NCBI GenBank assembly: GCA_020725385.1
Contig: DYFC01000060.1
Coordinates: 1 to 64,000, forward strand
Source: Nitrospira japonica
GTDB taxonomy: Bacteria; Nitrospirota; Thermodesulfovibrionia; Thermodesulfovibrionales; SM23-35
Reading direction: 5' to 3'
DNA: 64,000 bases
In this document: positions 1 to 64,000 of the stretch, one piece after another
Layout of the letters: every line of letters begins with the position of its first letter
Position numbering within the stretch: position 1 is the stretch's first letter
Made by a program: the position numbers and the translations under genes
The notes under the pieces: generated by a model
What the model was told of the DNA's origin: nothing
The model's database searches: none
What the model saw: only the letters and a program-made list of their open reading frames with translations

Positions 1-227
1 ATATTACTAAGCTACAAAATAAACTTATGGGATTGGTTACATCAAAAAACAATATAAAAAAGAAAGGTAATTTCGTTTATAATTTTAATGAGGCAACAGA
101 GAAACTTTTCGTTTAGATTTTTATGTGAGGCAACAGGGAAAAATATATCATTTTAATTGCATTTTGAGCAATCTAAAATATAAAATTCTATTTTATTGTT
201 TTAGAAATTAATTAAAAAGGATCGGAT

Positions 228-1475
228 CTGGAGAAAGAAATATTAAATAACCAATACAGGGGGAAAACTTTTCATTATGCATGGATTATTCTTGCTGTTG
301 GAACACTCGTTGTATTCGGCTCTTTAGGTTTGGCCCGGTTTGGTTATACGATGGTTCTGCCTGCCATGCAATCAGAACTCGGGTTAAGTAACACAGAAAC
401 AGGTGGAATTGCAACCGCAAATCTGATTGGTTATTTAATATTATCGGTTTCAGGTGGAGCACTTGCAGCAAGATACGGCCCGCGTATTGTTATCAGCACA
501 GGTCTTGCTATCGCAGGAATTTCAATGATTATGACAGGATTCTCAAATAATTTTGTGACTGTCTCCTTTTGGAGAGCTATTACTGGTATTGGAAGCGGAG
601 CAAGCAATGTTCCTGCAATAGGGTTACTTGCTGCATGGTTTGCACAACATCGTCGTGGACTTGCTTCCGGAATCGGTGTAACAGGTTCATCCTTAGCTTT
701 GATTGTATTGGGTATTTCAGTTCCTTATATACTTAAAATTACAGGAAATGAAGGTTGGCGTATTTGCTGGTTTATTTTTGGAGGGTTTACCATATTGCTC
801 TCAGCACTCTCAATTACTGTTCTAAGGAATAATCCTGCAGAAATGGGTATTCTTCCTGTTGGTGTGACTGAGAAAACCATTACTGAAATCACAGGCAGAG
901 ATAAACTAAAATGGTCAAAAGTTTACCAGTCAGGCAAAGTATGGCATCTTGGAATAATATATATTGCTTTTGGTTTTTCATACATTATCTACATTACTTT
1001 CTTTTCTAAATATCTTATCTCTGAAATTAATTTTACACAGGAAGCAGCTGGAAGATTGTTTATGCTTATGGGATGGTTCAGTCTTTTCTGTGGACTCATA
1101 TGGGGTGCTTTTTCAGATAAATTTGGACGTAAGACAGCACTTATAATTGTTTATTTAATTCAGTCAGCTTCATTTTTAATATTCGCACTTTTTCAAACAT
1201 GTACAGGCGCAATAATTTCTGCTTTTTTATTTGGAATATCAGCATGGAGTATTCCTGCAATTATGGCTGCAACCTGTGGGGATATACTCGGGCCAAAATT
1301 AGCTCCTGCCGGACTTGGTTTTGTTACATTATTTTTTGGAATAGGTCAGGCAACGGGTCCTGGCATTGCAGGGATGCTTGCTGATACATTTCATTCATTT
1401 TCACCTGCGCTGTTGCTTGCATCGCTTGTGGCAATAACAGGAGCAATAGGATCAGCTATGTTGAGAAAAACGTGA
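228..1475 (+). CDS. MFS transporter (YbfB/YjiJ-like)
   Basis: Multi-TM MFS pattern with GxLAARYGPR and GAFSDKFGRK loop motifs. Track start is TTG at 330, but the frame is open to a TAA at 213 and contains helix 1 (FHYAWIILAVGTLVV); CTG at 228 follows AAAAGG. Confidence 0.85.
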   Translation: MEKEILNNQYRGKTFHYAWIILAVGTLVVFGSLGLARFGYTMVLPAMQSELGLSNTETGGIATANLIGYLILSVSGGALAARYGPRIVISTGLAIAGISMIMTGFSNNFVTVSFWRAITGIGSGASNVPAIGLLAAWFAQHRRGLASGIGVTGSSLALIVLGISVPYILKITGNEGWRICWFIFGGFTILLSALSITVLRNNPAEMGILPVGVTEKTITEITGRDKLKWSKVYQSGKVWHLGIIYIAFGFSYIIYITFFSKYLISEINFTQEAAGRLFMLMGWFSLFCGLIWGAFSDKFGRKTALIIVYLIQSASFLIFALFQTCTGAIISAFLFGISAWSIPAIMAATCGDILGPKLAPAGLGFVTLFFGIGQATGPGIAGMLADTFHSFSPALLLASLVAITGAIGSAMLRKT

Positions 1476-1548
1476 TTCTCTAACTGGTCGAACAGTTTAC
1501 AGTTTACGCTTCACGTTATATGAGCAATGTTTGTATTTTTAGTTAACT

Positions 1549-1734
1549 TTATATTTTCAGACAATCTTCACGCCACAAGCATTCGGTCTGATCGCAATAA
1601 TTATTTTGGGCGGTGCCAAAACATTCGAAATTCCCTTCAGCTTTTTGTATAGCACGAATTATATTTTCTTTATTCATTTTCCCGACCTTAACACCTTTTG
1701 ACCTGGCAATTTCCTTTACCTGTTTAAGGTTCAT
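1549..1734 (-). CDS. Small SAP/Rho-N-like helical protein with Cys-rich C-terminus
   Basis: AAGGAGG RBS; LKQVKEIARSKG..IIRAIQKAEGN followed by CF..C....C.W..DC. Confidence 0.75.
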   Translation of the reverse strand: MNLKQVKEIARSKGVKVGKMNKENIIRAIQKAEGNFECFGTAQNNYCDQTECLWREDCLKI

Positions 1735-1770
1735 TGTATAGCCTCCTTTTTGTAAAAAGAATATAGCAGA

Positions 1771-2595
1771 TTACCCTACAATTTTCAAGGAAATATCAGA
1801 AGATGGCGCAGAATGTGTAATTGCTCCAATAGAAATGAGATTAACTCCTGTTTCAGCAATGGACCTGATATTTTTTAATGTTACATTACCTGAAACTTCG
1901 AGTACAACTTTTTTATTAGCTATTCTTACTGCTTTTTTAATATCTTCCAATTTCATATTATCAAGCATAACAACATCTGCTCCTGCATCTATTGCTTCAA
2001 TAAGCTCCTGAACTGACCCAACTTCAACTTCTATTTTCTGAAGATGATTGCAGGATTTTTTTGCAAGCTTTATAGTCTTTTTTATTCCACCTGCTGCTTT
2101 TATGTGATTGTCCTTAATCAAAATTCCATCAAACAGACCGAATCTATGGTTAAAGCCCCCGCCTATTTTAACAGCGTATTTTTCCATGATTCTCAAGCAA
2201 GGAGAAGTTTTTCTTGTATCAACTACTTTTGCATTAGTACCCTGAATTTTCTTTACAAAAAGAGAAGTTAAGGTTGCTACGCCCGATAGCCTTTGGAGAA
2301 TATTGAGACATGTTCGTTCACCATATAGAATTGAACGTGTTCTACCTTGAAGTTCAGCAATTATATCACCTTTTTTTACATCAGCGCCATCATCTATAAA
2401 AGCTTTAAAAGCCAATTCAGGGTCAATAACACTGAAAACTTTTATTGCGAAAGGTATTCCTGCAAGTACGAATCTGGATTTTGCGATTATATGTGCGGTT
2501 GAAACACTATTTTCCGGAATTGTTAGAGATGTTGTAATATCTCCAAACCCTATGTCTTCCTGAAGTGCGTATTTTATTAAATCAGATGGTTCCAT
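1771..2595 (-). CDS. nadC: Nicotinate-nucleotide pyrophosphorylase (quinolinate phosphoribosyltransferase)
   Basis: EDIGFGDITT, DTRKT, HRFGL.D..LIKDNH, EVEV, MLDN motifs. Confidence 0.96.
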   Translation of the reverse strand: MEPSDLIKYALQEDIGFGDITTSLTIPENSVSTAHIIAKSRFVLAGIPFAIKVFSVIDPELAFKAFIDDGADVKKGDIIAELQGRTRSILYGERTCLNILQRLSGVATLTSLFVKKIQGTNAKVVDTRKTSPCLRIMEKYAVKIGGGFNHRFGLFDGILIKDNHIKAAGGIKKTIKLAKKSCNHLQKIEVEVGSVQELIEAIDAGADVVMLDNMKLEDIKKAVRIANKKVVLEVSGNVTLKNIRSIAETGVNLISIGAITHSAPSSDISLKIVG

Positions 2596-3084
2596 TTACT
2601 TTTTTCTCGTTAAGAGTGAGAAAAAGCCCCATAAACCTCCTAAGACAGATCCAAGAGCAAGCGCTGATTTCCAATCAAGCAAGGTAGTTATATTTCCCTC
2701 AACTTTATTACCTATTACCATAAAAGCAGAGGTATTTTCCGATTTTATTTCTTTTGCAGCAATTATTCCAACAGCTGACCTGTTCGATACAGCATTTTCT
2801 CTTGAAATAGTAACAGGGCTTAGGGAATAATTTATGGAAACTTTATCAGCAGCAGTAACTGTACTTATACTTTGGTTAAGATTAACCTCATTTCCTTTAA
2901 GTAAAGCTGTAGCTCCCTGAATTACCTCAACCTTTTCTCCATCAATACTAAGTGCGCCAACTTGCTGAAGTTCAATATGACTACCCTCAACAGAGCGTAT
3001 TGTACTTTGATTAACTTTAACAAATTCGCCTTCAAGAAATTCTATATCACTTTTTTCTATTTCTTTTCCTTTTTTAACTTTCAT
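2596..3084 (-). CDS. Hypothetical protein, beta-repeat-like N-terminus with C-terminal membrane anchor
   Basis: 162-aa ORF abutting valS and nadC; hydrophobic tail ALALGSVLGGLWGFFSLL. Confidence 0.65.
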   Translation of the reverse strand: MKVKKGKEIEKSDIEFLEGEFVKVNQSTIRSVEGSHIELQQVGALSIDGEKVEVIQGATALLKGNEVNLNQSISTVTAADKVSINYSLSPVTISRENAVSNRSAVGIIAAKEIKSENTSAFMVIGNKVEGNITTLLDWKSALALGSVLGGLWGFFSLLTRKK

Positions 3085-5762
3085 TATTTCCCCTCCGCTT
3101 CTTTTAAAAGTTTAATGCTCTCAAAAATTCTGTCCCTTATATGGACAAACTCGTTGTACCTTGCCTTTTCTTTTTCAACTATATCACGTGGCGCTTTTTT
3201 AATAAAATCGTCATTAAAAAGTTTTTTATTGAGAGAGGAGATGGAAGCCTCTACTTTTTTAATCTCTTTAGTAAGTCTTTCTATTTCAGAAGAAATATCA
3301 AGAATGCCTTTAAGCGGGACATAAATTTCCATTTTACTCTTTACAGAAGTAGCTGAACCCTCAGGTTTTTTTATGTCCCTGCCAATAGTAATTTTATCAC
3401 ATTTTGCGAGGCTCTTTATATAATTTAAATTTTCAATAATTATTTTTTCTACATCATCTGAATGAGTCTTAATAAAGACATTCAATTTTGCTGAAGGAGA
3501 TATATTAAGCTCTCCCCTGACCGTTCTTATACCCGTAATAGCATCTATAACAAAAGACATTTTTTCTTCAGCATTTAAATCTCTTTTTAGATTTTCAGGA
3601 AATGAAGAAATCATGATGCTTTCAACCGGTTCGCTTTCCATTAAATGAGGTATTTTCTGCCATATTTCTTCTGTAATAAAGGGCATGAAAGGATGAAGCA
3701 TTTTTAAAGATGCTTCAAGAGAATAAATAAGACACCATGAAGCTTCCTTGTAGTAAATATCATCCTGCAACTGCAATTTTGACATCTCGATATACCAGTC
3801 ACAGAATTCATGCCAGATGAATTGATAAATACTATTGGCAGCATCATTAAAACGATAATCTTCAAGAGATGCATTTACTTCATCTATTGTTAATGCAAGT
3901 CTGCTCAAAATCCATCTGCCGGCAAGACTTAAATTTTCAGGGCATGATAGTTTCTTATCTTGCTTTAAATTCATTAAAATAAATCTCGCTGCATTCCATA
4001 TCTTATTAACAAAATGCCTGTAGCCCTCGACTCTTTCTTCAGAAAATTTAATATCTCTTCCTTGAGCAGCAAAAGCTGCCAACGTAAATCTGAAAGCATC
4101 GGTGCCATATTTGTCCATCATTATCAGAGGATCAATTACATTACCTTTTGATTTAGACATTTTCTGGCCTTTTATATCCCTTACCAGCGCATGTATATAA
4201 ACATCCCTGAAAGGTACATCTTTCATAAATTTTAATCCCATCATTATCATTCTTGCTACCCAGAAGAAGATAATATCAAAACCTGTTACAAGAACACTTG
4301 TTGGATAATAGGTTTTAAGGTCTTCTGTGTTTTCAGGCCATCCAAAAGTTGAAAAAGGCCACAAAGCTGATGAAAACCAGGTGTCAAGAACATCGTCATC
4401 CTGTTTTATTTCTGATGAATTGCAATAAGGGCATTTTTCAGGCGTAACTCTTGATACAATTATCCCTTTTTTCTTCTGGCACTCATCATTTTGCATCTTA
4501 AGGCAATACCAGACAGGAATTCTATGGCCCCACCATATCTGACGTGATATACACCAATCTTTTATGTCTTCCATCCATGCAAAATATGTATTTTCCCATG
4601 AGGATGGAATAATTTTTATTCTGCCTTCTCTTACAGCCTTAATAGCTTCATCAGCAAGTGATTTAACGCTCACATACCATTGTGGTGTTGACAGAGGTTC
4701 GGTGATTGTCTTGCACCTATAACAATGACCGATGGCGTGTTTATGTTCTACCTGTTTTTCTATGAGTCCGAGTTCTTTCAAATCATTCAGAACTGCTTTT
4801 CTGCATTCATATCTGTCAAGACCTGCATATTTCTTACCAGCCAAAGCTGTCATTTTCCCATCATCACCTATTACAGTGATGAATTCAAGTTGTGGACTCT
4901 GTCTTTTTGCCATGGCTTCATCATTAAAATCATGCGCTGGTGTGACTTTAACAGCACCTGTTCCAAAGGAAGGATCGACTGCTGAATCTGATATAACTGG
5001 AATTTTTCTTCCTGTTAATGGTAGCTCAAGAACCAAACCAATATAATCTTTATACCTTTCATCTTCGGGATTTACAGCAACAGCAGTATCTCCAAGCATT
5101 GTTTCAGGTCTTGTGGTTGCAACAATTATATACTTATCAGACTTCCCTGCTATGGGGTATTTTATATAAGTTAATCTTCCATCAATTTCTTCATGTTCAA
5201 CTTCAAGGTCTGAAAGAGCTGTATGGCAGCGAGGACACCAGTTTATCAAACGATTATCACGATATATAAGCCCTTCCTCGTATAATCTTACAAAAACTTC
5301 TCTTACAGCAATGGAAAGACCTTCATCAAGTGTGAATCTTTCTCTTGTCCAGTCACATGATGCCCCAAGTCTTTTTAATTGGTGAATTATTGTCCCGCCT
5401 GACTCAGCTTTCCATTTCCATACTCTTTTTATAAAAGCTTCCCTACCGAGAGAATGTCTATCAAGTCCTTCGGCTGCCAGCTGTTTTTCAACAACATTTT
5501 GTGTCGCTATACCAGCATGGTCTGTTCCGGGGAGCCATAGTACTTTATATCCTTTCATTCTTTTCCATCTTGAAAGAATATCCTGTAAAACAGTATTTAG
5601 CGCATGCCCCATGTGCAGAGAGCCAGTAACATTTGGAGGGGGGATAACCAAAGAATATGGAATGCCGGTATTTTTAGGGTCTGGAGTAAAAAATCCCTTT
5701 AAAACCCAAAAATTATACCAGCTTTCTTCTAAGCCGTGTGGATTAAAACCTTTTTCTAAAAT
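3084..5762 (-). CDS. valS: Valine--tRNA ligase
   Basis: PPPNVTGSLHMGH, DWCISRQIWWGH, KMSKS, C-terminal coiled coil. Conserved N-terminus LEKGFNPHGLEESWYNFW lies upstream of the track start (5651); start placed tentatively at ATT 5762. Confidence 0.95.
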   Translation of the reverse strand: MLEKGFNPHGLEESWYNFWVLKGFFTPDPKNTGIPYSLVIPPPNVTGSLHMGHALNTVLQDILSRWKRMKGYKVLWLPGTDHAGIATQNVVEKQLAAEGLDRHSLGREAFIKRVWKWKAESGGTIIHQLKRLGASCDWTRERFTLDEGLSIAVREVFVRLYEEGLIYRDNRLINWCPRCHTALSDLEVEHEEIDGRLTYIKYPIAGKSDKYIIVATTRPETMLGDTAVAVNPEDERYKDYIGLVLELPLTGRKIPVISDSAVDPSFGTGAVKVTPAHDFNDEAMAKRQSPQLEFITVIGDDGKMTALAGKKYAGLDRYECRKAVLNDLKELGLIEKQVEHKHAIGHCYRCKTITEPLSTPQWYVSVKSLADEAIKAVREGRIKIIPSSWENTYFAWMEDIKDWCISRQIWWGHRIPVWYCLKMQNDECQKKKGIIVSRVTPEKCPYCNSSEIKQDDDVLDTWFSSALWPFSTFGWPENTEDLKTYYPTSVLVTGFDIIFFWVARMIMMGLKFMKDVPFRDVYIHALVRDIKGQKMSKSKGNVIDPLIMMDKYGTDAFRFTLAAFAAQGRDIKFSEERVEGYRHFVNKIWNAARFILMNLKQDKKLSCPENLSLAGRWILSRLALTIDEVNASLEDYRFNDAANSIYQFIWHEFCDWYIEMSKLQLQDDIYYKEASWCLIYSLEASLKMLHPFMPFITEEIWQKIPHLMESEPVESIMISSFPENLKRDLNAEEKMSFVIDAITGIRTVRGELNISPSAKLNVFIKTHSDDVEKIIIENLNYIKSLAKCDKITIGRDIKKPEGSATSVKSKMEIYVPLKGILDISSEIERLTKEIKKVEASISSLNKKLFNDDFIKKAPRDIVEKEKARYNEFVHIRDRIFESIKLLKEAEGK

Positions 5763-6745
5763 TCTGACCTTATCCTCTCTATTTCTTTAGAAATCATAGT
5801 CTCAGCAAGGTCAGGAACTGTTTCCCAGATTACCTTTTCAACTTCTTTTGCGAGGGATTCAAGTGAGCCCTTAAGCATATCTTTAAGCATTCTTTCTACG
5901 AGGTCCGGAGCTACTTCCCATAGCACCTTTTCGATAGAATCCTTAAATAAGGGTGTAAGAGTTGATATTATAGATTCTTTAATATCCAGAGAACTTAAAA
6001 AGCTACTAATTCTTTCGTTTACAACTGATTTAAATTGTTCCTCGAATTCTTCTCTGGAAGGAAGACTAATTTCCGCAGGCGCAACTTTTAGTTCCTTAAC
6101 TTCAGGTTTTTCGGGTGTTATAACCGGTTTTTCCTCAACTGCTTCTTCTATCCCAGCGATTACTTCTGCTTCTGCAGCAAAGATTTCTTCTGTGCCAGCA
6201 AATATTTCTTCTCCCTCTTCTTCAACAGGCAAAGCTTCAGTTTTGACTTCTTCAGGTGTCTCTTCAAAAGCCCATAAGTCTTCTTCAATAGCAACTTCAG
6301 AAGTTGGTATTTCTGGAGTTATAGCTTCAGCCTCGATAATAGGCTCTTCTATTGCTTCAGCTTCGGCAAAAGCTGTAGAAGCTGTAAGCAAAGAATTAAT
6401 CTTGCTGATAAGTTCCTGTGATTCAAAAGGTTTTATTATAAAGTCATCTGCCCTGACCTGTTTTGCAAGCTCTTCGTCAATTGGTTCAAAAGCACCTGTA
6501 AGTAATATAACAGGTATATCGGCCATTGCTGGGTCCTGTTTAATCTTTTCACACAATTGATAGCCATTCATCTTGGGCATTTCTATATCGGCAAGTATGA
6601 CATCAGGTTTAAAGGATGCAATAGCATTAAGAGCTTCTTCGCCATTAGAAACAGATTTTATCTCAAAGTCCTCCTCGGCGAGTATAAGCTCTACAACTTT
6701 CTGAATTGTAATACTATCATCTGCCAAAAGAAGTTTGTGTGACAC
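5756..6745 (-). CDS. RomR-like response regulator (REC + acidic linker + duplicated C-terminal WEVxPxLAE helix)
   Basis: REC motifs LLADD, D-IEMP, KPF; Glu/Ala/Pro-rich linker; IEKVLWEVAPDLVE and VEKVIWETVPDLAETMISKEIER; adjacent to valS. Confidence 0.85.
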   Translation of the reverse strand: MSHKLLLADDSITIQKVVELILAEEDFEIKSVSNGEEALNAIASFKPDVILADIEMPKMNGYQLCEKIKQDPAMADIPVILLTGAFEPIDEELAKQVRADDFIIKPFESQELISKINSLLTASTAFAEAEAIEEPIIEAEAITPEIPTSEVAIEEDLWAFEETPEEVKTEALPVEEEGEEIFAGTEEIFAAEAEVIAGIEEAVEEKPVITPEKPEVKELKVAPAEISLPSREEFEEQFKSVVNERISSFLSSLDIKESIISTLTPLFKDSIEKVLWEVAPDLVERMLKDMLKGSLESLAKEVEKVIWETVPDLAETMISKEIERIRSEF

Positions 6746-6821
6746 TATTCACCTCTTGTTATCTTATTCAAGAATTTTATTGCTAAGTATCAAAAAAGTC
6801 AAGAAAATTTCTCGCAAGGTA

Positions 6822-7646
6822 TTAAATTGATTTGATACTTATGTCATATAGTTCTTTTTTGCTTATACCAAACATCTCGGCAATTTTTTTAGCAGCCTCT
6901 TTTCTACCAAAACCCTTCTTCATCAAGCTATGTAATTCTATGAGAGCTTCATCTATATTTTTGTTTTGTACAGGACTAAGCCCTTCTATAACAAGAACAT
7001 ATTCTCCTGCTATTTTTGTTCCCATAATATTATCTAATATATCCGGAAAATTTCCTCTTATTACCTCTTCATGTAATTTTGTAATTTCTTTAACAATTGC
7101 GGCCTTTCTGCCATGAAAAATTTCCGATATTTCTTTTAGTGTTTCTATAATTCTATGAGGAGCTTCATATATTACAACAGTTCTTTGTTCCCGGGATAAT
7201 TCATTTAATTTTTTCATTTTTTGGCTTTTCTTTGAAGGTAGAAATCCGATGAAAGTAAATTCATCCGTTGGTAGTCCTGAAATTGATAATGCAGCAATGG
7301 CAGCTGTAACTCCGGGAACTGATACAATCTGAATGTTTTCTTCAATTGCCTTATTTATCAGAAAAGAGCCAGGATCTGATATGCCCGGTGTTCCTGCATC
7401 GGAGATAAGTGCTATTGAATTTCCTTCTTTGAGTTTATTAATGATTTCTGCTGCTCTTGATTTTTCTTTCTCTTTCCAGTAGCTGATTAAAGGCTTTTTT
7501 ATACCGTAATGATTTAGTAATTTTAAAGAGTGACGGGTGTCTTCTACTGCTATAATATCTACTGCTTTTAAAATTCTTAAAGCGCGTAAGGTAATATCTT
7601 CAAGATTACCGATAGGTGTTGAAACAATGTATAGTGTACCGCTCAT
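6822..7646 (-). CDS. rsmI: 16S rRNA (cytidine1402-2'-O)-methyltransferase
   Basis: GTLYIVSTPIGNLEDIT, EDTRHS, SDAGTPGISDPG, YEAPHR, KEITKLHEE. Confidence 0.96.
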   Translation of the reverse strand: MSGTLYIVSTPIGNLEDITLRALRILKAVDIIAVEDTRHSLKLLNHYGIKKPLISYWKEKEKSRAAEIINKLKEGNSIALISDAGTPGISDPGSFLINKAIEENIQIVSVPGVTAAIAALSISGLPTDEFTFIGFLPSKKSQKMKKLNELSREQRTVVIYEAPHRIIETLKEISEIFHGRKAAIVKEITKLHEEVIRGNFPDILDNIMGTKIAGEYVLVIEGLSPVQNKNIDEALIELHSLMKKGFGRKEAAKKIAEMFGISKKELYDISIKSI

Positions 7647-7903
7647 TATTGAATATCGAGCAATTTTCTGAGACGCTTGTCAGCTTTTACTATTTCATCG
7701 ACATCGTCACCGGTTAGATCCCATGTGTATTTGCCTTCTGTAGTTCTTTTAAGCTTAATCTTTACAGGTTTTTTTGGTTTAATCTGCTGAATTTCAGGTT
7801 GTTTCTTGATCTGAATATTCTTATTTTCGGCTGATAAGCTAAAATTTGTTGTGAAAAATATAATGGTGAAACAAATTCCTATGATTGATAAAATCTTACG
7901 CAT
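7646..7903 (-). CDS. Small exported hypothetical protein
   Basis: Signal-peptide-like N-terminus; start/stop overlaps with neighbours. Confidence 0.6.
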   Translation of the reverse strand: MRKILSIIGICFTIIFFTTNFSLSAENKNIQIKKQPEIQQIKPKKPVKIKLKRTTEGKYTWDLTGDDVDEIVKADKRLRKLLDIQ

Positions 7904-8091
7904 CAGTATTTTATCCCCTTTTCTAATTTGAAAGTCTTAATAGTGGAAGTCGTCCACCCGATTGAATATGATTGACCGCATTTAGGGCATATAAGACCTA
8001 TATATGTTTTGCCTTTATTTTTCTTAAAAAAAACATGAAAGCCTTTTTCGTATCCGCATTCAATACAAATTCTTATTTCTTCGAAATTCAT
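7903..8091 (-). CDS. Small zinc-ribbon protein
   Basis: CIECG...CPKCG in 62 aa; tightly packed in the nadE operon. Confidence 0.7.
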   Translation of the reverse strand: MNFEEIRICIECGYEKGFHVFFKKNKGKTYIGLICPKCGQSYSIGWTTSTIKTFKLEKGIKY

Positions 8092-8093
8092 AA

Positions 8094-9824
8094 TTAAAAC
8101 CCCCTGTATTTATTTGTTATAGGGAATCTCCTGTCCCTCCCAAAGGCACGGGCTGTTATTTTTATGCCCGGAGGAGACTGTCTTCTTTTATATTCGCTTC
8201 TATCTACCATTCTTATAACTTTCTGAACACATTCAATTTCACAACCCATAAGTAAAATTTCCTGAAAACTTTTATCTTCTTCAATGTATGCTTTTAAAAT
8301 AGGGTCAAGTTCATGGTAGGGTGGCAATATATCTGAATCTTTTTGTCCTTTTTTTAATTCAGCAGAAGGTTCTTTTGTAAACATCCTTTCGGGAATGATA
8401 AGTTCGCCTGATTTTTTGTTTCGCCATTTGCAGAGTTTGTAAACCATTGTTTTCGGAACATCTTTAATAACTGCGAAACCTCCAGCCATATCGCCGTAAA
8501 GGGTTGCATATCCAACACTCATTTCGGATTTATTTCCCGTGGTCAGAACAATCCATCCAAATTTATTTGAAAAAGCCATCAGGAGATTACCCCTGATTCT
8601 TGCCTGAAGATTTTCTTCGGTAACATTGCTTTTAAGTCCTTTGAAGAATTTTTTGAGTGATGCAATATAACTGTTAAAAATATCGTTAATCGGTATTTCC
8701 ATAATTTTAATACCGAGTCTTTTTGCAAGTTCATAGGCATCTTCGATACTTTCTTTTGATGTGTATATCGAAGGCATAAAAAGAGCATGGACATTTTCTT
8801 TGCCGAGTGCATCGGTCGCGATTGCAGCAACAAGTGCTGAATCGATTCCACCACTCACTCCTATTACTGCACCTTTAAAATCATTTTTCTTTATATAATC
8901 TGATGTGCCCAGTACGAGAGCACTATAAATTTCTTCCAATGGTTCGAGCGAAGTTTTTTGATATGCTTGAACAAGAAATTTACGTTTTGTAATTTTTAAT
9001 TGAGGTACTTCAATTTTTTCAATAGATGTTTTATCAAGTTTTATTATTTCCTGTCTTCTCAGGGGCGCATGAAGCCTTTTTATCATTGTATTTTCGAGTT
9101 CGAGATCCGCAATAATAAGATCCTCTTCAAACTGTTTTCCTCTGGCAATAATAATCCCGTCCTGATTAAAGATCATGCTATGCCCATCAAAGACAAGTTC
9201 ATCCTGTCCTCCAACAGCATTAAGATAAGCAATAAATACAATATTATCAACTGCACGTGTATGAAGCATCTGTTCTCTGAAATGTGCTTTTCCTATATGA
9301 TATGGCGAAGCGTTTATATTTATAATTACTTCTGCACCTGCAAGAGACTGTGTTCTTGCAGGACCTTCCGGATACCATATATCTTCACAAATATTTACTC
9401 CAAATAATGTCTCACCTTTTAGATAAACCGGACATCTCGAGCCTGCCTGAAAATAACGGTATTCATCAAATACTCCGTAATTGGGAAGATATTTTTTATG
9501 GTAAATATCAATTATTTTTCTATCATGAATTATTGCAGCAGCATTATATATATCATCTTTTCTGTCAACAAAACCTATGATTACAGTAATTCCATCTATT
9601 TTTTTAGTTATTTTTTGAAGAGCATCAAGATTGTCATCAATGAATTGTGTCTTAAGAAGCAAGTCTTCAGGAGGATAGCCTGTTATTGCTAATTCCGGGA
9701 AAGCTACAATATCAGCACTGAAATTTTTTGCTTTCTTTATATAATTAAGAATTTTTGCAACATTTCCATCAAAATCTCCAACTGTAGTATTAATCTGCGC
9801 AAGTGCAATTCTTAGTATTCGCAT
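8094..9824 (-). CDS. nadE: Glutamine-dependent NAD+ synthetase
   Basis: Nitrilase-type domain ([21 protein letters not shown]) plus [29 protein letters not shown]. Confidence 0.96.
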
Positions 9825-9920
9825 AATATACTCCGAAACATACCTGTTAAATATTCATATATTTCTGCATATTATATCATTAGAATAAAAAATCAACAAA
9901 GATTATTGTTATACTAAATA

Positions 9921-10811
9921 ATGAAAATAAGGGTTATTATTTTATTTAACATTATTATCCTATCTTTAATTAATTCTGTTAATGCCAAAACTCCTGAGCT
10001 TTCAACAGAAGAAGCAATTATTGTTTATGATAATTCATTAAATTCAGTTGCTCAAGAAACAGCAGGAAAGTTACCTTTAATAATCAGGGAATTAGAGATA
10101 AGTCTCGGACTGAAAATACATTCCAGACCCATGATATTTTTAATAAAAGGCAGTAAAAATTTCCAACAAATTACAGGCAGCGATTTAATAGTTGCTTATG
10201 CTGTTCCTCATAGAAATTCTGTTTTTATTGATATATCAAGAGTATTTTCAAAGCCATTTAGTCTTGAGGCAACACTCAAACACGAGTTATGTCATATAGT
10301 GCTTCATCAAAATATTGAGAGCACTAACCTTCCAAGATGGTTCGATGAGGGAGTGTGCCAATGGGTAAGCGGCGGTATATCTGAAATTATCTCTGGTCAG
10401 GATAGTAATGTTCTTGAGAAAGCTATATTATCAGACAGATTGTTCAGCTTTCAGGAACTCTATAAATTTCCTGAAGAGCGAGATTCAATTTTGCTTGCAT
10501 ATCAGGAAAGCAAAAGTTTTATTGAATATATTTCAGATAAATATGGTGATAATAATTTAAAAAAAATTATTCAAAATCTTTCTTCCGGGAAGAATATAAA
10601 TGAATCTTTTCAGAATGGTATCTCAATAAATCTATATGAACTCGAGAAAAACTGGCAATCTTCTTTAAAGAAAAAGCATACATGGTTTTTATTTTTGAGC
10701 AATAATATTTATACAATTATTTTTCTATTTCTCTCTTTTTTAACGATATATGGTTTTTATAGATTGATTAAGAAAAAAAGAGAATATAAAGATGAGGAGG
10801 AAATAGAGTAA
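9921..10811 (+). CDS. Membrane-anchored zinc metallopeptidase (peptidase MA-like)
   Basis: Signal peptide, HELCH (HExxH) followed by PRWFDEG, C-terminal TM helix. Confidence 0.8.
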   Translation: MKIRVIILFNIIILSLINSVNAKTPELSTEEAIIVYDNSLNSVAQETAGKLPLIIRELEISLGLKIHSRPMIFLIKGSKNFQQITGSDLIVAYAVPHRNSVFIDISRVFSKPFSLEATLKHELCHIVLHQNIESTNLPRWFDEGVCQWVSGGISEIISGQDSNVLEKAILSDRLFSFQELYKFPEERDSILLAYQESKSFIEYISDKYGDNNLKKIIQNLSSGKNINESFQNGISINLYELEKNWQSSLKKKHTWFLFLSNNIYTIIFLFLSFLTIYGFYRLIKKKREYKDEEEIE

Positions 10812-10820
10812 AATAAAAAA

Positions 10821-11201
10821 ATGGCTAATATTATTCTTAGAATTATGATTAATGCTTTATCTATTGGTATCGCGGTAAAGGTTATTGATGGAATAACATT
10901 TACAGGTGAGTGGTGGAAAATGATTATAATTGGAGCTGTTTTCGGAATAGTAAATTCTTTTATAAAACCTGTGGTGACTTTTTTTGCATTGCCTTTGATT
11001 ATATTTACACTTGGTTTATTTACATTGTTTGTAAATACTCTGATGTTGATTATAACTGTCGAGCTATCCGAGCCATTTAAACTTGGATTGAGCATAAACG
11101 GATTTCTGCCAGCCTTTAAAGGCGCCATTGTTATAAGTATTGTAAGCATATTGCTTTCATGGATTTCAGGGATAAACAAGATTAAAATTTATAAGAATTA
11201 G
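10821..11201 (+). CDS. YvlD/phage-holin-family 4-TM membrane protein
   Basis: GIVNSFIKPV..FALPL.IFTLGLFTLFVN signature. Confidence 0.85.
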   Translation: MANIILRIMINALSIGIAVKVIDGITFTGEWWKMIIIGAVFGIVNSFIKPVVTFFALPLIIFTLGLFTLFVNTLMLIITVELSEPFKLGLSINGFLPAFKGAIVISIVSILLSWISGINKIKIYKN

Positions 11202-11247
11202 AGTTTCTGTTGACTTTATACGCTTGCCAAAATTAAACTTAGAGTTT

Positions 11248-12888
11248 ATGAAAAACGAGATTATTAATATTATTATTGATGCAATTAATAAGCTCAGCGT
11301 TTCCCGGATGCCAGCAATTGAACTTGAAATTCCGCCTCAGGAAATAATGGGTGATTTAGCGACTCCGGTGGCCATGAGCCTTGCAAAATCTCTAAAGAAG
11401 AATCCGAGAAAAATTGCAGAGGAACTGATTTCTCATATAGAGAGTAATGATATTTTCGAGAGGATAGAAATAGCAGGTCCCGGATTCATCAATTTTATTT
11501 TTTCTAAAAATTATTTAATCAGTAGAGTGAATGAACTTTTACAAAGTCCTTCGGTGTTTCTGAGAAAAAATATCGGGAAAGGCAAAAAAATACAAATAGA
11601 ATTTGTAAGTGCAAACCCAACAGGCCCATTGCATCTCGGTCATGGAAGAGGTGCAGCAACAGGCGCTGCTCTGTCTAATTTACTCGAAGCAGCGGGCTTT
11701 AGTGTTGTTCGCGAATATTATATTAATGATGCAGGAAGGCAGGTTAGACTTCTTGGACATTCGGTTTTTGCAAAATATCAACAAATACAGGGGATTGAGT
11801 ATCCATTCCCTGAAGATGGGTATAAAGGTCTATATATAGAGGATATAGCAAATGAAATAATTAAAAAAGAAGGTGGAAAATATCTCCAATCAGGTTTTGA
11901 TGAAGTAGCTGAATTTTTTATTGATTATTCTTATAAAAAAATTCTTGATGATATAAGAGAAGACCTTAGAGCATTTGGTATATTGTTCGATGTATGGCAA
12001 AGTGAAAGAGAACTTTTCAACTCCGGAGAGGTTGATAGCGCACTCGGATACTTAGAGGCTAAAGGGTATATTTATGAAAAGGATGGAGCTACTTGGTTTA
12101 GATCTTCTACTTTTGGAGATGAAAAAGATAGAGTAGTTAGAAAACAGGACGGCGAATATACTTATTTTACTTCTGACATAGCATATCATAAGAAAAAGAT
12201 AGAAAAAGAATACGACGAATTAATTGATATATGGGGCGCCGATCATCATGGTTATATTCCAAGAGTAAAAGCTATTATAGAGGCATTTGGTTACCCTAAA
12301 GAGAAATTAAAGGTATTGCTCGTTCAGATGGTTTCACTTCTTAGAGGAGGGAAACCTGTTCAGATGTCAAAAAGAGCAGGTGAATTTATTACACTCAGGG
12401 AAGTTATTGATGAAGTAGGAGCTGATACAACAAAGTTTATTTTTTTAACGAGAAGACCTGATAGCCATCTTGAATTTGATCTTGAAGTAGCTAAACTACA
12501 ATCATCTGAAAACCCGGTATTTTACGTACAATATGCTTATGCCAGGATAAATAGCATTTTTAGAAATGCTTTAGAGAAAGGCATTGATGTAGAGAATTTA
12601 AATTCTAATCTGGAATTTCTTGATGCACCTGAAGAGTTAAGAATCATAAAAAAATTATTAATGTACCCGATGGTTTTTGAGGGAGCTGTAATAACTCATG
12701 AGCCACACAGAATTACTTTCTATCTGCAGGAACTTGCGGGATTGTTTCATCCTTATTACAATAAATATAGAGTTCTTGCAGATAATCCTGATTTAACAAT
12801 TGCAAGACTTTTATTATGTAAAGCTGTAAGAATTGTTTTAGAAGAAGGCTTGAAGATACTTGGTATAAGCACTCCTGAAAAGATGTAA
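11248..12888 (+). CDS. argS: Arginine--tRNA ligase
   Basis: AGPGFIN, EFVSANPTGPLHLGHGR, WGADHHGY, MSKRAG, YVQYAYARI; ATG at 11248 preferred over TTG 11224. Confidence 0.96.
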   Translation: MKNEIINIIIDAINKLSVSRMPAIELEIPPQEIMGDLATPVAMSLAKSLKKNPRKIAEELISHIESNDIFERIEIAGPGFINFIFSKNYLISRVNELLQSPSVFLRKNIGKGKKIQIEFVSANPTGPLHLGHGRGAATGAALSNLLEAAGFSVVREYYINDAGRQVRLLGHSVFAKYQQIQGIEYPFPEDGYKGLYIEDIANEIIKKEGGKYLQSGFDEVAEFFIDYSYKKILDDIREDLRAFGILFDVWQSERELFNSGEVDSALGYLEAKGYIYEKDGATWFRSSTFGDEKDRVVRKQDGEYTYFTSDIAYHKKKIEKEYDELIDIWGADHHGYIPRVKAIIEAFGYPKEKLKVLLVQMVSLLRGGKPVQMSKRAGEFITLREVIDEVGADTTKFIFLTRRPDSHLEFDLEVAKLQSSENPVFYVQYAYARINSIFRNALEKGIDVENLNSNLEFLDAPEELRIIKKLLMYPMVFEGAVITHEPHRITFYLQELAGLFHPYYNKYRVLADNPDLTIARLLLCKAVRIVLEEGLKILGISTPEKM

Positions 12889-12926
12889 TTGACAATTATG
12901 CCTTTGTCTTGTTATAAAAGAAAGTC

Positions 12927-13844
12927 ATGATACCAAAAACAGATAAGATATGGATGGATGGAAAATTTGTTGATTGGGACAATGCCAATATACATGTAAT
13001 GACCCATTCACTTCATTACGGACTTGGAGTCTTTGAAGGTATAAGATGTTATGAAACCCCAAAGGGTCCGGCTATATTCAGACTTGATGAGCATGTTGAA
13101 AGATTATTCAACTCCGCACATATATTTCTTATTGATATTCCTTTTAGTAAAGAAGAAATTAAGAAAGCAATAATAGAAACTGTAAAAATTAACAAAATAA
13201 AGTCCTGTTATATCAGACCGCTTGTTTACATCGGTTACGGAGCTATGGGGCTTTATCCAAAAGGAAATCCTATTAATGTGTCAATAGCTGTCTGGTCATG
13301 GGGAACATATCTCGGAGAAGAAGGTATTGAAAAAGGCATTAGAGTAAAAACTTCATCTTTTATAAGGAATCATGTTAACGCAAACATGACAAGAGGAAAA
13401 GTATGTGGATATTATGTCAACTCCCAGCTTGCAAAAAAGGAAGCCATCTCATGTGGATACGACGAAGCATTGCTTCTTGATACCGAAGGTTATGTCTCTG
13501 AAGGAAGCGGTGAAAATATTTTTATAGTAAGAAATAATGTACTTAAAACTACGCCATTAACTTCGATACTTGAAGGAATTACAAGAAACAGTATAATCAA
13601 GATAGCCGAAGACAATGGTATTACAGTTAAGGAAGAAAGATTTACAAGAGATGAGCTTTATATATCAGAGGAAGCTTTTTTTACAGGGACAGCGGCAGAG
13701 GTTACTCCAATTAGAGAAGCTGATGGGAGAATAATAGGCGAGGGGAAACCGGGCAAAATTACGAAAAAAATTCAAACAATATTTTTTGATATTGTAAAAG
13801 GCAAGAATAAAAAATATAAATCCTGGCTTACTGAAGTAAAGTAA
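12927..13844 (+). CDS. ilvE: Branched-chain amino acid aminotransferase
   Basis: [37 protein letters not shown]. Confidence 0.96.
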
Positions 13845-13854
13845 AAAATGATAG

Positions 13855-13891
13855 AAAAAGGGTATGGGAAAATTAAACCATACCCTTTTTT
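13855..13891. terminator. Bidirectional intrinsic terminator
   Basis: AAAAAGGGTATGG-loop-CCATACCCTTTTTT between convergent ilvE and cytochrome genes. Confidence 0.85.
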
Positions 13892-13896
13892 ATTAA

Positions 13897-14271
13897 TTAT
13901 TTCTTTTCCGGTTCTGCTACAGGGGCCGTAGCAGCTTCTTTTTTATGGCATTTTGTGCAATCCGAACCTTCTTTCCAGTCAAAACCTTTAGTGCCATTAT
14001 GACAGACACCGCAGAATTTGCCATCAACATGGTCTGCTTTTGTTATCTTTGCAGAACCTTCGGCACCGGGCATCTTCATCCCAAAAGGAATATTGCCTTT
14101 GTGGCATTCCATGCATTTACCGGGCCCAAGTTTGGTATTATGTAATTTGCCATCAAAAGTAACAGGTCCTAAGTCGCCATCCTTATAAACATAGGTCTTC
14201 ATCCCTGCAAATGCTGAAGTTATAAGAACAAGGGATGCAATAACAACCAGAATTAATGTTAAACGTTTCAT
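13897..14271 (-). CDS. Periplasmic triheme cytochrome c (c7-type)
   Basis: Signal peptide; three CxxCH motifs (CMECH, CGVCH, CTKCH); GPVTFDGKLH. Confidence 0.9.
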   Translation of the reverse strand: MKRLTLILVVIASLVLITSAFAGMKTYVYKDGDLGPVTFDGKLHNTKLGPGKCMECHKGNIPFGMKMPGAEGSAKITKADHVDGKFCGVCHNGTKGFDWKEGSDCTKCHKKEAATAPVAEPEKK

Positions 14272-14408
14272 TTAATCTCACCCCCTTTCATTTTGTATTT
14301 TTATTACAATTTAAAAATATGCTTTATTTTTATTTTAATATTCCATACATACTATAATCAATAAATATTAAAATTTTATTGCAATTCATTGTAAATTTGT
14401 AAAACTTT

Positions 14409-14437
14409 AGAATTCCTCGTTTTGCTCGGAATGACAG
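14409..14437. repeat. REP-like palindromic element (ATTCC-hairpin-GGAATGAC)
   Basis: AGAATTCCTCGTTTTGCTCGGAATGACAG, same end motif as the copies at 31.6 kb and 41.3-41.6 kb. Confidence 0.6.
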
Positions 14438-14633
14438 AGAATGATGGATTCGGAATGATAGGGAAAAAGGTTCGTACTATCATTTAGAGATGGGTATAAA
14501 CGACTGAAAAATCTTGACTCTTTTCACCGTGAATAGCAGAAAATGTTATAATTTTAAGAACATGGTCTTAAAAATATTAGCAACATATATATTATTTTAA
14601 TGACTATAAGAACCTATAGAAAAGATGAGTTAA

Positions 14634-14855
14634 ATGATTAAACATTCTGTAACTTTAAAAAAATTTGAAGATAATTTAGCAATCAAAGATGGAATTATTC
14701 CATTCGAAAAGGCAATGCAAATATTTGCCTCTCTCTGGACAGAAGCATACAATCTCGGTATCTTCCCTTTAAAAGAACCTCTTGAAGGAATAGAGACAGA
14801 TATAAGAATTGCCAAAATTTTAAATTCATGTTCGAGCAATTACTATCAAGAATAA
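14634..14855 (+). CDS. Small protein, putative antitoxin/partner of nucleotidyltransferase
   Basis: 73 aa, overlaps the downstream NTase gene by 28 nt. Confidence 0.6.
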   Translation: MIKHSVTLKKFEDNLAIKDGIIPFEKAMQIFASLWTEAYNLGIFPLKEPLEGIETDIRIAKILNSCSSNYYQE

Positions 14856-15382
14856 GCCAGGCTTTAACTAATAAGAAAATTCCTTATATGATTATAGGTG
14901 GCCAAGCAGTATTGGTTTATGGCGAACCAAGACTAACAAAAGATATTGATATTACACTGGGGGTTAATACTGAAAGACTCAATGATATTTTACAATTAAT
15001 AAAAGATTTGCCTTTAAAATTGTTGCATAAAAATATTAAGGACTTTGTTAATAGAACTATGGTTCTTCCAGCTATTCATGAAGATACAGGAATTAGAGTC
15101 GATTTTATATTTTCATTTACTCCTTATGTAAGACAGGCAATTAGTCGTTCAAGGAGAATACAAATTTTAGGAACAGATGTTTGTTTTGCAAGTCCCGAGG
15201 ATGTAATTATACATAAAGTTTTTGCTGGAAGACCAAGAGATATTGAGGATGTAAGAATTATTCTGTTAAAAAATCCTGATATTGATAAAAAATATATTGA
15301 AAAGTGGCTTAAAATATTCGACGAATCAAATGAAAGTGGTAATTTTTTAGAGATATTTAAAGAGATACTTAAGAATAAATAG
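14828..15382 (+). CDS. Nucleotidyltransferase-superfamily protein (putative toxin)
   Basis: IIGGQAV..GEPRLTKDIDI catalytic motif; PEDVIIHKVFAGRPRDIED. Confidence 0.8.
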   Translation: MFEQLLSRISQALTNKKIPYMIIGGQAVLVYGEPRLTKDIDITLGVNTERLNDILQLIKDLPLKLLHKNIKDFVNRTMVLPAIHEDTGIRVDFIFSFTPYVRQAISRSRRIQILGTDVCFASPEDVIIHKVFAGRPRDIEDVRIILLKNPDIDKKYIEKWLKIFDESNESGNFLEIFKEILKNK

Positions 15383-15469
15383 CTTTTATGTATTAACTCC
15401 TTCTTTGTTTTCCGGTTTTTCTTAAACAGTTTTCAAGCAAATTATCCTGATTTCAATTATAATTATTTA

Positions 15470-16201
15470 ATGAGGAAAGGAATATATTTATTACCCAATA
15501 CCTTGACCTTGTGCGGTATGCTCATGGGTTTTTATTCTATACTTGCCTCAATCAAAGGCAATTATATTCATGCTGCATGGGCAATATTTTTTGCAACTAT
15601 ATTTGATGGTCTTGACGGCTGGGTCGCAAGATTAACAAGTAGCACTACAAGATTTGGGATAGAACTTGATTCTTTGTCCGATCTTGTTGCTTTTGGTGTT
15701 GCACCCGCTGTGATGATGTACAAATGGGCCTTGCAACCGTTTGGAAGAATTGGCTGGGCTGTCTGTTTTTGGTTTATGGCATGTGGAGCTTTACGTCTTG
15801 CCCGCTATAATGTTCAGATGGGTTCTACAGAATCAAAAGCGTTTACCGGAATGCCAATACCGGCAGCAGCCTCTATTTTAGCCTCTGTTTTGCTTTTTTA
15901 TAATGAAATCTGGGGTGGAATTCCAGGGAAAAATGTTTATTTACTATTAATTACAATATTATTGGCCTTTCTGATGGTAAGCACATTGCGCTATCATGGA
16001 GCAAAGGAAATAAATTTCAGGGAAAGAAAACCTTTTTGGATACTTGTTGCTTTTGTGATTGTTTTGATGTTAATTATTATTCATCCACCAATATCTCTTT
16101 TCATATTTGCAATGGTTTATTTGTTTGGCGGTATAATTGAAAATATAATTCTTTATTATAAGAAAATGAAGAAAAAGAAGGAGGAACAGATTTTACAATG
16201 A
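15470..16201 (+). CDS. pssA: CDP-diacylglycerol--serine O-phosphatidyltransferase
   Basis: DGLDGWVAR..S.TRFGIELDSLSDLVAFGVAPA, RLARYN, FTGMP. Confidence 0.93.
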   Translation: MRKGIYLLPNTLTLCGMLMGFYSILASIKGNYIHAAWAIFFATIFDGLDGWVARLTSSTTRFGIELDSLSDLVAFGVAPAVMMYKWALQPFGRIGWAVCFWFMACGALRLARYNVQMGSTESKAFTGMPIPAAASILASVLLFYNEIWGGIPGKNVYLLLITILLAFLMVSTLRYHGAKEINFRERKPFWILVAFVIVLMLIIIHPPISLFIFAMVYLFGGIIENIILYYKKMKKKKEEQILQ

Positions 16202-17706
16202 GAATAATAAAAATATTTGATACAACACTTCGAGATGGCGAACAATCTCCAGGAGCATCAATGAATACTGCTGAAAAACTTCTGGTGGCAAAACAACTCG
16301 CCAAGCTCGGAGTTGATGTTATAGAGGCAGGGTTTGCTTATAGCTCACCTGGTGATTTTGAGGCTATAAAAACAATAGGAAATGAAGTGGAAGGACCGGT
16401 CATATGCAGTCTTGCGAGAGCTCGTGAAGAGGATATAAAAAGTGCATATGAAGCATTGAAAGATGCTCCCAAAAAACGTATTCATACTTTTCATTCAACA
16501 TCTGATATTCATTTAAAATATCAGTTTAGAGTAAGCAGGGAAGAAGCCCTGAAGCGTTCTGTGGAGATGGTTAAATTAGCAAGGAGTTTTGTTGATGATG
16601 TTGAATTTTCGCCAATGGATGCTACAAGGACAGATATAAATTATTTATGTGAAGTAGTTGAAGCTGTAATAGAAGCAGGAGCATCAACTGTAAATATACC
16701 GGATACAGTCGGATATATTATACCTGTGGAATTTGGGAATATAATCAAAACTCTTTTCGAGAGAGTTAAAAATATAAATAAAGCGATTATTTCTGTTCAC
16801 TGTCATAATGATCTTGGTCTTTCTACTTCAAATTCTCTGTCAGCAGTTCTAAATGGAGCAGGTCAGATAGAATGCACAATAAATGGCATTGGTGAAAGAG
16901 CAGGAAATTGTTCTCTTGAGGAAGTTGTTATGGCTTTGAGAACAAGAAAAGATCTCTTCAAAGCAGACACCAAAATAAAGACAGAGGAAATTATTCGTAC
17001 AAGCAGATTAATTACAAAGATAACAGGTATAGCAGTCCAGCCAAATAAAGCAATTGTTGGAGCAAATGCTTTTGCTCATGAATCAGGCATACATCAGGAT
17101 GGGCTTTTAAAAGAAAAATCAACCTATGAAATAATTAGACCGGAAAGCATAGGTCTTTATTCAACAAAACTTGTTCTTGGAAAGCATTCAGGAAGACATG
17201 CTTTCAAGACCCGGCTTAAAGAACTTGGGTATGTACTTTCAGACGAGGAATTAAACAAGGTATTCGAAAAGTTCAAGAAACTCGCTGACCAAAAGAAAGA
17301 CATTTTTGATGAGGATATTGAAGCACTGGTATCAGAGGGTTCTGTTGAAGTGCCTGAATTTTATAGTCTTGTTGATCTTTATATAGCAAGTGGAGTGAAC
17401 CAAAAACCAACCGCAGCTATAAAACTTAAAGCCGGCGAGGAGATAATTGATAAATTAGAGCATGGCGACGGACCAGTTGATGCTACATATAAAGCAATTT
17501 CTGCTATAACAGGCACAAAGAGCAAACTCTTGAAATTTGAAGTAAAAGGAATTACAGGTGGCACCGATGCTCTTGGTGAAGTTATAGTTTCTCTTGAGGA
17601 AGATAATAGAACTGTAAGAGGTCATGGAGCCGATACAGATATTATAGTTGCAGCAGCAAAAGCTTACATTAATGCGCTTAATAAACTGGCAGCAAGAAAA
17701 AAATAG
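16198..17706 (+). CDS. leuA: 2-isopropylmalate synthase
   Basis: DTTLRDGEQSPG, HCHNDLG, GERAGN, HESGIHQDG, C-terminal regulatory domain (GDGPVDA). Confidence 0.96.
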   Translation: MRIIKIFDTTLRDGEQSPGASMNTAEKLLVAKQLAKLGVDVIEAGFAYSSPGDFEAIKTIGNEVEGPVICSLARAREEDIKSAYEALKDAPKKRIHTFHSTSDIHLKYQFRVSREEALKRSVEMVKLARSFVDDVEFSPMDATRTDINYLCEVVEAVIEAGASTVNIPDTVGYIIPVEFGNIIKTLFERVKNINKAIISVHCHNDLGLSTSNSLSAVLNGAGQIECTINGIGERAGNCSLEEVVMALRTRKDLFKADTKIKTEEIIRTSRLITKITGIAVQPNKAIVGANAFAHESGIHQDGLLKEKSTYEIIRPESIGLYSTKLVLGKHSGRHAFKTRLKELGYVLSDEELNKVFEKFKKLADQKKDIFDEDIEALVSEGSVEVPEFYSLVDLYIASGVNQKPTAAIKLKAGEEIIDKLEHGDGPVDATYKAISAITGTKSKLLKFEVKGITGGTDALGEVIVSLEEDNRTVRGHGADTDIIVAAAKAYINALNKLAARKK

Positions 17707-17720
17707 TAAGATTAAATACC

Positions 17721-19460
17721 ATGAATTTGTCGGAGAATGCATTAACAGTTCTTAAAGCCCGTTATCTTCTCAAAGATGAGGCCGGAAATATTATTGAAAC
17801 ACCAGAGCAAATGTTTGGAAGGGTTGCAAGGACAATTTCATCAGCAGAAGAAAATTATTCCGGGAATTTATCCTTCTGGGAAGAAAAATTTTTCCGCATC
17901 ATGACAGATTTGAGATTTCTCCCGAATTCTCCTGCATTAATGAACGCCGGCAAAGAAATTGGTCAACTTGCTGCCTGTTTTGTGCTCCCTGTAGATGATT
18001 CAATGGAAGGTATCTTTAATACACTTAAATATGCTGCTTTAATTCTACAAAGCGGCGGAGGCACAGGTTTTTCGTTTTCAAAACTAAGGCCAAGAGCAGA
18101 TAAAGTTCGTTCAACAGGTGGTGTTGCAAGCGGACCTGTCTCGTTTATGAAAGTATATAATTCAGCAACCGAAGTAATAAAGCAGGGTGGGGCAAGAAGG
18201 GGAGCTAATATGGGTATTTTACGAATTGACCATCCTGACATATTGGAATTTATAAAAATTAAAAGAGAAGAGAAAGAACTCGCTAATTTCAATATTTCTG
18301 TCGCGGTAACAGATGCTTTCATGCAAGCTCTCAAGAACAACGGAGAGTATGAACTTGTTAATCCCCGCACCAGGAAAGTTTCGGGTAGAATAAAGGCAAA
18401 AGAAATTTTCAATGAACTTATAGAAAGCGCATGGAGAACAGGCGATCCAGGGATAATATTCATAGACAGAATTAATGCTGCAAACCCTACACCTCATATA
18501 GGTACGATAGAATCTACAAATCCATGTGGAGAACAACCTTTACTTCCTTATGAAGCATGTGTATTGGGCTCTTTAAATATCTCAAAATATGTAAAAGAAA
18601 GAAAGTTCCATCAAAATAAATCATATGCAATTGATGTAAATAATTTTAACTGGGATGTGCTGCAGGATGATATTAAAACAGCCGTAAGGTTTCTTGATAA
18701 TTCAATTGATGTTAATAAATATCCGGTTCCCGAAATAGAGGAAATGCATAAGGGGAACAGAAAAATAGGCATAGGTGTGATGGGATGGGCAGATGCTTTA
18801 ATACTTCTTGGAATTCCTTATGACCATAAATCAGCCTTAGATTTTGCCGGAACTGTAATGAAGTTTATACGTGATAAAGCAAGAGAAGCTTCAATTGAGC
18901 TCGCATCCCAAAGAGGTTCTTTTCCTAATTTTAAGGGTTCAATTTATGACCAGCAAGGATTGCCCGGCATAAGAAATGCAACTACTACAACAATTGCGCC
19001 TACAGGTACTTTGTCTATTATTGCCGATTGTTCAAGCGGAATTGAGCCCTTGTTTGCTATTGCATATAAAAGATATGCTCTTGAAATGGAACTTACCGAG
19101 ATAAACAAATATTTCCTTGAAATCATAAATAAAGAAGGATTGTATAATGAGACTTTAATGGAAAAGGTTAAAAGAACAGGTTCTTTGAAAGGAATAAAAG
19201 AGATACCTCTTAAAATTAAAAAGCTTTTCAAGACTGCTCATGAAATATCTCCTGAAAAACATATTGAAATGCAGGCTCGTTTTCAAGAATTTACAGACAA
19301 TGCTGTTTCAAAAACTATAAATATGCCACACAAAGCAAAAAAAGAAGATGTTGCCCGTGCTTTTATGCTTGCTTATGAAAAAGGTTGTAAAGGCATAACA
19401 ATATTTAGATACGGCACTGCAAAAAAGGGTACACTCATGAAATTTGCCGACACTGATTGA
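17721..19460 (+). CDS. nrdJ: Adenosylcobalamin-dependent ribonucleotide reductase (class II), short form
   Basis: NSPALMNAG, LAACFV, QGGARRGANMG, TNPCGEQPL, CVLGS, IAPTGT, KGITIFR. Confidence 0.92.
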   Translation: MNLSENALTVLKARYLLKDEAGNIIETPEQMFGRVARTISSAEENYSGNLSFWEEKFFRIMTDLRFLPNSPALMNAGKEIGQLAACFVLPVDDSMEGIFNTLKYAALILQSGGGTGFSFSKLRPRADKVRSTGGVASGPVSFMKVYNSATEVIKQGGARRGANMGILRIDHPDILEFIKIKREEKELANFNISVAVTDAFMQALKNNGEYELVNPRTRKVSGRIKAKEIFNELIESAWRTGDPGIIFIDRINAANPTPHIGTIESTNPCGEQPLLPYEACVLGSLNISKYVKERKFHQNKSYAIDVNNFNWDVLQDDIKTAVRFLDNSIDVNKYPVPEIEEMHKGNRKIGIGVMGWADALILLGIPYDHKSALDFAGTVMKFIRDKAREASIELASQRGSFPNFKGSIYDQQGLPGIRNATTTTIAPTGTLSIIADCSSGIEPLFAIAYKRYALEMELTEINKYFLEIINKEGLYNETLMEKVKRTGSLKGIKEIPLKIKKLFKTAHEISPEKHIEMQARFQEFTDNAVSKTINMPHKAKKEDVARAFMLAYEKGCKGITIFRYGTAKKGTLMKFADTD

Positions 19461-19466
19461 TGATTT

Positions 19467-19856
19467 ATGGAAGAGAAAAAAGCAATTAAAGAATTTGTTC
19501 AGAAAACACTTGGTTGCGGTTGTCCTGAGGAAGTGTTTAAAATTATTGAGTGTCAAGATAATATTCAATGCGGCGATTTAATTGTAAGAAGAAAAATTAA
19601 TATTGGCAACAGACTCCTTGTATATATTTTTGATTTAAGTAAGAATGCTATCCTTACAGAAATACTTCCTTTACTCTTAGAGTCAGGCAAAGAGGAAAGA
19701 GATAATAATAGATACAATAGATTCAGACTTGTTCTATCTGTTGACAATGTTGGAAGTATTGAAAGAACTGTTTTTGATCTGTTTAATAAAATTAATACAG
19801 ATGAGAAGATTCACCTTCATGTAATAGAGAAAAAGCTATGTAAAATAGCCCTCTAA
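19467..19856 (+). CDS. Conserved hypothetical protein with LGCGCPEEVF motif
   Basis: 129-aa ORF 6 nt after nrdJ; CGC motif. Confidence 0.65.
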   Translation: MEEKKAIKEFVQKTLGCGCPEEVFKIIECQDNIQCGDLIVRRKINIGNRLLVYIFDLSKNAILTEILPLLLESGKEERDNNRYNRFRLVLSVDNVGSIERTVFDLFNKINTDEKIHLHVIEKKLCKIAL

Positions 19857-19962
19857 CTACCTTATAAAAAAAGAGGGTTGTTTAATGGAGGTATGAGGTA
19901 AATCCGAGAGCGAAATTGTCTTTGAAGTCTGAAAGAAGTATAATAATCAGGTATTAGATATT

Positions 19963-20730
19963 ATGAAAATAAATGTAATAGGATGTTCAGGAGCCGAAAT
20001 ACCGGGGCATAATGCTCCAAGTTTTTTACTTAATAATGAGATTGTTTTTGACGCAGGAAGTATTACGAGTGCACTAAATATCAAATCGCAATTAAGAATA
20101 AAACATATTTTTATAACACACGCTCATCTTGATCATATAAGAAGTATTCCATTCCTTACCGATAATATTATTCTTGGAAAAAACAGACACACCATTAATT
20201 TATATAGTATAAATCCTGTTATATCTACCATAAAAAAACATCTTTTCAATAGTTCAATGTGGCCTGATTTTACATTGATACCAGATCCTGAAAATGCTAT
20301 TCTTAATCTGTCGAAATTGAGAACTAATAAACCTGTTAAAATAAATGACTATACAGTAACTCCGTATAGAGTAAATCACCCTGTACCAGCGGTCGGGTAT
20401 CTTGTGGAGGATAAGAAAAGCAGGAAATTATTCTATACAGGCGATACAGGTCCGACACCTAAAACATGGGAAAAAATCAAATCAAAAAAATTGAACTGTC
20501 TCATAATAGATGTTTCATTCCCTGATAGAATGAGAGAATTGGCAATAAGTACCGGACATCTTACTCCTCAATTACTGAAAGAAGAAATAGCTACAATGTA
20601 TAATTTGCCGGAAAAAATCTGTATTACCCATCCTAAACCACAATATTTTAAAGTTATTCAATCAGAATTGAAAAAGACCGGCCTGAAAAATGTTCATATT
20701 TTAAAAGAAGGGGAAATAATAAGAGTTTAG
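19963..20730 (+). CDS. Class II cyclic-nucleotide phosphodiesterase (metallo-beta-lactamase fold)
   Basis: DAGS, THAHLDH, WPDF, NHPVP, TGDTGP, GHLTP. Confidence 0.85.
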   Translation: MKINVIGCSGAEIPGHNAPSFLLNNEIVFDAGSITSALNIKSQLRIKHIFITHAHLDHIRSIPFLTDNIILGKNRHTINLYSINPVISTIKKHLFNSSMWPDFTLIPDPENAILNLSKLRTNKPVKINDYTVTPYRVNHPVPAVGYLVEDKKSRKLFYTGDTGPTPKTWEKIKSKKLNCLIIDVSFPDRMRELAISTGHLTPQLLKEEIATMYNLPEKICITHPKPQYFKVIQSELKKTGLKNVHILKEGEIIRV

Positions 20731-20736
20731 GTTAAA

Positions 20737-21798
20737 TTGATCGAACAAAAAGATAAATATATAGAACATCTTGTCAGCGCACTCGTACTTTCAATAGTAA
20801 TAATAGGTTGTTTTTTTGTTTTACGTCCTTTTTTATCTCCATTATTATGGGCTGTAATTCTTTCTTTTTCTACATGGCCAATTTATAAGTGGTGGGAAAA
20901 ATTACTAAAAGGAAAGAAAACTCTTGCTGCAACTATTATGACTTTCTTACTATCCGCAGCTTTTGTATTACCAATTTTAATAATTGGACTAAGTTTAGCA
21001 AGCCAGGCATCTACTCTTACAGGCAATATTCGTGAAATGCTTGAAAAAGGCCCTCCAAAACTTCCTTTATGGATTAGTGCTATCCCCATTGTAGGACCTG
21101 AAATTCAAAACTACTGGAATGAATGGACCATTGATCATGAAAGACTTGCTGATATTCTTTTACCCTATATTAAAACTCTCAAAGGAGTAATTATAGAAAA
21201 AGGTGCACTAATGGGCCAGGCTATTTTTCAAATTGTACTTAGTATTATTGTTTGCTTTTTCTTTTATCGTGACGGTGAAAAAACTGCTCAAAGTTTTGCG
21301 AATTTTCTAAGGAGAATAGCAGGAACAAGAGCTGATAGACTTATAAACGTTGCCGCTTCCACCACGAAGGGTGTTGTTTATGGAGTTCTTGGAACCGCTG
21401 CTGTTCAGGGAACACTTGCCGGAGTCGGTTTTTTTATTGCAGGCGTGCCGGCATCTCTATTACTTGGTCTATTCACTTTTTTTCTTGCCCTTATACCTAT
21501 GGGTCCACCTTTGTTATGGATACCGGTAACAATATGGTTATTTTATTATAAAAGTACAATAGCATGGATATTCATGTTATTATGGGGAACCTTTATAATT
21601 AGCGGTATCGATAATATAGTAAAACCAATACTTATAAGCCAGGGGATAGATCTTCCATTCATACTCATTCTTCTTGGAGTATTCGGGGGAATATTTGCTT
21701 TTGGATTTATAGGAATTTTTCTCGGTCCTACACTTCTTGCACTCGGGTATTCTCTTATTTCAGAATGGACTTCCTCTAAGGATATTTCAGCGGGTTAA
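20737..21798 (+). CDS. AI-2E family transporter
   Basis: Multi-TM; IDNIVKPILI and GGIFAFGFIGIFLGP motifs. Confidence 0.9.
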   Translation: MIEQKDKYIEHLVSALVLSIVIIGCFFVLRPFLSPLLWAVILSFSTWPIYKWWEKLLKGKKTLAATIMTFLLSAAFVLPILIIGLSLASQASTLTGNIREMLEKGPPKLPLWISAIPIVGPEIQNYWNEWTIDHERLADILLPYIKTLKGVIIEKGALMGQAIFQIVLSIIVCFFFYRDGEKTAQSFANFLRRIAGTRADRLINVAASTTKGVVYGVLGTAAVQGTLAGVGFFIAGVPASLLLGLFTFFLALIPMGPPLLWIPVTIWLFYYKSTIAWIFMLLWGTFIISGIDNIVKPILISQGIDLPFILILLGVFGGIFAFGFIGIFLGPTLLALGYSLISEWTSSKDISAG

Positions 21799-21827
21799 CC
21801 CGGATAATATATCTATAAGTTCAATCA

Positions 21828-21843
21828 AGTCAATTAATTGACT
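21828..21843. promoter_or_regulatory. Perfect 16-bp palindrome, candidate enhancer-binding-protein site
   Basis: AGTCAATTAATTGACT about 60 bp upstream of a sigma54-like promoter; resembles the FleQ box GTCAnnnnnnTGAC. Confidence 0.55.
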
Positions 21844-21904
21844 ATTTTAATCTTTTCCCTGATACCATCAATAAATAATCTTTAAAAAACAATATATTAG
21901 CTTC

Positions 21905-21919
21905 TGGCATATTCTTTGA
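21905..21919 (+). promoter_or_regulatory. Sigma54-like promoter of the fliL operon
   Basis: TGGCAT-N5-TTGA, correct -24/-12 spacing, one mismatch at -12 (GA for GC). Confidence 0.55.
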
Positions 21920-21956
21920 TTATATTTAAAAAAAAGAATTGTAAAAGGAGGTTTTT

Positions 21957-22463
21957 ATGGCAGAGAATGTGCTTGATGGTCAAGCTGCTGGCATTAACGA
22001 TGTTCATGATGACAGACCCAAAAAAGGGAAATTGAAATTAATTATTATTGCTGCAATTGTACTCATTATCGGACTTGGCAGCGGTTTTGCTGCTTATACA
22101 ATGTTTTTAAGTAAAAAAGGAAAAACAGCCGAGACTTCTCATGAAAAAACTGTAGCAGAGACAAAAAAGATTGAATTACTCGCGCTTGACCCTTTTGTTA
22201 TGAATTTAGCAGAGCAAAATCGTTTTCTTAAATTATCGGTACAATTCGAACTTGCGGATAAAGCATATCAACAAATGGCTATGGAAAAAATTCCTTTATT
22301 AAGGGATGCAATTATTATTCTTGTAAGCAGTAAATCATATACGTCGGTGACAACACCAGAGGGTAAATTTCAGCTTAAAGATGAAATTTTGCTGAGAGCG
22401 AATCAGGCAATGGGTAAAGATGTTTTTAAGAACCTTTATTTTACAGAGTTTGTAACACAATGA
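21957..22463 (+). CDS. fliL: Flagellar basal body-associated protein FliL
   Basis: N-terminal TM, LDPFVMNL, RDAII, LYFTEFVTQ. Confidence 0.92.
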   Translation: MAENVLDGQAAGINDVHDDRPKKGKLKLIIIAAIVLIIGLGSGFAAYTMFLSKKGKTAETSHEKTVAETKKIELLALDPFVMNLAEQNRFLKLSVQFELADKAYQQMAMEKIPLLRDAIIILVSSKSYTSVTTPEGKFQLKDEILLRANQAMGKDVFKNLYFTEFVTQ

Positions 22464-23455
22464 ACGATATACTTTCACAGGATGAAGTTGATGCCCTGTT
22501 AAAAGGGGTTCAATCAGGAGAGATTGATACAGAAGTAGCACGGGACAGGATTCTTTCAGGTATAAGAAATTATGATTTTACGAACCAGGAAAGAATCATA
22601 CGTGGAAGAATGCCCGGTCTTGAACTTGCAAATGAAAAATTCTCACGTTTTTTTAGAAATTCTATTTCAAATCTCTTAATGAAATTTGTTGATACAGGCA
22701 TTAGCAATGTTGAGGTCACAAAATTTGGTGAGTTTATGAAGATAATCCCGTTTCCTTCGAGTATAAATATTTTCAAGATGGAACCTTTGAAAGGTTATGC
22801 TCTATTTGTAGTCGAAGCTCCTCTGGTATTTGCTTTTGTTGAATTTTTTTTCGGAAGTTCGAATGCTCGTTATGTGAAATCCGAGGGAAGATCATTTACC
22901 CATATTGAGCAGAACGTTATAAGAAAGATAGTGAATATTGCCCTGAAAGATATGGCGAGTGCATGGAGTGGAATATCCCAGATAACCCCTGAATTTGTTA
23001 GCTCTGAGATGAATCCACAGTTTGTTACTATCGTAACGCCAAGCGAGCTTGTTATTAAGGTTGAGATACATATAGAACTTGAGAATTTTACAGGGAAGCT
23101 TTTTTTCTGCATCCCTTATTCAATGGTAGAACCTGTTAAAGAAATACTTTATTCGGGTATTCAGACTGATAAATATGATTTGGATCAGAATTGGGTCACT
23201 TATCTCAAAGAACTATTAAAAGACTCTTATGTAGAAGTAAAAGCAGAAATAGGAAGAGTTCATCTAACTCTTGGTGAATTGGTCGGCTTGGAAGTGGGAA
23301 GTGTTGTAAATCTCGGCAAAGCTTCAAATTCCGAGATACCGGTAAAAGTAGAAGGTATTACAAAATTTTATGGAGTGCCGGGATATAGCAGGGGAAGTCA
23401 GGCTATAAAACTAACAAAGGTTGTAAAAGGAGAAAATTATGCTTCAAAATCTTGA
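22460..23455 (+). CDS. fliM: Flagellar motor switch protein FliM
   Basis: ILSQDEVDALL CheY-binding peptide, YDF, EMNPQF, C-terminal SpoA domain. Confidence 0.95.
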   Translation: MNDILSQDEVDALLKGVQSGEIDTEVARDRILSGIRNYDFTNQERIIRGRMPGLELANEKFSRFFRNSISNLLMKFVDTGISNVEVTKFGEFMKIIPFPSSINIFKMEPLKGYALFVVEAPLVFAFVEFFFGSSNARYVKSEGRSFTHIEQNVIRKIVNIALKDMASAWSGISQITPEFVSSEMNPQFVTIVTPSELVIKVEIHIELENFTGKLFFCIPYSMVEPVKEILYSGIQTDKYDLDQNWVTYLKELLKDSYVEVKAEIGRVHLTLGELVGLEVGSVVNLGKASNSEIPVKVEGITKFYGVPGYSRGSQAIKLTKVVKGENYASKS

Positions 23456-23777
23456 ACAAAAAACCGAAGAAGCAGGCTTTGAAGAATTCAAAGAAGAGAA
23501 GAAGGAAAGCAACTCAAAAAAAGATATTGACTTTATTCTTGATATACCATTGGAACTTACTGTTCAGCTCGGGATGACAAAAATGTTAATTAGAGATTTG
23601 CTCCAGCTTGGACAGGGTTCGGTAATCGAGCTCGATAAGCTTGCAGGAGAACCTATGGAAATTTTGATTAATAACAAACTTGTTGCCAGGGGAGAGGTTG
23701 TTGTTGTAAATGAAAAATTCGGCGTCAGATTAACAGATATTATAAGTCCGGCAGAAAGGATAAATCAGTTAAGATGA
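23439..23777 (+). CDS. fliN: Flagellar motor switch protein FliN
   Basis: ILDIPLELTVQLG, GEVVVVNEKFGVR. Confidence 0.95.
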   Translation: MLQNLEQKTEEAGFEEFKEEKKESNSKKDIDFILDIPLELTVQLGMTKMLIRDLLQLGQGSVIELDKLAGEPMEILINNKLVARGEVVVVNEKFGVRLTDIISPAERINQLR

Positions 23778-24094
23778 CAGAGCAGTATATTCAAATGATA
23801 GCAGCGCTTGGAGGAGTAATCCTCTTAATAATTCTTTTTGGATATTTGATGAAAAAAAGGCAGACAAAATCGGGTGTTCTAATAAATGTGGTTTCATACC
23901 AGCCTTTTGGACCGAGAAAAGGAGTTGCTGCACTTAAGATGGGAAGAGAAGTATTGCTTCTTGGTATAACTCAAAATGATATTAAACTTTTGAAGACTTT
24001 TAATGAAAATGAATTCGAGGAGAAAACAACAGCCGAGATAAACACAAAAATTAGAATGCTAAAAAATATGAAGGAACGCTTAAATGAATCTTAA
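23774..24094 (+). CDS. fliO: Flagellar biosynthesis protein FliO
   Basis: Single TM plus LLLGIT beta domain; lies between fliN and fliP. Confidence 0.8.
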   Translation: MTEQYIQMIAALGGVILLIILFGYLMKKRQTKSGVLINVVSYQPFGPRKGVAALKMGREVLLLGITQNDIKLLKTFNENEFEEKTTAEINTKIRMLKNMKERLNES

Positions 24095-24716
24095 TGATCC
24101 GGCAATTGAGGTTTTTCTTCTTATAAGCTTTCTCTCGCTACTGCCTGCTATACTTATAATGTTCACTTCATTTACAAGAATAGTAGTAGTTCTCGCACTT
24201 TTAAGGCAGGCTCTCGGTGGCCAGCAAATGCCTCCTAATCCTGTAATTATTGGACTATCTTTATTCCTCACTTTTTTCATAATGTCTCCAACTATTGATG
24301 TTATTAATAAGGAAGCTCTTAATCCTTATATTGAGAAAAAAATTGATATGAAAGAAGCATTTAAAAGAGCGGAACCTGCGATAAAAAGTTTTATGCTTAA
24401 ACAGACCCGTGAAAAAGATATAGCTTTGTTTCTTAAAGTATCAAAACAGGATGTGCCGGAAAAACCTGAGGAATTACCAATAAGGGTTGTAGTTCCTGCG
24501 TTTGCAATAAGCGAATTAAAGACAGCATTTGAGATGGGAGTTCTGATTTTCTTGCCTTTTCTGATTATAGATATGATTGTATCAAGTGTGCTTCTTTCAA
24601 TGGGTATGATGATGCTTCCTCCTGTCATGATTTCACTTCCTTTTAAACTTCTGCTTTTTGTTCTTGTAGATGGCTGGAATCTTGTGGTTGGAACAATAAT
24701 AAGGAGTTTTCAATGA
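24084..24716 (+). CDS. fliP: Flagellar export gate protein FliP
   Basis: TSFTRIVVVL, RQALG, PAF.ISELKTAF, MGMMMLPP, LVDGW. Confidence 0.96.
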   Translation: MNLNDPAIEVFLLISFLSLLPAILIMFTSFTRIVVVLALLRQALGGQQMPPNPVIIGLSLFLTFFIMSPTIDVINKEALNPYIEKKIDMKEAFKRAEPAIKSFMLKQTREKDIALFLKVSKQDVPEKPEELPIRVVVPAFAISELKTAFEMGVLIFLPFLIIDMIVSSVLLSMGMMMLPPVMISLPFKLLLFVLVDGWNLVVGTIIRSFQ

Positions 24717-24982
24717 CACCTGATATAGTAAGAGAAATCTCCGGGGATGTTTTCAGAACAATATTGCTCGTTTCTGCACCGCCTTTAATGGTAAGTCTTT
24801 TTGTGGGGCTACTTGTAAGTTTATTCCAGGCAGTTACCCAGATTCAGGAATTCACTTTAACTTTTGTCCCGAAGGTAATCGCTGTTTTTGTTTGCCTTTT
24901 TATATTCTTCCCGTGGCTCTCAAAAGTTTTGATAGCTTTCACAACAAATCTTATTGAAAAAATTCCGGTGTATATAAAATGA
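24713..24982 (+). CDS. fliQ: Flagellar export gate protein FliQ
   Basis: FQAVTQIQE.TL.FVPK. Confidence 0.95.
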   Translation: MTPDIVREISGDVFRTILLVSAPPLMVSLFVGLLVSLFQAVTQIQEFTLTFVPKVIAVFVCLFIFFPWLSKVLIAFTTNLIEKIPVYIK

Positions 24983-25740
24983 CAGATAATCTTATTTCTT
25001 CATATATCTCATCTTTTGTTTTTGTTCTGCTCAGGACAGGAATAGTAATAATGCTTCTTCCTTTTTTCGGAAGCAGAAATTTCCCGGCCCAAATGAAGAT
25101 AGGCTTATCTGTTGCGATTGCAATAATTTTAACTCCTTTAATTGAAATAAAAATAACTGATAATGGGTTAATACCTTTAATCGTGATGCGCGAAATAATT
25201 CTTGGTATTGCATTTGGTTTTACAGCAAGATTTGTATTTTTCGCGATAGAGATGGCAGGACAGATGATTAGCAATGCGATGGGTATTTCAATTGCCCAAT
25301 CTTTCAATCCCGAGATAGGCCAATCTACTGAAATGTCCCAGCTTTTTGGATTTATTGCAATGTTATTGTTTCTTAGCATAGATGCACATCACGATTTGAT
25401 ATATGCATTTGTTAAAAGTTATGAGTTGCTTCCGGGCGGACAGATATCAATAAGCGGACTTCTAACTTCTGTTATATCAATCATGAAAGCCATGTTTATA
25501 ATCGCCCTGAAGCTTAGCGCACCTGTTGTTATGACAATGGTTGTATCACATGTATTGCTTGGCTTTGTTTATAAAGCAGCTCCACAGATAAACATTTTTT
25601 TTGTTGCATATCCTGTATATATTTTTGTCGGACTGATAGTTTTATTGATAGGTATGCCAATGATTCTAACGGTAACAAATAACTATCTTGGCTCGATTAC
25701 AGAAGAAATTACAAAAGTGTTAAGCGCTTTAAGAGGATAA
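24979..25740 (+). CDS. fliR: Flagellar export gate protein FliR
   Basis: Multi-TM, AG..IS..MG, KAAPQINIF. Confidence 0.94.
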   Translation: MTDNLISSYISSFVFVLLRTGIVIMLLPFFGSRNFPAQMKIGLSVAIAIILTPLIEIKITDNGLIPLIVMREIILGIAFGFTARFVFFAIEMAGQMISNAMGISIAQSFNPEIGQSTEMSQLFGFIAMLLFLSIDAHHDLIYAFVKSYELLPGGQISISGLLTSVISIMKAMFIIALKLSAPVVMTMVVSHVLLGFVYKAAPQINIFFVAYPVYIFVGLIVLLIGMPMILTVTNNYLGSITEEITKVLSALRG

Positions 25741-25742
25741 AG

Positions 25743-26777
25743 ATGGCTGAATTTCAGGAAAAAACCGAGAAAGCTACTCCAAGGAGAAAACAGAAGGCAA
25801 GAGAAAAAGGACAGATTGCCCGGAGCCGTGAGCTTATTTCCATGGCAGCGACAGCAGGAATGGTTTTGATGTTTTATTTTTCCGGAAATACATTCATCAG
25901 CAGAATTGAAGAAATGATGAGAAAATTGCTCGGTTTTCAATATGGAAGAAATCCTGAAATAGCAATGAAATTTGCATTATCCGAAATGATCTGGATACTG
26001 ATGCCTTTTTTAGGAATTGCCTTTACCTTTGCTTTATTTACCGGTGCGTTGCAAGGTGGATTTGTATTAAAACCGCTTAATATAGAGCTTGAGAGGCTGA
26101 ATCCTCTCGGTGGTATGAAAAGGCTATTTTCATATACAGGTTTGGTTGAATTCTTGAAAAGCCTTTTTAAATTTATAATCGGCGGCTTTATTATGTATCT
26201 TATACTTAAAAACCTTATGAATTTCCTTCCATTTGCCTCGTCTCTTGAGATTCAGGAAATAACTCCTGTAACTGGGAAAATTCTCTTTAAAACAATCTTA
26301 ATTATTTTTACCACTTTCTTTATTTTTGCTGTTCTTGATTATATTTACCAGAGATGGAGTTTTGAACGTTCTCTCAGAATGACACGTGAGGAAGTCAAAC
26401 AGGAATATAAAGAAACCGAAGGAGATCCTATTGTTAAATCAAGAATAAGAAGCATTCAGAGGGAACTTGCAAGAAGAAGGATGATGCAGGAGGTACCGAA
26501 AGCAACAGTAGTTATAACAAACCCTACGCATCTGGCAGTAGCCTTACGTTATGAAAAAGAAGGAATGACAGCTCCTTTAGTCGTAGCCAAAGGTGCAGGA
26601 TATATTGCAGAAAAAATCAGAGAAATAGCAAAAAATCATAGGATACCGATCATAGAGGATAAACCGCTCGCAAGGGCACTTTATAAACTTGACATAGGTA
26701 ATTTTATCCCGCCGGAACTTTATAGAGCAGTCGCAAAAATACTTGCCTATATTTACAAATTAAGAGGCGCTGCATGA
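25743..26777 (+). CDS. flhB: Flagellar export switch protein FlhB
   Basis: EKTEKATPRR, EGDP, NPTH autocleavage motif. Confidence 0.96.
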   Translation: MAEFQEKTEKATPRRKQKAREKGQIARSRELISMAATAGMVLMFYFSGNTFISRIEEMMRKLLGFQYGRNPEIAMKFALSEMIWILMPFLGIAFTFALFTGALQGGFVLKPLNIELERLNPLGGMKRLFSYTGLVEFLKSLFKFIIGGFIMYLILKNLMNFLPFASSLEIQEITPVTGKILFKTILIIFTTFFIFAVLDYIYQRWSFERSLRMTREEVKQEYKETEGDPIVKSRIRSIQRELARRRMMQEVPKATVVITNPTHLAVALRYEKEGMTAPLVVAKGAGYIAEKIREIAKNHRIPIIEDKPLARALYKLDIGNFIPPELYRAVAKILAYIYKLRGAA

Positions 26778-28807
26778 ATATAAAAGCAATCTTAAAACAG
26801 CATCAGGATATTGTAATTGCTTTAAGTGTAGTGTCGGTTCTCGGGATTATGATACTTCCTATCCCGACATTTATGCTTGATATTCTTTTGTCTTTATCAA
26901 TTTCGTTATCAATAATAGTATTAATAACAGGAATATTTATTGGCAAACCATTGGATTTTTCAGTGTTCCCTTCAATTCTTTTGTTGTCGACATTATTCAG
27001 GCTTTCTTTGAATATTGCATCAACAAGACTTATATTGTTGAATGGTAATGAGGGAATCGAAGCAGCAGGTCAGGTAATAAAATCATTTGGAAATTTTGTT
27101 GTTGGAGGTAATTATGCAGTAGGTTTTATATTGTTTTTAATTCTTGTTGTAATTAATTTTGTTGTCATTACTAAAGGTTCAGGGAGAATAGCCGAGGTAG
27201 CAGCAAGATTTACACTTGATGCAATGCCGGGTAAGCAGATGGCTATAGATGCTGATCTTAATTCCGGTCTTATTGATGAATCCGAAGCCCGTAGAAGGAG
27301 AGCTATAATTGCGCAGGAAGCTGATTTTTATGGAGCAATGGATGGAGCGAGTAAATTCGTACGAGGAGATGCTATAGCAGGTCTTATTATAACAGGCATA
27401 AATATTATAGGAGGTTTGCTTATAGGTGTAATTCAAAAAGGCATACCTGTAGGTGAAGCTGCAAAAACATATACAATCCTGACAATCGGTGATGGCCTTG
27501 TCTCACAGATACCTGCTTTGCTCATTTCAACAGCAGCAGGTATAGTCGTTAGCCGTGCAGGGACAGATTCAAATCTCGGGAAAGATATAACAAAACAAAT
27601 AATATTCAATCCAAAAGCTCTTGGTACAGCTTCTGGAATTATGGTGGTTCTTGGAATTATACCTGGACTTCCCCATATTCCTTTTTTAATGCTCTCGGCA
27701 GCATCCGGGGTATTGGCTTATGTAATATCCACTGCATCAAAAGTTGATACAATTCAGGAACAAGAAATTCAGCCTATATCTCAAGAACCCGCGATAGAGA
27801 CGTTTATTGAGATTGAACCTTTAACTCTTGAAATTGGATATGGACTAATTCCTTTTGTTGAAGGAGAAAAACCTTCTTTGTTGAATAAGATTAAAGCAAT
27901 GAGAAGACAGCTTGCTACAGATCTTGGATTTATTGTGCCTTCTATTCATATTAAGGATAATCTTCAATTTAGACCACATGAATATTGTTTTTATATAAGG
28001 GGAATTGAGATTGCAAGAAGTGAAATAATGGCAGATCATTATCTTGCTGTTGCATCAGGAACAGCAGAACCAATAGATGGGATTCCAACAAAAGAGCAAG
28101 CTTTTGGATTACCTGCGTACTGGATAAATGGAAAAGACGTGGAAAAAGCACAGGCAAAAGGTTATACAGTAGTTGATCCATCAACTGTAATCGCAACCCA
28201 TATAACAGAATTAATAAAGAATCATGCGTGGGAACTTCTTAATAGAACCGAGGTTCAGAATTTGCTCGATAATGTTTCAAAGAATTATCCAAAAATTGTT
28301 GATGAACTTATTCCTTCACATCTTAGTCTGGGAGGAGTTCAGAGAGTGCTCCAGAATCTGCTAAGGGAGAAAGTTCCTATAAATGACCTTGTCACAATAC
28401 TCGAGACTCTGCTTGATTATTCGCCTTCTGTAAAGGATATCGAGCTTCTTACTGAATTTGTGAGACAGGCATTGTCAAGATATATAACAAAGCAATACAC
28501 AATAGATAACAGTGTTTATGTAATGATGCTTGACCCGCGATTTGAGAAAGAACTTTCAAGTGCAATGGAATCCGGCGGTGCAATAAGTCCTGAAGTTGTA
28601 AACAAACTTGCACGCAGTATTGAAAATGCTCTCAAAGAAGATAAATTTAAGGGCATTCAGCCGATAATATTGTGTTCGGCACATGTTCGGAGATTTTTAA
28701 GAAAGATTACCGAAAGATATTTCCCATCAATAGTTGTTATTTCGAATGCTGAACTTTCTCAATCGGTGAAACTTTATACAACAGGAGTTTTGAGGTATGA
28801 AGATTAA
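26774..28807 (+). CDS. flhA: Flagellar export protein FlhA
   Basis: RIAEVAARFTLDAMPGKQMAIDADL, FYGAMDGASKFVRGD. Confidence 0.97.
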   Translation: MNIKAILKQHQDIVIALSVVSVLGIMILPIPTFMLDILLSLSISLSIIVLITGIFIGKPLDFSVFPSILLLSTLFRLSLNIASTRLILLNGNEGIEAAGQVIKSFGNFVVGGNYAVGFILFLILVVINFVVITKGSGRIAEVAARFTLDAMPGKQMAIDADLNSGLIDESEARRRRAIIAQEADFYGAMDGASKFVRGDAIAGLIITGINIIGGLLIGVIQKGIPVGEAAKTYTILTIGDGLVSQIPALLISTAAGIVVSRAGTDSNLGKDITKQIIFNPKALGTASGIMVVLGIIPGLPHIPFLMLSAASGVLAYVISTASKVDTIQEQEIQPISQEPAIETFIEIEPLTLEIGYGLIPFVEGEKPSLLNKIKAMRRQLATDLGFIVPSIHIKDNLQFRPHEYCFYIRGIEIARSEIMADHYLAVASGTAEPIDGIPTKEQAFGLPAYWINGKDVEKAQAKGYTVVDPSTVIATHITELIKNHAWELLNRTEVQNLLDNVSKNYPKIVDELIPSHLSLGGVQRVLQNLLREKVPINDLVTILETLLDYSPSVKDIELLTEFVRQALSRYITKQYTIDNSVYVMMLDPRFEKELSSAMESGGAISPEVVNKLARSIENALKEDKFKGIQPIILCSAHVRRFLRKITERYFPSIVVISNAELSQSVKLYTTGVLRYED

Positions 28808-29882
28808 AAAATTTCGTGCAAAAAGCTTTTCAGAGGCTTTGACACTGGTTAAAAAAGAACTGAGTGAAGATGCTATAATTCTCTCATCGGAAGAGAAAAA
28901 AGGGTTAAGACCTTATGTTGAGGTAACCGCAGCAGTGGATTATGAAAGCTGTCAGGTTAATCAACAAGAAAATGTTCTTAGCCAGAATACCAACAGCAAA
29001 CCTATAAATAATTCAAAATCTTCTAATGATAATTCCCCTATGATTGATAGTACACTTTCATATTTGAAAAACGAGATTGGAAGCCTTAAAGAGACGATAT
29101 TGAATATGAAAAATGCTGGTTATAGTATTTATCTGCCACCTGAAAAAAGAGCTGTTATAAATTACCTTACAGAACGTGCTATCCTTGAGGAATTTGCTAT
29201 GCGTATAACCGAGAAAGCTACAAATATTGAACAAATCCCTGCTTTAATTGAAAAGGATATTAAAGTAAAATCAGCACAGGGAAGCAAAAAAGCTATTATG
29301 CTTGCAGGCCCAACAGGAGTTGGTAAAACAACTACAATCGCAAAATTATCCGCACGTGACATCAAAGCAGGGAAAAGGGTAGCAATAATAAATCTTGACA
29401 CTTATAGAATAGGTGCTGTTGAGCAAATAAGAATTTATTCAAGAATTATGGGGATACCTTTGTCAATAGTATCAAGTCCCAAGGAACTTGAGGAAACCCT
29501 TTTAAGATATATGCAAACAAGGGACATTGTATATATTGATACCACGGGCAGAAATCCGCGCGATGAGACACATATTGAAGAATTACTATCAGTCTGTGAG
29601 ATCAATGTGCAAATTGAACTTCATTTGCTCATGAGTGCAAGCTGCGATGATTTTTTTATGATAGATGCTTACCGGTTTTATAGAAAATTACCGCTTGATT
29701 ATATAGACTTTACAAAGATTGATGAAGCTGTAAGATTTGGTTCGATTTATAATCTTATTCTTACATATCAAAAACCTGTTTCATTCATAACCACGGGACA
29801 AAAGGTCCCGGGTGATATTGAGTTTGTTACACCTGAAAAACTTTCAAGCCTCATTTTGCATAAAAGGAGTTATACATGTTGA
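28797..29882 (+). CDS. flhF: SRP-family GTPase FlhF
   Basis: MKIKKF N-terminus, GPTGVGKTT, DTYRIGA.EQ, DTTGR, TKIDE, GQKVP. Confidence 0.94.
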   Translation: MKIKKFRAKSFSEALTLVKKELSEDAIILSSEEKKGLRPYVEVTAAVDYESCQVNQQENVLSQNTNSKPINNSKSSNDNSPMIDSTLSYLKNEIGSLKETILNMKNAGYSIYLPPEKRAVINYLTERAILEEFAMRITEKATNIEQIPALIEKDIKVKSAQGSKKAIMLAGPTGVGKTTTIAKLSARDIKAGKRVAIINLDTYRIGAVEQIRIYSRIMGIPLSIVSSPKELEETLLRYMQTRDIVYIDTTGRNPRDETHIEELLSVCEINVQIELHLLMSASCDDFFMIDAYRFYRKLPLDYIDFTKIDEAVRFGSIYNLILTYQKPVSFITTGQKVPGDIEFVTPEKLSSLILHKRSYTC

Positions 29883-30721
29883 TAGAAGAATCATCAAAAG
29901 AAAGATCAGTTAAAACAATTGCTATAACAAGTGGTAAAGGTGGCGTTGGCAAAACCAATATTACAGCCAATCTTGCAATGGAAATCAGAAAAAAAGGATT
30001 CAGTGTAATGATTCTTGATGCTGATCTTGGATTAAGTAATATAGACATTCTTTTCCAGATTGCTCCGAAATATAATCTTCAGCATGTACTTAACGGACAG
30101 ATGGACCTGCAGGACATTATTGTAGAAGGTCCGATGGGAATTAAGATACTTCCTGCAAGTTCAGGTGTACAGGAACTTACAGCTCTTAACGAATTCCAGA
30201 GATTAAAACTTTTAGAAGGCTTTGATTCATATAATATTGATATTGACTATTTTCTTATAGATACTGCGGCAGGCATTTCAGAAAATGTCGCATTTTTCTG
30301 TGTCGCGGCACAGGAAATTGTAATTGTTACAACTCCGGAACCAACTTCATTGACAGATGCTTATGCATTGATTAAAGTCCTTTTTACAAGGTATCAAGAA
30401 AAAGAGTTTAAGGTTCTTGTGAATTTTGCAAAAAATCCTGAAGAAGGATTCGGGGTTTTTAAAAATCTTTCAAGAGTTGCTGAAAGATTTCTTAGCATAT
30501 CTCTTGATTATATAGGTTATATCCCTTTTGATAATGCATTAAAAAAATCAGTAAAGGCACAGAAGCCTGTTGTTGATATTTTCCCTGATTCGGTTTCGGC
30601 AAGACAATTCAGTGCAATTGCTGAAAGGTTTTTAAATAAAAAGAGCACAGTTAAAGGCTCACTCCAGTTTTTCATAGGAAATCTTTTAACAACAAAAAGT
30701 ATGTCATTACAAAAAGCATAG
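29876..30721 (+). CDS. flhG: MinD-like flagellar number regulator FlhG/FleN
   Basis: SGKGGVGKT, DADLGLSN, TPEPTSLTDAYALIK. Confidence 0.93.
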   Translation: MLIEESSKERSVKTIAITSGKGGVGKTNITANLAMEIRKKGFSVMILDADLGLSNIDILFQIAPKYNLQHVLNGQMDLQDIIVEGPMGIKILPASSGVQELTALNEFQRLKLLEGFDSYNIDIDYFLIDTAAGISENVAFFCVAAQEIVIVTTPEPTSLTDAYALIKVLFTRYQEKEFKVLVNFAKNPEEGFGVFKNLSRVAERFLSISLDYIGYIPFDNALKKSVKAQKPVVDIFPDSVSARQFSAIAERFLNKKSTVKGSLQFFIGNLLTTKSMSLQKA

Positions 30722-30754
30722 AAAGTGTCAATAAAAGATTGAGAAGGAAATATA

Positions 30755-31525
30755 ATGAAGGCCTATAAGAAGGAAATAAGTGAAGAAGAAAAAGAAAAAA
30801 TTGTAAATGAATTTTTACCTTTTATTAAATATACAGCTCACAGACTCTCGTGGGGATTACCTCCCCAGCTTTCGGTGGATGATTTAATAAGTGTTGGTGT
30901 AATGGGATTGCTCGATGCATTGCAAAGATATACTGAGGGTAGGGTAAAGTTAAACACATTTGTTCAGTTCAGGATAAAAGGCGCAATGCTTGATGAATTA
31001 AGGGCTCATAATTGGGTGCCTAAGTCAATGAATAAAAAAATAAGTAATGTAAAAAATGCTCATTTAAAACTTGAAAAAGAACTCGGAAGAGTTCCGGAAG
31101 ATATAGAAATAATAGATTATCTTGGAATTTCAAACGACGAATATTACGAAATACTTCGTATTGCAAATACCCAGATGACATATAGATTCGAAGACTTCAA
31201 TGATAGGAATCATAATAATGAGGAGCTGGATGCGCTGGAATGCATATCTGATCCCGAGGCAAAAACACCTCTTGATATATTTGAAGAAAATGAGTTGAAA
31301 CAAAAACTTGCATCTGTAATAGAAAAAATGCCTGAAAAAGAAAAGCTTGTTTTGTCTTTATATTACTGGGAAGAAATGACTATGAAAGAAATAGCATATG
31401 TAATGAATCTAACGGAGGGAAGGGTATGTCAGTTGCATAGTCAGGCGGTAGCAAGACTTAAAAGTAAATTAACCGATGATGGAGCAAAGGTCGGAGACAG
31501 AAGCGTTGTTGCTGCGGTTAAATAA
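30755..31525 (+). CDS. fliA: RNA polymerase sigma-28 factor
   Basis: DDLISVG.MGLLDA, RIKGAMLDELR, LSLYY.EEMTMKEI..TEGRVCQLHSQA. Confidence 0.94.
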   Translation: MKAYKKEISEEEKEKIVNEFLPFIKYTAHRLSWGLPPQLSVDDLISVGVMGLLDALQRYTEGRVKLNTFVQFRIKGAMLDELRAHNWVPKSMNKKISNVKNAHLKLEKELGRVPEDIEIIDYLGISNDEYYEILRIANTQMTYRFEDFNDRNHNNEELDALECISDPEAKTPLDIFEENELKQKLASVIEKMPEKEKLVLSLYYWEEMTMKEIAYVMNLTEGRVCQLHSQAVARLKSKLTDDGAKVGDRSVVAAVK

Positions 31526-31571
31526 GGTACGGGATTAACGTGAGAGGGAACAAAATCCGGTTTGAAATTAA

Positions 31572-31599
31572 TGGATTTTTGGTCAAGCCAGAGAATGAC
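31572..31599. repeat. REP-like palindromic element
   Basis: TGGATTTTTGGTCAAGCCAGAGAATGAC, reverse-complement relative of GTCATTCTCGGGCTTGACACGAGAATCCA at 41470. Confidence 0.6.
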
Positions 31600-31620
31600 T
31601 ATCTGATAGTATTTTAATTT

Positions 31621-31648
31621 TAAAGAATTAAACAATTAATTCCGATAT
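31621..31648 (+). promoter_or_regulatory. Sigma28 (FliA) promoter of the chemotaxis operon
   Basis: TAAA-N16-TCCGATAT, 41 nt upstream of the HEAT gene. Confidence 0.6.
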
Positions 31649-31689
31649 AAGATGAGAATACTTATGTTTGAATAGAAGAGGTAAATAAT

Positions 31690-33579
31690 ATGTCAATCTC
31701 GAATAGAAAAATAACAAGATTAATAAAAGACCTTTTTGATATTGATGCACAAAAAAGACATATGGCTGCAGAAGTTCTTGGTGAAGGAGATGAAAGAGTA
31801 ATTTATCCATTAATTCGGGCTCTTAAAGATGATAATCCCGGTGTTCAGGATGCTGCAATGCGTTCATTGATTCGCATAGGTGGTGAAGTAACTGCTTATA
31901 TGATTATTCCTTTACTTAGAGACGAGCCATTATTAAGAAATACTGCTTTAATAATTCTGAAAGAAATAGGTGAGGTTACCGTACCTTTACTCAAGCCGCT
32001 ACTAAAGGATAAAGATTATGATATTCGCAAGTTCGCTCTTGATCTTATATCTGAAATTAAGAAATGTGACTATCCTGAAGAAATAAAAAGGTTATTAAAA
32101 GAAGACCCGAACCCCAATGTACGTGCTTCTGCTGCAAAGGTAATAGGACTTCTCCAATATAAAGAAGCAGTATCTTCTCTCCTGGATGCTCTTAATGATG
32201 AGGAGTGGGTTTGTTTCTCTGCACTGGAATCTTTATCAATGTTCAAGGATGACTCAACAATAAACTCTATAATAGCATTACTCAATAATTCATCCGAGTC
32301 AATAAGATATGCAGCAATTGATACTTTAGGAAAGATTGGTTTTCCGGAAGCTGGAAAAGCATTATTGGAATACTTTAAAAGAGCCAATGAATTCGAAAAA
32401 GAGGCGATTCTAAAAAGTCTTGTCCGGATAGGAATGACTCCAACCTTCCCTGAATCATCGGAAATCCTAAAAAATATTCTTAAAAATGGTGATTGGGATG
32501 AAAAGATGATAGCTCTTAAGGGTATCGCCGATATTAAAGATGTAAGCGCAATTAAAGATATTGTTGACCTTGCAGGTTCTTTAGATTCATCAGAGCCTGA
32601 TGATGAAGATAAACTTATTTTTATTAAACATATTCTAATGATTATAGGAAGTAATGATTCATTAATAGATGTTTTGAATGATCCCGGAATTCGTTACAGG
32701 GGTCGGAGAATAGCGGTTGAAGTTCTCGGGGAACTCGGGTATAGGAATGCTGTCCCGTATATAATAAATTTGCTCGGGATAGATTTTAGAGATGTGAGAA
32801 GAGCTGCTGCAAAAGCGCTAGTTGATATGCCAGATAAGAATATAGGTAATATCTTACTTGATGCCATTGATGATGAAGATGGACATGTTAGAAAAGAGGC
32901 GATAATTGCACTCGGAAAGATTGGCGACAAAACAGCTTTTCTACCTTTAATGAATTGTCTTTTAAAAGAACCTTATAAGGATGTTGTTGAAGAAATAATT
33001 AAAACTCTTCTTATTCTCGATGCAGAATCCGTTTATAAATATTTAAATGAATTCCCGGATTCCATTAAGGAAATAGTAGCAAGATATTCGGATGATATTG
33101 ATATGTTAATTAAGCTTTCGGAAGAAGGAAACAAAGATATTAGAACCGCAGCAATTATTAGTTTGGGGAATTTCAATGAAGAAAAAGTATTTAATAGGTT
33201 ATCTAATGCACTAAAAGATAGCGAACCCGAGGTTAGAAAAGCAGCTGTAATGGCTATGGGAAATATGAATTGTAGTTGTGATGGTATAAAAACCGCGCTT
33301 AATGACCCTGATATGTGGGTAAGGATTTATGCTGTAAAGACATTAAGCCGTACACTTAAACAAGATACGGTTAACTCGCTAAAAAACATGCTTTCAGACA
33401 GAGATATTCCTGTAGTTTTGTCAGCTATAGACGCTATTTCACAGCTTAATAAAGAAGATTCATTCGCAATATTGAGACCTTTACTTGAGCATCATGAAGA
33501 AGAAATAAGAGAAAAAGTTCACAATATTATATTTGGAAATTGTGAATATGAAGACAAAAATATGGTGGTAGTGAGATGA
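31690..33579 (+). CDS. HEAT/PBS-lyase repeat protein
   Basis: Many LxxxLxDxxxxVRxxAAxALG repeats. Confidence 0.9.
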   Translation: MSISNRKITRLIKDLFDIDAQKRHMAAEVLGEGDERVIYPLIRALKDDNPGVQDAAMRSLIRIGGEVTAYMIIPLLRDEPLLRNTALIILKEIGEVTVPLLKPLLKDKDYDIRKFALDLISEIKKCDYPEEIKRLLKEDPNPNVRASAAKVIGLLQYKEAVSSLLDALNDEEWVCFSALESLSMFKDDSTINSIIALLNNSSESIRYAAIDTLGKIGFPEAGKALLEYFKRANEFEKEAILKSLVRIGMTPTFPESSEILKNILKNGDWDEKMIALKGIADIKDVSAIKDIVDLAGSLDSSEPDDEDKLIFIKHILMIIGSNDSLIDVLNDPGIRYRGRRIAVEVLGELGYRNAVPYIINLLGIDFRDVRRAAAKALVDMPDKNIGNILLDAIDDEDGHVRKEAIIALGKIGDKTAFLPLMNCLLKEPYKDVVEEIIKTLLILDAESVYKYLNEFPDSIKEIVARYSDDIDMLIKLSEEGNKDIRTAAIISLGNFNEEKVFNRLSNALKDSEPEVRKAAVMAMGNMNCSCDGIKTALNDPDMWVRIYAVKTLSRTLKQDTVNSLKNMLSDRDIPVVLSAIDAISQLNKEDSFAILRPLLEHHEEEIREKVHNIIFGNCEYEDKNMVVVR

Positions 33580-34412
33580 GTTTGAATATGACATCATCTA
33601 ATATAAAACTCCGCGATGAGACCTTCAAACAATTAAGGGATATTATCTATGAAAAAAGCGGAATATTTATTCCGGACAATAAAAAGTATTTTCTTGAAAA
33701 TAAGCTTATCCGGAGGATTCAGGAAAAAAATTTTAACAGCTTTGAAGATTATCTATATTTAATTCGCTATAATTCAAACGGGAACGAACTATCCTCGCTT
33801 TTTGACCTTGTGACTACCAATGAAACATTCTTTTTCAGAGAACCATTACAATTTGATATTCTTTTTGATTTTATAATGCCGGAAATATCGAGGGGTAAGG
33901 GAAATAATAACTTTAAAATATGGTCTGCAGCATGTTCTACCGGTGAAGAGCCATATACAATTGTATTAATAAAAACAGAGAAAAAACCTGATATGAAACT
34001 CGATGTTTATGCTTCGGATATAAGTGAAGGTGTTATTAATGCTGCCAAAGCCGGTATTTATTCTTCCTATTCTGTGAGAAACATTCCGGAAACATATTTG
34101 AGAAAGTATTTCAAGCAAAACGGACAGGGATTTGAGTTAGATCAAAATATTAAAAATTCAGTGAGATTTTTAAATATAAATCTCAATGACGAAAAAAAAA
34201 TGAGATCAATGTATGACTTTGATGTTATATTCTGCCGTAATGTTCTTATATATTTTGATGATAAAGCAAAGCAAAAAGTGGTTTCACTTTTATATAACAG
34301 TCTTAGACCGGGGGGTTATCTAATAACAGGTTCAACTGAAAGTTTACACAATGTTACAAGGGCTTTTAAACCTGTTGTTATTAACAAAGCAATTGTTTAC
34401 AGGAGGACATAA
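33576..34412 (+). CDS. cheR: Chemotaxis methyltransferase
   Basis: TTNETFFFRE, IWSAACSTGEEPY, FDVIFCRNVLIYF. Confidence 0.95.
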   Translation: MSLNMTSSNIKLRDETFKQLRDIIYEKSGIFIPDNKKYFLENKLIRRIQEKNFNSFEDYLYLIRYNSNGNELSSLFDLVTTNETFFFREPLQFDILFDFIMPEISRGKGNNNFKIWSAACSTGEEPYTIVLIKTEKKPDMKLDVYASDISEGVINAAKAGIYSSYSVRNIPETYLRKYFKQNGQGFELDQNIKNSVRFLNINLNDEKKMRSMYDFDVIFCRNVLIYFDDKAKQKVVSLLYNSLRPGGYLITGSTESLHNVTRAFKPVVINKAIVYRRT

Positions 34413-34414
34413 AA

Positions 34415-34804
34415 ATGAAAATACTGGTAGTTGATGATTGTCCTACTACGAGAAAATTGATTAGCCTTTATCTTAAATCAAAGGGTTTCTTAGTAGTCAC
34501 GGCAGAGAATGGATTGGATGCTATAGAAAAGCTTGGAGCCGGAGATATTAATTTGATACTTTCTGATATAAATATGCCTTATATGGATGGGATTGAATTC
34601 TTAAAAACAGTAAGATCGGATCCAAATTCTTCCCATATCCCGATTTTTATGGTAACAACCGAGTCTGATCCCGAAGAGAAAGAAAGGGCATTTAAAATTG
34701 GTGCAACTGGTTATATGGTTAAACCTGTGACAGCGGAACAGGTAGTTACTGCTGTTAAGCAGATTCTTAAACAAACTTTTATAAAGGCGGGTTGCAATGT
34801 ATAA
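34415..34804 (+). CDS. Single-domain CheY-like response regulator
   Basis: ILVVDD, D-INMP, T, KP. Confidence 0.9.
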
Positions 34805-35186
34805 CTACAAAATGAAGATACTAATTGTGGATGATTTCCCAACGATGAGAAGAATCATTAAAAATCTTTTCAAACAGCTTGGTTTTGAAAATATTGAAGA
34901 AGCTGAAGATGGAGCAATTGCTTATTCAAAGTTAAAAAGCGGTGGATTCGAATTTGTATGTTCTGATTGGAACATGCCTAATATGGATGGTTTTGAACTT
35001 CTCCAGAAAGTCCGATCCGATAACGAACTTAAAGGCATGCCTTTTCTTATGGTTACCGCAGAGGCTGAGAAGCAAAAAGTAATAGAAGCAATTAAAGCCG
35101 GGGTCAATAATTATATTGTGAAACCATTCACTGCAGAAACATTAAAAGAAAAATTAGACAAGATATTTGAAAAATTAGGTAAATAG
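34797..35186 (+). CDS. cheY: Chemotaxis response regulator CheY
   Basis: [31 protein letters not shown]. Confidence 0.95.
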
Positions 35187-35195
35187 GGAGAATTT

Positions 35196-36926
35196 ATGTC
35201 CGATGATTTTGATGAGATAATATCCGAATTTCTTACAGAAGCTGAAGAATCTCTTGATAAAATAGACCCTTTATTTGTTGAGATAGAAAAAAAGGGATAT
35301 GATAAAGATTTACTCAATGAAATATTCAGAATAATGCATACCATTAAAGGTGCTGCCGGTTTCCTTGGCTTCCAGCAAGTTGTTGATGTAGCTCATAGTG
35401 CAGAAAATGTCTTGAAAAAACTTCGTGACGGAGAGATTACTTTTACAAAAGAACTCATAGATGTAATACTTCATAGCGTAGACATGTTGCGGATACTTCT
35501 CGAACATATAAAATTAAAAGACGGGGAGCAAGAAGATATATCGTCTTTATTGAAAGATCTGGATGCTCTGTTGACAGACGGTCAGGAAGCTTGCGAGGTT
35601 CACTGTCAAACTATTGAAACTGAAAGCACAGTTGAGAATACAACGGAACAGGCTTCTGTTTCCGGTGAAATAGTTGAAAAGATTTGCCACGTTAATGAAA
35701 CAAAGGAAAAAGTACAACCCGAAAGAAGGGAAAGCCAACAGACTTTAAGGGTGGATGTAAGCAAACTTGATAAGGTTATGGATCTTACGGGTGAAGTTGT
35801 TCTCGTGAGGAACAGGTTGCTTAACATTGTAAGTTATCTTGAACTCAAATATTCGGATGATCCTTTTGTGCACAATCTTTTTGAGACAGTTTCTTTTCTT
35901 GATCTTGTAACATCTGATATGCAAATCGCAGTAATGAAAATGAGAATGCAACCGATAAAAAAAGTCTTCGGCAAATTTCCGCGCCTTGTCAGGGATATAT
36001 CGGGAAGTCTCGGGAAAGAAGTTAATCTAAAAATATCTGGAGAAGACACCGAAGTTGATAAATCAGTAATCGAACATATAGGAGATCCACTTGTTCATAT
36101 TATTAGAAATTCTATCGATCATGGTATAGAACCTATGGATGATAGAAGACTGAAAGGTAAAGATGAAAAAGGCTTGATCGAGATTATGGCCTATCAAAAA
36201 GGTAACCAGATAGTTATTGAAGTCAGGGATGATGGTAAAGGTATAGATTTGAATAAAGTAAAAGAAAAAGCAATTTCAAAAGGACTTATTACCCTTGAAG
36301 AAGCAGGAAGAATGAGCGAGAACGAAATTATTAATTTAATCTTTCAGCCCGGCTTTTCAACAGTTGATGTTGCGACCGAATTGAGCGGACGCGGGGTCGG
36401 AATGGATGTGGTTAAGACAAATATTTCAAGGTTAAATGGATATGTAGAAGTCAATACCAAGAAAGGCGAAGGAACATGTTTCAAAATAATTATTCCTTTG
36501 ACCCTTGCAATTATTCAGGTTCTCATGGTTGGAGCCGGGAAAGCCCAATATGCAATACCCCTCACAAATATTGAAGAAACCTTAAAAATATCAAAAAAGG
36601 ATATTACCGGTGTTGCAGGAACCAATGTAATAAATATCAGGGGAAGAGTACTTCCAATTTACGAGCTATCGTTAATTACGGGTATAAACGGGTCAAACGA
36701 TGACCCTTATCGTTATGTTGTTGTTGTTTCGATAGGTGAGGTAAAATTTTGCCTTGCACTTGATGAATTGCTCGGTCAGGAAGAGATTGTAATAAAAAAT
36801 ATTGACGGGTTACAAACCGATTCATCTTATGTGCTTGGTGCGACTATAACGGGGGAAGGGAAGGTAGTCCTCATATTGGATCCCGCAGGGATATCAAGGT
36901 ATAAACTCGGATTGATTAAAAACTGA
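35196..36926 (+). CDS. cheA: Chemotaxis histidine kinase CheA
   Basis: FRIMHTIKG (P1), RVDV..LD, HIIRNSIDHGIE, DDGKG, SGRGVGMDVV, C-terminal CheW-like P5. Confidence 0.96.
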   Translation: MSDDFDEIISEFLTEAEESLDKIDPLFVEIEKKGYDKDLLNEIFRIMHTIKGAAGFLGFQQVVDVAHSAENVLKKLRDGEITFTKELIDVILHSVDMLRILLEHIKLKDGEQEDISSLLKDLDALLTDGQEACEVHCQTIETESTVENTTEQASVSGEIVEKICHVNETKEKVQPERRESQQTLRVDVSKLDKVMDLTGEVVLVRNRLLNIVSYLELKYSDDPFVHNLFETVSFLDLVTSDMQIAVMKMRMQPIKKVFGKFPRLVRDISGSLGKEVNLKISGEDTEVDKSVIEHIGDPLVHIIRNSIDHGIEPMDDRRLKGKDEKGLIEIMAYQKGNQIVIEVRDDGKGIDLNKVKEKAISKGLITLEEAGRMSENEIINLIFQPGFSTVDVATELSGRGVGMDVVKTNISRLNGYVEVNTKKGEGTCFKIIIPLTLAIIQVLMVGAGKAQYAIPLTNIEETLKISKKDITGVAGTNVINIRGRVLPIYELSLITGINGSNDDPYRYVVVVSIGEVKFCLALDELLGQEEIVIKNIDGLQTDSSYVLGATITGEGKVVLILDPAGISRYKLGLIKN

Positions 36927-36953
36927 TTTTCTGGTTAAAAGAAAGGATTTAAA

Positions 36954-38144
36954 ATGCAATATATAGCATTCAATCTAAATAAGGCTGAATATTCTATCCC
37001 GATTCTAAAGGTGAGAGAGATAATTAAAACACCATCGATAACAAAAATGCCCCAGACACCAATTTATGTTGAAGGAATTACAAATATTCGCGGGACGGTA
37101 ATCCCTATAATTAATCTGAAAGAACTTATTAATTCGAATGGCAACGGTAATAAAGGAGATAATGTGATTGTTATCTCTTCAGGAAAAGTACTATTCGGAA
37201 TACTGGTCGATGAAATTACAGGTGTTATTGATATCGATGAAACATTGATTGAACCTGCGCAAAAATTTCTTAACGGAAATTCCGAGCAAATAGAAGGAAT
37301 TGCAAAGTTGCCCGATAGACTTATTGTTATGCTCGATACAAGGAACCTTCTTCCACTTAATGACATTAGTTTGTTTGATGATATTGTATCCGAGTTTAAA
37401 GAAAAGGGAGAAGAAGTAGTAGAAGTGACAAAATCAGTTCAGACAATGGCGGGAGAAGTTAAAGTTAAGGAGATATGCGATGCCAAGACTTTTTTTGAAC
37501 AAAGGGGTATAAATTCCAGCGATTCAAGATATGTTATATTCGATGACATTATAAATTTTATAGATGCACTTTCAGAGCACGATTACCAAAAAGCAGACCT
37601 TGCGGTACAGAAAATTATAAAAAAAGGGCAAAATAATCTTTATACTGAAGTTGGAAGAATTACCAGAAAATTACATGATTCTCTCAGGAATTTCAAGGAA
37701 GCAATTGATCCAAGAGTAAAGGAGATGGCTACTGTTGATATGCCAAATGCCATAGATCGATTGCAGTTTGTGATAGAAAAAACAGAAGAGGCTGCAAATA
37801 AAACTCTCGGGATTGTTGAACAATATATATTGAAAATGGATGATCTTTCTTTGCATTTGCGTAACATCGAGGGTTCCGGGGAGTCATTAAAATATCTTAA
37901 AGATTTCAAGAGCAAGCTTGAAGATGATCTTACAGAAATAATAACCACACAATCTTTTCAAGATATTACGGGACAGATTCTTAAAAAAGTTATTAGTCTC
38001 GTTGGTGATATAGAAGAGGAACTCGTAAGTCTTATAACTAATTTTGGTGTAAAAATAGATCAGGGTGTAAAAGCGGATTCTGAAAAATCTGAACAAGTGT
38101 CCCAGAATGATGTTGATGAATTGTTAAAGGAATTTGGCTTCTAA
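36954..38144 (+). CDS. CheW-CheZ fusion protein
   Basis: N-terminal CheW domain (VEGITNIRG.VIPII.L, GILVDEI); C-terminal CheZ (ITRKLHDSL, TEEAANKT, QSFQDITGQ, SQNDVDELLKEFGF). Confidence 0.85.
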   Translation: MQYIAFNLNKAEYSIPILKVREIIKTPSITKMPQTPIYVEGITNIRGTVIPIINLKELINSNGNGNKGDNVIVISSGKVLFGILVDEITGVIDIDETLIEPAQKFLNGNSEQIEGIAKLPDRLIVMLDTRNLLPLNDISLFDDIVSEFKEKGEEVVEVTKSVQTMAGEVKVKEICDAKTFFEQRGINSSDSRYVIFDDIINFIDALSEHDYQKADLAVQKIIKKGQNNLYTEVGRITRKLHDSLRNFKEAIDPRVKEMATVDMPNAIDRLQFVIEKTEEAANKTLGIVEQYILKMDDLSLHLRNIEGSGESLKYLKDFKSKLEDDLTEIITTQSFQDITGQILKKVISLVGDIEEELVSLITNFGVKIDQGVKADSEKSEQVSQNDVDELLKEFGF

Positions 38145-39202
38145 TGGTAAATGTATTGATTGTTGATGATTCAGCTTTTATGCGCAATGCGCTTTCAAGT
38201 ATGTTGTCTTCGGATCCTGAGATAAAAATAATAGGAACCGCAAAAGATGGTATGGAAGCCATAGAAAAGGTACAACTACTTAAACCCGATGTTGTGACAA
38301 TGGATATCGAAATGCCTCGAATGGATGGTCTTACTGCTTTAAAAAATATTATGGAAAAAAATCCTGTTCCGGTGATTATGGTAAGTTCAATCACAACAGA
38401 AGGAGCTAAAGTAACTCTTGATGCGCTTGATCTTGGAGCCGCTGATTTTATTCCAAAGAACCTTTCCGAACTTTCGGTTAACATCGTAAAAATAAAGGGA
38501 ATCCTTACAGAAAAAGTAAAAACCATAGCCAGAAAAGGAATAATAAGAAATCGTATCAAGAAAACATCAAATATACAAAAACTACCGGAAGTTTCAAAGC
38601 ATATAGGTTCAAATGTTATTGGTGAACGAAGAATAGCTATTGTATCTATTGGGACTTCAACAGGTGGTCCTAAAGCACTCCAGGAAGTAATTCCTAAAAT
38701 ACCAAAGGATTTTCCCGTTCCTATTGTGGTAGCACAACATATGCCGCCAAACTTTACAAAACCTTTTGCGGAAAGACTGGATCAATTAAGTCTTTTAACA
38801 GTCAAAGAAGCAGAGGAGGGCGAACCGTTAAAACCCGGTCTGGTATTTGTTGCACCCGGAAAAGGTAATATGAGAATTGCACGTAAGAAAGGGATAGAAA
38901 CTGTTGTTAATATTACGGAATATCATGAAGAAGAATTTCTTTATCGTCCTTCGGTTGACGCATTAATGCTCTCTGTCGCAGAGTGTTTTCCGGGCAGAGC
39001 CCTTGGAGTAATACTTACTGGTATGGGAAATGATGGTCTTAAAGGACTAATTATGATTAAAAGAACCGGCGGTAGAATTTTTGCACAGAATGAAGAAACC
39101 TGTGTTGTCTATGGAATGCCGAAAGCTGTCATAGAAGCAGGTCTTGCAGACAAAGTTCTTCCCGTTGAACAAATTGCAGGAGAGATTATTAATGCTGTAT
39201 AG
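38144..39202 (+). CDS. cheB: Chemotaxis methylesterase
   Basis: REC domain plus GTSTGGP, QHMPP, RPSVD, LTGMGNDG, VVYGMP. Confidence 0.96.
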   Translation: MVNVLIVDDSAFMRNALSSMLSSDPEIKIIGTAKDGMEAIEKVQLLKPDVVTMDIEMPRMDGLTALKNIMEKNPVPVIMVSSITTEGAKVTLDALDLGAADFIPKNLSELSVNIVKIKGILTEKVKTIARKGIIRNRIKKTSNIQKLPEVSKHIGSNVIGERRIAIVSIGTSTGGPKALQEVIPKIPKDFPVPIVVAQHMPPNFTKPFAERLDQLSLLTVKEAEEGEPLKPGLVFVAPGKGNMRIARKKGIETVVNITEYHEEEFLYRPSVDALMLSVAECFPGRALGVILTGMGNDGLKGLIMIKRTGGRIFAQNEETCVVYGMPKAVIEAGLADKVLPVEQIAGEIINAV

Positions 39203-39213
39203 ATTAGAAAAAT

Positions 39214-39438
39214 CTAATCTTCATATTCTTCAAATGTCTCTTCAAGCTCAAAGAGTAAGTCTCTAATTTCGTCTATCTTTTCAAATATCTTGTCAGCGGT
39301 ATCTGAAATATTTGCTGTATCGTCAATATTAGTTATTTCTTTTGTCTGTGTGATACCTTCTTCACAAAGATTTTCTATTTCTGAAAAACAATTTATTATT
39401 TCACTTTGCAGATCAGATTTTTTTCTAAGTTCAGCCAT
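39214..39438 (-). CDS. Small acidic coiled-coil hypothetical protein
   Basis: 74 aa, GGAAGGAG RBS, strongly acidic helical sequence. Confidence 0.6.
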   Translation of the reverse strand: MAELRKKSDLQSEIINCFSEIENLCEEGITQTKEITNIDDTANISDTADKIFEKIDEIRDLLFELEETFEEYED

Positions 39439-39622
39439 ACTATCTCCTTCCGGTTAATTTTAATTTTTTATTTTATCATATAGGCTAAATAAAAAGCTTC
39501 AAGCATTTTATTATAGCACGCATGATTAAAATAAATTTTTGGATAATTTTTTTTGTATTATTCACACTGGGTTGTGTCAATACACGATTATCTGGTTCCC
39601 TCTATCAGAGAAAGGGGTATCA

Positions 39623-39886
39623 TCACGTCTTTTTTGAGACCCAGTAAATGAAAGCAAGGATTTCCGCGACAGCCCTGTACAGTTCGGGTGGAATTTCCTG
39701 ATATAATTCAAGCGTTGAAAGGATTTCAACAAGTTTTACATCTTCTTTTATAGGGATATTATGCTCTTTCGCTATTTGTATTATTTTTTCGGCTATAGAG
39801 CCACTTCCTTTGGCAATAATCTTCGGAGCAGAATCTTTATGATGTTCATAACTTAATGCAGCGGCTTTTTTTCGTTGATTTTTCAT
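39623..39886 (-). CDS. Stand-alone FlhB C-terminal domain protein (EscU/YscU family)
   Basis: AAAL.Y..SAPKIIAKG.G..AEKII..AKEHNIPI, IPPELYRAVAEILAF. Confidence 0.9.
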   Translation of the reverse strand: MKNQRKKAAALSYEHHKDSAPKIIAKGSGSIAEKIIQIAKEHNIPIKEDVKLVEILSTLELYQEIPPELYRAVAEILAFIYWVSKKT

Positions 39887-41127
39887 ATCTTAATATTTAG
39901 TTTTCCCTCAAAATTACTGATTTTATCCAATTCAGAAACAGAGAATTTTTTATCAATTAAAATAGTATTTCCAAGATTTAGTCCTGATTCTTTAAATCTT
40001 TTATCGAGTTCATTAATATGAGAGCGTAGTTGTTTTAGAAAAGTATCATTTTCAGCCCTAAAATAAACAGTGAAAGATTTATTGTTCATTAAAACCATGA
40101 TATTCAAAATACCTTGTTCTTCAAGGTCAAGATCTATGCGGCAGGAAAAAGTATTTTCTGAAATATCTTTTTTATTCTTTTTAAATCTAATATCACTGTT
40201 TATTAGTCTGTCCCAGAAAATTGGTATGAAAGTGTAAAAAGAGTCTGTTAACTTGGATAGAACCTGATAAGTCTCAATGTCTTTAATAAGACCATTTACT
40301 AACTCTAAGGAATCTTCCTTATTTTCTGATATTAATATGCTTTTTAGTTGTAGTAATTGTGCCTTTAGATCAAGCCTGGTTTCTGATATATCAATTTGTT
40401 GTTTTGAAATATCAGGGGGTACGATTTTATTTAAAATATGACTGATTAATTTTAGTTTTGTTTCAAGAATTACGCCGGTACCTTGAAGTGAATTCTTAAG
40501 ATTTATGTAATGAAATTTTTCAATATCAATAATCATATTTTTTTTATAGAGTTCAAAAGTTTTTAAAAATGATTCTTTTGAAACAAGATTATCAGGCAAT
40601 TTCTGTAGCAACTCTGTAAATCTTGAGATAATGCTTTTGCCACTTGAGCCAAGACTTTGTTTGAGTATTTCTTGAAATTGAGTTTTAATATTTGAAGACA
40701 GATTATTCAAATTATCCGGTAACTCTTTTATAAAATGTTCAAGTAATTCGAGACATTTTTGAGAAGAAATATTATTTTTAGGAAATAACTTTCCAATGTC
40801 CTGAATAATTTTATTTAAAGCATTATTGTCCGATGGTATTACTTTTTGTGGAGGTATTTCTTCTTGTACATACCCGAGAAATTGCAATTTCAATTCAGTG
40901 CCTTCTTTATTGCTTCCAAGAACCTTAAAGATAACATCGGTATTATTTTTAATCGGTATATCGGTCTTGGCAGTAAGAGTACTGCCTTTTATTTTTAAGG
41001 TTATAGCGCCGGAAGCAAGAATATCCAATATCTCAGCTTTAATTAATTCTCCAATTTTAAAAGACAAAGGTTTTCCGAGGGGTTTTATAACAGTCAAAAT
41101 ATCAGGGTTTATTCTAAAATTATCCAT
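39883..41127 (-). CDS. Flagellar hook-length control protein FliK-like
   Basis: Variable 414-aa protein with C-terminal IDLDLEEQG.LNI..L...F domain; coupled to flhB-like gene. Confidence 0.65.
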   Translation of the reverse strand: MDNFRINPDILTVIKPLGKPLSFKIGELIKAEILDILASGAITLKIKGSTLTAKTDIPIKNNTDVIFKVLGSNKEGTELKLQFLGYVQEEIPPQKVIPSDNNALNKIIQDIGKLFPKNNISSQKCLELLEHFIKELPDNLNNLSSNIKTQFQEILKQSLGSSGKSIISRFTELLQKLPDNLVSKESFLKTFELYKKNMIIDIEKFHYINLKNSLQGTGVILETKLKLISHILNKIVPPDISKQQIDISETRLDLKAQLLQLKSILISENKEDSLELVNGLIKDIETYQVLSKLTDSFYTFIPIFWDRLINSDIRFKKNKKDISENTFSCRIDLDLEEQGILNIMVLMNNKSFTVYFRAENDTFLKQLRSHINELDKRFKESGLNLGNTILIDKKFSVSELDKISNFEGKLNIKI

Positions 41128-41261
41128 ATACTTATTATACCCATTCGGCGTATTTAATATTCCTGCATATCTGGCGACGGAGTTGCGGTAACGGCGTCAA
41201 TCAGATTTACAAAAAGTCTTTAGATATGTTTTCTTGAATTAAAATTAATGATATAAATATT

Positions 41262-41604
41262 GATTCTTCTCCAATTTAGTTGCTCTAAAACTCTCTTTTG
41301 TCACTCCTCCGAAAACCTTCTGTGTCATTCTCTGGCCCTCTGGGCAAGCAAGAGGATGAACTTGAGCAGAGAATCCATTAGTTACCTGTCATACCGCGAC
41401 TTGATCATGGTATCCAGAAAGCTTAATTTCTGGATTCCCCGATTAAATCGGGGAATGACTCTTTTTTCTGTCATTCTCGGGCTTGACACGAGAATCCAGA
41501 AGATTTAAATAATGATTCCCCGATTCCGCCACAAAAACGGGGGGCAGGCAAGTATGGGAATGACAGTGTGTCTATTTATTCAGCAACTTTTTTGGAGAAG
41601 AATC
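41262..41604. mobile_element. MITE-like element with 23-bp terminal inverted repeats enclosing five REP-like hairpins
   Basis: Left GATTCTTCTCCAATTTAGTTGCT vs right (reverse complement) GATTCTTCTCCAAAAAAGTTGCT, 20/23 identical; internal GTCAT..GAATCC palindromes. Confidence 0.65.
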
Positions 41605-41686
41605 TTATTTTTTTAATCTTGCTATTGACTCTCTTTTTATCTATAATGATATGTTTTTAGATTAATTTTTACAGGAGGTATCAGTT

Positions 41687-42271
41687 ATGAAAAAGGCATT
41701 TTGGAAATTTGGTATGGTTTTATTTGTATTAACAGTCTCTTTAATTTTCGCATGTTCCAAGCCGCCTACGGAAGAAATGGCAAAAGCTGAGAAAGCTGTT
41801 GCAGATGCGAAAGCAAAAGAAGCTGATTTATACGTTCCTGATATTTTTGCAAAAGCTCAGGATGAGATGAAAAAAGCTAATGATTTTGTTGCTGCAAAAA
41901 AATATAAAGAGGCTAAAACAGCGGCTCTCGAGGTTGTAAAATTAGCACAAGAATCTGTTACACTCATCGAACAAAACAAACAGAAGATGAAGGAAGAGCT
42001 TGAAAAAATGCTTCCTGATGTACAAAAAGCACTTGATGAAACAAAATCTGCTGCAACAGCAGCTATAAAAAAGAAAGCTGTATCATCAAAAGAAGAACTT
42101 CAATCTACAATTGGTAAACTTGAGCTTGATATGACATCCGTGAAAGAGCAACTTCAGGCAGGTAAAATCAGGCAGGCAAGCGATCTGGCCAGGACACTTT
42201 CAGAGGAGATAAAAGCTCAAAGACAAAACCTTGCCGATTTGATGGCACAACAAAAACCGGCAAAGAAATAA
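41687..42271 (+). CDS. Coiled-coil lipoprotein (DUF4398-like)
   Basis: Lipobox IFAC followed by SKPP; Ala/Lys/Glu helical body; AGGAGG RBS. Confidence 0.8.
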   Translation: MKKAFWKFGMVLFVLTVSLIFACSKPPTEEMAKAEKAVADAKAKEADLYVPDIFAKAQDEMKKANDFVAAKKYKEAKTAALEVVKLAQESVTLIEQNKQKMKEELEKMLPDVQKALDETKSAATAAIKKKAVSSKEELQSTIGKLELDMTSVKEQLQAGKIRQASDLARTLSEEIKAQRQNLADLMAQQKPAKK

Positions 42272-42291
42272 ACTTATTTTTTGCTAATTCT

Positions 42292-42329
42292 TAACAAAGG
42301 GGTGAATATAATCTGTAACCCCTTTGTTA
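42292..42329. terminator. Intrinsic terminator hairpin between convergent genes
   Basis: TAACAAAGGGG-loop-CCCCTTTGTTA followed by GTTTT. Confidence 0.7.
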
Positions 42330-42411
42330 GTTTTGGCAAAGAATTTTTTGTATTCACGGAATCTATCAAAAGGAATTAAGGAATATTATTAATCCGTAAA
42401 TTTATAAGAAC

Positions 42412-42723
42412 CTATTCAGATTTTATAGCTTTTTGTAGAATTTCAACAGATGGGACATTCGAGAGTCTTCCTGACTCATCAACGAACATTCTTCAGTTAA
42501 ATCCTGCATTACCTAATGGTTGTAATTCTTTGCCATTTATGAAAATTGATGGCGAACCAGAGACTTTTAATGATATGGCTTCCTCCTGAGTAATTCTATG
42601 AAATTTGAGATCAGCCTGTTTATTTTCTTTTTCAATCGCAAGAATAATATTTGTTTTTAAAGCCTCTTCTGTTGGACAGTTTGATGAAAAGTAACAGTCT
42701 ATTTTTAGTCTCTCTTTATTCAT
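42412..42723 (-). CDS. Thioredoxin-fold selenoprotein (UGA at 42493-42495 read as Sec)
   Basis: GSPSIFINGKE..GFN-U-RMFVDESGRLSNVPSVEILQKAIKSE; UGA sits at the Cys of the CRx(Y/F) motif of this family; SECIS-like hairpin follows. Confidence 0.8.
42455..42489 (-). promoter_or_regulatory. Bacterial SECIS-like hairpin
   Basis: AUGUUCG..GAGUC-AGGAA-GACUC.CGAAUGU; apical loop begins 21 nt after UGA and has G at position 2. Confidence 0.7.
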
Positions 42724-44426
42724 TCTTTGGATTTTACCGTTTCATTATCGCCTAAAGCTCTATAACAGGCTTCTGAGTAGCTTAAGGCAGTCTGTGAATC
42801 TGGAAAAGCCTGAAAACATTTGAGCGCATCTTCAAATTTGCCAATATTCATATAGCTTATTCCAAGACATGTGGCAATATGTTCGCTTTCAGGATAATGT
42901 TTTCTTGCTTCTTCAAGAATAGTAATTGACTCCATATATTCTCTATTCTTTTGCTTTATAATTCCTAATCCGAGAAATGCCCGGTGATCTGGAAAATATG
43001 ATAAAGCTTTAAAGAAAAGTGTTTCAGCAATTTTTTCTTTATCGGGTATCTCTTTTATATTTGCATAATCTCCATGACTAAATGTCATAGCAAGCCTTGA
43101 GAGAAAATCAGCATGATATTTATATAAATCGCTCTTGTCAACAAGGTTAATCGAACTCGCATTTTCAGGCAGGCTTTTATAAAATTCTGTTCTAAGTTTG
43201 TTTCCATAAGAAAGTATTTTTTCTTTCGAAAGGCTGCTGTCGGTCTCAAAATACATTATATCTTCTATTTTTTTCAGCCATATATCATCTCCTGTTTTGT
43301 TTCTACTCTGGAAGTCTTCGTAAAGAGCAGTGCCCGGAAAAATATCGAGAATATAAAATATTGAATTGAGTGGTTTAATTTCTTTTATTAAAGTTATAGT
43401 TTCATCGATGGTTTCTTCAGTTTCTCCGGGAGAACCATATATAAAATAAGCACGGGGTAAAATACCATATTTAACTGTCAAAGAAAATGCTCTCTTTATA
43501 TCATCTGTCTTTATGTTTTTGTTAAGAACGTGTCTGATTTTTTCAGAGCCGCTTTCAATACCGTAGCTTATTTGAATACAGCCGGCTTTTCTCATCCAGT
43601 AAAGCATTTCATCGTTTACTAAATTCACACGTGATATAGCAAACCAGTTTATTTTTAAATCTCTTTCAATTATATTTTTACAAATCTCAATTACACGATC
43701 TTCTCTCATTGTAAAAGTGTCATCAGAAACATAAAAAAAAGAGACACCTTTTTTGTTTAATAATTCTAATTGTTCAACAAAATATTCAGGAGAGTGAAAC
43801 CTGACCCTTCTTCCCCAGAATTTTGGTGAACCACAAAAGGCGCAATTAGAAGGACAACCACGTGATGAAATCAAATGTTGGAATATAAAATATTTTGCAG
43901 GCATTGGTAGATTATCAATATTTTCTATAAAATCTGAAGATCCGGTCTTAAATAATTTTCCATCTCTAATAAAGGCTATGCCTTTATTAGAACTAATTCT
44001 TTCTTCTTCTTTTCTATCAATGTATTGAATGAGATTTAAAAATGTATATTCTCCTTCACCAAGAACAATATAGTCTATTTGTTTGAAATTTCTAAGAAGG
44101 TGTTCCCACAAAAAAGTTGCTCCAATTCCTCCAAAAACAATCTTGACATTGTTCAATGTTTTTTTGGCAATCTTTGCAATCTCAATGGCACCCCATCTAT
44201 TAGCATTGACAATGGAAAAACCAATTACATCAGGGCTTTTTTCTTTGAATACTTTTCTGATTTCAAAAGAATTCTTATTAAAATTATGCCAGTTTAGAAT
44301 TTCAACATCATATCCATTTTGTTTGAGTAATGCACCAATATAGTATAAACCTATCGGTACAACACTAACGTCTTCAGCATGAATTCTCTGGTCCAGAAAA
44401 TAAGGATAAATTAGCAATACTTTCAT
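42720..44426 (-). CDS. Cobalamin-binding radical SAM protein with C-terminal TPR repeats
   Basis: P.GL.YI..L B12 domain, GEGE, SRGCPSNCAFC, GIESGS, FPGT; TPR-like C-terminus. Confidence 0.92.
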   Translation of the reverse strand: MKVLLIYPYFLDQRIHAEDVSVVPIGLYYIGALLKQNGYDVEILNWHNFNKNSFEIRKVFKEKSPDVIGFSIVNANRWGAIEIAKIAKKTLNNVKIVFGGIGATFLWEHLLRNFKQIDYIVLGEGEYTFLNLIQYIDRKEEERISSNKGIAFIRDGKLFKTGSSDFIENIDNLPMPAKYFIFQHLISSRGCPSNCAFCGSPKFWGRRVRFHSPEYFVEQLELLNKKGVSFFYVSDDTFTMREDRVIEICKNIIERDLKINWFAISRVNLVNDEMLYWMRKAGCIQISYGIESGSEKIRHVLNKNIKTDDIKRAFSLTVKYGILPRAYFIYGSPGETEETIDETITLIKEIKPLNSIFYILDIFPGTALYEDFQSRNKTGDDIWLKKIEDIMYFETDSSLSKEKILSYGNKLRTEFYKSLPENASSINLVDKSDLYKYHADFLSRLAMTFSHGDYANIKEIPDKEKIAETLFFKALSYFPDHRAFLGLGIIKQKNREYMESITILEEARKHYPESEHIATCLGISYMNIGKFEDALKCFQAFPDSQTALSYSEACYRALGDNETVKSKE

Positions 44427-44464
44427 TACTTGCTCTATATTCTTAGCTCTTTGCTCTTCGCTTT

Positions 44465-44935
44465 TTAAAACCTTAAAGTCGCTTTTAATCTTTTAGGATG
44501 CAACAAAAGATCAAGACCTGCATTTGCATTAGGCACGTGAATATTAGATGCCATGATTGCTTCAACAGCACAGCCTTCTCCCTCGGAAACCGAGATACCG
44601 ATTTTTGCTGACTTCAACATTTTTCTGTCATTATTACCATTTCCGAAAGCAACAACAGTTTCGGTCCCGAGGTTTTTTATATATTCTTCTTTCTGAATGT
44701 CATGTCTTTTACCTTTAAGAATATATATTGTGCATTTAATGCCTTCAAGCTCTTTTCTTGCTTTTCCAAAAGTATCGGCAGTAAGAATATGCACTTTGAG
44801 AAATTTTGAGATTTCGTTTAATTGAGTTCTAACACCAGGTAATAGTACACCGTTTACTGAAAGAGTTCCTGTAAAATCAGAAACAAGATGTTCAAGTTTA
44901 ACCAGACCAAATCCCGGTATTTTAAGCTTAAACAT
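44465..44935 (-). CDS. HAD-family hydrolase (soluble P-type ATPase-like)
   Basis: DFTGTL, LTADTFG, GNGNND, EG; AAGGAGG RBS before ATG 44935. Confidence 0.88.
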   Translation of the reverse strand: MFKLKIPGFGLVKLEHLVSDFTGTLSVNGVLLPGVRTQLNEISKFLKVHILTADTFGKARKELEGIKCTIYILKGKRHDIQKEEYIKNLGTETVVAFGNGNNDRKMLKSAKIGISVSEGEGCAVEAIMASNIHVPNANAGLDLLLHPKRLKATLRF

Positions 44936-45011
44936 AACCACCTCCTTGAAAATAAATTACAATTCAATTATATATAATGTGGTAATATTTTTGTATTAAC
45001 CGGACTGTTAG

Positions 45012-45074
45012 TTTGAACCGCTTGAACCGTTTAAACCATGTAATCTATGTAAACCGTGTGAACTATTTGAACAA
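45012..45074 (+). repeat. Degenerate 9-bp tandem repeat, 7 units
   Basis: TTTGAACCG CTTGAACCG TTTAAACCA TGTAATCTA TGTAAACCG TGTGAACTA TTTGAACAA. Confidence 0.7.
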
Positions 45075-45108
45075 GTCTTTGTTTTTCGGCAAGTTTATAT
45101 TTCATGTA

Positions 45109-46302
45109 TTACTTTTTACGATTATTTATGACAATAATGAATATGATAAAAAACCCGGCAGATAAACTTGCTGTTATCGAGCCAAAATAAAAGGTTGCTG
45201 AGGGTGAAATCTTATCCCATAACCACCCCCCTATAAAACTTGCCGGAAACATGGCTAAACCGATTGCAGTATTATAAACTCCAAATGCTGTTGCCTTAAA
45301 ATCAGGCGGGATAATTGTTGCAAGAAAAGCTTTCTGTATTCCTTCTGTAAGTCCCATAAAAAGCCCGTAAAAACCGAATAATAACCATATGGTACTTGTG
45401 TCTTTAGCCACTGCAAAACCATAATAGAGCATAGCAAAGAGAATGAATCCGATTAGTATCACTCTTTTTCTTCCGAACCTGTCTGCTGCTATTCCTGCTG
45501 GAATTGCAGATAAAGAATATATGAGATTGAACATAAGATATACAACAGGAATCATGAGGGCTGAAATCCCTATTTGTTGGGCTCTGAGAATAAGGAATAC
45601 GTCACTTGAATTTCCCAAAGCAAACAAGGTTGCTATTGCCACAAAAAATTTAAACTTCCAGTCAAAATGTTTAAGAGTCAGTTTCGGCCTTTCTGAGGGC
45701 ATTTTAATAGCTTGCTTCTTTTCCTTGATAAATAAGATTATCAACAATACAGCTATTGCTCCGGGAATCATAGAGAGCCAGAATACCCATCTATAATTGT
45801 TTGAAAAAATACCCAGCAAAAAAAATGCAAGAGCTGGTCCAATTACAGCACCCATTGTATCCATCGAACGGTGAAAACCGAATGCTCTACCAAGATGTGT
45901 TTTTTCAGTTGACTCTGCAATAATAGCATCGCGTGGTGCCGTGCGTACCCCTTTGCCGAATCTGTCCATAAAACGAGAGCCCATTACATGGTGCCAACCT
46001 GTAGCAAGAGCAACAATAGGTCTGCTCAAAGTAGATATTCCGTATCCTGCAGCCATTAACCACTTCCGATTACCTATTCTGTCTGAAAACCATCCTGAAA
46101 ATACTTTCAATAAACTCGCGGTAGATTCTGCTATGCCTTCTATTAAACCTATAACAGATTTATTTACACCAAGCACATTAGCAAGAAATAATGGCACAAG
46201 TGGATATATCATCTCAGAACTGACATCCATAAAAAAACTGACGAGCCCTGCAATAAATACATTCTGTCCAAAACCAAAAAATTTTCTATTATCCTTTGTC
46301 AC
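45109..46302 (-). CDS. MFS transporter
   Basis: SFFMDVSSE, SDRIGNRK, DRFGKGVRTAPRDA, GRAFGFHRSMD. Confidence 0.92.
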   Translation of the reverse strand: MTKDNRKFFGFGQNVFIAGLVSFFMDVSSEMIYPLVPLFLANVLGVNKSVIGLIEGIAESTASLLKVFSGWFSDRIGNRKWLMAAGYGISTLSRPIVALATGWHHVMGSRFMDRFGKGVRTAPRDAIIAESTEKTHLGRAFGFHRSMDTMGAVIGPALAFFLLGIFSNNYRWVFWLSMIPGAIAVLLIILFIKEKKQAIKMPSERPKLTLKHFDWKFKFFVAIATLFALGNSSDVFLILRAQQIGISALMIPVVYLMFNLIYSLSAIPAGIAADRFGRKRVILIGFILFAMLYYGFAVAKDTSTIWLLFGFYGLFMGLTEGIQKAFLATIIPPDFKATAFGVYNTAIGLAMFPASFIGGWLWDKISPSATFYFGSITASLSAGFFIIFIIVINNRKK

Positions 46303-46322
46303 CTGTATTGTCCTTTCCTTAA

Positions 46323-46856
46323 CTATATATTTTTTTTCTGGCTCTTTTCATAAACCTTTTTTGAAAAATCATCAAACATCTTTTCACATTCTTTTATTTT
46401 CTCTATAGCCTGTTTTCTCAACGGAGCTTTTACTAAATCTCTTTTTTCAATTTTTTTCAACCAATGTTTTAACTTATCAAGTTCTTCTTCATTTTCTTCA
46501 ACCTCAGCGAAAATAAAATTCTTCCTTTCAATCTCAAACTTTATTTCTTTAAAAAAGTCTTCGCATTTTTCTATCACTTCCTGATATTCTTCATTTCTTG
46601 AGTCCATGAATACTTTAATGATTCTTTCTTCCTGTTTTTTATCTACTGCCTTACCTTCAACCAGCATCCCTTCACCCTTATATCCTTCGATTGTTTCGAC
46701 AAGTTTTTTTAGTTCATTTATATTTTCATTAGAATAAGGTATAACCCAGACTGTCTGATAATTTACAGCACCGAGCTTTTTTAATTGACGCCAGACGTAC
46801 ACCCTGGCTTTAGATGGCTCGGCCGGTAGACTATATGAAAAAAATAGCCATTTCAT
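46323..46856 (-). CDS. ChrB N-terminal-domain protein (putative DNA-binding regulator)
   Basis: MKWLFFSYSLPAEPSKARVYVWRQLKKLGAV..VWVIP..RNEEYQE; true start ATG 46856. Confidence 0.85.
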   Translation of the reverse strand: MKWLFFSYSLPAEPSKARVYVWRQLKKLGAVNYQTVWVIPYSNENINELKKLVETIEGYKGEGMLVEGKAVDKKQEERIIKVFMDSRNEEYQEVIEKCEDFFKEIKFEIERKNFIFAEVEENEEELDKLKHWLKKIEKRDLVKAPLRKQAIEKIKECEKMFDDFSKKVYEKSQKKNI

Positions 46857-46875
46857 GTAACTATTGTTACATGAA
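46852..46875. promoter_or_regulatory. Palindromic operator overlapping -10 region and start codon of the chrB-like gene
   Basis: TTCATGTAAC-TATT-GTTACATGAA; TTGACT -35 upstream on the minus strand; identical core at 50204-50222. Confidence 0.8.
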
Positions 46876-46888
46876 TATCTCTTCGAAG

Positions 46889-48100
46889 TCAATGCAGTAT
46901 TGACCTGGTCTTTTTGACCATAAGGAGTAAGGGCACGGAGGCCAATTGAGCTGCTATAGAAAATGCGATCAGAAGTGGAATAGAAAAATCGTATAGGAAC
47001 CCTATCAATGCACTCCCCAGAAACCAAAACACACCATAACCTGTATTGAAGATGCCATAAGCAGAAGCACGCTTGTCGCGAGGTGCCATTCCAGCGACAG
47101 CTGCCCGCATGACTGATTCGTGGGCACCCATTCCTATGCCCCAAAGGGCCATGCCGGCAAGGCTCAGATAGAAGCCTCCCAGGAATACCAAAGGTGCAAA
47201 GAATGAGGATAATAGAACTGCTATAATAACTATCGGTATGCCTTTTCGATCGAAAATTCGACCGAATACCAGAGCAGCAATAGCTGCAGTTCCCATTGAG
47301 ACAGAGTAAAAAATAGGGATCCAGTTTCCGGGAACTACCAATGTCTTTTGAAAATGGTAGGCGATAACAGGAAAATCCGCATACCCTGCGGCAATTAAGG
47401 CCATTGCTGTAAGATAAATCCAATAGACTCTGGGCAGTCCTTTTGTCTCGACTTCCGGCTTGGTCGCCTCCAGGTCACGGGGATGTGGATAAAGGAAACG
47501 CGCAAAGATAAGAACACCTATTGTAAGGAGTGCTGGTATCAACAAAAATGCAAACCCCATCTGATAAGTCCCCTTGAAATAAAGCACAGCCGCAACTATC
47601 AGGGGACCAAGCATTGCACCGGTTGTGTCCATGGCTTCGTGCAATCCGAATCCCCAGCCCCTTCCTATTTCATGAGTGGCATGCGAGAGCATCGCGTCGC
47701 GAACCGGGTTACGTATTGCTTTTCCAGCCCTTTCTGCAATGATGAAAAAAGCTGCCACTTCCCAGCGGCCTGCCAGTGCCATGGCAGGCACAGCCAGCAT
47801 ATTGATTAAGTAGCCAATGATAGTAATAGTCCAGTATTTCGCAGTCTTGTCGGTGACATAACCGGAGACAAGACGAAGCGCATATCCGACTAACTCCCCA
47901 AACCCTGAAACTATTCCCACTATGGTGGCATTTGCTCCAAGGAAGGCGAGGAACGGGCCGTAAATGCTTCGTGCTCCTTCGTGTGTCATATCTGCAAAGA
48001 GGCTAACAATACCAAGCAAAACTATGAACAGCACGGTAGATCGCTTGGTTGTTACTATAGGATGTATTCTTTCGTCCGAAACAACGTTTTGTTTATCCAT
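46889..48100 (-). CDS. MFS transporter
   Basis: SLFADMTHEG, ERAGKAIRNPVRDA, GWGFGLHEAMD, FDRKG; same family as 45109-46302. Confidence 0.92.
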   Translation of the reverse strand: MDKQNVVSDERIHPIVTTKRSTVLFIVLLGIVSLFADMTHEGARSIYGPFLAFLGANATIVGIVSGFGELVGYALRLVSGYVTDKTAKYWTITIIGYLINMLAVPAMALAGRWEVAAFFIIAERAGKAIRNPVRDAMLSHATHEIGRGWGFGLHEAMDTTGAMLGPLIVAAVLYFKGTYQMGFAFLLIPALLTIGVLIFARFLYPHPRDLEATKPEVETKGLPRVYWIYLTAMALIAAGYADFPVIAYHFQKTLVVPGNWIPIFYSVSMGTAAIAALVFGRIFDRKGIPIVIIAVLLSSFFAPLVFLGGFYLSLAGMALWGIGMGAHESVMRAAVAGMAPRDKRASAYGIFNTGYGVFWFLGSALIGFLYDFSIPLLIAFSIAAQLASVPLLLMVKKTRSILH

Positions 48101-48248
48101 AATGCACTCCTTTTCATCAGCTTCTTAAAAATAATGTACATATAAAACACTCCACTGTATTACGTCGAACCCGGCTCTGACGGCGAGCCAACATAGCGAT
48201 CCGGATAACAGGGGAGAGTTGGGGCGATAATCTCATTGATGTTACATC

Positions 48249-49097
48249 CTATTTCACTACAAGCACAGGTTTTTCGCTGTATTCAACAACCCTTTGCGAG
48301 ACACTGCCCCAGAAAATAGCCTCTGTAAAACCTTTTCCATGAGAGCCCATTACAATCAATGAAACATCTTCTTCAGTGGCAATTTTGTTAATCTCAGCAT
48401 AAGGCTTGCCCTTGATAAGCTGCACCGATACCTTAAAACCTTGTGACTGGAACTCCTGCTCCAAGTTTGCTAATTTTTCTTTTATGCCAAGATCGAAATC
48501 TGTCTCCAGAACATGAACAACGATAATTTCAGAGGCTCCTACTTTATGAAGTGTAGGGATATATTGTTTAGCGCGCTCTGCACTCGAAGACCAATCAGTG
48601 GGATAGAGTATCTTTCTGAACATATTGGTACAATATTGTTCGGTGGTCTCACCTGCTGTTTCTTTTAGAACATGGTATTTTGCCACCAGAACAGGAACCG
48701 CTGATTTTCTTATAATGCGGTCTGTTGTGGAGCCGACAAAAAGTTCTCCAAGAATATCCCTCTTCTGCCTGCCTGCAACAATGAGGGATACATCTTCTTC
48801 ATTTGCTGCCTTCAATATTTCAGAAACCAGTGAGCCCTCGACAATTTTTGTCTTGACAGCAACACCTTCGGTTTCCAGATATTCCGCAAATCTATTAATT
48901 TCTTTCTGAGCTTTATCGCGGATTCGATCGAAATCAATCGGAAACCCTGAATCCCTTATTATAAAAAGAGCTTCTGTTTCTATAACATTCATAAGAATGA
49001 CCTCTTCCAGACCAGCTGCTTTCAAACACGTCAAATTTTTCAGTATCGGCAATGCAAATTCTTCAAATTTTGTTGGATAGAGAATTTTCTTAAACAT
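48249..49097 (-). CDS. Tandem-domain universal stress protein
   Basis: Two MF(K/R)KILYPT repeats; GSTTDRIIRKSAVPVLV and MGSHG..GSVSQRVV..KPVLVVK. Confidence 0.93.
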   Translation of the reverse strand: MFKKILYPTKFEEFALPILKNLTCLKAAGLEEVILMNVIETEALFIIRDSGFPIDFDRIRDKAQKEINRFAEYLETEGVAVKTKIVEGSLVSEILKAANEEDVSLIVAGRQKRDILGELFVGSTTDRIIRKSAVPVLVAKYHVLKETAGETTEQYCTNMFRKILYPTDWSSSAERAKQYIPTLHKVGASEIIVVHVLETDFDLGIKEKLANLEQEFQSQGFKVSVQLIKGKPYAEINKIATEEDVSLIVMGSHGKGFTEAIFWGSVSQRVVEYSEKPVLVVK

Positions 49098-49121
49098 TTG
49101 TCTTCCTCCTCTTTGAAAATA

Positions 49122-50084
49122 TTATTTGACTCCCAGTAAAGGCGACAGCACTGAATATAAGACAAAAGCTACGACTGCTCCTATGAGGGGAGTTAGAAAC
49201 CACGATACAACGATCTCCTTTATAGTTTTCATGTTAATTGCATTAATGCCCCGCGATAATCCGGCGCCTGCTATTCCGCCTATCATTGCCTGATTCATAG
49301 AAGTAGGGTAGCCAAGAGAAGCAGCAATATGAGCAGTAATTCCCTGTGCCAACTGGGCACCAACAGCACTATTAATATCAAGTGAAACAATATGAAGGCC
49401 TACTTTTTCTAAAAGAGGGCGTCCCCATGTAAGAGCACCGATCGCCATGACAATGCCTCCGATAAAACCGGCCAGCATCTTTGACGGAATTGCACCTGTA
49501 CCAAAGAAGACACCTACTGCATTCCCTGTGTTGTTACAACCAAGAGTATAGGCAGCATAGCAGCATACGAGAAGGAGAAGGTATTTTTTAGCTTTATCAA
49601 ATTTCGTTAATGCTGATATATCCATAACCTTGGTCAGGATAAAACCAAGAATCGCCCCTACAATAGGTGTGCCTACCCATGTGATGGCCAGAGCAAGAAT
49701 AGTCGTTTCCCATTGGACTTGAGCTTTCATCCCTATTGCAGCGCCTACAACTGAAAAGATGGCCAACTGAGAGGTCGAAACCGGAAGTTTAAGCCAGGTA
49801 TTTGCAGCAGTCACAAGTGCTGCTGTGAGCATCATAATCATTGCCCCAAATATTGTCATATACTTTGCTTCAATAACTCCTGTACCGACTGTTTTGACAA
49901 CATTATGGCTTTCCAGAGTAGCACCCAGAAGTACAAAAATTGCGATCAGGATTGTTGCATTCCTTGGTTTGATAAGTTTCGCACCAAAAGCCGTTCCCAT
50001 TACCGCCCCTGTGTAATGTGATCCGATAGTCCATCCGAAAAAAAGCCCTGACAAAACCATGCCGATTAAATAAACCGTATCCAT
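49122..50084 (-). CDS. PiT (inorganic phosphate/anion transporter) family permease
   Basis: Inverted repeats with LPVSTSQ and YPTSMNQ, GCNNTGNAVG, SWFLTP; start ATG 50084 after GGGAGG. Confidence 0.85.
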   Translation of the reverse strand: MDTVYLIGMVLSGLFFGWTIGSHYTGAVMGTAFGAKLIKPRNATILIAIFVLLGATLESHNVVKTVGTGVIEAKYMTIFGAMIMMLTAALVTAANTWLKLPVSTSQLAIFSVVGAAIGMKAQVQWETTILALAITWVGTPIVGAILGFILTKVMDISALTKFDKAKKYLLLLVCCYAAYTLGCNNTGNAVGVFFGTGAIPSKMLAGFIGGIVMAIGALTWGRPLLEKVGLHIVSLDINSAVGAQLAQGITAHIAASLGYPTSMNQAMIGGIAGAGLSRGINAINMKTIKEIVVSWFLTPLIGAVVAFVLYSVLSPLLGVK

Positions 50085-50089
50085 TCTTT

Positions 50090-50206
50090 TCACCTCCCGC
50101 ATTTCTTTAGCTTCATTGATATGAAGCGAATTAAAATCAATCCAATATTCCAGCCTAATATAAATCCTGAAACAATAATTCCGATGAACAATATCATTTT
50201 TATCAT
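50090..50206 (-). CDS. Putative 38-aa leaderless membrane peptide upstream of the PiT gene
   Basis: MIKMILFIGIIVSGFILGWNIGLILIRFISMKLKKCGR; ATG inside the operator; stop overlaps PiT RBS. Confidence 0.5.
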   Translation of the reverse strand: MIKMILFIGIIVSGFILGWNIGLILIRFISMKLKKCGR

Positions 50207-50222
50207 GTAACTATTGTTACAT
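50204..50222. promoter_or_regulatory. Second copy of the ATGTAAC-N4-GTTACAT operator in a sigma70 promoter
   Basis: CATGTAACTATTGTTACAT; minus strand reads TTGACA-N17-TAACAAT-AGTTAC-ATG. Confidence 0.8.
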
Positions 50223-50684
50223 TTTATAATAATTTTTGTCAAGCTTTAAAATAGTTATTTATGTTACATTAAAAATTATTTAGATTTTTACAAGCTCCTC
50301 TTATTTGGTTAATAAAAGAAATGGGAATTTTTTATAACAGGAAACTGGTTAAAATATTCGTTTTATTTTTTTCAACTTATTGATATATACTATTTAAACT
50401 TAAAAAGGAGAAAGAATATATGGATAGTTCTGACGGATGTTGTAGTCAATGTTTTAATCAAAGAATAATTAATAATAAAAAAGAAGAAATGAAACTGTAT
50501 AGATTAAATTATGCAGTCCTGAATTTGAATCGTTCCAGCCAATAATATTTTTATAAACGATTCTCCTCTGGATTGCATAGATTAGATTAAAACCAGAGGT
50601 GAATCATGAAAAATCTTTTATGTGACTTTCCAATTAGTGATTCTATTAAATTTCATAGTATCCATTCAATAATAGGAGGCCATA

Positions 50685-53348
50685 GTGTTTAAATTCTTGT
50701 ACAACTTATTCATTCCTTCATGGATACGTGATATGGCGAGTGCTCCCCATGCCCGTACAGATGATGAAAAACGACTTTTTGAAGTCTGCTCGGTTCCGGT
50801 AGAGAAAGCTTTACAGATTATGGACAGCAATATCCGGGGATTAAGCTCGAAAGAAGCTGAGAGACTTTTGGAAAAATATGGGCGCAATGAAATAACACAT
50901 ACCAGACGTCTTAATTTTTTTCAAGATATACTCCGACGTTTTAAAAGCCCTCTGGTAATTCAACTTATAATTATTGCAATCGTGTCTTTAGTAATTGGAG
51001 AGTTGAAATCAACGATTATTGTTTTCTCTATGATTCTGCTCAGTGTCGGGTTGTCTTATGCATTGGACAGGCGTTCAAATAATGCGGTTGAAGCCCTTGG
51101 CAAAAGGGTACAATCACGCTCAATTGTTCTTAGAGATGGCAAAGAGATAGAGTTGCCCTTGGCTGAACTAGTGCCCGGCGACATTATTCTTCTTCAAGCA
51201 GGTTCAATTATACCTGCAGATCTAAGAATAGTTTCAGCTAAAGATTTTTTTGTAAGTCAGGCAACACTTACAGGTGAATCAATTCCTGTCGAGAAAAATG
51301 CTGAAATTTCAGAAAATAGCGGAAAAGAATTATTTGAGTTAAGTAACGCTTGTTTCCAGGGTAGCAGTGTAAGCAGCGGTACAGCACGCGGGCTAGTTGT
51401 AAATACGGGTAGCCACACATATTTTGGTGCAATTGCTGAAAGGCTTTCTGCAACAGCAATCCAAACCAGTTTTGATCTCGGTGTTCGCTCATTCACATGG
51501 CTTATGATCAAATTCATGATAATAATGGTTTCTTTCTGTTTTGTGATTGTCGGGCTTACAAAGGGTAACTGGCTTGAAGCACTTCTGTTCGGGTTAGCTG
51601 TTGCTGTAGGGCTAACACCTGAAATGCTGCCGATGATAGTTACTGTGAATCTTGCAAAAGGTGCAATTTCTATGTCAAAGAAAAAAGTAATTGTCAAAAG
51701 ACTTTCTGCTATACAAAATTTTGGAGCAATTGACATACTCTGCATGGATAAGACCGGAACATTAACTCAGGATAAGGTTATCATGGAAAAACATGTAGAC
51801 GTTACAGGAGAAGACAGTGAAAATGTGCTCCGTTATGCATATCTAAACAGTTATTATCAGACAGGGCTAAGAAATCTGCTTGACAGGGCAGTGCTCGAAC
51901 ATAGGGAATTCGATGTTGAAGGTGCGTGCCGGCTGGTAGATGAACTACCATTTGATTTTCAGCGCAGGCGTATGTCTGTTGTAGTAGAATTTGAAGGAGA
52001 TCATGTCCTGATTTGCAAGGGTGCGGTAGAAGAGATTTATTCTTGCTGTAGTTACTACCAGTTGGATGATGAAATTTATCCTCTTATAGATATGATCAGA
52101 GATGATCTTTTTGATGAAGTTGCACGTTTGAACAATGAAGGATACCGAACCCTTGCTGTTGCTTACAGAGAGTTTCCACGCGAAAAGATACGTTTTTCTA
52201 CAAAAGATGAATCATCTTTAATACTTCTTGGTTATTTAGCTTTTCTCGATCCACCAAAGGATTCTTCTTCCAGAGCCATAAAACTTTTAAAGGAAAACGG
52301 GGTTGGGGTTAAAATTCTGACAGGTGATAATGCTCTTGTTACCGGTAAAATATGCCGCCAGGTTGGGTTTGAGGTCAATCACATTGTTACCGGAGAAGAA
52401 TTGGAACGTATGTCCCGGAAGGAATTTGAAAAGTCTGTTGCAGAAGCGAATGTAATGGTTAAACTATCACCATTACAAAAAGAAAGAGTAATAGAATCAT
52501 TACGCATAGATAGCAAGCATGTAGTAGGCTATATTGGTGATGGTATTAATGATGCACCGGCTTTGCGTGCTGCTGATGTGGGGATTTCTGTCGATTCTGC
52601 TGTTGATGTGGCAAAGGAATCCGCTGATATAGTACTTTTAGAAAAAAGCCTATTAGTCCTCGAAGATGGAATTATTGAAGGCAGAAAGGTTTTCTCTAAT
52701 ATTATAAAATATATCCGCATGGGAGCAAGTTCCAATTTCGGCAATATGTTTAGTGTGCTCGGAGCAAGTTATCTTCTTCCTTTTCTGCCAATGCAGCCTG
52801 TACAGATTCTTTTGAATAACCTGTTATATGATTTTTCACAAACAGGCATCCCTACTGATAATGTAGATGAGGAACAGATTGCAAAACCACGAAAATGGGA
52901 TATCGGAAACATAAAATGGTTTATGATCGTAATCGGACCGATAAGCTCAATTTTTGATTATGCAACATTTGCTTTAATGTGGTTTATTTTCAATACCCGG
53001 GCATTTCTTGAAGTAGCAACCGGTACAGCCGGACGGGAGATATATGCACAACTTTTTCAGACAGGGTGGTTTGTGGAATCTCTGCTTACACAAACACTAA
53101 TTGTTCATATTATTCGAACAAAACGCATTCCTTTTATTCAGAGCCGTGCTTCCATGACTATGACACTAACCACGCTTGCTGTTATGGCAATCGGGGCATG
53201 GTTGCCTTATTCTCCATTTGCATCAACATTCGGATTTGTGCCTCTACCGCTTAGCTATTGGGGTTGGATAGCCGTGTTTCTTTTTATGTATATTATTATT
53301 ACACATAAGATCAAAAAGTGGTTTTTCAAAAAATTTGGAGGTGAATAA
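50685..53348 (+). CDS. mgtA: Magnesium-translocating P-type ATPase
   Basis: TGES, AVAVGLTPEMLPMIV, DKTGTLT, LPFDFQRRRMSV, GDGINDA, SSNFGNMFS, FQTGWFVESL. Confidence 0.95.
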   Translation: MFKFLYNLFIPSWIRDMASAPHARTDDEKRLFEVCSVPVEKALQIMDSNIRGLSSKEAERLLEKYGRNEITHTRRLNFFQDILRRFKSPLVIQLIIIAIVSLVIGELKSTIIVFSMILLSVGLSYALDRRSNNAVEALGKRVQSRSIVLRDGKEIELPLAELVPGDIILLQAGSIIPADLRIVSAKDFFVSQATLTGESIPVEKNAEISENSGKELFELSNACFQGSSVSSGTARGLVVNTGSHTYFGAIAERLSATAIQTSFDLGVRSFTWLMIKFMIIMVSFCFVIVGLTKGNWLEALLFGLAVAVGLTPEMLPMIVTVNLAKGAISMSKKKVIVKRLSAIQNFGAIDILCMDKTGTLTQDKVIMEKHVDVTGEDSENVLRYAYLNSYYQTGLRNLLDRAVLEHREFDVEGACRLVDELPFDFQRRRMSVVVEFEGDHVLICKGAVEEIYSCCSYYQLDDEIYPLIDMIRDDLFDEVARLNNEGYRTLAVAYREFPREKIRFSTKDESSLILLGYLAFLDPPKDSSSRAIKLLKENGVGVKILTGDNALVTGKICRQVGFEVNHIVTGEELERMSRKEFEKSVAEANVMVKLSPLQKERVIESLRIDSKHVVGYIGDGINDAPALRAADVGISVDSAVDVAKESADIVLLEKSLLVLEDGIIEGRKVFSNIIKYIRMGASSNFGNMFSVLGASYLLPFLPMQPVQILLNNLLYDFSQTGIPTDNVDEEQIAKPRKWDIGNIKWFMIVIGPISSIFDYATFALMWFIFNTRAFLEVATGTAGREIYAQLFQTGWFVESLLTQTLIVHIIRTKRIPFIQSRASMTMTLTTLAVMAIGAWLPYSPFASTFGFVPLPLSYWGWIAVFLFMYIIITHKIKKWFFKKFGGE

Positions 53349-53351
53349 ATT

Positions 53352-54149
53352 ATGCTGCATACAATTCTTCAGGCATTGGAAGATGGCCGGGTAATTGAGC
53401 TACCTGACAACGATAAAAAAGATGCTTTTGAAGTTTTAGCAAGCTTGCTGGAGGCCGTGCCATCTATTCCGGCTGGAACAGATATTGTTGGCGCGGTCCT
53501 GTCACGTGAGAGTATTTCTAACACTTCTCTGGGCAATGGATGGGCATGTCCCCATGCTCCTGTCCCATTTGATGGTGAGTTATTATGTGCTATAGGCTGG
53601 AGCCCGCAGGGAATAAAATATGGTAAACAGGACGAACCTCTTGTAAGGTTGATTATAATGTTTGTTGTCCCTGAAAATCAGAGAAGTCGTTATATTAAGG
53701 AAGTCTCAACTCTTGTTAAGGTAATTGAAAAACATCCTGAATGTAGAAATCTTGAAAATGTAGAGAATTTAAACGCTATACGTCTAAGATTGCTGGATAT
53801 GGCAAATTTTGCTATGGAAAATGGCGGACCGGATACCCGTGCTAAGATGATTGAATTGAAGACAAAGGCTGCTGTTATTCCAGCGATTGTACCAGAATTC
53901 GAAAACATGATAATTGAACCACTCATGATTATATCGGGACCCGGGATTGAACCTATTGTTCTAACACAGAACAAAGAATTATTTGATATTACTAAAGAAG
54001 ATAAAATACTTGCTACAGTTATTGCAGAAAAAAACTGGCATACTCTGAATGGATGGCGAATTGTGCGTAGGAGCAGTACAAATTATCAAGCGGATATAGT
54101 AGTTTATGATTGCTTTGCTATAAGGTCGGCCAGGAATAGTACAGTATGA
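53352..54149 (+). CDS. PTS EIIA(Ntr/fructose-type) domain protein with C-terminal extension
   Basis: RE....T.LG.GWACPHA phospho-His motif, V.LI.M; 3 nt after mgtA. Confidence 0.8.
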   Translation: MLHTILQALEDGRVIELPDNDKKDAFEVLASLLEAVPSIPAGTDIVGAVLSRESISNTSLGNGWACPHAPVPFDGELLCAIGWSPQGIKYGKQDEPLVRLIIMFVVPENQRSRYIKEVSTLVKVIEKHPECRNLENVENLNAIRLRLLDMANFAMENGGPDTRAKMIELKTKAAVIPAIVPEFENMIIEPLMIISGPGIEPIVLTQNKELFDITKEDKILATVIAEKNWHTLNGWRIVRRSSTNYQADIVVYDCFAIRSARNSTV

Positions 54150-54269
54150 CAAGTAAATAATTTTCATCCGGATTAAAAACATACTTAAGTAAATGCATTC
54201 TTATTGGTTATAAATTTATTGAACTCTTCATTTCTTTAAATGCCTTCTCAACGCTTCTTTTTTAATCGT

Positions 54270-56420
54270 TTATCCGGCTACTGTCAGCACCAGCACAAGT
54301 GAAAGAACCAGGGTTAGAAGACCATAGCCAACATATGCATTGAGCCGTCCATGGTGCATAGCAGCTAACGCGTAAGCGATTTTTAAAGCACCTGACCGCA
54401 AAGGCGTAATGACTGAGCGATCAACGATATGAACTTCCTCCCTGCGCCGGCGAATAGCAGCGCGGAAATGGGCTTCAACAGTAGCCTGTGTATCTTGAGT
54501 GGTAGGTCGCAGGATAGTATCGAAAATCACCCTAACAGGGTTGGAGAATCCTGTAGCAGTGTAAGTCATTTCAGGGAGCAAGCGCCGGATGCCACCATCC
54601 CAGCGTTGGTTGCGTATCACGCAACGGTCTCGCGCCAAACCAAATCGTACCACAACGAATACAATTGCAAGAAGAATGATCAATACAGGAAACATATACG
54701 AGGTTGACATAGCGAAGACAACCGGATTGTGCTCGCCACCACGATGCATTACAACCAATCCTTGTCCCGGGAAAACCTCCTGTCCAACCTGTGCTCCAAG
54801 ATCACGGAACTCAGCTGCGAATTCAGGCTTTAGTTTTATATGATCCGGACTCGTAGCGAAAAAAGGCGGTGTAAGCGCTTCCACAGCACTCGCCTGTGTG
54901 ATCGGTTTGAGGACACCATCAAGCGCTGAAATTACAAATGTCGGTAACACACCGAGCAGGAGGCAGAACACCATTAACACTACCATTGGCGAGGTCATTG
55001 ATCGTGCGGCCTCGGTAGTTTTTTCTGCATGAGCCGAACGTGATATCCCAAGAAAGCCCATAGCAAAAGCTTTTACAAAACATGTAACTGCAAGAGCAGC
55101 AGTAAGTGCTAATATGGCGCCACAGAGTGCAAAAACCACTTTCACGCTTACTGATGAAAGTTCGGCGCTTCGCAGCATTGTTTGCAGTGTGAGCCATTCG
55201 CTCACAAAGCCATTAAAAGGCGGAAGGGCTGAAATAGAAAGAGCACCTGCAAGAAAACAAAGAGCGGTTAATGGCATACGACGGATTAATCCACCAAGTT
55301 GGTCAAGGTGACGGACACCCACCTTCATATCTACTGTAGCTGCGCTGAGAAACAGAAGGGCCTTGTAAAACGAGTGATTGGCCATATGATAGAAAGCAGC
55401 AACAAAAGCGATAGTCGCAATTAGAGTATGACCTGTTGCGGTAAACACAAAACCCGCGCCCAATCCTGCAGTGACTATACCTATGTTTTCTATAGAACTA
55501 TGGGCAAGCATCACCTTCAGGTCGTTTTTTGTCGTCGCGTAAAGAATACCGACAAAGGCAGAGACTGTGCCGATAATCAATGTAATCAAACCGGGACCAG
55601 TCATTGTCATTGGCAATATATCCATATTAATACGCACAATGCCGTAAAGCCCCAGATTCAAAATGACGCTGGAGAGCAGCGCTGAAATATTGCCTGGCGC
55701 AACAGGATGTGCGCGCGGCAGCCATGCATTAAAAGGTGCCAGTCCTGCTTTTACTCCAAACCCGAAAAAAGAAAGCAGAAAAATAGCCCATTGTAATCCT
55801 TCCGACATACCCCGGGATGTACTTTTGAGAGCAGGGAAAGACAAACTATCTGCAGGAATAGCGAGTAGAAGCAGCGCAATGGCAGCGGCCAATGTTCCGG
55901 CCTCGCCCATTGCCAGCATCAAGTAGCCAGCTGCTGTATGCTCTTCATCCCTGTGCTCAAAATTAACGAGAAGATAGCTCAGGATAGACATCGCTTCCCA
56001 TGCAAGCAAAAACATCAACACATCACTTGCGAACAGGATTAAACCAATCGATAAAAAAAGTGACAGATACCAAATATTGAAAACTTTCAAACTGTAATGG
56101 CCCAGATAGTGTTTCAAATAACCAGAGGAAAAGACGGAGACCGGCAAAAAAATCAGAGCAGTGACAACAAGAAAAAGAGCTGAAAGCTTGTCCAATGAAA
56201 GTTCTAACGTTCCCAGCACAGGTATAGTCCAAAGCGAAAACCGGAATGTGTCTCCCCCAAGCAGAACCGTCCCGGCGCTCAAGAGAAGTGCAAGCGCAGC
56301 AACTGACCCGAACCATGCAAGCACATTAGGACACCATCGCTCCGGGATAAGAATAGTCGTTACGACTCCAGTGACTAACAGCCAAAAAAAGATTTGAAAC
56401 AAAATATCCGAGCTTATCAT
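54270..56420 (-). CDS. HyfB/NuoL-like antiporter subunit of Ehr-type complex
   Basis: LLAWEAM, KAGLAPFNAWLPRAHP, LAHSSIENIG, NHSFYKALLF, LPPFNGFVSEW, MTYTATGFS.P. Confidence 0.9.
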   Translation of the reverse strand: MISSDILFQIFFWLLVTGVVTTILIPERWCPNVLAWFGSVAALALLLSAGTVLLGGDTFRFSLWTIPVLGTLELSLDKLSALFLVVTALIFLPVSVFSSGYLKHYLGHYSLKVFNIWYLSLFLSIGLILFASDVLMFLLAWEAMSILSYLLVNFEHRDEEHTAAGYLMLAMGEAGTLAAAIALLLLAIPADSLSFPALKSTSRGMSEGLQWAIFLLSFFGFGVKAGLAPFNAWLPRAHPVAPGNISALLSSVILNLGLYGIVRINMDILPMTMTGPGLITLIIGTVSAFVGILYATTKNDLKVMLAHSSIENIGIVTAGLGAGFVFTATGHTLIATIAFVAAFYHMANHSFYKALLFLSAATVDMKVGVRHLDQLGGLIRRMPLTALCFLAGALSISALPPFNGFVSEWLTLQTMLRSAELSSVSVKVVFALCGAILALTAALAVTCFVKAFAMGFLGISRSAHAEKTTEAARSMTSPMVVLMVFCLLLGVLPTFVISALDGVLKPITQASAVEALTPPFFATSPDHIKLKPEFAAEFRDLGAQVGQEVFPGQGLVVMHRGGEHNPVVFAMSTSYMFPVLIILLAIVFVVVRFGLARDRCVIRNQRWDGGIRRLLPEMTYTATGFSNPVRVIFDTILRPTTQDTQATVEAHFRAAIRRRREEVHIVDRSVITPLRSGALKIAYALAAMHHGRLNAYVGYGLLTLVLSLVLVLTVAG

Positions 56421-57190
56421 TGTTTTTTTACCTCTTCATGCTTTAGGCTCACGGACTGTGTAATCAGTGATGCCGGAGGTTTGAGTCCAGCAACTACGAG
56501 TAGCGCGTGCAAGATAGCAAGAGGAGGAGGAGGTTGACCGGGAACTTCAACATCAACCGGAAGAAACTCGCTTATATTTTCATCACATACGAAACTCGGG
56601 CTGAAGACACCTCCTGATAGCGCACATGCTCCCACGGCTATTACCCACTTTGGCATTGGTATTGCGTCATATACTTTCCGGAGCGGTTCCCGCATGTGGT
56701 CAGTAAGTGGCCCAACTATAAGTAATACATCAGCTTCCCGTGGGGTCGGTGTGATGAAGAAGCCCAGGCGATGCATATTATAATAAGGATTGTTCAACTG
56801 ACGAACTTCATTCAGACATGCACCACAATCACCGGTGTCAACAACAATAATGTTAAGAGACCGATCAAAAGCCCGAACAAATTTTTTCCTTGTTTCTATG
56901 ATATTTGTGTCTGTAGCCCATTCATAACCTTGCTGCCAAGCTATGGGCAATGTTACACCACGAATGCATCTGTAACAGTGCACACAGCGGCGGTAATCAA
57001 CCACAAGCTTGTGATTTTGAAAGCTGAGTGCACCAACCGTACAGCGTTTGACAAGCTCACTGGCTTGTTTTTCTGGATAATCCCCGCCAAGTGGCAAGCC
57101 TGGAGATACTCCTGGTGCTGTTTCCTCTCGGCCTGGATAACAAGTTGTTTTGATACCGGTTGCCAATCCTTTTCTAACCCACTGGCTCAT
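56417..57190 (-). CDS. HyfI/NuoB-like small subunit with fused N-terminal ferredoxin-like segment
   Basis: CTVGAL..CVHCYRC, then DTGDCGACLNE, PREAD.LLI.G, GACA.SGG, PGQPP. Confidence 0.88.
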   Translation of the reverse strand: MSQWVRKGLATGIKTTCYPGREETAPGVSPGLPLGGDYPEKQASELVKRCTVGALSFQNHKLVVDYRRCVHCYRCIRGVTLPIAWQQGYEWATDTNIIETRKKFVRAFDRSLNIIVVDTGDCGACLNEVRQLNNPYYNMHRLGFFITPTPREADVLLIVGPLTDHMREPLRKVYDAIPMPKWVIAVGACALSGGVFSPSFVCDENISEFLPVDVEVPGQPPPPLAILHALLVVAGLKPPASLITQSVSLKHEEVKKQ

Positions 57191-57214
57191 ATCTCTTTTC
57201 TCCCATTTATCGTT

Positions 57215-58792
57215 TTATCGATCGTTTTCAGCTACCGAAAGATCGAATGTTGCCAGAATAATCGGGAAATCCTGAAAAGCGAAATTTTCCGCAGCCACGT
57301 GAAAACCATGCCAATTTACAAACGAAGGTGTAATGAGGCGGTACCGGGAAACACGCCCATCTTCTCCTATGCGTAACCAATGAAAAGCCGCACCACGTGG
57401 TGCCTCGACCCATCCCAGTGCTGAACCGGGTTTGATTCGTACCTCAGAAAAAACCGGACCTCCCGGCAACGAAGCTGTTGCCTGCTCCATAATTTTTACC
57501 GACTGCCGTGCTTCTTCAAACAGGACACGCAGCCGGGCATAACCGTCGCCTTCCTGCTCACATGGCACCTCAAAAGTATATGCTTCGTAACCCGAGTATG
57601 GTTGAACTTTACGCAAGTCACGTGTAATTCCTGATGCACGGGCAACAGGCCCTACAAGGCCGTGTTTCATAGCCTCCAGTTGATTTACAATTCCGACTTC
57701 TTCCAGCCGGTCGAGAAAGCTACTGGAAACTCGCAGCATTTCTTCCAGTCTGTCAAAGCGCTTAAGAATAGCCTTTGCCTGTTGAACTGCCTCGTGGCAG
57801 ACTGAATCGTCAAACTCCTTGTTTAATCCTCCAGGAACTGCCAGGCCAAAGAGATATCGGTGTCCTGTAAACCAACCTGAAAGCCGCAGCAATTCCTCCT
57901 CCATTATTGCGGCCTGACTGGTGGCTACAGCCAGAGCGGTTGACTCGCAGATTTCCTGTACAGCGCCTACATGATGACGTAGTCGCTCCAGTTCTGCTAA
58001 AAGAACGCGGAGAACTTGTGCCCGCTCAGGAACTTTTATACCACAAATATTTTCGATCGACTGGACAAATGCAAGCGAATGGGCAAAAGCTGTAGTTGCT
58101 GCAAAACGTTCGGCCAGCAGCAAAGTGCTTTCAGTTGTAAGCCTCTCAGCAATTTTTTCGATAGCTCGATATTTATAAAATAGGCGGGGTATTGTACGTA
58201 TCACATCTTCACCAACGGTTTCCAGCAAGAAATGCACTGGTTCAGTTACACCGGAAAATTTCGGCCCAATCGTCATGCCAAAAGCCCCGGGTGCTTTTAC
58301 AATGAGATTGGGCTTCCACTCGAGATCAGGCATTCGATGCTCTACTGATTTTTTTCCATCAAAGCTATGGAGCATCGGTCTTAGTTTTTCCTGCCACCTC
58401 TCATTGTGAAGCACAAAATCTCCGAGACGTGGATGACCGGCAAAATATAGTCCAAAGAGGTCTTCTGCTTCACGTTCATGCCAGTCAGCAGCATGTAAGA
58501 AACCGCTAATGCTGGGAAAAGCGGGATCAGATAGCGGCTGGTGTGTTAGAATGTATATCCAACCCGGCTCGTGGTCGCTATAAAATACATAGCGTAGCTC
58601 CCAGTCCGAAGAACCTTCCTCAACTATCAGACCGGCGAAGACGTAATGCATTTCTAAACTCAACCATTTACAAACATCTGGAATATCCTCTAACTCACAT
58701 TCCATTTCACATAATGAATGACTGAGATCAAGGCGGGGCTTAATGTCCGGCCAATGTCTGATAGCAATTTCCTGAATGTTATCTAATGTCAT
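57215..58792 (-). CDS. HyfG/NuoCD-like large subunit lacking NiFe ligands
   Basis: EREAEDLFG..F.GHP (NuoC), ELERL..H, GP.ARASG, GD..AR, VEAPRG; no CxxC at either NiFe site; start ATG 58792. Confidence 0.9.
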   Translation of the reverse strand: MTLDNIQEIAIRHWPDIKPRLDLSHSLCEMECELEDIPDVCKWLSLEMHYVFAGLIVEEGSSDWELRYVFYSDHEPGWIYILTHQPLSDPAFPSISGFLHAADWHEREAEDLFGLYFAGHPRLGDFVLHNERWQEKLRPMLHSFDGKKSVEHRMPDLEWKPNLIVKAPGAFGMTIGPKFSGVTEPVHFLLETVGEDVIRTIPRLFYKYRAIEKIAERLTTESTLLLAERFAATTAFAHSLAFVQSIENICGIKVPERAQVLRVLLAELERLRHHVGAVQEICESTALAVATSQAAIMEEELLRLSGWFTGHRYLFGLAVPGGLNKEFDDSVCHEAVQQAKAILKRFDRLEEMLRVSSSFLDRLEEVGIVNQLEAMKHGLVGPVARASGITRDLRKVQPYSGYEAYTFEVPCEQEGDGYARLRVLFEEARQSVKIMEQATASLPGGPVFSEVRIKPGSALGWVEAPRGAAFHWLRIGEDGRVSRYRLITPSFVNWHGFHVAAENFAFQDFPIILATFDLSVAENDR

Positions 58793-58799
58793 GTGCTGT

Positions 58800-60242
58800 T
58801 CACCTCTCAAGGGCAGATGCTCCGAGGCGCAATAACTGATGAAGGGGTTCAGGAAGATAAAAGCCTAACCAGATCACAAGCAAAGCTGTTACGAGGAGCA
58901 CCACCAAACAACTTGCCGGCAAGCGTACCTTTAGCTTTGCATCGCTATTGCTTCCACCAAAAACCATTTGGTTAATGTGCTGTAAAATTCCAAAGAACCC
59001 GATTGCTATAAATAAAACCAGCAGCGCCATTTCTATAAAACGGCCTTCAGACAGACCTGCTCTGAAGATAGAAAACTCGCTCAGGAATACTACAAAAGGC
59101 GGAGCACCGGCGATAGCCAGTCCACCCAGGAGCAGGCTCGCACCGGCAACAGGCGATGTGCGAATGAGACCGCGTACCAGGGAGATTTCGCGAGTGCCGA
59201 CTGCCAGGAGTGCTGCGCCTGCAGCGAAAAAACAAAATGATTTGGTAAGCGTATGGCTAAAAGCTTGATATAAAGCTCCATAGTGTGCAGAAGAAGTGCC
59301 AAGGCCTGCAGCCAGCAGAATAATACCCATGTGTTCCACTGTGGAAAATGCAAACATCCTTTTGTAATCGCTAACTTGTAGCAAAAGAAATGCAGCAGCT
59401 CCAACCGATAGCAGACCGAAGACGATCGCATACACCTCTGCATGAGTTCCAGGAGCAGCCTTGAGAACCGGGAAAAGTCGCAGAATCACATAGAGCACAG
59501 CAGTAGTCTCAACACCGGACAACAAGGCACAGACTGGCGACGGCGCCTGACTGTGAGCATCGGGTAGCCAGGTATGCATCGGTACGAGCCCGGCTTTTGT
59601 ACCAAGTCCTACCAGAATCATTACGAACGCTACCTCTAACAGGACAGCAGGCATTCGCGGCGCAGCAGCAACGAGACCATCCCATGTATAAGTGCCACCG
59701 CCTGCAGCCTGCATTGTGGCGAAAAGCATCAAAAAACCAAGCAAACCCACAGCAGCGCCCATAAGTGAGAGCACAACATATTTCCATGCTGCTTCAAGTG
59801 CTTCGTGTGTATTTTCAAAGCACACCAAAAGGGCTGAGCATAGTGTTGTCAATTCCACAACGATCCAGACCAGAGTCGGTTCTACCAGAACAGGGATGGC
59901 AAGCATCGAAAAGATGAAGAGATTGAAATTCGCGTAATAAAGGCGCAGACGTCCGGGTTTATGAGAATTCATCGACATGTAGCCTAACGAAAAGAAAGCT
60001 GCCATTGCTCCGACAAAGGCGATCATGAGAAGCATAAGCACACTTAACCCGTCTACCGCAATCCATTTCGGGAACACTGATATAGGCTGGCCTGTGCTCA
60101 CAACCTGTTCGGCGAGTTGCAGACTTATAAAAAATATTGCTGAGGACGAAGCGACGGTAACAACTGATGCAAGCCGTGGCAAAGGCAGGAAGGACAGGGC
60201 TGCAGCTGCTAAAGGTAGAATAAGAAGAATAATTACATTCAT
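58800..60242 (-). CDS. HyfF-like antiporter subunit
   Basis: W...ELTT, LEAAWKY, GTKAGLVPMHTWLPDAHSQAP, KRMFAFSTVEHMG. Confidence 0.9.
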   Translation of the reverse strand: MNVIILLILPLAAAALSFLPLPRLASVVTVASSSAIFFISLQLAEQVVSTGQPISVFPKWIAVDGLSVLMLLMIAFVGAMAAFFSLGYMSMNSHKPGRLRLYYANFNLFIFSMLAIPVLVEPTLVWIVVELTTLCSALLVCFENTHEALEAAWKYVVLSLMGAAVGLLGFLMLFATMQAAGGGTYTWDGLVAAAPRMPAVLLEVAFVMILVGLGTKAGLVPMHTWLPDAHSQAPSPVCALLSGVETTAVLYVILRLFPVLKAAPGTHAEVYAIVFGLLSVGAAAFLLLQVSDYKRMFAFSTVEHMGIILLAAGLGTSSAHYGALYQAFSHTLTKSFCFFAAGAALLAVGTREISLVRGLIRTSPVAGASLLLGGLAIAGAPPFVVFLSEFSIFRAGLSEGRFIEMALLVLFIAIGFFGILQHINQMVFGGSNSDAKLKVRLPASCLVVLLVTALLVIWLGFYLPEPLHQLLRLGASALER

Positions 60243-60958
60243 TGACCTGTCTCCTCCAGCGCTTCATCGGTTGTACGTTCTTTAAGCCTTGCCATTGCAC
60301 CAACTTCGGTAGTGCCGATATGCTGATGGACTGCACGGATAAGGACGCCTGTAATAAAAACGATGATTAGGCCGTCTGTGGCAATAGCAAGTTCCACAAG
60401 GAGTGGCAATGTACGGGCTAGACTTATACCCGCAAAAAAAGCGCCGTTTTCCATCGCCAATAAGCCGATAAGTAGAGGCACCGCTTCACGCCGTACTGCG
60501 AGCGTATAAGCTCCCAGAAAAAGCACAGCAAATCCGATTGGAATATTCGGCCCGCGAAATTCAACCGCTATTGCTTGCTGCAACGGGATAGTAAGAAAAT
60601 AGGCTATGATTACAAGCGCCAGCGAAATAAGAAGTGATGAAGGGATATTCAATACCTGGTCGATCTCGCGGCGGGTATAGACTTCTTCATGCACTGTTTT
60701 CCGTAGAACCCAGGGAATTAAAATTGCTTTTGCGACCACATTCACAAGAGCAACGCCATAAAGATGCAAAGAGGAGTGCCGAAGTCCAAGCAGGAAAGCG
60801 GATACTGCCAGCAGCAATGATTGTGTGATAAAAAGTGTTAGTGTCCCCTTTGCCTGACGTGTAGCGACAATGCCGAAAGCAGTGAGTAGAAATAGACCAC
60901 CTGCGAGCATATTCAGTGAATCCAGAATTGAAACTGCTATTAAATTATCATTTATCAT
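60239..60958 (-). CDS. HyfE-like membrane subunit
   Basis: Seven TM helices, KA..IP..L, GLLAMENG, P.LVE. Confidence 0.85.
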   Translation of the reverse strand: MINDNLIAVSILDSLNMLAGGLFLLTAFGIVATRQAKGTLTLFITQSLLLAVSAFLLGLRHSSLHLYGVALVNVVAKAILIPWVLRKTVHEEVYTRREIDQVLNIPSSLLISLALVIIAYFLTIPLQQAIAVEFRGPNIPIGFAVLFLGAYTLAVRREAVPLLIGLLAMENGAFFAGISLARTLPLLVELAIATDGLIIVFITGVLIRAVHQHIGTTEVGAMARLKERTTDEALEETGQ

Positions 60959-60965
60959 GGTTTCA

Positions 60966-61916
60966 TCAAAGAGAAAATAACCTCATAAGCATTGCTGCCA
61001 CCGATGTAACGAAGGCGCTACCCAGAAATTCGGTAATGCGAAACAAACGAAGTTTGGCCAGCGATGATTCGATGATAACGAGCACCAGAATAAAAATAAA
61101 TATTTTGAAAAGGACAAGTGGAACAGCTAATAGCACATTACCAAACGTCTGTTTGTAGGCAAGCCCCCATGGTGTGACGAGAACGTTGAGAAAAATACAT
61201 AGCAGCACAAACAACTTCATATAACCACCCCATTTTATCAGGGCTGCACCTTTGCCCGAGTATTCCAGCATTTTAGACTCGTCGATCATAGCTAATTCAA
61301 AGTGTCCGGAAGGATTGTCAACCGGAATACGCCCGGTCTCTGCGAGGATTAGCATGAAGAAAGCAGCCATCAGGAGCACATGTGATGGTTCCAGAAAATT
61401 TGATGGTGGCGACATCCAGCGTTTTTGTACAATATAGGGGATGGTAGAATCAGCAACAAAAGCAACCGTGAAGAATACAATAATAAACACAGGTTCTGCC
61501 AGGAAACCAACCATACGTGTCCGGCTTGCACCCATAGGGCCATAAGGGTTAGCAGTGTCAACTGCAGCTAGTGTTTTAAAAAATCCACCGAGTGCCAGCA
61601 CAAAGCCGCCACCCACCATATCAGCCATAAACGCAAAAAAGAGTGGATAATCTGTGAGAACCGGGATGAGTAGTGTGACAAAAATAGGAGTGATAAATGC
61701 AATATACGGTGTAGCACGGAAAATCCAGGAACTTTCCTCAGAGATTACCTCATCTTTTTGGAAGAATTTCCACAGATCGCGATAAGGCTGGAAAATACTG
61801 GGACCACGCTTTGATTGTACAATTTCCTTTAGGCGATTTATCACGCCTGCAACAAGCGGCGAGAAAACAAGTACTACCAGTACTTGTAAGAGGTTGAAAA
61901 AAATGCGCTCAATCAC
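60966..61916 (-). CDS. HyfC/HycD (NuoH-like) membrane subunit
   Basis: QSKRGPSIFQPYRDL.K...K, GASR, AETGRIPVDNP..HFELAMI, EYSG, AKLRLFR. Confidence 0.92.
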   Translation of the reverse strand: MIERIFFNLLQVLVVLVFSPLVAGVINRLKEIVQSKRGPSIFQPYRDLWKFFQKDEVISEESSWIFRATPYIAFITPIFVTLLIPVLTDYPLFFAFMADMVGGGFVLALGGFFKTLAAVDTANPYGPMGASRTRMVGFLAEPVFIIVFFTVAFVADSTIPYIVQKRWMSPPSNFLEPSHVLLMAAFFMLILAETGRIPVDNPSGHFELAMIDESKMLEYSGKGAALIKWGGYMKLFVLLCIFLNVLVTPWGLAYKQTFGNVLLAVPLVLFKIFIFILVLVIIESSLAKLRLFRITEFLGSAFVTSVAAMLMRLFSL

Positions 61917-62060
61917 GGACCGACTTCTCTGACCGTTACTTTGCCAGACGGTCTTTTATACTGAGCGTTATAGGCAGCCACCAATGAGCGTTCCATAACC
62001 TTCCCAAGTTTGTTTCTGATGGGATCGTCGGGCTTACCGACTCCCGCATTTTCTCAAACT

Positions 62061-62113
62061 ATAGGAGTTATCAGCCCCAGGAGGGCGGCGCTTCAAGGCG
62101 AACTCCATCGCCT
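62061..62113 (-). ncRNA. Fluoride riboswitch (crcB motif)
   Basis: Minus strand AGGCGATGGAGTTCGCC-TTGAAGCGCC-GCCCTCCTGGGGC-TGATAACTCCTAT: P1, P2 and pseudoknot GGAGTT/AACTCC match the consensus. Confidence 0.92.
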
Positions 62114-62125
62114 ACGATAAAAAGA

Positions 62126-62154
62126 ATACTACCACAATTTTGATCAATGTGCAA
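62126..62154 (-). promoter_or_regulatory. Sigma70 promoter feeding the fluoride riboswitch
   Basis: TTGCAC-N17-TAGTAT, about 12 nt upstream of the aptamer. Confidence 0.65.
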
Positions 62155-62171
62155 GTTTTTTTTAAACCGGT

Positions 62172-62594
62172 TTACTTTACTACAATTACCGAGCATGGAG
62201 CGAGCTTCGTAATGTTCTGTGATGTCGAGCCCCACACCCTTCCAAATATCTTAGAATGCCCCATGAATCCGATTACAAGAAGGTCGAAATTACCTTCTTT
62301 TGCATATTGTACTATTGTTTCAACTTCATGGCCTGCCAGAATCTTTGTGTGAAGTTCAATACCCTCTTTTGTTGCTTCTTCGATTGCTTCCTCATTGAGT
62401 TTCTTAAAGAACCCGTTTGCCTCTTCTTTGTATTCAACTACTTCGCCTATAGTTGCTGCATAATGTGGAATTTTTTCTTCCACTGAGAGGCTGTAAAGTT
62501 TTGCATCATATTGCTTTGCAAGATCTATTGCAACTTTCAGTGCATGTTTAGATCCTTCTGAGCCATCGTATGCAATCAATATCTTTTTATACAT
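62172..62594 (-). CDS. Universal stress protein
   Basis: MYKKILIAYDGS, DLLVIG..GHS...WGSTS..APCSVIVVK; AGGAGG RBS before ATG 62594. Confidence 0.93.
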   Translation of the reverse strand: MYKKILIAYDGSEGSKHALKVAIDLAKQYDAKLYSLSVEEKIPHYAATIGEVVEYKEEANGFFKKLNEEAIEEATKEGIELHTKILAGHEVETIVQYAKEGNFDLLVIGFMGHSKIFGRVWGSTSQNITKLAPCSVIVVK

Positions 62595-62803
62595 CAATCC
62601 CCTCCTGTCCCTATTGATGTTTTTGAAATTTGGCCTTATCGATACCTCCGTCAAAAGGTCAGATAAAACCGCACATTCCCCCATAAAAATCATGCCAAGA
62701 AATCAAAATTTTCATTGTAAAAAATCCTTTTTTATAGTCTCTCTTGCCTTTTTTCTGACAATGCCTTCTTCTGAATCGGGCAAGTCTATTGTAATTAATT
62801 ACA

Positions 62804-63196
62804 TTAATGGGTTTTCCCTTGCTTTAATGTAATCAGAAAAATGCCACCGATCAGAGTCAGGAAACCCGCGTATAAAAATCCTGCAGCTGGTGAAACCTTT
62901 GTCCACAAAATACCGACTACAAAGCTCGATATAAAATCTCCAACTCCGTTAACCATTGATAGTGCTCCATAGCCGGTGCCTCTCAAATTTTCTGGCAAGA
63001 GGTCACCTGACAAAGCCCTTTCCATGGAATCAACGATTGCTATATAAATGCCAGCGAGAGAAAATAGTATGAACATAGCCCAAAGCTTGGGAGGTTCAAA
63101 AATAAAACCCAGACACATCAAAGAGAACCCATAATCACTTAATAGGCTTGTTAGACCTATTCCCAAAATGCTTTTAGTCAGCCATTTATTTTTCAC
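62804..63196 (-). pseudogene. Internally deleted MFS transporter
   Basis: Start of helix 1 (GIGLTSLLSD) joined in frame to the last four helices (ERAL..DLLP..LRGTGYG); only 130 aa. Confidence 0.7.
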
Positions 63197-63950
63197 AGGC
63201 TTTCTCCATTTTGAGATCAATATCAATCAATTTCAGGTTCACGCGACCTCCTGTAAGATATTTCGGCAAAACAGCTTTATTAGCAAATTTTTTTGTCAAT
63301 CCTGGATTACCGTTTGTGATGTCATATATATCCGGGAAGACCTCTTCTACTAAAGCGTTGGCTTCGCCTATGGTTTGCATGGTTAATAAGAATGAGTCGT
63401 ACTTTGATAGATTTTTTATCCGCACTTTTGGCAAAAGCCAGAGACAGTATTCAAGACATGCTGTAAAATTGTAATCAGACATCTCCCAGCTCTGCCGGCT
63501 TGCTGTAATTATGATTGCAAGGTCTTTTAAGGGTGTCAAAAATGCGTTAATTCTGGGAGTCACAGATTCAAGGTGGTCAAGTATTATACAGAATTTCTTA
63601 TGTCCGATATTATTAAATATCATATTTTTCATTTCCCTTGAATTTACCTCTTTTAGATCGCTTTGACGACAAATCTCTCTAATTCTTTTATATTTGTCTA
63701 TATTTGCAAGGGTTCTGGAACGTTGCAGCAGAACCTCGGCGATGGGCAGGAGGATTTCTTTAAGTGTCCTGCTTTCCCTGCAAAATACAGGTATTAATGA
63801 AGTATTCATATCCATCCAATTTTGATATATATGTTCAAGAATTGCAGTTTTACCGACTCCCTCTGGCCCGTAGATATGAAAGGATTTCATTTTGTTGATA
63901 TATGATTTAATTAGACTGATTTCATTATCTCTTCCAATAAGTTTACTCAT
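63186..63950 (-). CDS. P-loop (AAA/STAND-like) ATPase
   Basis: LIGRDNE, Walker A GPEGVGKT, Walker B-like IILDHLE, TNGNPG. Confidence 0.8.
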   Translation of the reverse strand: MSKLIGRDNEISLIKSYINKMKSFHIYGPEGVGKTAILEHIYQNWMDMNTSLIPVFCRESRTLKEILLPIAEVLLQRSRTLANIDKYKRIREICRQSDLKEVNSREMKNMIFNNIGHKKFCIILDHLESVTPRINAFLTPLKDLAIIITASRQSWEMSDYNFTACLEYCLWLLPKVRIKNLSKYDSFLLTMQTIGEANALVEEVFPDIYDITNGNPGLTKKFANKAVLPKYLTGGRVNLKLIDIDLKMEKACEK

Positions 63951-63967
63951 AAAGCAAATCTTTAAAT

Positions 63968-64000
63968 AAAAAACTCCTACCAATTTTATTAGTAGGAGTT
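63968..64000 (-). terminator. Leader terminator, probably the expression platform of a second fluoride riboswitch cut by the window edge
   Basis: Minus strand AACTCCTAC-loop-GTAGGAGTT-TTTT; AACTCCTAC is the typical 3' end of fluoride aptamers. Confidence 0.65.

Follow-up and report, generated by a model that had tools for sequence, protein, structure and literature searches.

Does the short reading frame on the minus strand of the window (by which we mean the whole 64,000-nucleotide stretch that was analysed) end at the TGA where gene callers end it, or is this TGA read as selenocysteine, and what would the longer protein then do? The reading-frame listing gives a frame of 76 aa at 42493..42723 on the minus strand, terminating in TGA, in agreement with the first-pass annotation of this DNA. 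The same annotation had proposed an extension of 26 residues, and translation of 42400-42723 (minus strand) with TGA set to U reproduced it: the residues are gained past TGA 42495-42493 when it is read as Sec, and the 103-aa product terminates at TAG 42414-42412. The tail after Sec77 reads R-M-F-x-D-E-S-G-R-L-x-N-V-P-S-V... The N-terminal CYFSSNCP motif, which had been suggested to supply partner cysteines, is present in the translation and contains C10 and C16. The features of the locus are as follows.

42412..42723, minus strand: complete selenoprotein gene, very probably so read; ATG 42723-42721, 103 codons including the UGA-Sec codon 77, stop TAG 42414-42412
42493..42495, minus strand: in-frame UGA, predicted to be read as selenocysteine (U77) from aligned-codon comparison and hhalign
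42676..42696, minus strand: C10...C16 codons (C-x5-C), both cysteines invariant (n=29 sequences)
42550..42558, minus strand: G56-S57-P58 codons, cis-proline loop of the thioredoxin fold; invariant (n=29), aligning with GSP of the DF family
42720..44426, minus strand: upstream gene, whose product is a B12-binding radical SAM protein carrying TPR repeats at its C-terminus (Pfam Radical_SAM, B12-binding, TPR)

Two samples of homologous loci were compared. The first comprised 30 loci fetched from the phylum, namely the window locus and 29 others, and the second comprised 55 close loci, taken from named genome records, together with 10 distant relatives. A scan of the phylum gave a match in 77 of 401 genomes, with an in-frame TGA in every row at E <= 1.3e-15 (about 82 rows). 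The homologs align across residues 5-101 and contain a single in-frame TGA, which stands at the codon-77 position in 30/30 phylum loci and 55/55 close loci. Comparison of Cys and UGA codons had been named beforehand as a check, and its outcome was clear: all 10 distant relatives carry TGT or TGC at the aligned codon, within a 'CR.Y' motif, and hhalign sets U77-R78 opposite the C-R pair that is invariant in the Cys-containing family, so that the UGA lies where the first-pass annotation had put it, at the CR motif of related proteins. Not one of the 55 close homologs uses UGY at the Sec codon. It is unusual for a clade never to swap Sec for Cys, and this constancy speaks for a need for selenium chemistry. 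In four close full-length database proteins the Sec position is occupied by R, H, L or W; these proteins either can do without Sec or represent errors.

Conservation extends beyond the UGA itself. Invariant among the 29 sequences are C10, Y11, S13, C16, G56-S57-P58, U77, R78, S84, G85, L87 and P91, the last five of which belong to the tail. Entropy at codon positions 1/2/3 amounts to 0.54/0.49/1.35 bits in the tail and 0.68/0.43/1.63 bits in the upstream part, and frame 0 of the tail is open in 30/30 loci, with stops in the other two frames in 27/30 and 22/30. Judged by this codon pattern, the tail is translated, and the sequence is under purifying selection before as well as after the UGA. 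The first-pass annotation had foreseen a contrary outcome, namely that the homologues end at this position. All 35 database protein homologs do end at the UGA, being 71-96 aa long, but the DNA of the homologs runs on in frame past it with a strongly conserved tail. Gene callers cut the selenoprotein short; the gene is not broken, and it is carried as a truncated 'hypothetical protein' of 71-80 aa in at least dozens of genomes of several lineages.

The hairpin that had been described behind the UGA lies inside the coding tail, and its parts are listed below.

42453..42491, minus strand: SECIS-like hairpin inside the coding tail (RNAalifold, pairing and covariation in 30 homologs)
42491-42484 with 42460-42453, minus strand: lower stem of the hairpin
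42478-42473 with 42467-42462, minus strand: upper stem of the hairpin
42472-42468, minus strand: apical loop AGGAA, starting 20 nt after the UGA

The core, GAGUC-AGGAA-GACUC, occupies 42477-42463 of the minus strand, and the whole two-stem structure falls in 39 nt of coding sequence next to the UGA. The consensus bacterial SECIS has a spacing of roughly 16-37 nt from the UGA and a G in the apical loop; the loop found here, of the GG-containing type NGGNA and 20 nt downstream of the UGA, has the spacing that the first-pass annotation had assigned to it. By itself the hairpin proves nothing, because its single-sequence fold energy of -10.9 kcal/mol (z 0.05) was equalled or bettered by 94 of 200 shuffles and thus carries no signal. 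Searched against Rfam at E <= 10, the stretch 42350-42560 gave no SECIS family, just two chance-level matches (U8 and folP). It is the comparative evidence, that is, TGA conservation, hairpin pairing and covariation, which raises the observation above chance. RNAalifold recovered the upper stem, and over the 30 homologs 88.6% of the hairpin cells pair, compared with 29-48% for slid partners. The covariation score was reached by none of 500 shuffles, the covarying pairs being 21-37 (CG 14, UA 7, AU 1, UG 1) and 15-39 (CG 14, UA 5, UG 3). Codon choice also suits the stem, with Glu encoded by GAG in 26/26 cases, Leu by CTC in 26/30 and Arg by AGR in 26/27. The assignment of the hairpin as a putative SECIS element is supported by these comparisons.

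The selenocysteine machinery to be expected in the genome was recovered in all but one component. A profile search of the genome found selA (628 bits), and there are also two selB genes (384 and 358 bits), a tRNA-Sec(UCA) (72 bits) and an fdhA gene with its own in-frame TGA (874 bits). The selD gene, also expected by the first-pass annotation, was not found in the assembly, a 96.6%-complete draft in 71 contigs: the matches to TIGR00476 are ThiL, HypE and PurM only, and tblastn of a same-genus SelD against the genome gave nothing. A TGA-containing selD is present in 4 of the 5 relatives checked, and the syntenic position expected for it runs off the end of contig C45, suggesting that an assembly gap lies behind its absence. 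Directly upstream of the second selB lies a Sec-like tRNA whose anticodon, GCA, is that of Cys; passages of PMC5389517 describe selC*/selB* pairs of such a kind. As regards identity alone, we hold with high confidence that the locus is a genuine gene for a 103-residue cytoplasmic selenoprotein. SelB with Sec-tRNA(Sec) would decode the UGA at 42495-42493, with the hairpin acting as SECIS, and 26 more residues would follow.

The claim that read-through completes a thioredoxin-like fold was examined on an AF2 model (pLDDT 88). The model is a thioredoxin fold of beta-alpha-beta-alpha-beta-beta-alpha topology with a cis-Pro loop, as claimed, and in it the 76-aa form would be missing the final pair of strands and the helix at the C-terminus. 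VIA-align superposed 82 of the 103 residues on TrxP (Z 8.2, rmsd 3.4), and nearly all of its best 50 rows are thioredoxin-fold proteins; Foldseek against the PDB gave no match at E <= 0.001, with thioredoxins appearing weakly at E >= 1.8e-3. Cys16 occupies the thioredoxin active-site position, directly before helix 1. No CxxC motif (or UxxC/CxxU) is present in the protein: the cysteines are arranged as C10-x5-C16, with C16 alone at the active-site position. Pfam Thioredoxin_3 matched with 18.6 bits (E 0.0019), below its cut-off of 24.8.

Among NCBIfam models at E <= 0.1, the sole family matched was NF049942, 'DF family (seleno)protein' (43 bits, E 3.4e-11, positions 2-96 of 96), and there was no match to NF040730 (SaoT). 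The model meant to catch this clade thus scores the protein below its cut-off of 70 bits; four relatives of the Sec clade obtain 40-50 bits and Cys-type proteins 76-112 bits. Alignment to the DF family by hhalign has a probability of 99.9% (E 4e-31, 99 columns) and pairs C16 with the invariant Cys of 'DCPS' and GSP with GSP. Profile comparison therefore places the protein in a Sec-only clade akin to the NCBIfam DF family, and, as aligned, Sec77 replaces the second, C-terminal invariant Cys of that family, the one in its 'CR' motif. The family itself is not new, since it is already named as NF049942, which lowers the novelty of the finding. The minimal thioredoxins of the MJ0307/MTH895 type (TIGR00411, TIGR00412, Thioredoxin_3) share the same minimal fold, and DF-family members match TIGR00411 weakly, but the present protein is below all of these cut-offs, has no CxxC and bears its Sec in an extra beta-hairpin insertion.

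The DF selenoprotein ('hypothetical protein DF') was published by Xiao & Zhang in 2025 with deep-Sep (PMC12013277) and is included in a review (PMC13188914). In passages of the deep-Sep paper it is reported without domain or function and with no TGA-containing homologs elsewhere (PMC12013277). Homology to it spans the whole domain, including two conserved Cys positions, the GSP loop, 'CR' followed by G...P, and a thioredoxin-like size of ~100 aa. In the founding member, from Desulfosediminicola flagellatus, U occupies the first of the conserved Cys positions (Table S2, PMC12013277), that is, the C16 position, whereas here U is at the second site (compared by eye); moreover, the present clade is TGA-only and widespread, in contrast to the single published Sec member. 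The published DF sequence ends exactly one residue before the present Sec position, and it may be a two-Sec protein cut at the second, missed UGA.

The window offers little on function. The selenoprotein gene is the last in a minus-strand run of genes for an MFS transporter, a HAD-like protein and the B12-radical SAM/TPR protein, and the TGA stop of the radical SAM gene overlaps the selenoprotein ATG (ATGA); these two are probably co-transcribed. A promoter and terminator scan of 42200-46600 gave counts at or below shuffle expectation. The radical SAM neighbour was considered as a family-wide partner and rejected: tblastn of four window neighbours against the 30 loci found it in the window and in one same-genus genome (G286) only. 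No mer or ars genes adjoin the selenoprotein gene in the window, and no MerA/MerB partner was detected in its genome, where the MerB search gave nothing and returned two in the positive control (G221). The radical SAM, HAD-like and MFS neighbours suggest nothing on metals, which counts against a metal role here.

Around the relatives the context is a different one. An in-frame MerB domain (PF03243, E 1e-29) is fused to the protein in 12/55 close loci; it stands behind the UGA and in frame with it, so that gene callers are unable to give the fusion protein. MerA stands directly upstream on the same strand in 10/55 (TIGR02053, 493 bits, cut-off 454), and the complete copies, of 467-469 aa, align to the MerA model (560 positions) from position 98 to position 558 and are therefore without NmerA. 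MerR occurs in 3/55. Clusters of ars/ArsP type surround 13/55 close loci; an ArsP/SaoE-type permease is found in 10/55 and in five of these ends 10-23 nt upstream of the gene, while ArsR is present in 8/55, ArsC in five and ACR3 in five. Neither mer nor ars context was seen in 25/55 close loci. Fusions also occur in the Cys-type DF proteins, with MerT+HMA in one case and with MerB in another. This mer/ars context and the MerB fusions of DF relatives were not found in the literature searched, which left out Haft & Tolstoy 2025; none of the families cited from that work in the review PMC13188914 is DF-like, and no MerB-fused thioredoxin is among them. Mercury and arsenic resistance thus provides a functional lead for the hypothetical protein that was described in 2025 without a domain and with a single Sec member.

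The closest published parallel for a link to MerB is the SAO organometallic system (Haft & Gwadz, bioRxiv 10.1101/2022.07.06.499078), which according to that preprint comprises SaoT (CD2368 family, NF040730), a small thioredoxin-fold (seleno)protein, and the MerB-like selenoprotein SaoL, to which it is tied in presumed heavy-metal or organometal chemistry. The MerB domains fused to the relatives score best on the SaoL model, with 90 bits, under its cut-off of 140. In SaoT, however, U is part of a CxxC-type motif; in the present protein it lies far off, towards the C-terminus, and unlike SaoL, the fused MerB part has no in-frame TGA (there are no stops inside it).

In the thioredoxin architecture, Sec77 would be placed at the end of strand 4, by Cys16 and the cis-Pro58 loop, and might form with Cys16, and with Cys10 in addition, a Cys-Sec centre. 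Such a centre could capture Hg(II), organomercurials, As(III) and organoarsenicals and hand them to resistance proteins, in a manner resembling that of NmerA for MerA or ArsD for ArsA. NmerA, a small domain with a Cys pair, accepts Hg(II) from other proteins and delivers it to the core of MerA. The job proposed here, pick-up of Hg(II) and its delivery to the MerA core, would by analogy be the same as that of NmerA and MerP, but these have an HMA ferredoxin-like fold instead of a thioredoxin one, no sequence relation, and CxxC in place of putative Cys and Sec ligands. ArsD has a thioredoxin fold and no thioredoxin activity; its clustered cysteines bind As(III) and deliver it to the efflux system. 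Fold and the ars-operon location of the relatives are shared with ArsD, in a comparison of the 'works like' kind only, whereas the protein has no match to ArsD in Pfam or NCBIfam, and ArsD has another Cys layout and no Sec.

Capture and hand-off of soft metal(loid)s would be the most likely function, a judgement we hold at about even strength. The reading in its full form is put forward tentatively and with some doubt: the protein would be the founding example of a Sec-based metal(loid) trafficking domain, in which Cys16-Sec77 passes Hg(II)/methylmercury or As(III)/methylarsenite to MerB, NmerA-less MerA and ArsP/ACR3-type exporters, replacing NmerA, MerP or ArsD in anaerobes from a number of phyla, and the published DF protein would possibly be a two-Sec relative. 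If the link to mercury is true, selenium supply could affect the detoxification of mercury and methylmercury in anoxic sediments and aquifers.

A somewhat less likely alternative is that the same selenoprotein is a dedicated thiol/selenol oxidoreductase without metal binding, which would cycle through a Cys16-Sec77 selenenylsulfide in the manner of thioredoxin and provide electrons to thioredoxin-coupled ArsC, MerB/MerA or peroxiredoxins. In its favour stand the thioredoxin fold, the cis-Pro loop and the Cys at the canonical active site, and Sec is typical of redox-active sites. The ArsC neighbours at 5/55 loci are of the thioredoxin-coupled type (TIGR02691), and the fusions of some Cys-type DF proteins to AhpC/TSA or thioredoxin domains point towards redox chemistry rather than metals. 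On the other hand, there is no CxxC, the partner residue is 61 positions off and within an insertion absent from ordinary thioredoxins, and the fusions and tight adjacency are with metal handlers (MerB, MerT+HMA, NmerA-less MerA, ArsP-type permease) and not with disulfide reductases. Several ars loci, moreover, already encode a separate MTH895/ArsE thioredoxin-like protein alongside.

The remaining readings dispute selenocysteine itself. Were the UGA a true stop, the 76-residue product would be functional as such, and the conserved downstream sequence would have some other use, for example as an RNA element or as a small ORF of its own. We consider this very improbable: third-position variation in the tail is like that of the upstream coding part, with frame 0 open in 30/30 loci and the others closed, and in Cys-containing relatives the reading frame passes the aligned position and goes straight on into a tail homologous to this one. 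The annotated ends of all 35 database homologs at 71-96 aa, the selD missing from the assembly and a hairpin that could in principle be regulatory would agree with a stop, but they have to be set against the incomplete fold predicted for the 76-aa form and against the whole MerB domain that follows in the same frame in 12/55 loci.

There is likewise only a slight chance that the UGA is recoded as something other than Sec, by Cys insertion via the Sec-like tRNA(Cys) and the second SelB paralog or by near-cognate read-through. The position of that tRNA directly upstream of the second selB invites the idea, yet its anticodon GCA reads UGC/UGU and not UGA, the genome has a normal tRNA-Sec(UCA), selA and an fdhA of the selenoprotein type, and UGY, which would serve for Cys, is used by 0/55 close homologs. 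That the locus is a pseudogene, formed by nonsense mutation of a thioredoxin-like gene with Cys, is what an in-frame stop at the Cys position of distant relatives might suggest; this reading is ruled out in practice by the coding periodicity of the tail, with purifying selection on both sides, and by the same TGA in every close homolog examined, across several lineages. The carriers of the TGA version are found in Nitrospirota, Desulfobacterota-type, Thermoleophilia and Caldimicrobium records.

Translation of the minus strand over 42400-42723 with TGA read as selenocysteine gave a product of 103 residues with U at position 77. The ORF listing of the window ends at this TGA after 76 aa, while read-through adds a 26-residue tail up to a TAG stop, exactly as described in the first-pass annotation, which had proposed a hidden selenoprotein; both that observation and its interpretation are upheld here. 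Judging from the sequence comparisons, 42412..42723 on the minus strand is a real selenoprotein gene overlooked by annotation. It is the last gene of a minus-strand run.

Features of the run and of the selenoprotein gene (window positions)
45109-46302, minus: MFS transporter, first of the run
44465-44941, minus: HAD-like protein, second of the run
42720-44426, minus: B12-binding radical SAM/TPR protein, third of the run, its stop overlapping the selenoprotein start codon
42723-42721, minus: selenoprotein ATG, overlapping the TGA stop of the upstream gene (42722-42720) as ATGA
42493..42723, minus: 76-aa ORF, TGA-terminated
42491-42484 paired with 42460-42453, minus: lower stem of the hairpin (window sequence, folding)
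42477-42463, minus: hairpin GAGUC-AGGAA-GACUC (window sequence)
42414-42412, minus: TAG stop

All 35 matches among 5.8 billion predicted proteins were 71-96 aa long and covered only 68-74% of the query; thus, all end at the same place, the UGA. The homologues themselves do not, since the in-frame DNA continues: when 401 genomes from this phylum were searched in six frames, 77 gave matches, and the rows with E <= 1.3e-15 (82 by our own count) all spanned residues ~5-101 with an in-frame TGA in each, the weaker rows being short fragments or relatives at 27-31%. The aligned codon was TGA in 30/30 fetched loci. A scan of all prokaryotes, one genome per species, yielded 65 loci, with TGA in all 55 close ones (44-84% identity) and TGT or TGC, inside a 'CR.Y' motif, in all 10 distant ones (27-41% identity), which bears out the expected Cys/UGA alignment. 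The tail is the most conserved portion of the protein (consensus U-R-M-F-x-D-E-S-G-R-L-x-N-V-P-S-V); across 29 sequences C10, Y11, S13, C16, A37, A49, G56, S57 and P58 are invariant, as are U77, R78, S84, G85, L87 and P91 from the UGA onward. Tail variation resembles that of coding sequence, with mean entropies of 0.54/0.49/1.35 bits at codon positions 1/2/3 and 0.68/0.43/1.63 bits in the 20 codons ahead of the TGA. Frame 0 of the tail is open over 22 codons in 30/30 loci, and the two other frames contain stops in 27/30 and 22/30. Because the TGA is conserved in close loci, the tail is coding-like and in frame, and distant loci carry Cys codons at the UGA position, neither a pseudogene nor a true stop is tenable. 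Four close, full-length database proteins (P0036, P0046, P0047 and P0075) have R, H, L or W at the Sec position; a single base change in TGA would give R, L or W. The four may have truly lost Sec, contain sequencing errors or be translated under another genetic code.

The hairpin 3' of the UGA, folded alone, was not above chance (-10.9 kcal/mol, z 0.05, 94 of 200 shuffles folding equally well). In an alignment of 30 homologs covering 60 nt about the TGA, RNAalifold recovered the upper stem, and the two-stem structure was paired in 88.6% of 420 cells; sliding the 3' partners by 1-3 columns reduced pairing to 29-48%, and the observed covariation score was reached by none of 500 shuffles. Pair 21-37 (CG 14, UA 7, AU 1, UG 1) and pair 15-39 (CG 14, UA 5, UG 3) each have a synonymous third position on one side and, on the other, base one or three of a variable codon, a pattern that protein constraint does not explain. 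The codons used for the invariant D-E-S-G-R-L stretch also suit the stem: Glu is GAG in 26/26 Glu codons, Leu is CTC in 26/30 and Arg is AGR in 26/27. The apical loop is NGGNA with an invariant GG and begins 20 nt past the UGA, within the roughly 16-37 nt of the bacterial SECIS model. An Rfam search found no matching family for the hairpin.

The thioredoxin-like fold proposed for the read-through product was likewise recovered: an AlphaFold2 model from a 29-sequence alignment (pLDDT 88) shows a minimal thioredoxin fold with an extra hairpin ahead of the last helix, and VIA-align ranks thioredoxin-fold proteins at the top (Z 8.2 with 82 residues aligned). The sole Pfam match was a sub-threshold Thioredoxin_3. 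The only NCBIfam family to match was NF049942, 'DF family (seleno)protein', over positions 2-96 of the 96-position model (E 3.4e-11); the 43 bits scored fall short of the cut-off of 70. Among 1.84 billion representatives, a profile search picked up 1,176 proteins with E <= 0.001, of which the closest again end early, at profile position 71, and remoter full-length relatives have Cys at the Sec position, NF049942 scoring 76-112 bits for 14 of 20 scanned full-length relatives. Profile-profile comparison of the TGA group with the Cys-type DF group gave a probability of 99.9% (E 4e-31), in which the Cys of the DF 'DCPS' motif aligns with C16, GSP with GSP and the invariant C-R with U77-R78. The gene thus falls in a clade that uses only Sec and is sister to the DF family.

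The family is already named, hence this is not a new kind of protein. 'Hypothetical protein DF' is a deep-Sep prediction from Desulfosediminicola flagellatus IMCC35005 (PMC12013277), for which the accessible part of the paper reports Cys homologs and no other TGA-containing homologs, conserved domain or function; a 2026 review, in its accessible part, enters DF under NF049942 with no motif given (PMC13188914). By eye, the published sequence (Table S2, PMC12013277) has U at the N-terminal site, the position of C16 here, and stops one residue short of the U77 position; the Sec site described here, U77, therefore differs. The published gene, as far as its tabulated sequence tells, may itself run on through a second, overlooked UGA-Sec into another ~25 residues of tail. 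What is new is Sec at the second Cys, the conserved SECIS, a TGA-only clade spread across several phyla, and the MerB fusions and mer/ars context. In literature word searches, no paper emerged that describes a MerB fusion, or a setting in mer or ars operons, for a Sec domain of DF or thioredoxin-like type.

The genome of the window (2.46 Mb, 71 contigs, 96.6% complete) contains selA (628 bits), two selB (384 and 358 bits), tRNA-Sec with anticodon UCA (72 bits) and a formate dehydrogenase alpha-subunit gene (874 bits) that holds a single TGA in frame. Two formate-dehydrogenase-type genes, C27:32861-34909 and C27:13869-14627 (both minus), carry in-frame TGA in the usual H-x-A-R-x-U-H-S context, each followed by a GG-loop hairpin at a spacing similar, by eye, to that of the selenoprotein, which lends weak support to the SECIS reading. 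Most of the Sec machinery was thus found, but the assembly yielded no selD: its three top matches to TIGR00476 are ThiL, HypE and PurM, and tblastn with a same-genus SelD gave no match. It is also missing from the same-genus genome G286. Of five relatives checked, four have selD, and every copy carries a TGA of its own; in a genome of the same genus, a copy lies on a 2.6-kb contig. The shortest contig of the window's assembly is at least 5,155 bases. In G199, of the same family, ~2 kb separate selD (L121:5472-6392) from a gene with an ortholog in the window's genome (89% identity over 252 aa). That ortholog takes up the final 800 bases of contig C45 (about 33326-34131), and by this synteny selD would be expected just past the contig end. 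Because synteny ends at C45 and a relative has its copy on a small contig, we attribute the absence to a gap in the assembly; selD is the one component of the machinery that was not found.

Contig C15 of this genome also encodes a 96-nt Sec-like tRNA (L014:1497-1592, equal to C15:23008-23099, minus; 57.7 bits on the tRNA-Sec model) with the Cys anticodon GCA and an end of U-CCA, and a selB paralog (C15:21101-22957, 384 bits) directly downstream. The arrangement is that of the selC* tRNA(Cys)/selB* pairs described by Mukai et al., whose accessible text reports selB* in two deltaproteobacterial orders only (PMC5389517); a Nitrospirota example may widen that range.

For all 55 close loci, neighbours lying up to 4 kb away on either side were BLAST-clustered and representatives named by NCBIfam.

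Mer and ars genes at the 55 close loci
12/55: C-terminal MerB domain fused in frame (PF03243, E 1e-29)
10/55: MerA directly upstream, same strand (TIGR02053, 493 bits vs 454)
3/55: MerR nearby
10/55: ArsP/SaoE-type permease, ending 10-23 nt upstream in 5 of the 10
8/55: ArsR
5/55: thioredoxin-coupled ArsC
5/55: ACR3

By type, 17 loci were mer, 13 ars, none both and 25 neither; a set of shorter loci gave the same picture. The six complete copies of the neighbouring MerA (467-469 aa) align to positions 98-558 in the full-length MerA model of 560 positions and, since the match starts at 98, lack the NmerA domain. Eight long Cys-type DF proteins included one MerT+HMA fusion, one MerB, one MerC (weak), one AhpC/TSA fusion and one thioredoxin-domain fusion.

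In the thioredoxin architecture, the last strand ends next to the active-site Cys and the cis-Pro loop, which would place U77 beside C16. We therefore favour, at roughly even odds, a Cys-Sec centre for soft-metal(loid) capture and hand-off, which would resemble NmerA and ArsD in its way of working. The main rival, a dedicated redox partner, seems possible though less probable. The metal link of the favoured capture reading is a property of the family, and for the organism of the window no such link is shown: the context of its own locus and a genome in which MerB was not found (the positive control worked) limit it so. Farther out in the window lie a second MFS gene, a Usp gene, a PiT-type phosphate transporter and a P-type ATPase; among the closest loci the MFS neighbour recurs in four and Usp in three. 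At one of these loci, L102, ACR3 and a permease of the ArsP type also lie no more than 3 kb away. Only G286 retains the radical SAM neighbour; this protein has 568 aa with C-terminal TPR repeats, and its best NCBIfam match, BchE (203 bits), is far under the 481-bit cut-off. A 10-bp inverted repeat, AACAAAGGGG / CCCCTTTGTT (42293-42302 and 42319-42328, 16-nt loop), sits between the convergent genes 41687-42271 (plus) and 42412-42723 (minus) and may be their shared terminator; a consensus scan did not flag it.

The MerB fusions (L025:1507-2490, L042:808-1788, L037:805-1788 and nine more among L057-L081) comprise 322-328 residues, a Sec-containing DF-like domain followed by MerB, and standard gene calling misses the product because the UGA lies in its first third. 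Two motifs are retained in the MerB part, C-x-x-D and, farther along, F-C; both resemble the catalytic residues. Downstream of the fusion, a conserved ORF of 118-123 aa with no family match occurs in five loci, and a SHOCT-domain ORF precedes the fusion in three.

Follow-up and report, generated by a model that had tools for sequence, protein, structure and literature searches.

A fluoride-riboswitch-linked gene cluster of apparent mosaic origin in a Thermodesulfovibrionales genome without CrcB or CLC matches

The closest described system is the fluoride riboswitch regulon (crcB motif, RF01734; Baker et al. 2012, as summarised in PMC11139923). In PMC11139923, genes for Na+/H+ antiporters, USPs, HAD-like proteins, MFS transporters, and a "formate hydrogen lyase" are already listed as cargo of this regulon, with Na+/H+ antiporter, "formate hydrogen lyase", HAD, and enolase genes given as common cargo. 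The same source states that HF entry follows the pH gradient and that inhibition of enolase by fluoride depletes PEP. Individual proteins of the present locus resemble the TmPiT/SLC20 symporters (PDB 6L85), the CPA2 antiporters NapA and KefC (PDB 4BWZ, 8BXG), and the Ehr complexes, E. coli Hyf, and formate hydrogenlyase. In TmPiT, Pi and two Na+ are bridged by D22 and D258, according to PMC7413737.

The window, the whole 64,000-nt stretch of DNA analysed here, is part of one contig in the genome of an uncultured sulfate-reducer-type bacterium of the Thermodesulfovibrionales (Nitrospirota; 2.46 Mb, 71 contigs, 96.6% complete). The fluoride-linked gene cluster observed there initially was confirmed and is larger than first reported. 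It starts at about 42.7 kb and continues as far as the end of the contig at 70.77 kb, the window covering one side of it. As in the known regulon, the aptamers are genuine and the expression platforms are of a terminator type predicted to act as ON switches. Unlike in that regulon, all four switches share one rearranged cluster, and this genome, like most others of its family, yielded neither crcB nor CLC-F. No tRNA was found in the window.

Layout of the cluster

The features, in window coordinates unless stated otherwise, are as follows.

42720-44426, minus strand: B12-binding radical SAM/TPR protein (Pfam), with which the native riboswitch operon ends
44465-44941, minus strand: small HAD-like protein, 158 aa, resembling the phosphorylation domain of P-type ATPases (DFTGT, GNGNND)
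45109-46302, minus strand: MFS_A transporter (PF07690), a gene of the native fluoride operon
46323-46856, minus strand: ChrB_N-only protein, 177 aa (PF20229, 137 bits)
46854-46873, unstranded: palindrome CATGTAAC-TATT-GTTACATG at the left block junction, spanning the ChrB_N start codon
46873-64000 in the window and on to contig 66,585 (46,873-66,585, 19.7 kb), unstranded: inserted mosaic block, absent from the related locus L042, GC3 raised
46889-48100, minus strand: MFS_B transporter (PF07690)
48249-49097, minus strand: tandem universal stress protein (PF00582, two stretches)
49122-50102, minus strand: PiT-like (PHO4/PiT-family) protein without the Na/Pi-binding aspartates (PF01384, 162 bits)
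50685-53348, plus strand: mgtA (TIGR01524, 1097 bits; cut-off 611)
53352-54149, plus strand: PtsN-like EIIA-2 domain gene (PF00359)
54270-61916, minus strand: six-gene Ehr-type complex (NuoH-like, HyfE-like, HyfF-like, NuoC/D-like, ferredoxin-NuoB-like, HyfB-like)
62055-62121, minus strand: fluoride riboswitch RS1 (RF01734, 48.9 bits), heading the Ehr operon
62172-62594, minus strand: USP_1 (PF00582), paralog of the native USP_2
62804-63226, minus strand: short MFS remnant, 140 aa
63186-63950, minus strand: conserved P-loop (AAA_16/STAND-like) ATPase, 254 aa, first gene behind RS4
63972-64000, minus strand: 3' part of RS4 with terminator hairpin (13 bp) and T-tract, overlapping the aptamer 3' strand
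63986-64053, minus strand: fluoride riboswitch aptamer RS4 (RF01734, 34.9 bits), cut by the window end
Contig 68954-69019 and 70631-70701, beyond the window: two further fluoride riboswitches (RF01734)

Most gene calls of the initial annotation held. The HAD gene, the PiT-family permease, the two USPs, the MgtA and EIIA genes, and the Ehr complex are all present, and the ATPase could be refined to the AAA_16/STAND-like protein starting at ATG 63950. Of the three MFS genes assigned to one family, two are full-length, sharing only 28% identity, and the third is the remnant. The riboswitches described as one full and one probable partial copy both exceed the RF01734 cut-off of 34 bits. The genome contains only four RF01734 matches, all at 62.0-70.7 kb of this contig, and RS1 to RS4 head four units, each on the same strand: the Ehr complex (RS1); a CPA2-family cation/proton antiporter and a USP (RS2); a dynamin-like GTPase, a 147-aa protein of unknown kind (unk147), and, in the present gene order, PEP synthase (RS3); and the P-loop ATPase, the MFS remnant, and a USP (RS4). 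The expression platforms of RS3 and RS4 form the hairpin AACTCCTAC...GTAGGAGTT and that of RS2 the hairpin CCCCTACTGA...TCAGTAGGGG, each followed by a T-tract. As these terminator hairpins use the aptamer 3' strand, RS2, RS3, and RS4 should be transcriptional ON switches. No recognisable T-tract terminator was seen at RS1, and a promoter-like TTGCAC-17-TAGTAT lies directly upstream of it.

The close relative L042 is collinear with contig 70730-67134, 66999-66677, 46872-45123, and 44978-42741, and has 165 bp in place of the 19.7-kb block, which in the host sits between unk147 and ChrB_N. The native order in L042 is riboswitch-CPA2-USP, then riboswitch-dynamin-unk147-ChrB_N-MFS_A-HAD-radical SAM. 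The segments 46.9-50.1 and 54.3-62.1 kb, described earlier as GC-richer, were found to be so (GC of 0.41-0.49 at 47-50 kb and 0.45-0.50 at 54-62 kb, about 0.35 elsewhere). The genes from 46889 to 66478 have a GC3 of 0.305-0.455, and the background GC3 is 0.256 +/- 0.029 (28 long ORFs at 1-42 kb; maximum 0.319); the GC3 step coincides with the block junctions defined against L042, and HAD, at 0.245, is native. Homology to both L042 and a second relative, L082, ends at 46872, and no repeats of at least 9 nt are common to both junctions.

L082 matches 64046-63199 and 50270-46339 at 77-83% nucleotide identity, and has 3.1 kb in place of the 12.9 kb of the host genome. The block is a patchwork of at least four origins: (a) another fluoride locus of the order, comprising riboswitch-ATPase ... 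PiT-like, double USP, and MFS_B, contiguous in L082; (b) a foreign riboswitch-plus-Ehr cassette; (c) mgtA-EIIA; and (d) a Nitrospirota-type ppsA (PEP synthase). Of 22 Nitrospirota loci with ppsA orthologs, only one has a riboswitch nearby, so the ppsA link here may be a rearrangement accident. After the rearrangement, the oppositely oriented mgtA-EIIA pair cuts off the PiT-like, double USP, MFS_B, ChrB_N, MFS_A, and HAD genes from any riboswitch; the riboswitch control initially proposed for these genes is not borne out in the host genome, where no riboswitch precedes them.

Conservation of the encoded proteins

The native-operon genes recur in related loci. The radical SAM gene follows HAD in L042 (87% amino acid identity), and in L136 it is found about 0.8 kb behind a fluoride riboswitch of the same orientation. 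Full-length HAD homologs (40-90% identity) were found in nine related loci beside MFS_A, dynamin, or CPA2-USP genes, and in loci of the Thermodesulfovibrionales, MFS_A orthologs (85-89% identical) come after CPA2-USP or dynamin genes that are under riboswitch control. MFS_B is 83% identical to its L082 counterpart and has orthologs (55-64%) behind CPA2-USP in Desulfomonile and other loci. In L082 and L083 (73-76%) and in L136 (57%), the ATPase ortholog immediately follows a riboswitch, and USP_1 shows about 73-75% nucleotide identity to the relatives' USP_2 orthologs. The ChrB_N gene adjoins the PiT-like gene in most related loci. Its product, initially termed a ChrB-like regulator, consists of the ChrB_N domain only: the structure model (pLDDT 93) shows a Cas2-like fold with three long helices, its best PDB match is PaaX (E 0.024), and neither the domain search nor the model revealed a wHTH or other DNA-binding domain.

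Like TmPiT, the PiT-like protein matches PF01384 above the cut-off, has two inverted repeats, and retains the first hairpin motif of the P-x-S-T type (PVSTS). Unlike TmPiT, it has N21 replaced by H29, D22 by Y30, D258 by N191, D327 by Q250, and K314 by His. All three Na/Pi-binding aspartates are lost across its clade, the motifs are conserved in every aligned clade member, and the change of D258 to Asn sets this riboswitch-linked clade apart from its sister clade. Of the 23 fetched loci of the clade, 18 contain a fluoride riboswitch, which in 12 of the 23 lies upstream in the same orientation; in the sister clade, 0 of 18 loci contain one. The tandem USP gene follows the PiT-like gene in nine related loci (51-87% identity), and the clade coexists with CrcB in 13/23 genomes.

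The Ehr block shows 45-80% identity to 36 loci of other phyla. A riboswitch lies upstream of the first Ehr gene, on the same strand, in all 26 related loci that include this gene (ten loci that start inside the operon are left out), at a distance of at most 600 nt in 23 and 1.8-2.1 kb in three; 33 of the 34 genomes with related Ehr loci have RF01734. The fluoride-type NuoH-like gene has orthologs in 0/24 family genomes and 1/16 other genomes of the order, the sole one being 79% identical with a riboswitch directly upstream. The cassette travels with its own riboswitch and not with the PiT set, contrary to its initial placement in one module. Hydrogenase-4 models are the best matches of the Ehr genes, and the same six subunit homologs (NuoH, HyfE, HyfF, NuoC/D, NuoB, HyfB) occur in Ehr complexes, Hyf, and formate hydrogenlyase. 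Unlike in Hyf and formate hydrogenlyase, both NiFe cysteine pairs are absent from the large subunit across the clade: the motif is replaced by GLSxAE[NCS]DR in 28 of 29 aligned sequences and by GLCIAESDR in the remaining one, and none of the 29 has the DPCxxCxxR pair. The NuoB-like cluster varies at its fourth cysteine position, where 15/33 sequences have Cys and the host has Gln. As it lacks these pairs and no formate dehydrogenase gene is present in the operon, the complex is not a hydrogenlyase; its link to fluoride is already in print, as "formate hydrogen lyase".

The CPA2 clade has a riboswitch upstream in 28 of 32 assessable loci, unlike NapA and KefC. The Na_H_Exchanger fold and the TM10 lysine are kept, and the cation site retains its Lys and a single Asp, with DD changed to TD (ND in 2/30 aligned sequences) and the PRGE segment of NapA to TGLT. 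These residues fit cation/proton exchange, with a presumed direction and a presumed effect on fluoride. The mgtA-EIIA pair has a best match of 54% among 40 relatives; when the island proteins were used to search 111 related loci, a single 28% match was its only counterpart.

Known exporters and competing explanations

The initial annotation recognised no fluoride channel, and the crcB/CLC search extended this genome-wide, with 0 matches for PF02537 (CRCB) and PF00654 (CLC). We consider the locus to be probably a mosaic fluoride-response cluster of a host in which no known exporters were found and whose tolerance would not operate via Fluc/CLC-F. An ordinary accessory regulon whose normal exporter (crcB or CLC-F) was missed by the draft, leaving the present genes only to mitigate damage, seems rather unlikely. 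Such a crcB could sit in the missing 3.4% of the 71-contig assembly, in which the contig ends 69 nt past RS2; a riboswitch-crcB is present in one species of the host's genus (G037), and the available part of PMC11139923 names all cargo classes but PiT-like and ChrB_N. Against this reading, CrcB and CLC are both missing from 14 of the 17 family genomes with riboswitches, which are 91-100% complete (RF01734 in 17/24 family genomes, CrcB in 1/24, CLC in 5/24), and the same search found CrcB in 17/34 Ehr genomes and in 15/18 genomes of the PiT sister clade. Among genomes with the CPA2 clade, 26/32 have neither (CrcB 1/32, any CLC 5/32), counts that overstate independence since these genomes are mostly kin. 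Mutual exclusion of CPA2 and CrcB is neither absolute nor symmetrical: among the 34 genomes chosen by Ehr, this CPA2 occurs in only one, which also has CrcB, and the 17 CrcB-less genomes of the set are without it.

The reading proposed at the outset, one acquired 19-kb module coupling anion export, Mg2+ uptake, and energy conservation under a riboswitch and a ChrB-type repressor, with MFS or PiT proteins as fluoride exporters, is quite improbable. It accords with the raised GC of the two segments, the failure to find CrcB or CLC, the loss of Na/Pi ligands, and the co-conservation of PiT, USP, MFS, and ChrB_N near riboswitches. Acquisition stands for 46,873-66,585, which is missing from L042 and raised in GC3, but not as one module: L042 carries HAD, MFS_A, and ChrB_N as native genes, the block draws on at least four origins, neither mgtA-EIIA nor Ehr shows co-conservation with the PiT set, the ChrB_N model has no DNA-binding domain, and the PiT and MFS genes have no riboswitch in the host. 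We regard as very doubtful that the PiT-like, USP, MFS_B, and ChrB_N genes respond to a different anion stress (sulfate, phosphate, or a chromate-like oxyanion) and only happen to lie beside fluoride genes. The lack of a riboswitch before this set in the host would suit that role, as would the best NCBIfam match of the PiT-like protein, a sulfate permease model (132 bits, below the cut-off of 400), the derivation of the name ChrB from chromate resistance, and the position of the riboswitch after PiT-ChrB_N, not before, in L089 and L090. The riboswitch counts of the clade and its sister clade speak against it, as do L082 and L083, where the set continues a riboswitch-led same-strand gene row.

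In the favoured mosaic fluoride-response cluster, the antiporter would reduce the pH gradient by which fluoride derived from HF is trapped, the nickel-free Ehr complex, its Fe-S cysteines kept, would re-energise the membrane, PEP synthase would supply PEP past fluoride-inhibited enolase, and the dynamin-like GTPase and USPs may act by repairing or buffering damage. If fluoride is exported at all, the carrier would be the PiT-like protein, predicted to lack Na/Pi binding of the known mode, or the MFS proteins; these have no sequence relationship to Fluc (CrcB) channels or CLC-F antiporters, whose role they would fill if they export fluoride. The PiT-like pocket would offer polar hydrogen-bond donors (His, Tyr, Asn, Ser, Thr), a kind used for fluoride.

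PiT-like and ChrB_N proteins had no match as regulon members in the published literature searched. New here are the presence of neither exporter in most riboswitch-bearing genomes of the family and, as judged from alignments, a PiT-like clade that has lost its aspartates and lies near fluoride riboswitches. The PiT-like protein may represent a fluoride transporter of a new type, a hypothesis that its residue pattern makes more concrete.

Gene content and fluoride riboswitches

The window covers bases 1-64,000 of a contig (C60, DYFC01000060.1) of 70,770 bases, and the host genome comprises 2.46 Mb in 71 contigs with a completeness of 96.6%. Nearly all the genes named in the initial annotation were recovered by ORF listing and Pfam/NCBIfam scans, and the genes beyond the window's end are included below.

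Genes and riboswitches from 42.7 kb to the end of contig C60. Genes within the window were identified from the ORF listing and Pfam/NCBIfam scans; scores are given for individual profiles.
42720-44426, minus: B12-binding radical SAM/TPR protein
44465-44941, minus: HAD-like protein, 158 aa
45109-46302, minus: MFS_A, an MFS transporter
46323-46856, minus: ChrB_N-only protein
46889-48100, minus: MFS_B, a second MFS transporter
48249-49097, minus: tandem USP
49122-50102, minus: PHO4/PiT-family protein (PF01384, 162.4 bits; cut-off 33.7)
50685-53348, plus: MgtA (TIGR01524, 1097.5 bits; cut-off 610.75)
53352-54149, plus: EIIA-2 domain protein, PtsN-like
54270-61916, minus: six Ehr-type genes
62055-62121, minus: RS1, fluoride riboswitch wholly inside the window (RF01734, 48.9 bits)
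62172-62594, minus: USP_1
62804-63226, minus: MFS remnant, 140 aa
63186-63950, minus: P-loop ATPase
63986-64053, minus: RS4, fluoride riboswitch cut by the window's end (RF01734, 34.9 bits)
64088-66478, minus, beyond the window: PEP synthase, ppsA (NF005057, 962 bits)
66586-67029, minus, beyond the window: unk147, an unknown 147-aa protein
67134-68888, minus, beyond the window: dynamin-like GTPase
68954-69019, minus, beyond the window: RS3, fluoride riboswitch (RF01734)
69020-69442, minus, beyond the window: USP_2
69435-70574, minus, beyond the window: CPA2-family Na_H_Exchanger (PF00999, 148 bits)
70631-70701, minus, beyond the window: RS2, fluoride riboswitch (RF01734)

A whole-genome search retrieved exactly four copies of RF01734, all on C60 and all on the minus strand, and each reached the gathering score of 34 bits (48.9, 41.9, 39.9, and 34.9 bits). 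RS4, previously described as a probable partial riboswitch, proved genuine once the contig was extended past the window. As a strict aptamer regular expression missed most copies (e.g., those ending in CCTG), a fluoride-aptamer covariance model built during the analysis (R1) was used instead. RS1 leads the Ehr operon; RS2 leads the CPA2-family exchanger and USP_2; RS3 leads the dynamin-like GTPase, unk147, and PEP synthase; and RS4 leads the P-loop ATPase, MFS remnant, and USP_1. In RS2, RS3, and RS4, the 3' strand of the aptamer forms the 5' arm of a hairpin followed by a T-tract, and from this terminator layout, which is the usual design, they are predicted to be ON-type transcriptional switches. 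RS1 has a promoter-like site directly upstream, no T-tract terminator was seen, and the folding energy of its 171-nt leader was weakly below that of shuffled sequences (z = -1.9).

No riboswitch was found ahead of the PiT operon or mgtA in an E-value-based Rfam scan of 44-64 kb or with R1, and the sole additional match of the Rfam scan was a spurious mir-186. Because mgtA and the EIIA gene run in the opposite orientation, the PiT-like, MFS, and HAD genes are cut off from a riboswitch. The divergent intergenic stretch that separates the PiT-like gene from mgtA (50103-50684) is 582 nt long and AT-rich, with a GC content of about 0.27-0.35, and a spurious miRNA was its sole Rfam match. The mgtA stop at 53348 is followed by the EIIA start at 53352, and thus, co-translation is probable; the C-terminal ~120 aa of the EIIA protein received no domain assignment.

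Of the three same-family MFS genes proposed initially, two are full-length, with a mutual identity of just 28%, and the third is a fragment. The HAD-like protein, which is kept at full length in nine fluoride loci, contains the motifs DFTGT and GNGNND and therefore resembles a free-standing phosphorylation domain of a P-type ATPase. Metal-fluoride complexes that mimic phosphate classically target the phosphorylation sites of P-type ATPases.

Origin of the inserted block

The GC-richer segments of the initial annotation were confirmed by GC and GC3 measurement. The GC content was 0.41-0.49 at 47-50 kb, 0.45-0.50 at 54-62 kb, and ~0.35 elsewhere. The GC3 background was 0.256 +/- 0.029 with a maximum of 0.319 (28 long ORFs, 1-42 kb), and the genes from MFS_B through ppsA ranged from 0.305 to 0.455. 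Values were lower in the left flank (radical SAM, 0.236; HAD, 0.245; MFS_A, 0.307; ChrB_N, 0.290) and in the right flank (dynamin, 0.282; USP_2, 0.191; CPA2, 0.261), with unk147 (0.378) as the exception among the flanking genes.

The closest locus, L042, has the order riboswitch, CPA2, USP, riboswitch, dynamin, unk147, ChrB_N, MFS_A, HAD, and radical SAM. Its DNA is collinear with contig positions 70730-67134, 66999-66677, 46872-45123, and 44978-42741, and 165 bp stand in place of the 19.7 kb at 46,873-66,585. In L043, L045, L048, L049, L052, L070, and L073, the CPA2-USP pair, with or without the dynamin gene, is likewise joined directly to HAD and MFS_A. From the gene order in L042 and these other relatives, HAD, MFS_A, and ChrB_N are native fluoride-riboswitch cargo, whose operon is now split by the block. 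The synteny junctions match the GC3 step, and the block shows both hallmarks of a genomic island, namely absence from close relatives and deviant composition. The host CPA2 protein has homologs of 80-93% identity, from MAGs of Thermodesulfovibrionales/Nitrospirota. The native fluoride operon ends, both here and in L042, with the radical SAM gene, which encodes C-terminal TPR repeats, and in another related locus (L136:3489-6057) this gene lies ~0.8 kb downstream of a fluoride riboswitch; the B12-binding radical SAM protein may be an unrecognised riboswitch cargo.

No tRNA was found in the window, no repeats of at least 9 nt were common to both block junctions, and no integrase domain was found in 24 proteins scanned across 42.7-70.6 kb (19 from 42,720-63,983 and five from 64,088-70,574). 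A perfect palindrome, CATGTAAC-TATT-GTTACATG (8+4+8), lies at 46854-46873 over the ChrB_N start codon and ends exactly where the homologies to L042 and L082 both stop. This sequence might serve as an operator or as a site of recombination.

The initial annotation had interpreted the region as one acquired module. Part of it is indeed foreign, as the block is missing from L042 and its GC3 is raised; the HAD, MFS_A, and ChrB_N genes are native, and the block itself is a mosaic. One part corresponds to a second fluoride locus of the order, represented by L082, a Thermodesulfovibrionia MAG locus in which the fluoride genes all lie on one strand. Its 5' part contains a riboswitch, a pyruvate-phosphate-dikinase-like gene, a second riboswitch, the P-loop ATPase (76%), and six small genes (a weak DUF6062 match, an ABC ATPase, a coiled coil, an unknown protein, a HEAT/zinc-ribbon protein, and an unk147-like protein). 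The 3' part contains the PiT-like gene (94%), two USPs (87%), MFS_B (83%), ChrB_N (81%), and an integrase-core fragment. L082 aligns to contig positions 64046-63199 and 50270-46339, and it has 3.1 kb compared with 12.9 kb here (MFS remnant, USP_1, RS1, Ehr, and EIIA-mgtA). The homology reaches 168 nt into the sequence ahead of the PiT-like start codon. The DUF6062-like (weak), ABC ATPase, coiled-coil, and HEAT/zinc-ribbon proteins are encoded at L082:4753-7647, downstream of the riboswitch-led ATPase and ahead of the PiT-like gene, and the rve_3 integrase-core fragment (L082:11799-12095), directly after ChrB_N, is the sole mobile-element trace observed near the modules.

The remaining parts of the block have other affinities. 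The top match of MgtA among 40 relatives was 54%, and neither mgtA nor the EIIA gene was found in 111 related loci searched with the island proteins, save for one 28% match. USP_1 has diverged from its paralog, the native USP_2. Orthologs of ppsA (69-82%) were found in 22 Nitrospirota loci, generally at other genomic sites, and only L136 had adjacent riboswitches (order riboswitch, ATPase, ppsA, riboswitch, radical SAM gene). A role of ppsA as regular riboswitch cargo was rejected on this count of one in 22. A PEP-forming enzyme lies in a riboswitch unit in several Thermodesulfovibrionia genomes (dikinase-like in L082:455-3303 and L083:528-2924, and PEP synthase here at C60 64088-66478 and in L136), which would fit a bypass of fluoride-inhibited enolase.

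Among the related loci compared, PiT/MFS/USP/ChrB_N form a set that is co-conserved in the vicinity of fluoride riboswitches, in line with the initial interpretation, and mgtA and Ehr are not co-conserved with it. The modules of the fluoride loci seem to have been reshuffled among loci, and ChrB_N would be a plausible crossover point because it is present in both parental arrangements.

Ehr complex, PiT-like protein, and ChrB_N protein

The Ehr block encodes a subunit set resembling complex I and hydrogenases without NiFe ligands, as is characteristic of Ehr. Unlike Group 4 [NiFe]-hydrogenases and formate hydrogenlyase, which have two NiFe-ligating CxxC pairs, its large subunit has no N-terminal cysteine pair and ends in DLSVAENDR instead of the NiFe motif. 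The C-terminal pair was missing in all 29 aligned large-subunit homologs, 28 of which read GLSxAE[NCS]DR. In the NuoB-like subunit (56417-57190, minus strand), the N-terminal ferredoxin-like domain has four conserved cysteines. Three cysteines of the proximal [4Fe-4S] cluster are also conserved (two invariant and one in 31/33 homologs), and the fourth, in the CPP motif, is Gln here and Cys in 15/33 homologs (from L006-L041); the rest have Q, F, S, N, or A.

The nearest relatives of the cassette, with identities from 45-69% (large subunit) to 80% (NuoH-like), were from MAGs of Terriglobia, Desulfobacterota, Bacillota, Thermoleophilia, Phycisphaerae, and Spirochaetia. Only one of the 40 relatives, from another family, had an Ehr ortholog (79%, with a riboswitch directly upstream), and the other matches were paralogs of 38-44%. 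For all 26 Ehr loci that included the first gene, a same-strand fluoride riboswitch was detected upstream with R1; ten further loci begin within the operon and were left out of this count. In 23 loci, the riboswitch lies no more than 600 nt away, and in three, the distance is 1.8-2.1 kb, with space for one gene; in L021, the intervening gene encodes a dynamin-like GTPase. The riboswitch of L019 scored 22 bits with R1 and 35.4 bits with the Rfam model. RF01734 was present in 33 of the 34 Ehr genomes. In an excerpt of a 2024 review (PMC11139923), 'formate hydrogen lyase' appears among the commonest riboswitch cargo, with reference to Baker et al. 2012, and this printed label is corrected here to a nickel-free Ehr complex. 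In the literature searched, we found no paper joining Ehr with fluoride or the fluoride riboswitch with an Ehr identity; it may be named in the gene lists supplementing the 2010 and 2012 riboswitch papers.

The PiT-like protein matched the solved structure of TmPiT (6L85) with E = 5.5e-31. In the part of the TmPiT report consulted (PMC7413737), D22 and D258 of two G-x-N-D-x motifs bridge phosphate and two sodium ions, and D327 is a ligand of the third sodium. The PiT-like protein has the PF01384 domain of PiT/SLC20 sodium-phosphate symporters; however, the three aspartate ligands are replaced (N21-D22 by H29-Y30, N257-D258 by N190-N191, and D327 by Q250), and K314 corresponds to H237. All 22 to 23 aligned homologs of its clade (59-94% identity) have G[SA]HYTGA and G[AC]NNTGNA. 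The sister clade (12 sequences at 36-41% identity) has G[AV]HYTGA in the first repeat but the canonical GANDV[SA]NA in the second.

A fluoride riboswitch was found within the fetched locus for 18 of the 23 members of the PiT-like clade and none of the 18 members of the sister clade. Three of the five loci without one are contigs of just ~5 kb. The riboswitch was upstream on the same strand in 12/23 loci, and a ChrB_N gene adjoins the PiT-like gene in most loci. A protein-atlas look-up of the PiT-like protein returned generic PHO4 clusters only, and no report of PiT-like or ChrB_N riboswitch cargo was found among the literature matches listed (titles and abstract openings); the 2010 and 2012 supplementary lists may name them.

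The initial annotation had invoked a ChrB-type repressor. Full-length ChrB consists of ChrB_N and a C-terminal domain. In contrast to this chromate-responsive regulator, the protein here matched PF20229 only (residues 16-171 of 175-177 aa), and its predicted structure has no further domain. The model (pLDDT 93; 19-sequence alignment) shows a Cas2-like beta-alpha-beta-beta-alpha-beta fold with three long helices. The top PDB matches, all weak, were the PaaX repressor (middle and C-terminal parts, E = 0.024) and Cas2 chains. As neither a winged helix nor another DNA-binding domain was present in the model, the repressor assignment was not borne out. The ChrB_N protein may act together with the PiT-like protein or regulate it.

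Known exporters, the CPA2 antiporter, and the fluoride response

The remaining genome was searched for known exporters, as suggested by the initial annotation, and neither PF02537 (CrcB) nor PF00654 (CLC) had a match in the host genome at 96.6% completeness; these searches were positive in 11 and 12 of 14 control genomes, respectively. Among 24 other genomes of the family (81-100% complete), RF01734 was present in 17, CrcB in one, and any CLC in five, and neither CrcB nor CLC was found in 14 of the 17 riboswitch-bearing genomes. According to an excerpt of the 2024 review (PMC11139923), Fluc or CLC-F occurs in more than 85% of representative bacterial genomes.

The same CrcB search was positive in 17 of the 34 Ehr genomes and 15 of the 18 genomes of the PiT sister clade, so MAG quality does not account for the gap. 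In the host itself, an unassembled crcB may exist because C60 ends 69 nt past RS2, and one species of the host's genus (G037) has a riboswitch-crcB. Replacement of CrcB by another cargo protein was also considered. Of the 32 assessable loci of the CPA2 clade (L067 and L073 fall outside this set), 28 have the gene downstream of a riboswitch, 24 of them within ~220 nt and the other four within 2.2 kb with the strand shared; the exceptions without a riboswitch are L056, L059, L068, and L069. The clade's 32 genomes, many of which are kin, include one with CrcB, five with CLC, and 26 with neither. A one-for-one replacement by CPA2 was ruled out, as the Ehr-selected set contains CPA2 once, together with CrcB; all 17 CrcB-less genomes of that set are without the CPA2. 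For the PiT-like protein, such a replacement was ruled out by the presence of CrcB in 13 of the 23 clade genomes; CrcB was found in none of the seven genomes with the PiT-like protein closest to that of the host.

The CPA2 clade retains the TM10 lysine aligned to that of NapA and has the Na_H_Exchanger domain. TM5 has TD in the host and 27 of 29 other aligned sequences and ND in two, instead of the NapA DD motif, and TGLT stands at the PRGE of NapA. By its residues, the clade looks like a cation/proton exchanger rather than an anion carrier. It is possible, if rather unlikely, that the riboswitch-linked PiT-like clade, with His, Tyr, Asn, and Gln in place of the three aspartates and usually paired with ChrB_N, constitutes a third type of bacterial fluoride transporter, unrelated to the two known ones, which together with the riboswitch-controlled CPA2 antiporter may explain how entire free-living anaerobe lineages manage in the absence of Fluc and CLC-F.

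Fluoride enters as HF, and its trapping is set by the pH gradient, as described in an excerpt of the review (PMC11139923). A fluoride-induced cation/proton exchanger would lower the gradient that traps fluoride, and a putatively ion-translocating, non-hydrogenase Ehr complex would sustain the energised state of the membrane. Under enolase inhibition, PEP would come from PEP synthase, and L082 and L083 have a dikinase-like gene behind a riboswitch at the same place. The dynamin-like GTPases and USPs may handle membrane and general stress, and, more speculatively, the P-domain-like HAD protein could act as a phosphatase or bind metal-fluoride complexes. Fluoride efflux, if any, would be mediated by the PiT-like or MFS proteins.

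Most of the cargo classes are already known. The new elements are a PiT-like clade in which the ligand set is replaced and which has a ChrB_N partner, the family-wide lack of Fluc/CLC-F (neither found in 14 of the 17 riboswitch-bearing genomes) beside retained riboswitches, and the cassette-like reshuffling of fluoride modules. A free-living lineage has thus kept several fluoride riboswitches while neither exporter was found in most of its genomes; therefore, fluoride is handled either without export, through the pH gradient and energy supply, or by an unrecognised exporter. The cluster supplies concrete exporter candidates, the first being a PiT-fold protein with all cation and phosphate ligands replaced, and indicates cassette-like shuffling and transfer of fluoride-response units that each bring their own riboswitch.

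Follow-up and report, generated by a model that had tools for sequence, protein, structure and literature searches.

Identical palindromes overlapping two promoters are predicted operators of a ChrB N-terminal-domain-only protein in Nitrospira japonica

Results

Gene content of the locus

The window is a stretch of 64,000 nucleotides of Nitrospira japonica (assembly GCA_020725385.1, contig DYFC01000060.1, positions 1 to 64,000). It contains a cluster of minus-strand genes in which two copies of one palindrome precede two transcription units. As the first-pass annotation had described, copy 1 heads a chrB_N-MFS pair and copy 2 heads a peptide-PiT-2xUSP-MFS unit. We define the following genes and predicted control elements:

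45109..46302, minus strand: MFS-A transporter, 397 aa, second gene of the chrB_N operon.
46323..46856, minus strand: chrB_N, 177-aa ChrB N-terminal-domain-only protein (Pfam PF20229), predicted repressor; its ATG lies within the palindrome.
46855..46872, no strand: O(chrB), predicted operator, 18-bp ATGTAAC-N4-GTTACAT, assigned from exact match, matrix score and promoter overlap.
46863..46892, minus strand: P(chrB), predicted promoter; -35 TTGACT at 46892-46887, 18-nt spacer, TG at 46871-46870, -10 AACAAT at 46868-46863.
46889..48100, minus strand: MFS-B transporter, 403 aa, last gene of the PiT operon (Pfam PF07690).
48249..49097, minus strand: tandem universal stress protein (USP), 282 aa (Pfam PF00582, two stretches).
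49122..50084, minus strand: PiT/PHO4-family permease, 320 aa (Pfam PF01384, E 1.9e-47).
50090..50206, minus strand: 38-codon ORF for a hydrophobic peptide, starting at the palindrome ATG, coding status uncertain.
50205..50222, no strand: O1(pit), predicted operator, identical 18-bp palindrome, assigned from exact match, matrix and homologous position in 16 loci.
50213..50242, minus strand: P(pit), predicted promoter; TTGACA at 50242-50237, 18 nt, TG, AACAAT at 50218-50213.
50253..50268, no strand: O2(pit), predicted distal operator, half-degenerate, TGTAAC-ATAA-ATAACT on the minus strand.

MFS-A is of the type most commonly found beside N-only ChrB proteins in other phyla, and an MFS gene adjoins ChrB_N in 13 of 15 loci, in 7 further loci, and in L091 and L092. 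MFS-B occupies the same position in six related loci (L012, L018, L021, L036, L045 and L048). For the PiT gene, the ATG at 50084, behind GGGAGGTGA, is the more likely start, a point that goes beyond the earlier description. The permease contains the PHO4 domain and lacks both GANDVANA signature aspartates, its two motifs reading GSHYTGAV and GCNNTGNA. Phosphate-type PiT proteins are defined in the accessible part of PMC5840216 by GANDVANA signatures with a conserved Asp in both halves, and by this definition the window protein is not of the PitA-like phosphate type. Its best NCBIfam match is the CysP sulfate permease, under the cut-off of that family; NCBIfam returned no over-threshold name for PiT or either MFS protein, and no name for ChrB_N.

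The peptide ORF encodes a sequence similar to the first membrane helix of PiT and terminates at a TGA located within the Shine-Dalgarno box of the PiT gene. It is conserved only in L012, the closest locus (59% amino acid identity; 7 synonymous and 15 non-synonymous differences among the differing codons), where the homologous ORF begins 5 nt downstream of the box. The other related loci have no peptide ORF at all.

Two copies of a palindrome unique in the genome

The sequence CATGTAACTATTGTTACAT is present as an exact 19-mer at 46854-46872 and 50204-50222 (+ strand), in agreement with the first-pass annotation. A search allowing up to 3 mismatches on both strands returned 4 matches, namely the two sites each read on both strands, with a chance expectation of 0.04 and 0 of 100 shuffles reaching 4 matches. 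Across the assembly (2,463,613 bases in 71 contigs, 34.7% GC) ATGTAAC-N4-GTTACAT occurs exactly at these two places only; all other matches have 2 mismatches, and the assembly-wide total is 13 sites per strand versus 6 for a reversed control. With a position matrix derived from 76 sites of other genomes, the two boxes reach 25.5 and 25.1 bits, the next genomic site 15.9 bits, and the weaker sites with 2 mismatches 12-16 bits. This gap between the two top sites and the weaker ones argues against a wider regulon. The genome contains one ChrB_N gene.

Sequence identity between the copies ends at the 19-mer boundary, and they are thus not parts of a duplicated segment. Copy 1 extends to a perfect 24-bp palindrome (46852-46875), a feature absent from the earlier description. 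We give almost no weight to the explanation that the two copies arose by chance or belong to a dispersed repeat: only the AT-richness of the genome speaks for it, and the shuffles, the restriction to two genomic copies, the abrupt end of identity and the conservation of the motif across phyla speak against it.

O(chrB) spans the extended -10, the -10 and the predicted +1/ATG of chrB_N, and O1(pit) spans the extended -10, the -10 and the +1 of the predicted PiT operon promoter. We also located O2(pit), not noted before, with a perfect left half and a right half matched at 3 of 6 positions; its center is 47 bp from that of O1, just upstream of the -35 element. A distal box is found 44-46 bp from the proximal one in 14 related loci.

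Promoter geometry and start codons

The minus strand had been read as TTGAC(T/A)-N17-TAACAAT at both copies. The elements stand, and we describe the same layout shifted by one base, with an 18-nt spacer and AACAAT as the -10. The -35 of P(chrB) overlaps the TGA stop of the upstream MFS-B gene, and that of P(pit) is conserved in related loci. Downstream of each -10, AGTTAC is followed by ATG (46856-46854 in copy 1, 50206-50204 in copy 2); AACAAT ends 7 nt before the A of the ATG, which follows a C. The number of promoter-like matches in the region (16 versus 17.7 expected) is not above chance. A TG extension is present in two of the 16, exactly these two, and P(pit) is the top match of the region (10/12 with TG).

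The claim that the palindrome covers the -10 and ends in a start codon lacking a Shine-Dalgarno sequence held at both copies. No such box precedes the chrB_N or the peptide ATG; GGAGG-like boxes precede the five remaining starts of the cluster at a distance of 5-9 nt. Both copies thus show the leaderless-type layout, which is marked by a -10 ending 6-8 nt before the ATG and by the lack of a Shine-Dalgarno sequence. The junction GTTAC-ATG recurs in 13 of 76 homologue loci, and in L096 and L097. Among the 13, a TTGA(C/A) -35 is kept throughout and T at -7 in 12, and the spacers diverge. Firmicutes homologues have a leader with GGAGG before the ChrB_N gene.

A transcript reading through copy 1 can form a 10-bp stem enclosing the chrB_N ATG (centroid energy -11.4 kcal/mol, z -2.5). 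The gap between MFS-B and chrB_N measures 32 nt, and we found in it no canonical terminator for minus-strand transcripts. The 24-bp palindrome was flagged as terminator-like on the + strand; on the minus strand a U-run starts 7-8 nt past the stem.

Taken together, the geometry and the conserved junction suggest that the chrB_N mRNA is probably leaderless, with the A of the ATG as its first base. Of the twin leaderless starts proposed earlier, that of chrB_N is the better founded; the case for the peptide is weaker, the L012 ORF beginning 5 nt past its box. It is also conceivable, and in our view rather unlikely, that the operators are correctly assigned and the promoters are not leaderless: transcription would start upstream (for chrB_N by read-through from P(pit)), with the ATGs used by Shine-Dalgarno-independent internal initiation, or with the peptide untranslated. 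An AT-rich genome favors unstructured starts, and the short gap lacking a canonical terminator and the offset, mostly non-synonymously diverged L012 peptide would fit such a scheme. Against it stand 13 loci in which the -35, the TG and the T at -7 keep a fixed distance to the ATG despite differing spacers, the strong Shine-Dalgarno boxes at all other cluster genes, and the placement of the ATG in a 10-bp stem in the read-through RNA. The layout occurs in Nitrospirota and Desulfobacterota, in which, to our knowledge, leaderless genes have been little studied.

The ChrB_N protein

ChrB_N matches Pfam PF20229 over profile positions 1-157 of 159 (E 9.9e-40, 136.5 bits versus a cut-off of 23). Its 177 residues contain this domain only, as had been recognized. 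The absence of chrA could likewise be confirmed: the 96.6% complete genome has no PF02417 match, and the control was positive in 8 of 14 genomes. ChrB_C (PF09828) also gave no match in the genome, which is weak evidence, as the control genomes were equally silent. N-only members of the family number 435 cluster representatives at E<=1e-10. No longer, fused relatives were found among 1356 candidates, again weak evidence. At L083, an apparent fusion of ChrB_N to a P-type ATPase was rejected, the 5' part of the frame having no ChrB_N match; the tblastn match to ChrB_N at this locus lies in a different frame, with the ATPase domains downstream.

The N terminus MKWLFFSYSLP is conserved in 32 aligned homologues. 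An AF2 model (pLDDT 90) predicts a Cas2-like domain plus a three-helix bundle and opens with strand 3-9 of the ferredoxin-like domain. Neither the predicted structure nor a fold search revealed a recognizable helix-turn-helix (HTH), and with such a fold the DNA-reading surface is conjectural. Arg-18 and Arg-23, in the motif A-R-V-x-x-W-R, are invariant in the 32 homologues and kept in distant ones; by numbering and spacing, they may correspond to Arg18 and Arg23 of Ochrobactrum tritici ChrB. Prediction of a homodimer from two ChrB_N copies gave scores of 0.20 and 0.23, versus a mark of 0.42, and speaks neither for nor against a dimer.

PaaX binds DNA through an N-terminal winged helix. Over the whole model, PaaX, a repressor of phenylacetate catabolism, is the best structural match (PDB 8a39; Foldseek E 6.9e-3, probability 0.98, 177 columns), and the sequence matches the Pfam family PaaX_M ('Cas2-like') with E 0.004 and 17.6 bits, below the cut-off of 24. 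PaaX has 305 aa, whereas ChrB_N opens directly with the Cas2-like domain; with a sub-threshold PaaX_M match only and no N-terminal winged-helix domain, we do not place it in the PaaX family. The resemblance to Cas2 is one of fold (E about 1e-2, 67-91 aligned columns): Cas2 is a ferredoxin fold of ~90 aa encoded in CRISPR-cas loci, whereas ChrB_N has an extra 100-aa helical domain and transporter neighbors, and we rejected a Cas2 identity. A PDB sequence search with the family profile returned nothing meaningful (best E 0.012, an unrelated phosphodiesterase). A wide VIA-align search gave generic three-helix-bundle matches to residues 70-177 only (Z up to 11.4, with ~13 advised for helical bundles), and resemblances to CorA/MRS2 and SPX (Z 9.3-9.5) were rejected as not meaningful.

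The box accompanies ChrB across phyla

The first-pass annotation had proposed to scan the upstream regions of homologues for ATGTAAC-N4-GTTACAT. In 34 of 76 homologue loci, a box with up to 1 mismatch lies between -200 and +10 relative to the start of ChrB_N, versus 6 of 1498 control windows; the 76 include the duplicates L058/L059 and L079/L080, and genomes that are related do not count as independent cases. In many of the loci outside these 34, the box stands at the operon head instead. It is found with varied cargo (MFS, PiT, Na/Ca exchanger, mcr-5.1 and PAP2 genes) and also precedes full-length chrB-chrA and chrB-HD, ChrB being the only constant neighbor. Among loci of the phylum, a box with up to 1 mismatch lies within about 440 nt upstream of full-length chrB in 20 of 23 cases and is absent from all 7 ChrB_C-only loci. 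In Firmicutes and Actinobacteria the boxes occur around promoters or upstream of them, frequently in tandem with a spacing of 16-35 bp. An Actinobacterial group (L079, L080, L081, L085 and L086) has the variant half-sites TGCAAC-N4-GTTGCA; in helix 1 its proteins read PST...RLHR or LKR, where the others have PSK/R...LKK. Three full-length chrBA plasmid loci (Sphingobium, Synechococcus, Sphingopyxis) contain no box with up to 3 mismatches within 300 nt upstream, and the box is therefore not universal in the ChrB family. From this distribution it is a family-wide predicted ChrB operator and not peculiar to the N-only protein.

The palindrome might instead act mainly as RNA (terminator, attenuator or start-codon trap), or as the site of an unlinked DNA-binding protein, with ChrB_N a bystander. 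Copy 1 is indeed terminator-like on the + strand and folds as RNA at -11.4 kcal/mol, and ChrB_N has no HTH, but copy 2 and the Firmicutes and Actinobacteria boxes lie outside any likely transcript, and the minus-strand U-run comes only after 7-8 nt. In addition, ChrB genes alone are the constant neighbor, and the half-sites covary with helix-1 residues. We regard this explanation as highly improbable.

Discussion

The co-occurrence of box and ChrB_N across phyla and the uniqueness of the palindrome in the genome support the original proposal of an operator-defined regulon. We propose, with a probability of roughly 0.8, that the palindromes are operators for the ChrB_N-only protein encoded at 46856-46323, which on sequence grounds would repress its own gene, control a regulon of two promoters and be translated from a leaderless mRNA. 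A ChrB_N dimer would bind each TGTAAC-N4-GTTACA box. At P(chrB), the TG extended -10, the -10 and the +1 all lie under the box, so the bound protein should repress its own chrB_N-MFS operon. The proximal box at P(pit) would act in the same way, the distal half-degenerate box upstream of the P(pit) -35 would probably add cooperative binding, and both together would shut off peptide-PiT-2xUSP-MFS; a signal would release the repressor, and the earlier suggestion that this is another anion is speculative. In read-through transcripts from P(pit), the palindrome would fold into the 10-bp hairpin holding the chrB_N ATG, and, as this ATG also has no Shine-Dalgarno sequence, the repressor would be made mainly from its own promoter. 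A start codon inside the operator combined with a leaderless layout would make a compact autoregulatory design.

We also considered that ChrB_N binds the box and activates, or represses one promoter and activates the other through the distal box. The distal box is positioned just upstream of the -35, where class I and class II activators bind, and the -10 AACAAT is imperfect. The proximal boxes, by contrast, overlap the -10 and +1, a position from which a bound protein obstructs RNA polymerase, and an activator should be unneeded, given near-consensus -35 and extended -10 elements. According to the accessible text of PMC3817168, the O. tritici authors discuss ChrB remaining on DNA with chromate present, which would suit an activator, but O. 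tritici ChrB, acting mainly as a dimer, binds to and represses the promoter of its own gene, and reporter activity is high without chrB. Activation thus seems to us very unlikely, and we retain the repressor reading.

More broadly, and with about even odds, the ChrB family may be a widespread class of transcription factors reading an 18-bp palindrome with a Cas2-like ferredoxin domain instead of an HTH, with helix 1 (A-R-V-x-x-W-R) and the next beta-hairpin as the reading head. Its abundant N-only members would then not be leftovers of chromate regulators but complete repressors that respond to a signal and control transporter and envelope genes, and this lineage would have placed a leaderless start codon in the operator.

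The literature treats ChrB as a chromate sensor, and it has been engineered as such; its operator is not known to have been precisely defined. Our literature search found one experimental paper on a ChrB operator, proposing in its accessible part an imperfect repeat that ChrB still bound after mutation (PMC3817168); among openly readable main texts, we found no description of the ChrB box in print. A box that is sharply delimited, shared across phyla and accompanied by a covarying variant offers a DNA target for testing, a means to predict ChrB regulons from sequence and a handle on DNA reading by an HTH-less protein. The label 'ChrB' on short proteins beside MFS, PiT and other cargo does not indicate chromate resistance.

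Comparison with known systems

The description of ChrB as an autoregulatory DNA-binding repressor, on which the first-pass annotation relied, is published for O. tritici (TnOtChr, chrBACF). In the accessible text of PMC3817168, R18A or R23A mutation abolishes repression, and the N-terminal half of ChrB by itself had no regulatory effect on a reporter. The window protein shares with this system the ChrB_N domain and, as a predicted operator, a site that overlaps the -10 immediately ahead of its own start codon. It lacks ChrB_C, which in O. tritici holds the chromate-sensing R180, R187 and H229; the window genome has no chrA, and the cargo consists of PiT, USP and MFS genes. Without ChrB_C, and with MFS, PiT and USP neighbors, the protein is not a canonical chromate regulator (ChrB_N+ChrB_C in a chrBA operon). 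The published O. tritici site is an imperfect 12-bp repeat with a 9-bp linker, a mutated version of which ChrB still bound (PMC3817168, accessible text), whereas the window has a 7+4+7 box. The O. tritici repeat holds one GTAAC core yet misfits the ChrB box.

Full-length ChrB loci of the phylum (chrB-chrA in L104, chrB-HD in L098) have TGTAAC-N4-GTTACA between or after TTGACA -35 elements. Their proteins differ by a length of about 330-350 aa and a C-terminal sensor domain, their genes have leaders, the helical part is distantly similar, and ChrB_N matches are at E about 1e-10 to 1e-12 versus 1e-39 for the window protein.

The 'ChrB domain protein' beside mcr-5 in a Tn3-family transposon (L089) is a 180-aa ChrB_N-only protein, 39.6% identical to the window protein, with the box TGAAAC-GGCC-GTTACG ahead of its gene. 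An MFS gene lies beyond mcr-5 in this transposon (PMC6857192, accessible part). The cargo differs in including a phosphoethanolamine transferase, and the ChrB gene has a leader. In the accessible parts of PMC6857192 and PMC13373230, this ChrB is treated only as a chromate-related gene and no operator is described.

The closest parallels for the start-site arrangement are unrelated in protein. Leaderless repressor mRNAs are made for lambda cI from PRM and for Tn1721 tetR, where, as predicted for chrB_N, the repressor transcript begins at the A of the AUG and the promoter is overlapped by the repressor's own operator. The placement of the start codon within the operator palindrome is a feature of the window.

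An identical palindrome at two predicted promoters

The first-pass annotation reported one 19-mer, CATGTAACTATTGTTACAT, upstream of both a chrB-like gene and a transporter unit, and we indeed find it at 46854-46872 (copy 1) and 50204-50222 (copy 2) with 0 mismatches. A search with this sequence returned four matches, corresponding to the two sites on both strands (0.04 expected; at least four matches in 0 of 100 shuffles). Sequence identity of the copies stops at the 19-mer, and thus they do not represent a duplicated segment. The exact 18-bp palindrome ATGTAAC-N4-GTTACAT (the ChrB box) occurs only at these two sites in the whole 2.46 Mb assembly. All remaining genomic matches carry two mismatches and are about twice as frequent as those of a reversed control (13 versus 6 per strand). 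With a weight matrix trained on 76 boxes from other genomes, the two sites reach 25.5 and 25.1 bits, and the next site in the genome reaches 15.9 bits. Two details extend the first reading: copy 1 forms a perfect 24-bp palindrome (46852-46875), and a third box (distal box, 50253-50268), with one perfect and one degenerate half, is located 47 bp from the proximal box (50205-50222). The cluster is encoded entirely on the minus strand.

Genes of the ChrB_N cluster
50206-50090, minus strand: hydrophobic 38-codon ORF, first in order
50084 (best start) to 49122, minus strand: PiT/PHO4 permease, start preceded by GGGAGGTGA
49097-48249, minus strand: tandem USP
48100-46889, minus strand: MFS transporter, upstream of chrB_N
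46856-46323, minus strand: ChrB_N-only protein, 177 aa (PF20229, E 1e-39)
46302-45109, minus strand: second MFS transporter

Both palindromes lie, as initially proposed, in a minus-strand promoter-like layout that ends in ATG: TTGAC(T/A), 18 nt, AACAAT with TG before it, then AGTTAC and the ATG. The left half-site would therefore form an extended -10 element in the predicted promoters of the chrB_N-MFS unit, P(chrB), and of the peptide-PiT-USP-MFS unit, P(pit). At both copies the A of the ATG is base 7 after the -10 and is preceded by C, a typical position and context for a transcription start. The P(chrB) -35 shares bases with the stop codon that ends the upstream MFS gene, another detail beyond the first reading, and the distal box sits directly upstream of the P(pit) -35. 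Both promoters appear in a consensus scan, in which no other of the 16 matches has a TG extension; by itself the scan proves little, because the number of promoter-like matches in the region is not above chance.

Neither palindrome ATG is preceded by a Shine-Dalgarno sequence, again in agreement with the first-pass annotation, and GGAGG-like boxes are found 5-9 nt upstream of PiT, USP, both MFS genes and the next downstream gene. The N terminus MKWLFFSYSLP is present in nearly all homologues, which places the chrB_N start at the ATG in the palindrome. The geometry, the conserved junction and the missing Shine-Dalgarno favor leaderless expression of chrB_N. In a read-through RNA the palindrome is predicted to fold as a 10-bp hairpin enclosing the ATG (centroid -11.4 kcal/mol, z -2.5).

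The peptide ORF at P(pit) is on less secure ground. Its conservation is limited to L012, a ChrB-family locus of another genome (3648-3761, start 5 nt past the box; 59% identity, changes mostly non-synonymous), and in the window and L012 alike its stop codon lies within the PiT Shine-Dalgarno. The 38-aa sequence is similar to membrane helix 1 of the PiT protein encoded next, and hence the ORF appears to derive from a partial duplication of the PiT gene 5' end that later diverged.

The box in other ChrB loci

The first-pass annotation had suggested scanning upstream regions of homologues for the box. Sampling one genome per species yielded 77 loci; between -200 and +10 of the ChrB_N start, a box with at most one mismatch is present in 34 of 76 loci versus 6 of 1498 control windows, with two locus pairs being duplicates and related genomes not being independent. 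Where the ChrB_N gene itself has no box, the operon head often has one instead. In 13 Nitrospirota and Desulfobacterota loci, compared over 70 nt upstream, the box abuts the ATG and is preceded by a correctly spaced TTGA(C/A) -35; conservation extends to this -35, the T at -7 and the box itself, but not to the spacers. Firmicutes and other loci show one or two boxes around the promoter, followed by a leader with GGAGG. Fourteen loci contain paired boxes 44-46 bp apart around a TTGACA -35 before PiT, an architecture shared with the window. Five Actinobacterial, Acidobacterial and Dormibacterota-like loci, of which L079 and L080 look like duplicates, have TGCAAC-N4-GTTGCA, with both halves changed symmetrically. 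In four loci of one Actinomycetota group (L070, L072, L075 and L077), the ChrB_N gene is closely followed, not preceded, by the box (TGTAACAGTCGTTAGA, ~7532-7550), and in two Alphaproteobacterial loci (L061, L065) the half-sites are direct rather than inverted (TGTAAC-N4-GTAACA).

Full-length chrB genes, which encode ChrB_N and the C-terminal sensor domain ChrB_C, also carry the box. All seven full-length loci of the window's order, among them a chrB-chrA pair (L104) and a chrB-HD pair (L098), have it upstream with at most two mismatches. Across the phylum, a box with at most one mismatch is found within ~440 nt upstream in 20 of 23 full-length chrB loci and in 0 of 7 ChrB_C-only loci. The latter encode ChrB_C without ChrB_N in ORFs of 154-264 aa (L105, L120, L122-L124, L130, L132) and lack such a box throughout the locus; we detected no such gene in the window's genome. 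No box with up to three mismatches was found in the 300 nt upstream of three full-length chrBA genes on plasmids, which come from Alphaproteobacteria and a cyanobacterium. Its presence in full-length and N-only loci and its absence from these three thus define the box as a putative ChrB-family operator, widespread but not universal, rather than a peculiarity of the window.

The cargo beside ChrB_N varies: MFS transporters occur in most loci and PiT in 10 of 15 close loci, with tandem USP, Na/Ca exchangers, TauE, PAP2 and ABC exporters elsewhere. Thermodesulfovibrio sp. N1 (L043) is a cultivable organism with a PiT-MFS-chrB_N cluster. Plasmid-borne N-only genes beside mcr-5.1, MFS or PAP2 have the box upstream in 4 of 4 cases examined. 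In the E. coli plasmid locus L089, a 180-aa ChrB_N-only gene (2433-3028), itself preceded by a box-like site, is located immediately before mcr-5.1 in a Tn3-family transposon; the ChrB gene beside mcr-5 is called only chromate-related in the available parts of two reports (PMC6857192, PMC13373230). In L092 (a Rhizobium plasmid), L039 and L090, the recurrent neighbors of N-only ChrB and MFS genes are PAP2-family phosphatases, a DedA/PAP2 fusion, an Exo_endo_phos protein and DUF1232, a hint that some regulons may have envelope-related or lipid-phosphate functions. In L045 the PiT gene is split into two ORFs (4623-5624; 110 and 221 aa) by a frameshift or assembly error.

The ChrB_N-only protein and its candidate signal

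As the first-pass annotation stated, the window protein (177 aa) contains ChrB_N only, and ChrB_C was not detected in the genome. Homologues are plentiful and strongly conserved: of 491 candidates in a homologue search, 365 clusters had E ≤ 1e-3, the best 120 being 66-99% identical. An exhaustive search returned 1526 cluster representatives at E ≤ 1e-3 (435 at E ≤ 1e-10), and nearly all of the best 150 are 160-250 aa long. N-only ChrB proteins therefore form a large family and are not truncations. Within the window's order, ChrB_N occurs in 10 of 41 genomes; the distribution of the N-only type is patchy, since only two genomes besides the window's own carry it.

The AlphaFold model is confident (pLDDT 90) and comprises a β-α-β-β-α-β domain (residues 3-69) and, after it, three long helices; no helix-turn-helix is seen in this predicted model. 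Foldseek ranked PaaX first, with a match over the whole length; numerous Cas2 proteins matching the first domain came next, every hit having E ~1e-2. Helix 1 contains the motif A-R-V-x-x-W-R, and Arg-18 and Arg-23 are invariant in the window family. Loci with the GCAAC-type box have PST...RLHR or LKR in helix 1, whereas the others have PSK/R...LKK, as direct readout by helix 1 would predict, with the caveat that the GCAAC group spans a narrow phylogenetic range.

The genome contains no chrA, as first reported (the search control was valid), and together with the undetectable ChrB_C this means that the mode of chromate sensing described for ChrB cannot operate here. In the PiT homologue, the translated motifs are missing the two aspartates that mark phosphate-type PiT proteins, a criterion taken from the accessible part of PMC5840216, and the CysP sulfate permease is its best NCBIfam match, though below threshold. 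These features make a sulfur or other oxyanion a sensible guess for the inducer. An acidic stretch, F-x-F-A-E-V-E-E-N-E, is invariant in all aligned homologues, distant ones included, and two cysteines (Cys-98, Cys-157) are invariant in 32 close homologues and mostly, but not always, kept in distant ones; such residues would fit a cation or redox signal just as well.

On the plus strand, pointing away from P(pit), a 41-codon Cys-rich ORF (50420-50545) has a strong Shine-Dalgarno and is followed by an MgtA-type Mg2+ P-type ATPase gene (50685-53348; TIGR01524, 1097 bits); the short ORF may thus encode a leader peptide. A weak plus-strand promoter-like match (TTGTCA-18-TATGTT) coincides in part with the distal box; we assign this box to P(pit), because it is also kept in related loci that have no divergent gene. 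A fluoride riboswitch (62055-62121, minus strand; RF01734, 48.9 bits, E 1.6e-10) is located ~12 kb from the cluster, and nothing links it to the ChrB regulon.

Proposed mechanism and comparison with known ChrB proteins

In the best-supported model, a dimeric repressor would occlude the region from the extended -10 to +1 at both promoters, with a helper site upstream of the -35 adding to repression at P(pit). In this genome, the regulon would comprise only the P(chrB) and P(pit) transcription units. For chrB_N, we infer from sequence a scheme in which the leaderless start and a read-through hairpin over the ATG would keep repressor synthesis tied to its own promoter.

ChrB is already known as an autoregulator. 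According to the accessible part of PMC3817168, full-length Ochrobactrum tritici ChrB binds and represses its own promoter, is mainly active as a dimer, and becomes constitutive when mutated to R18A or R23A; Arg-18 and Arg-23 of the window family match these residues by numbering, not by alignment. In the literature we found no description of the precise 7+4+7 box, its conservation or covariation, of an N-only subfamily with a transporter regulon, or of an operator-embedded leaderless start. Relative to the published work found, the putative new elements are thus the 7+4+7 box, the N-only transporter regulon and the leaderless start inside the operator.
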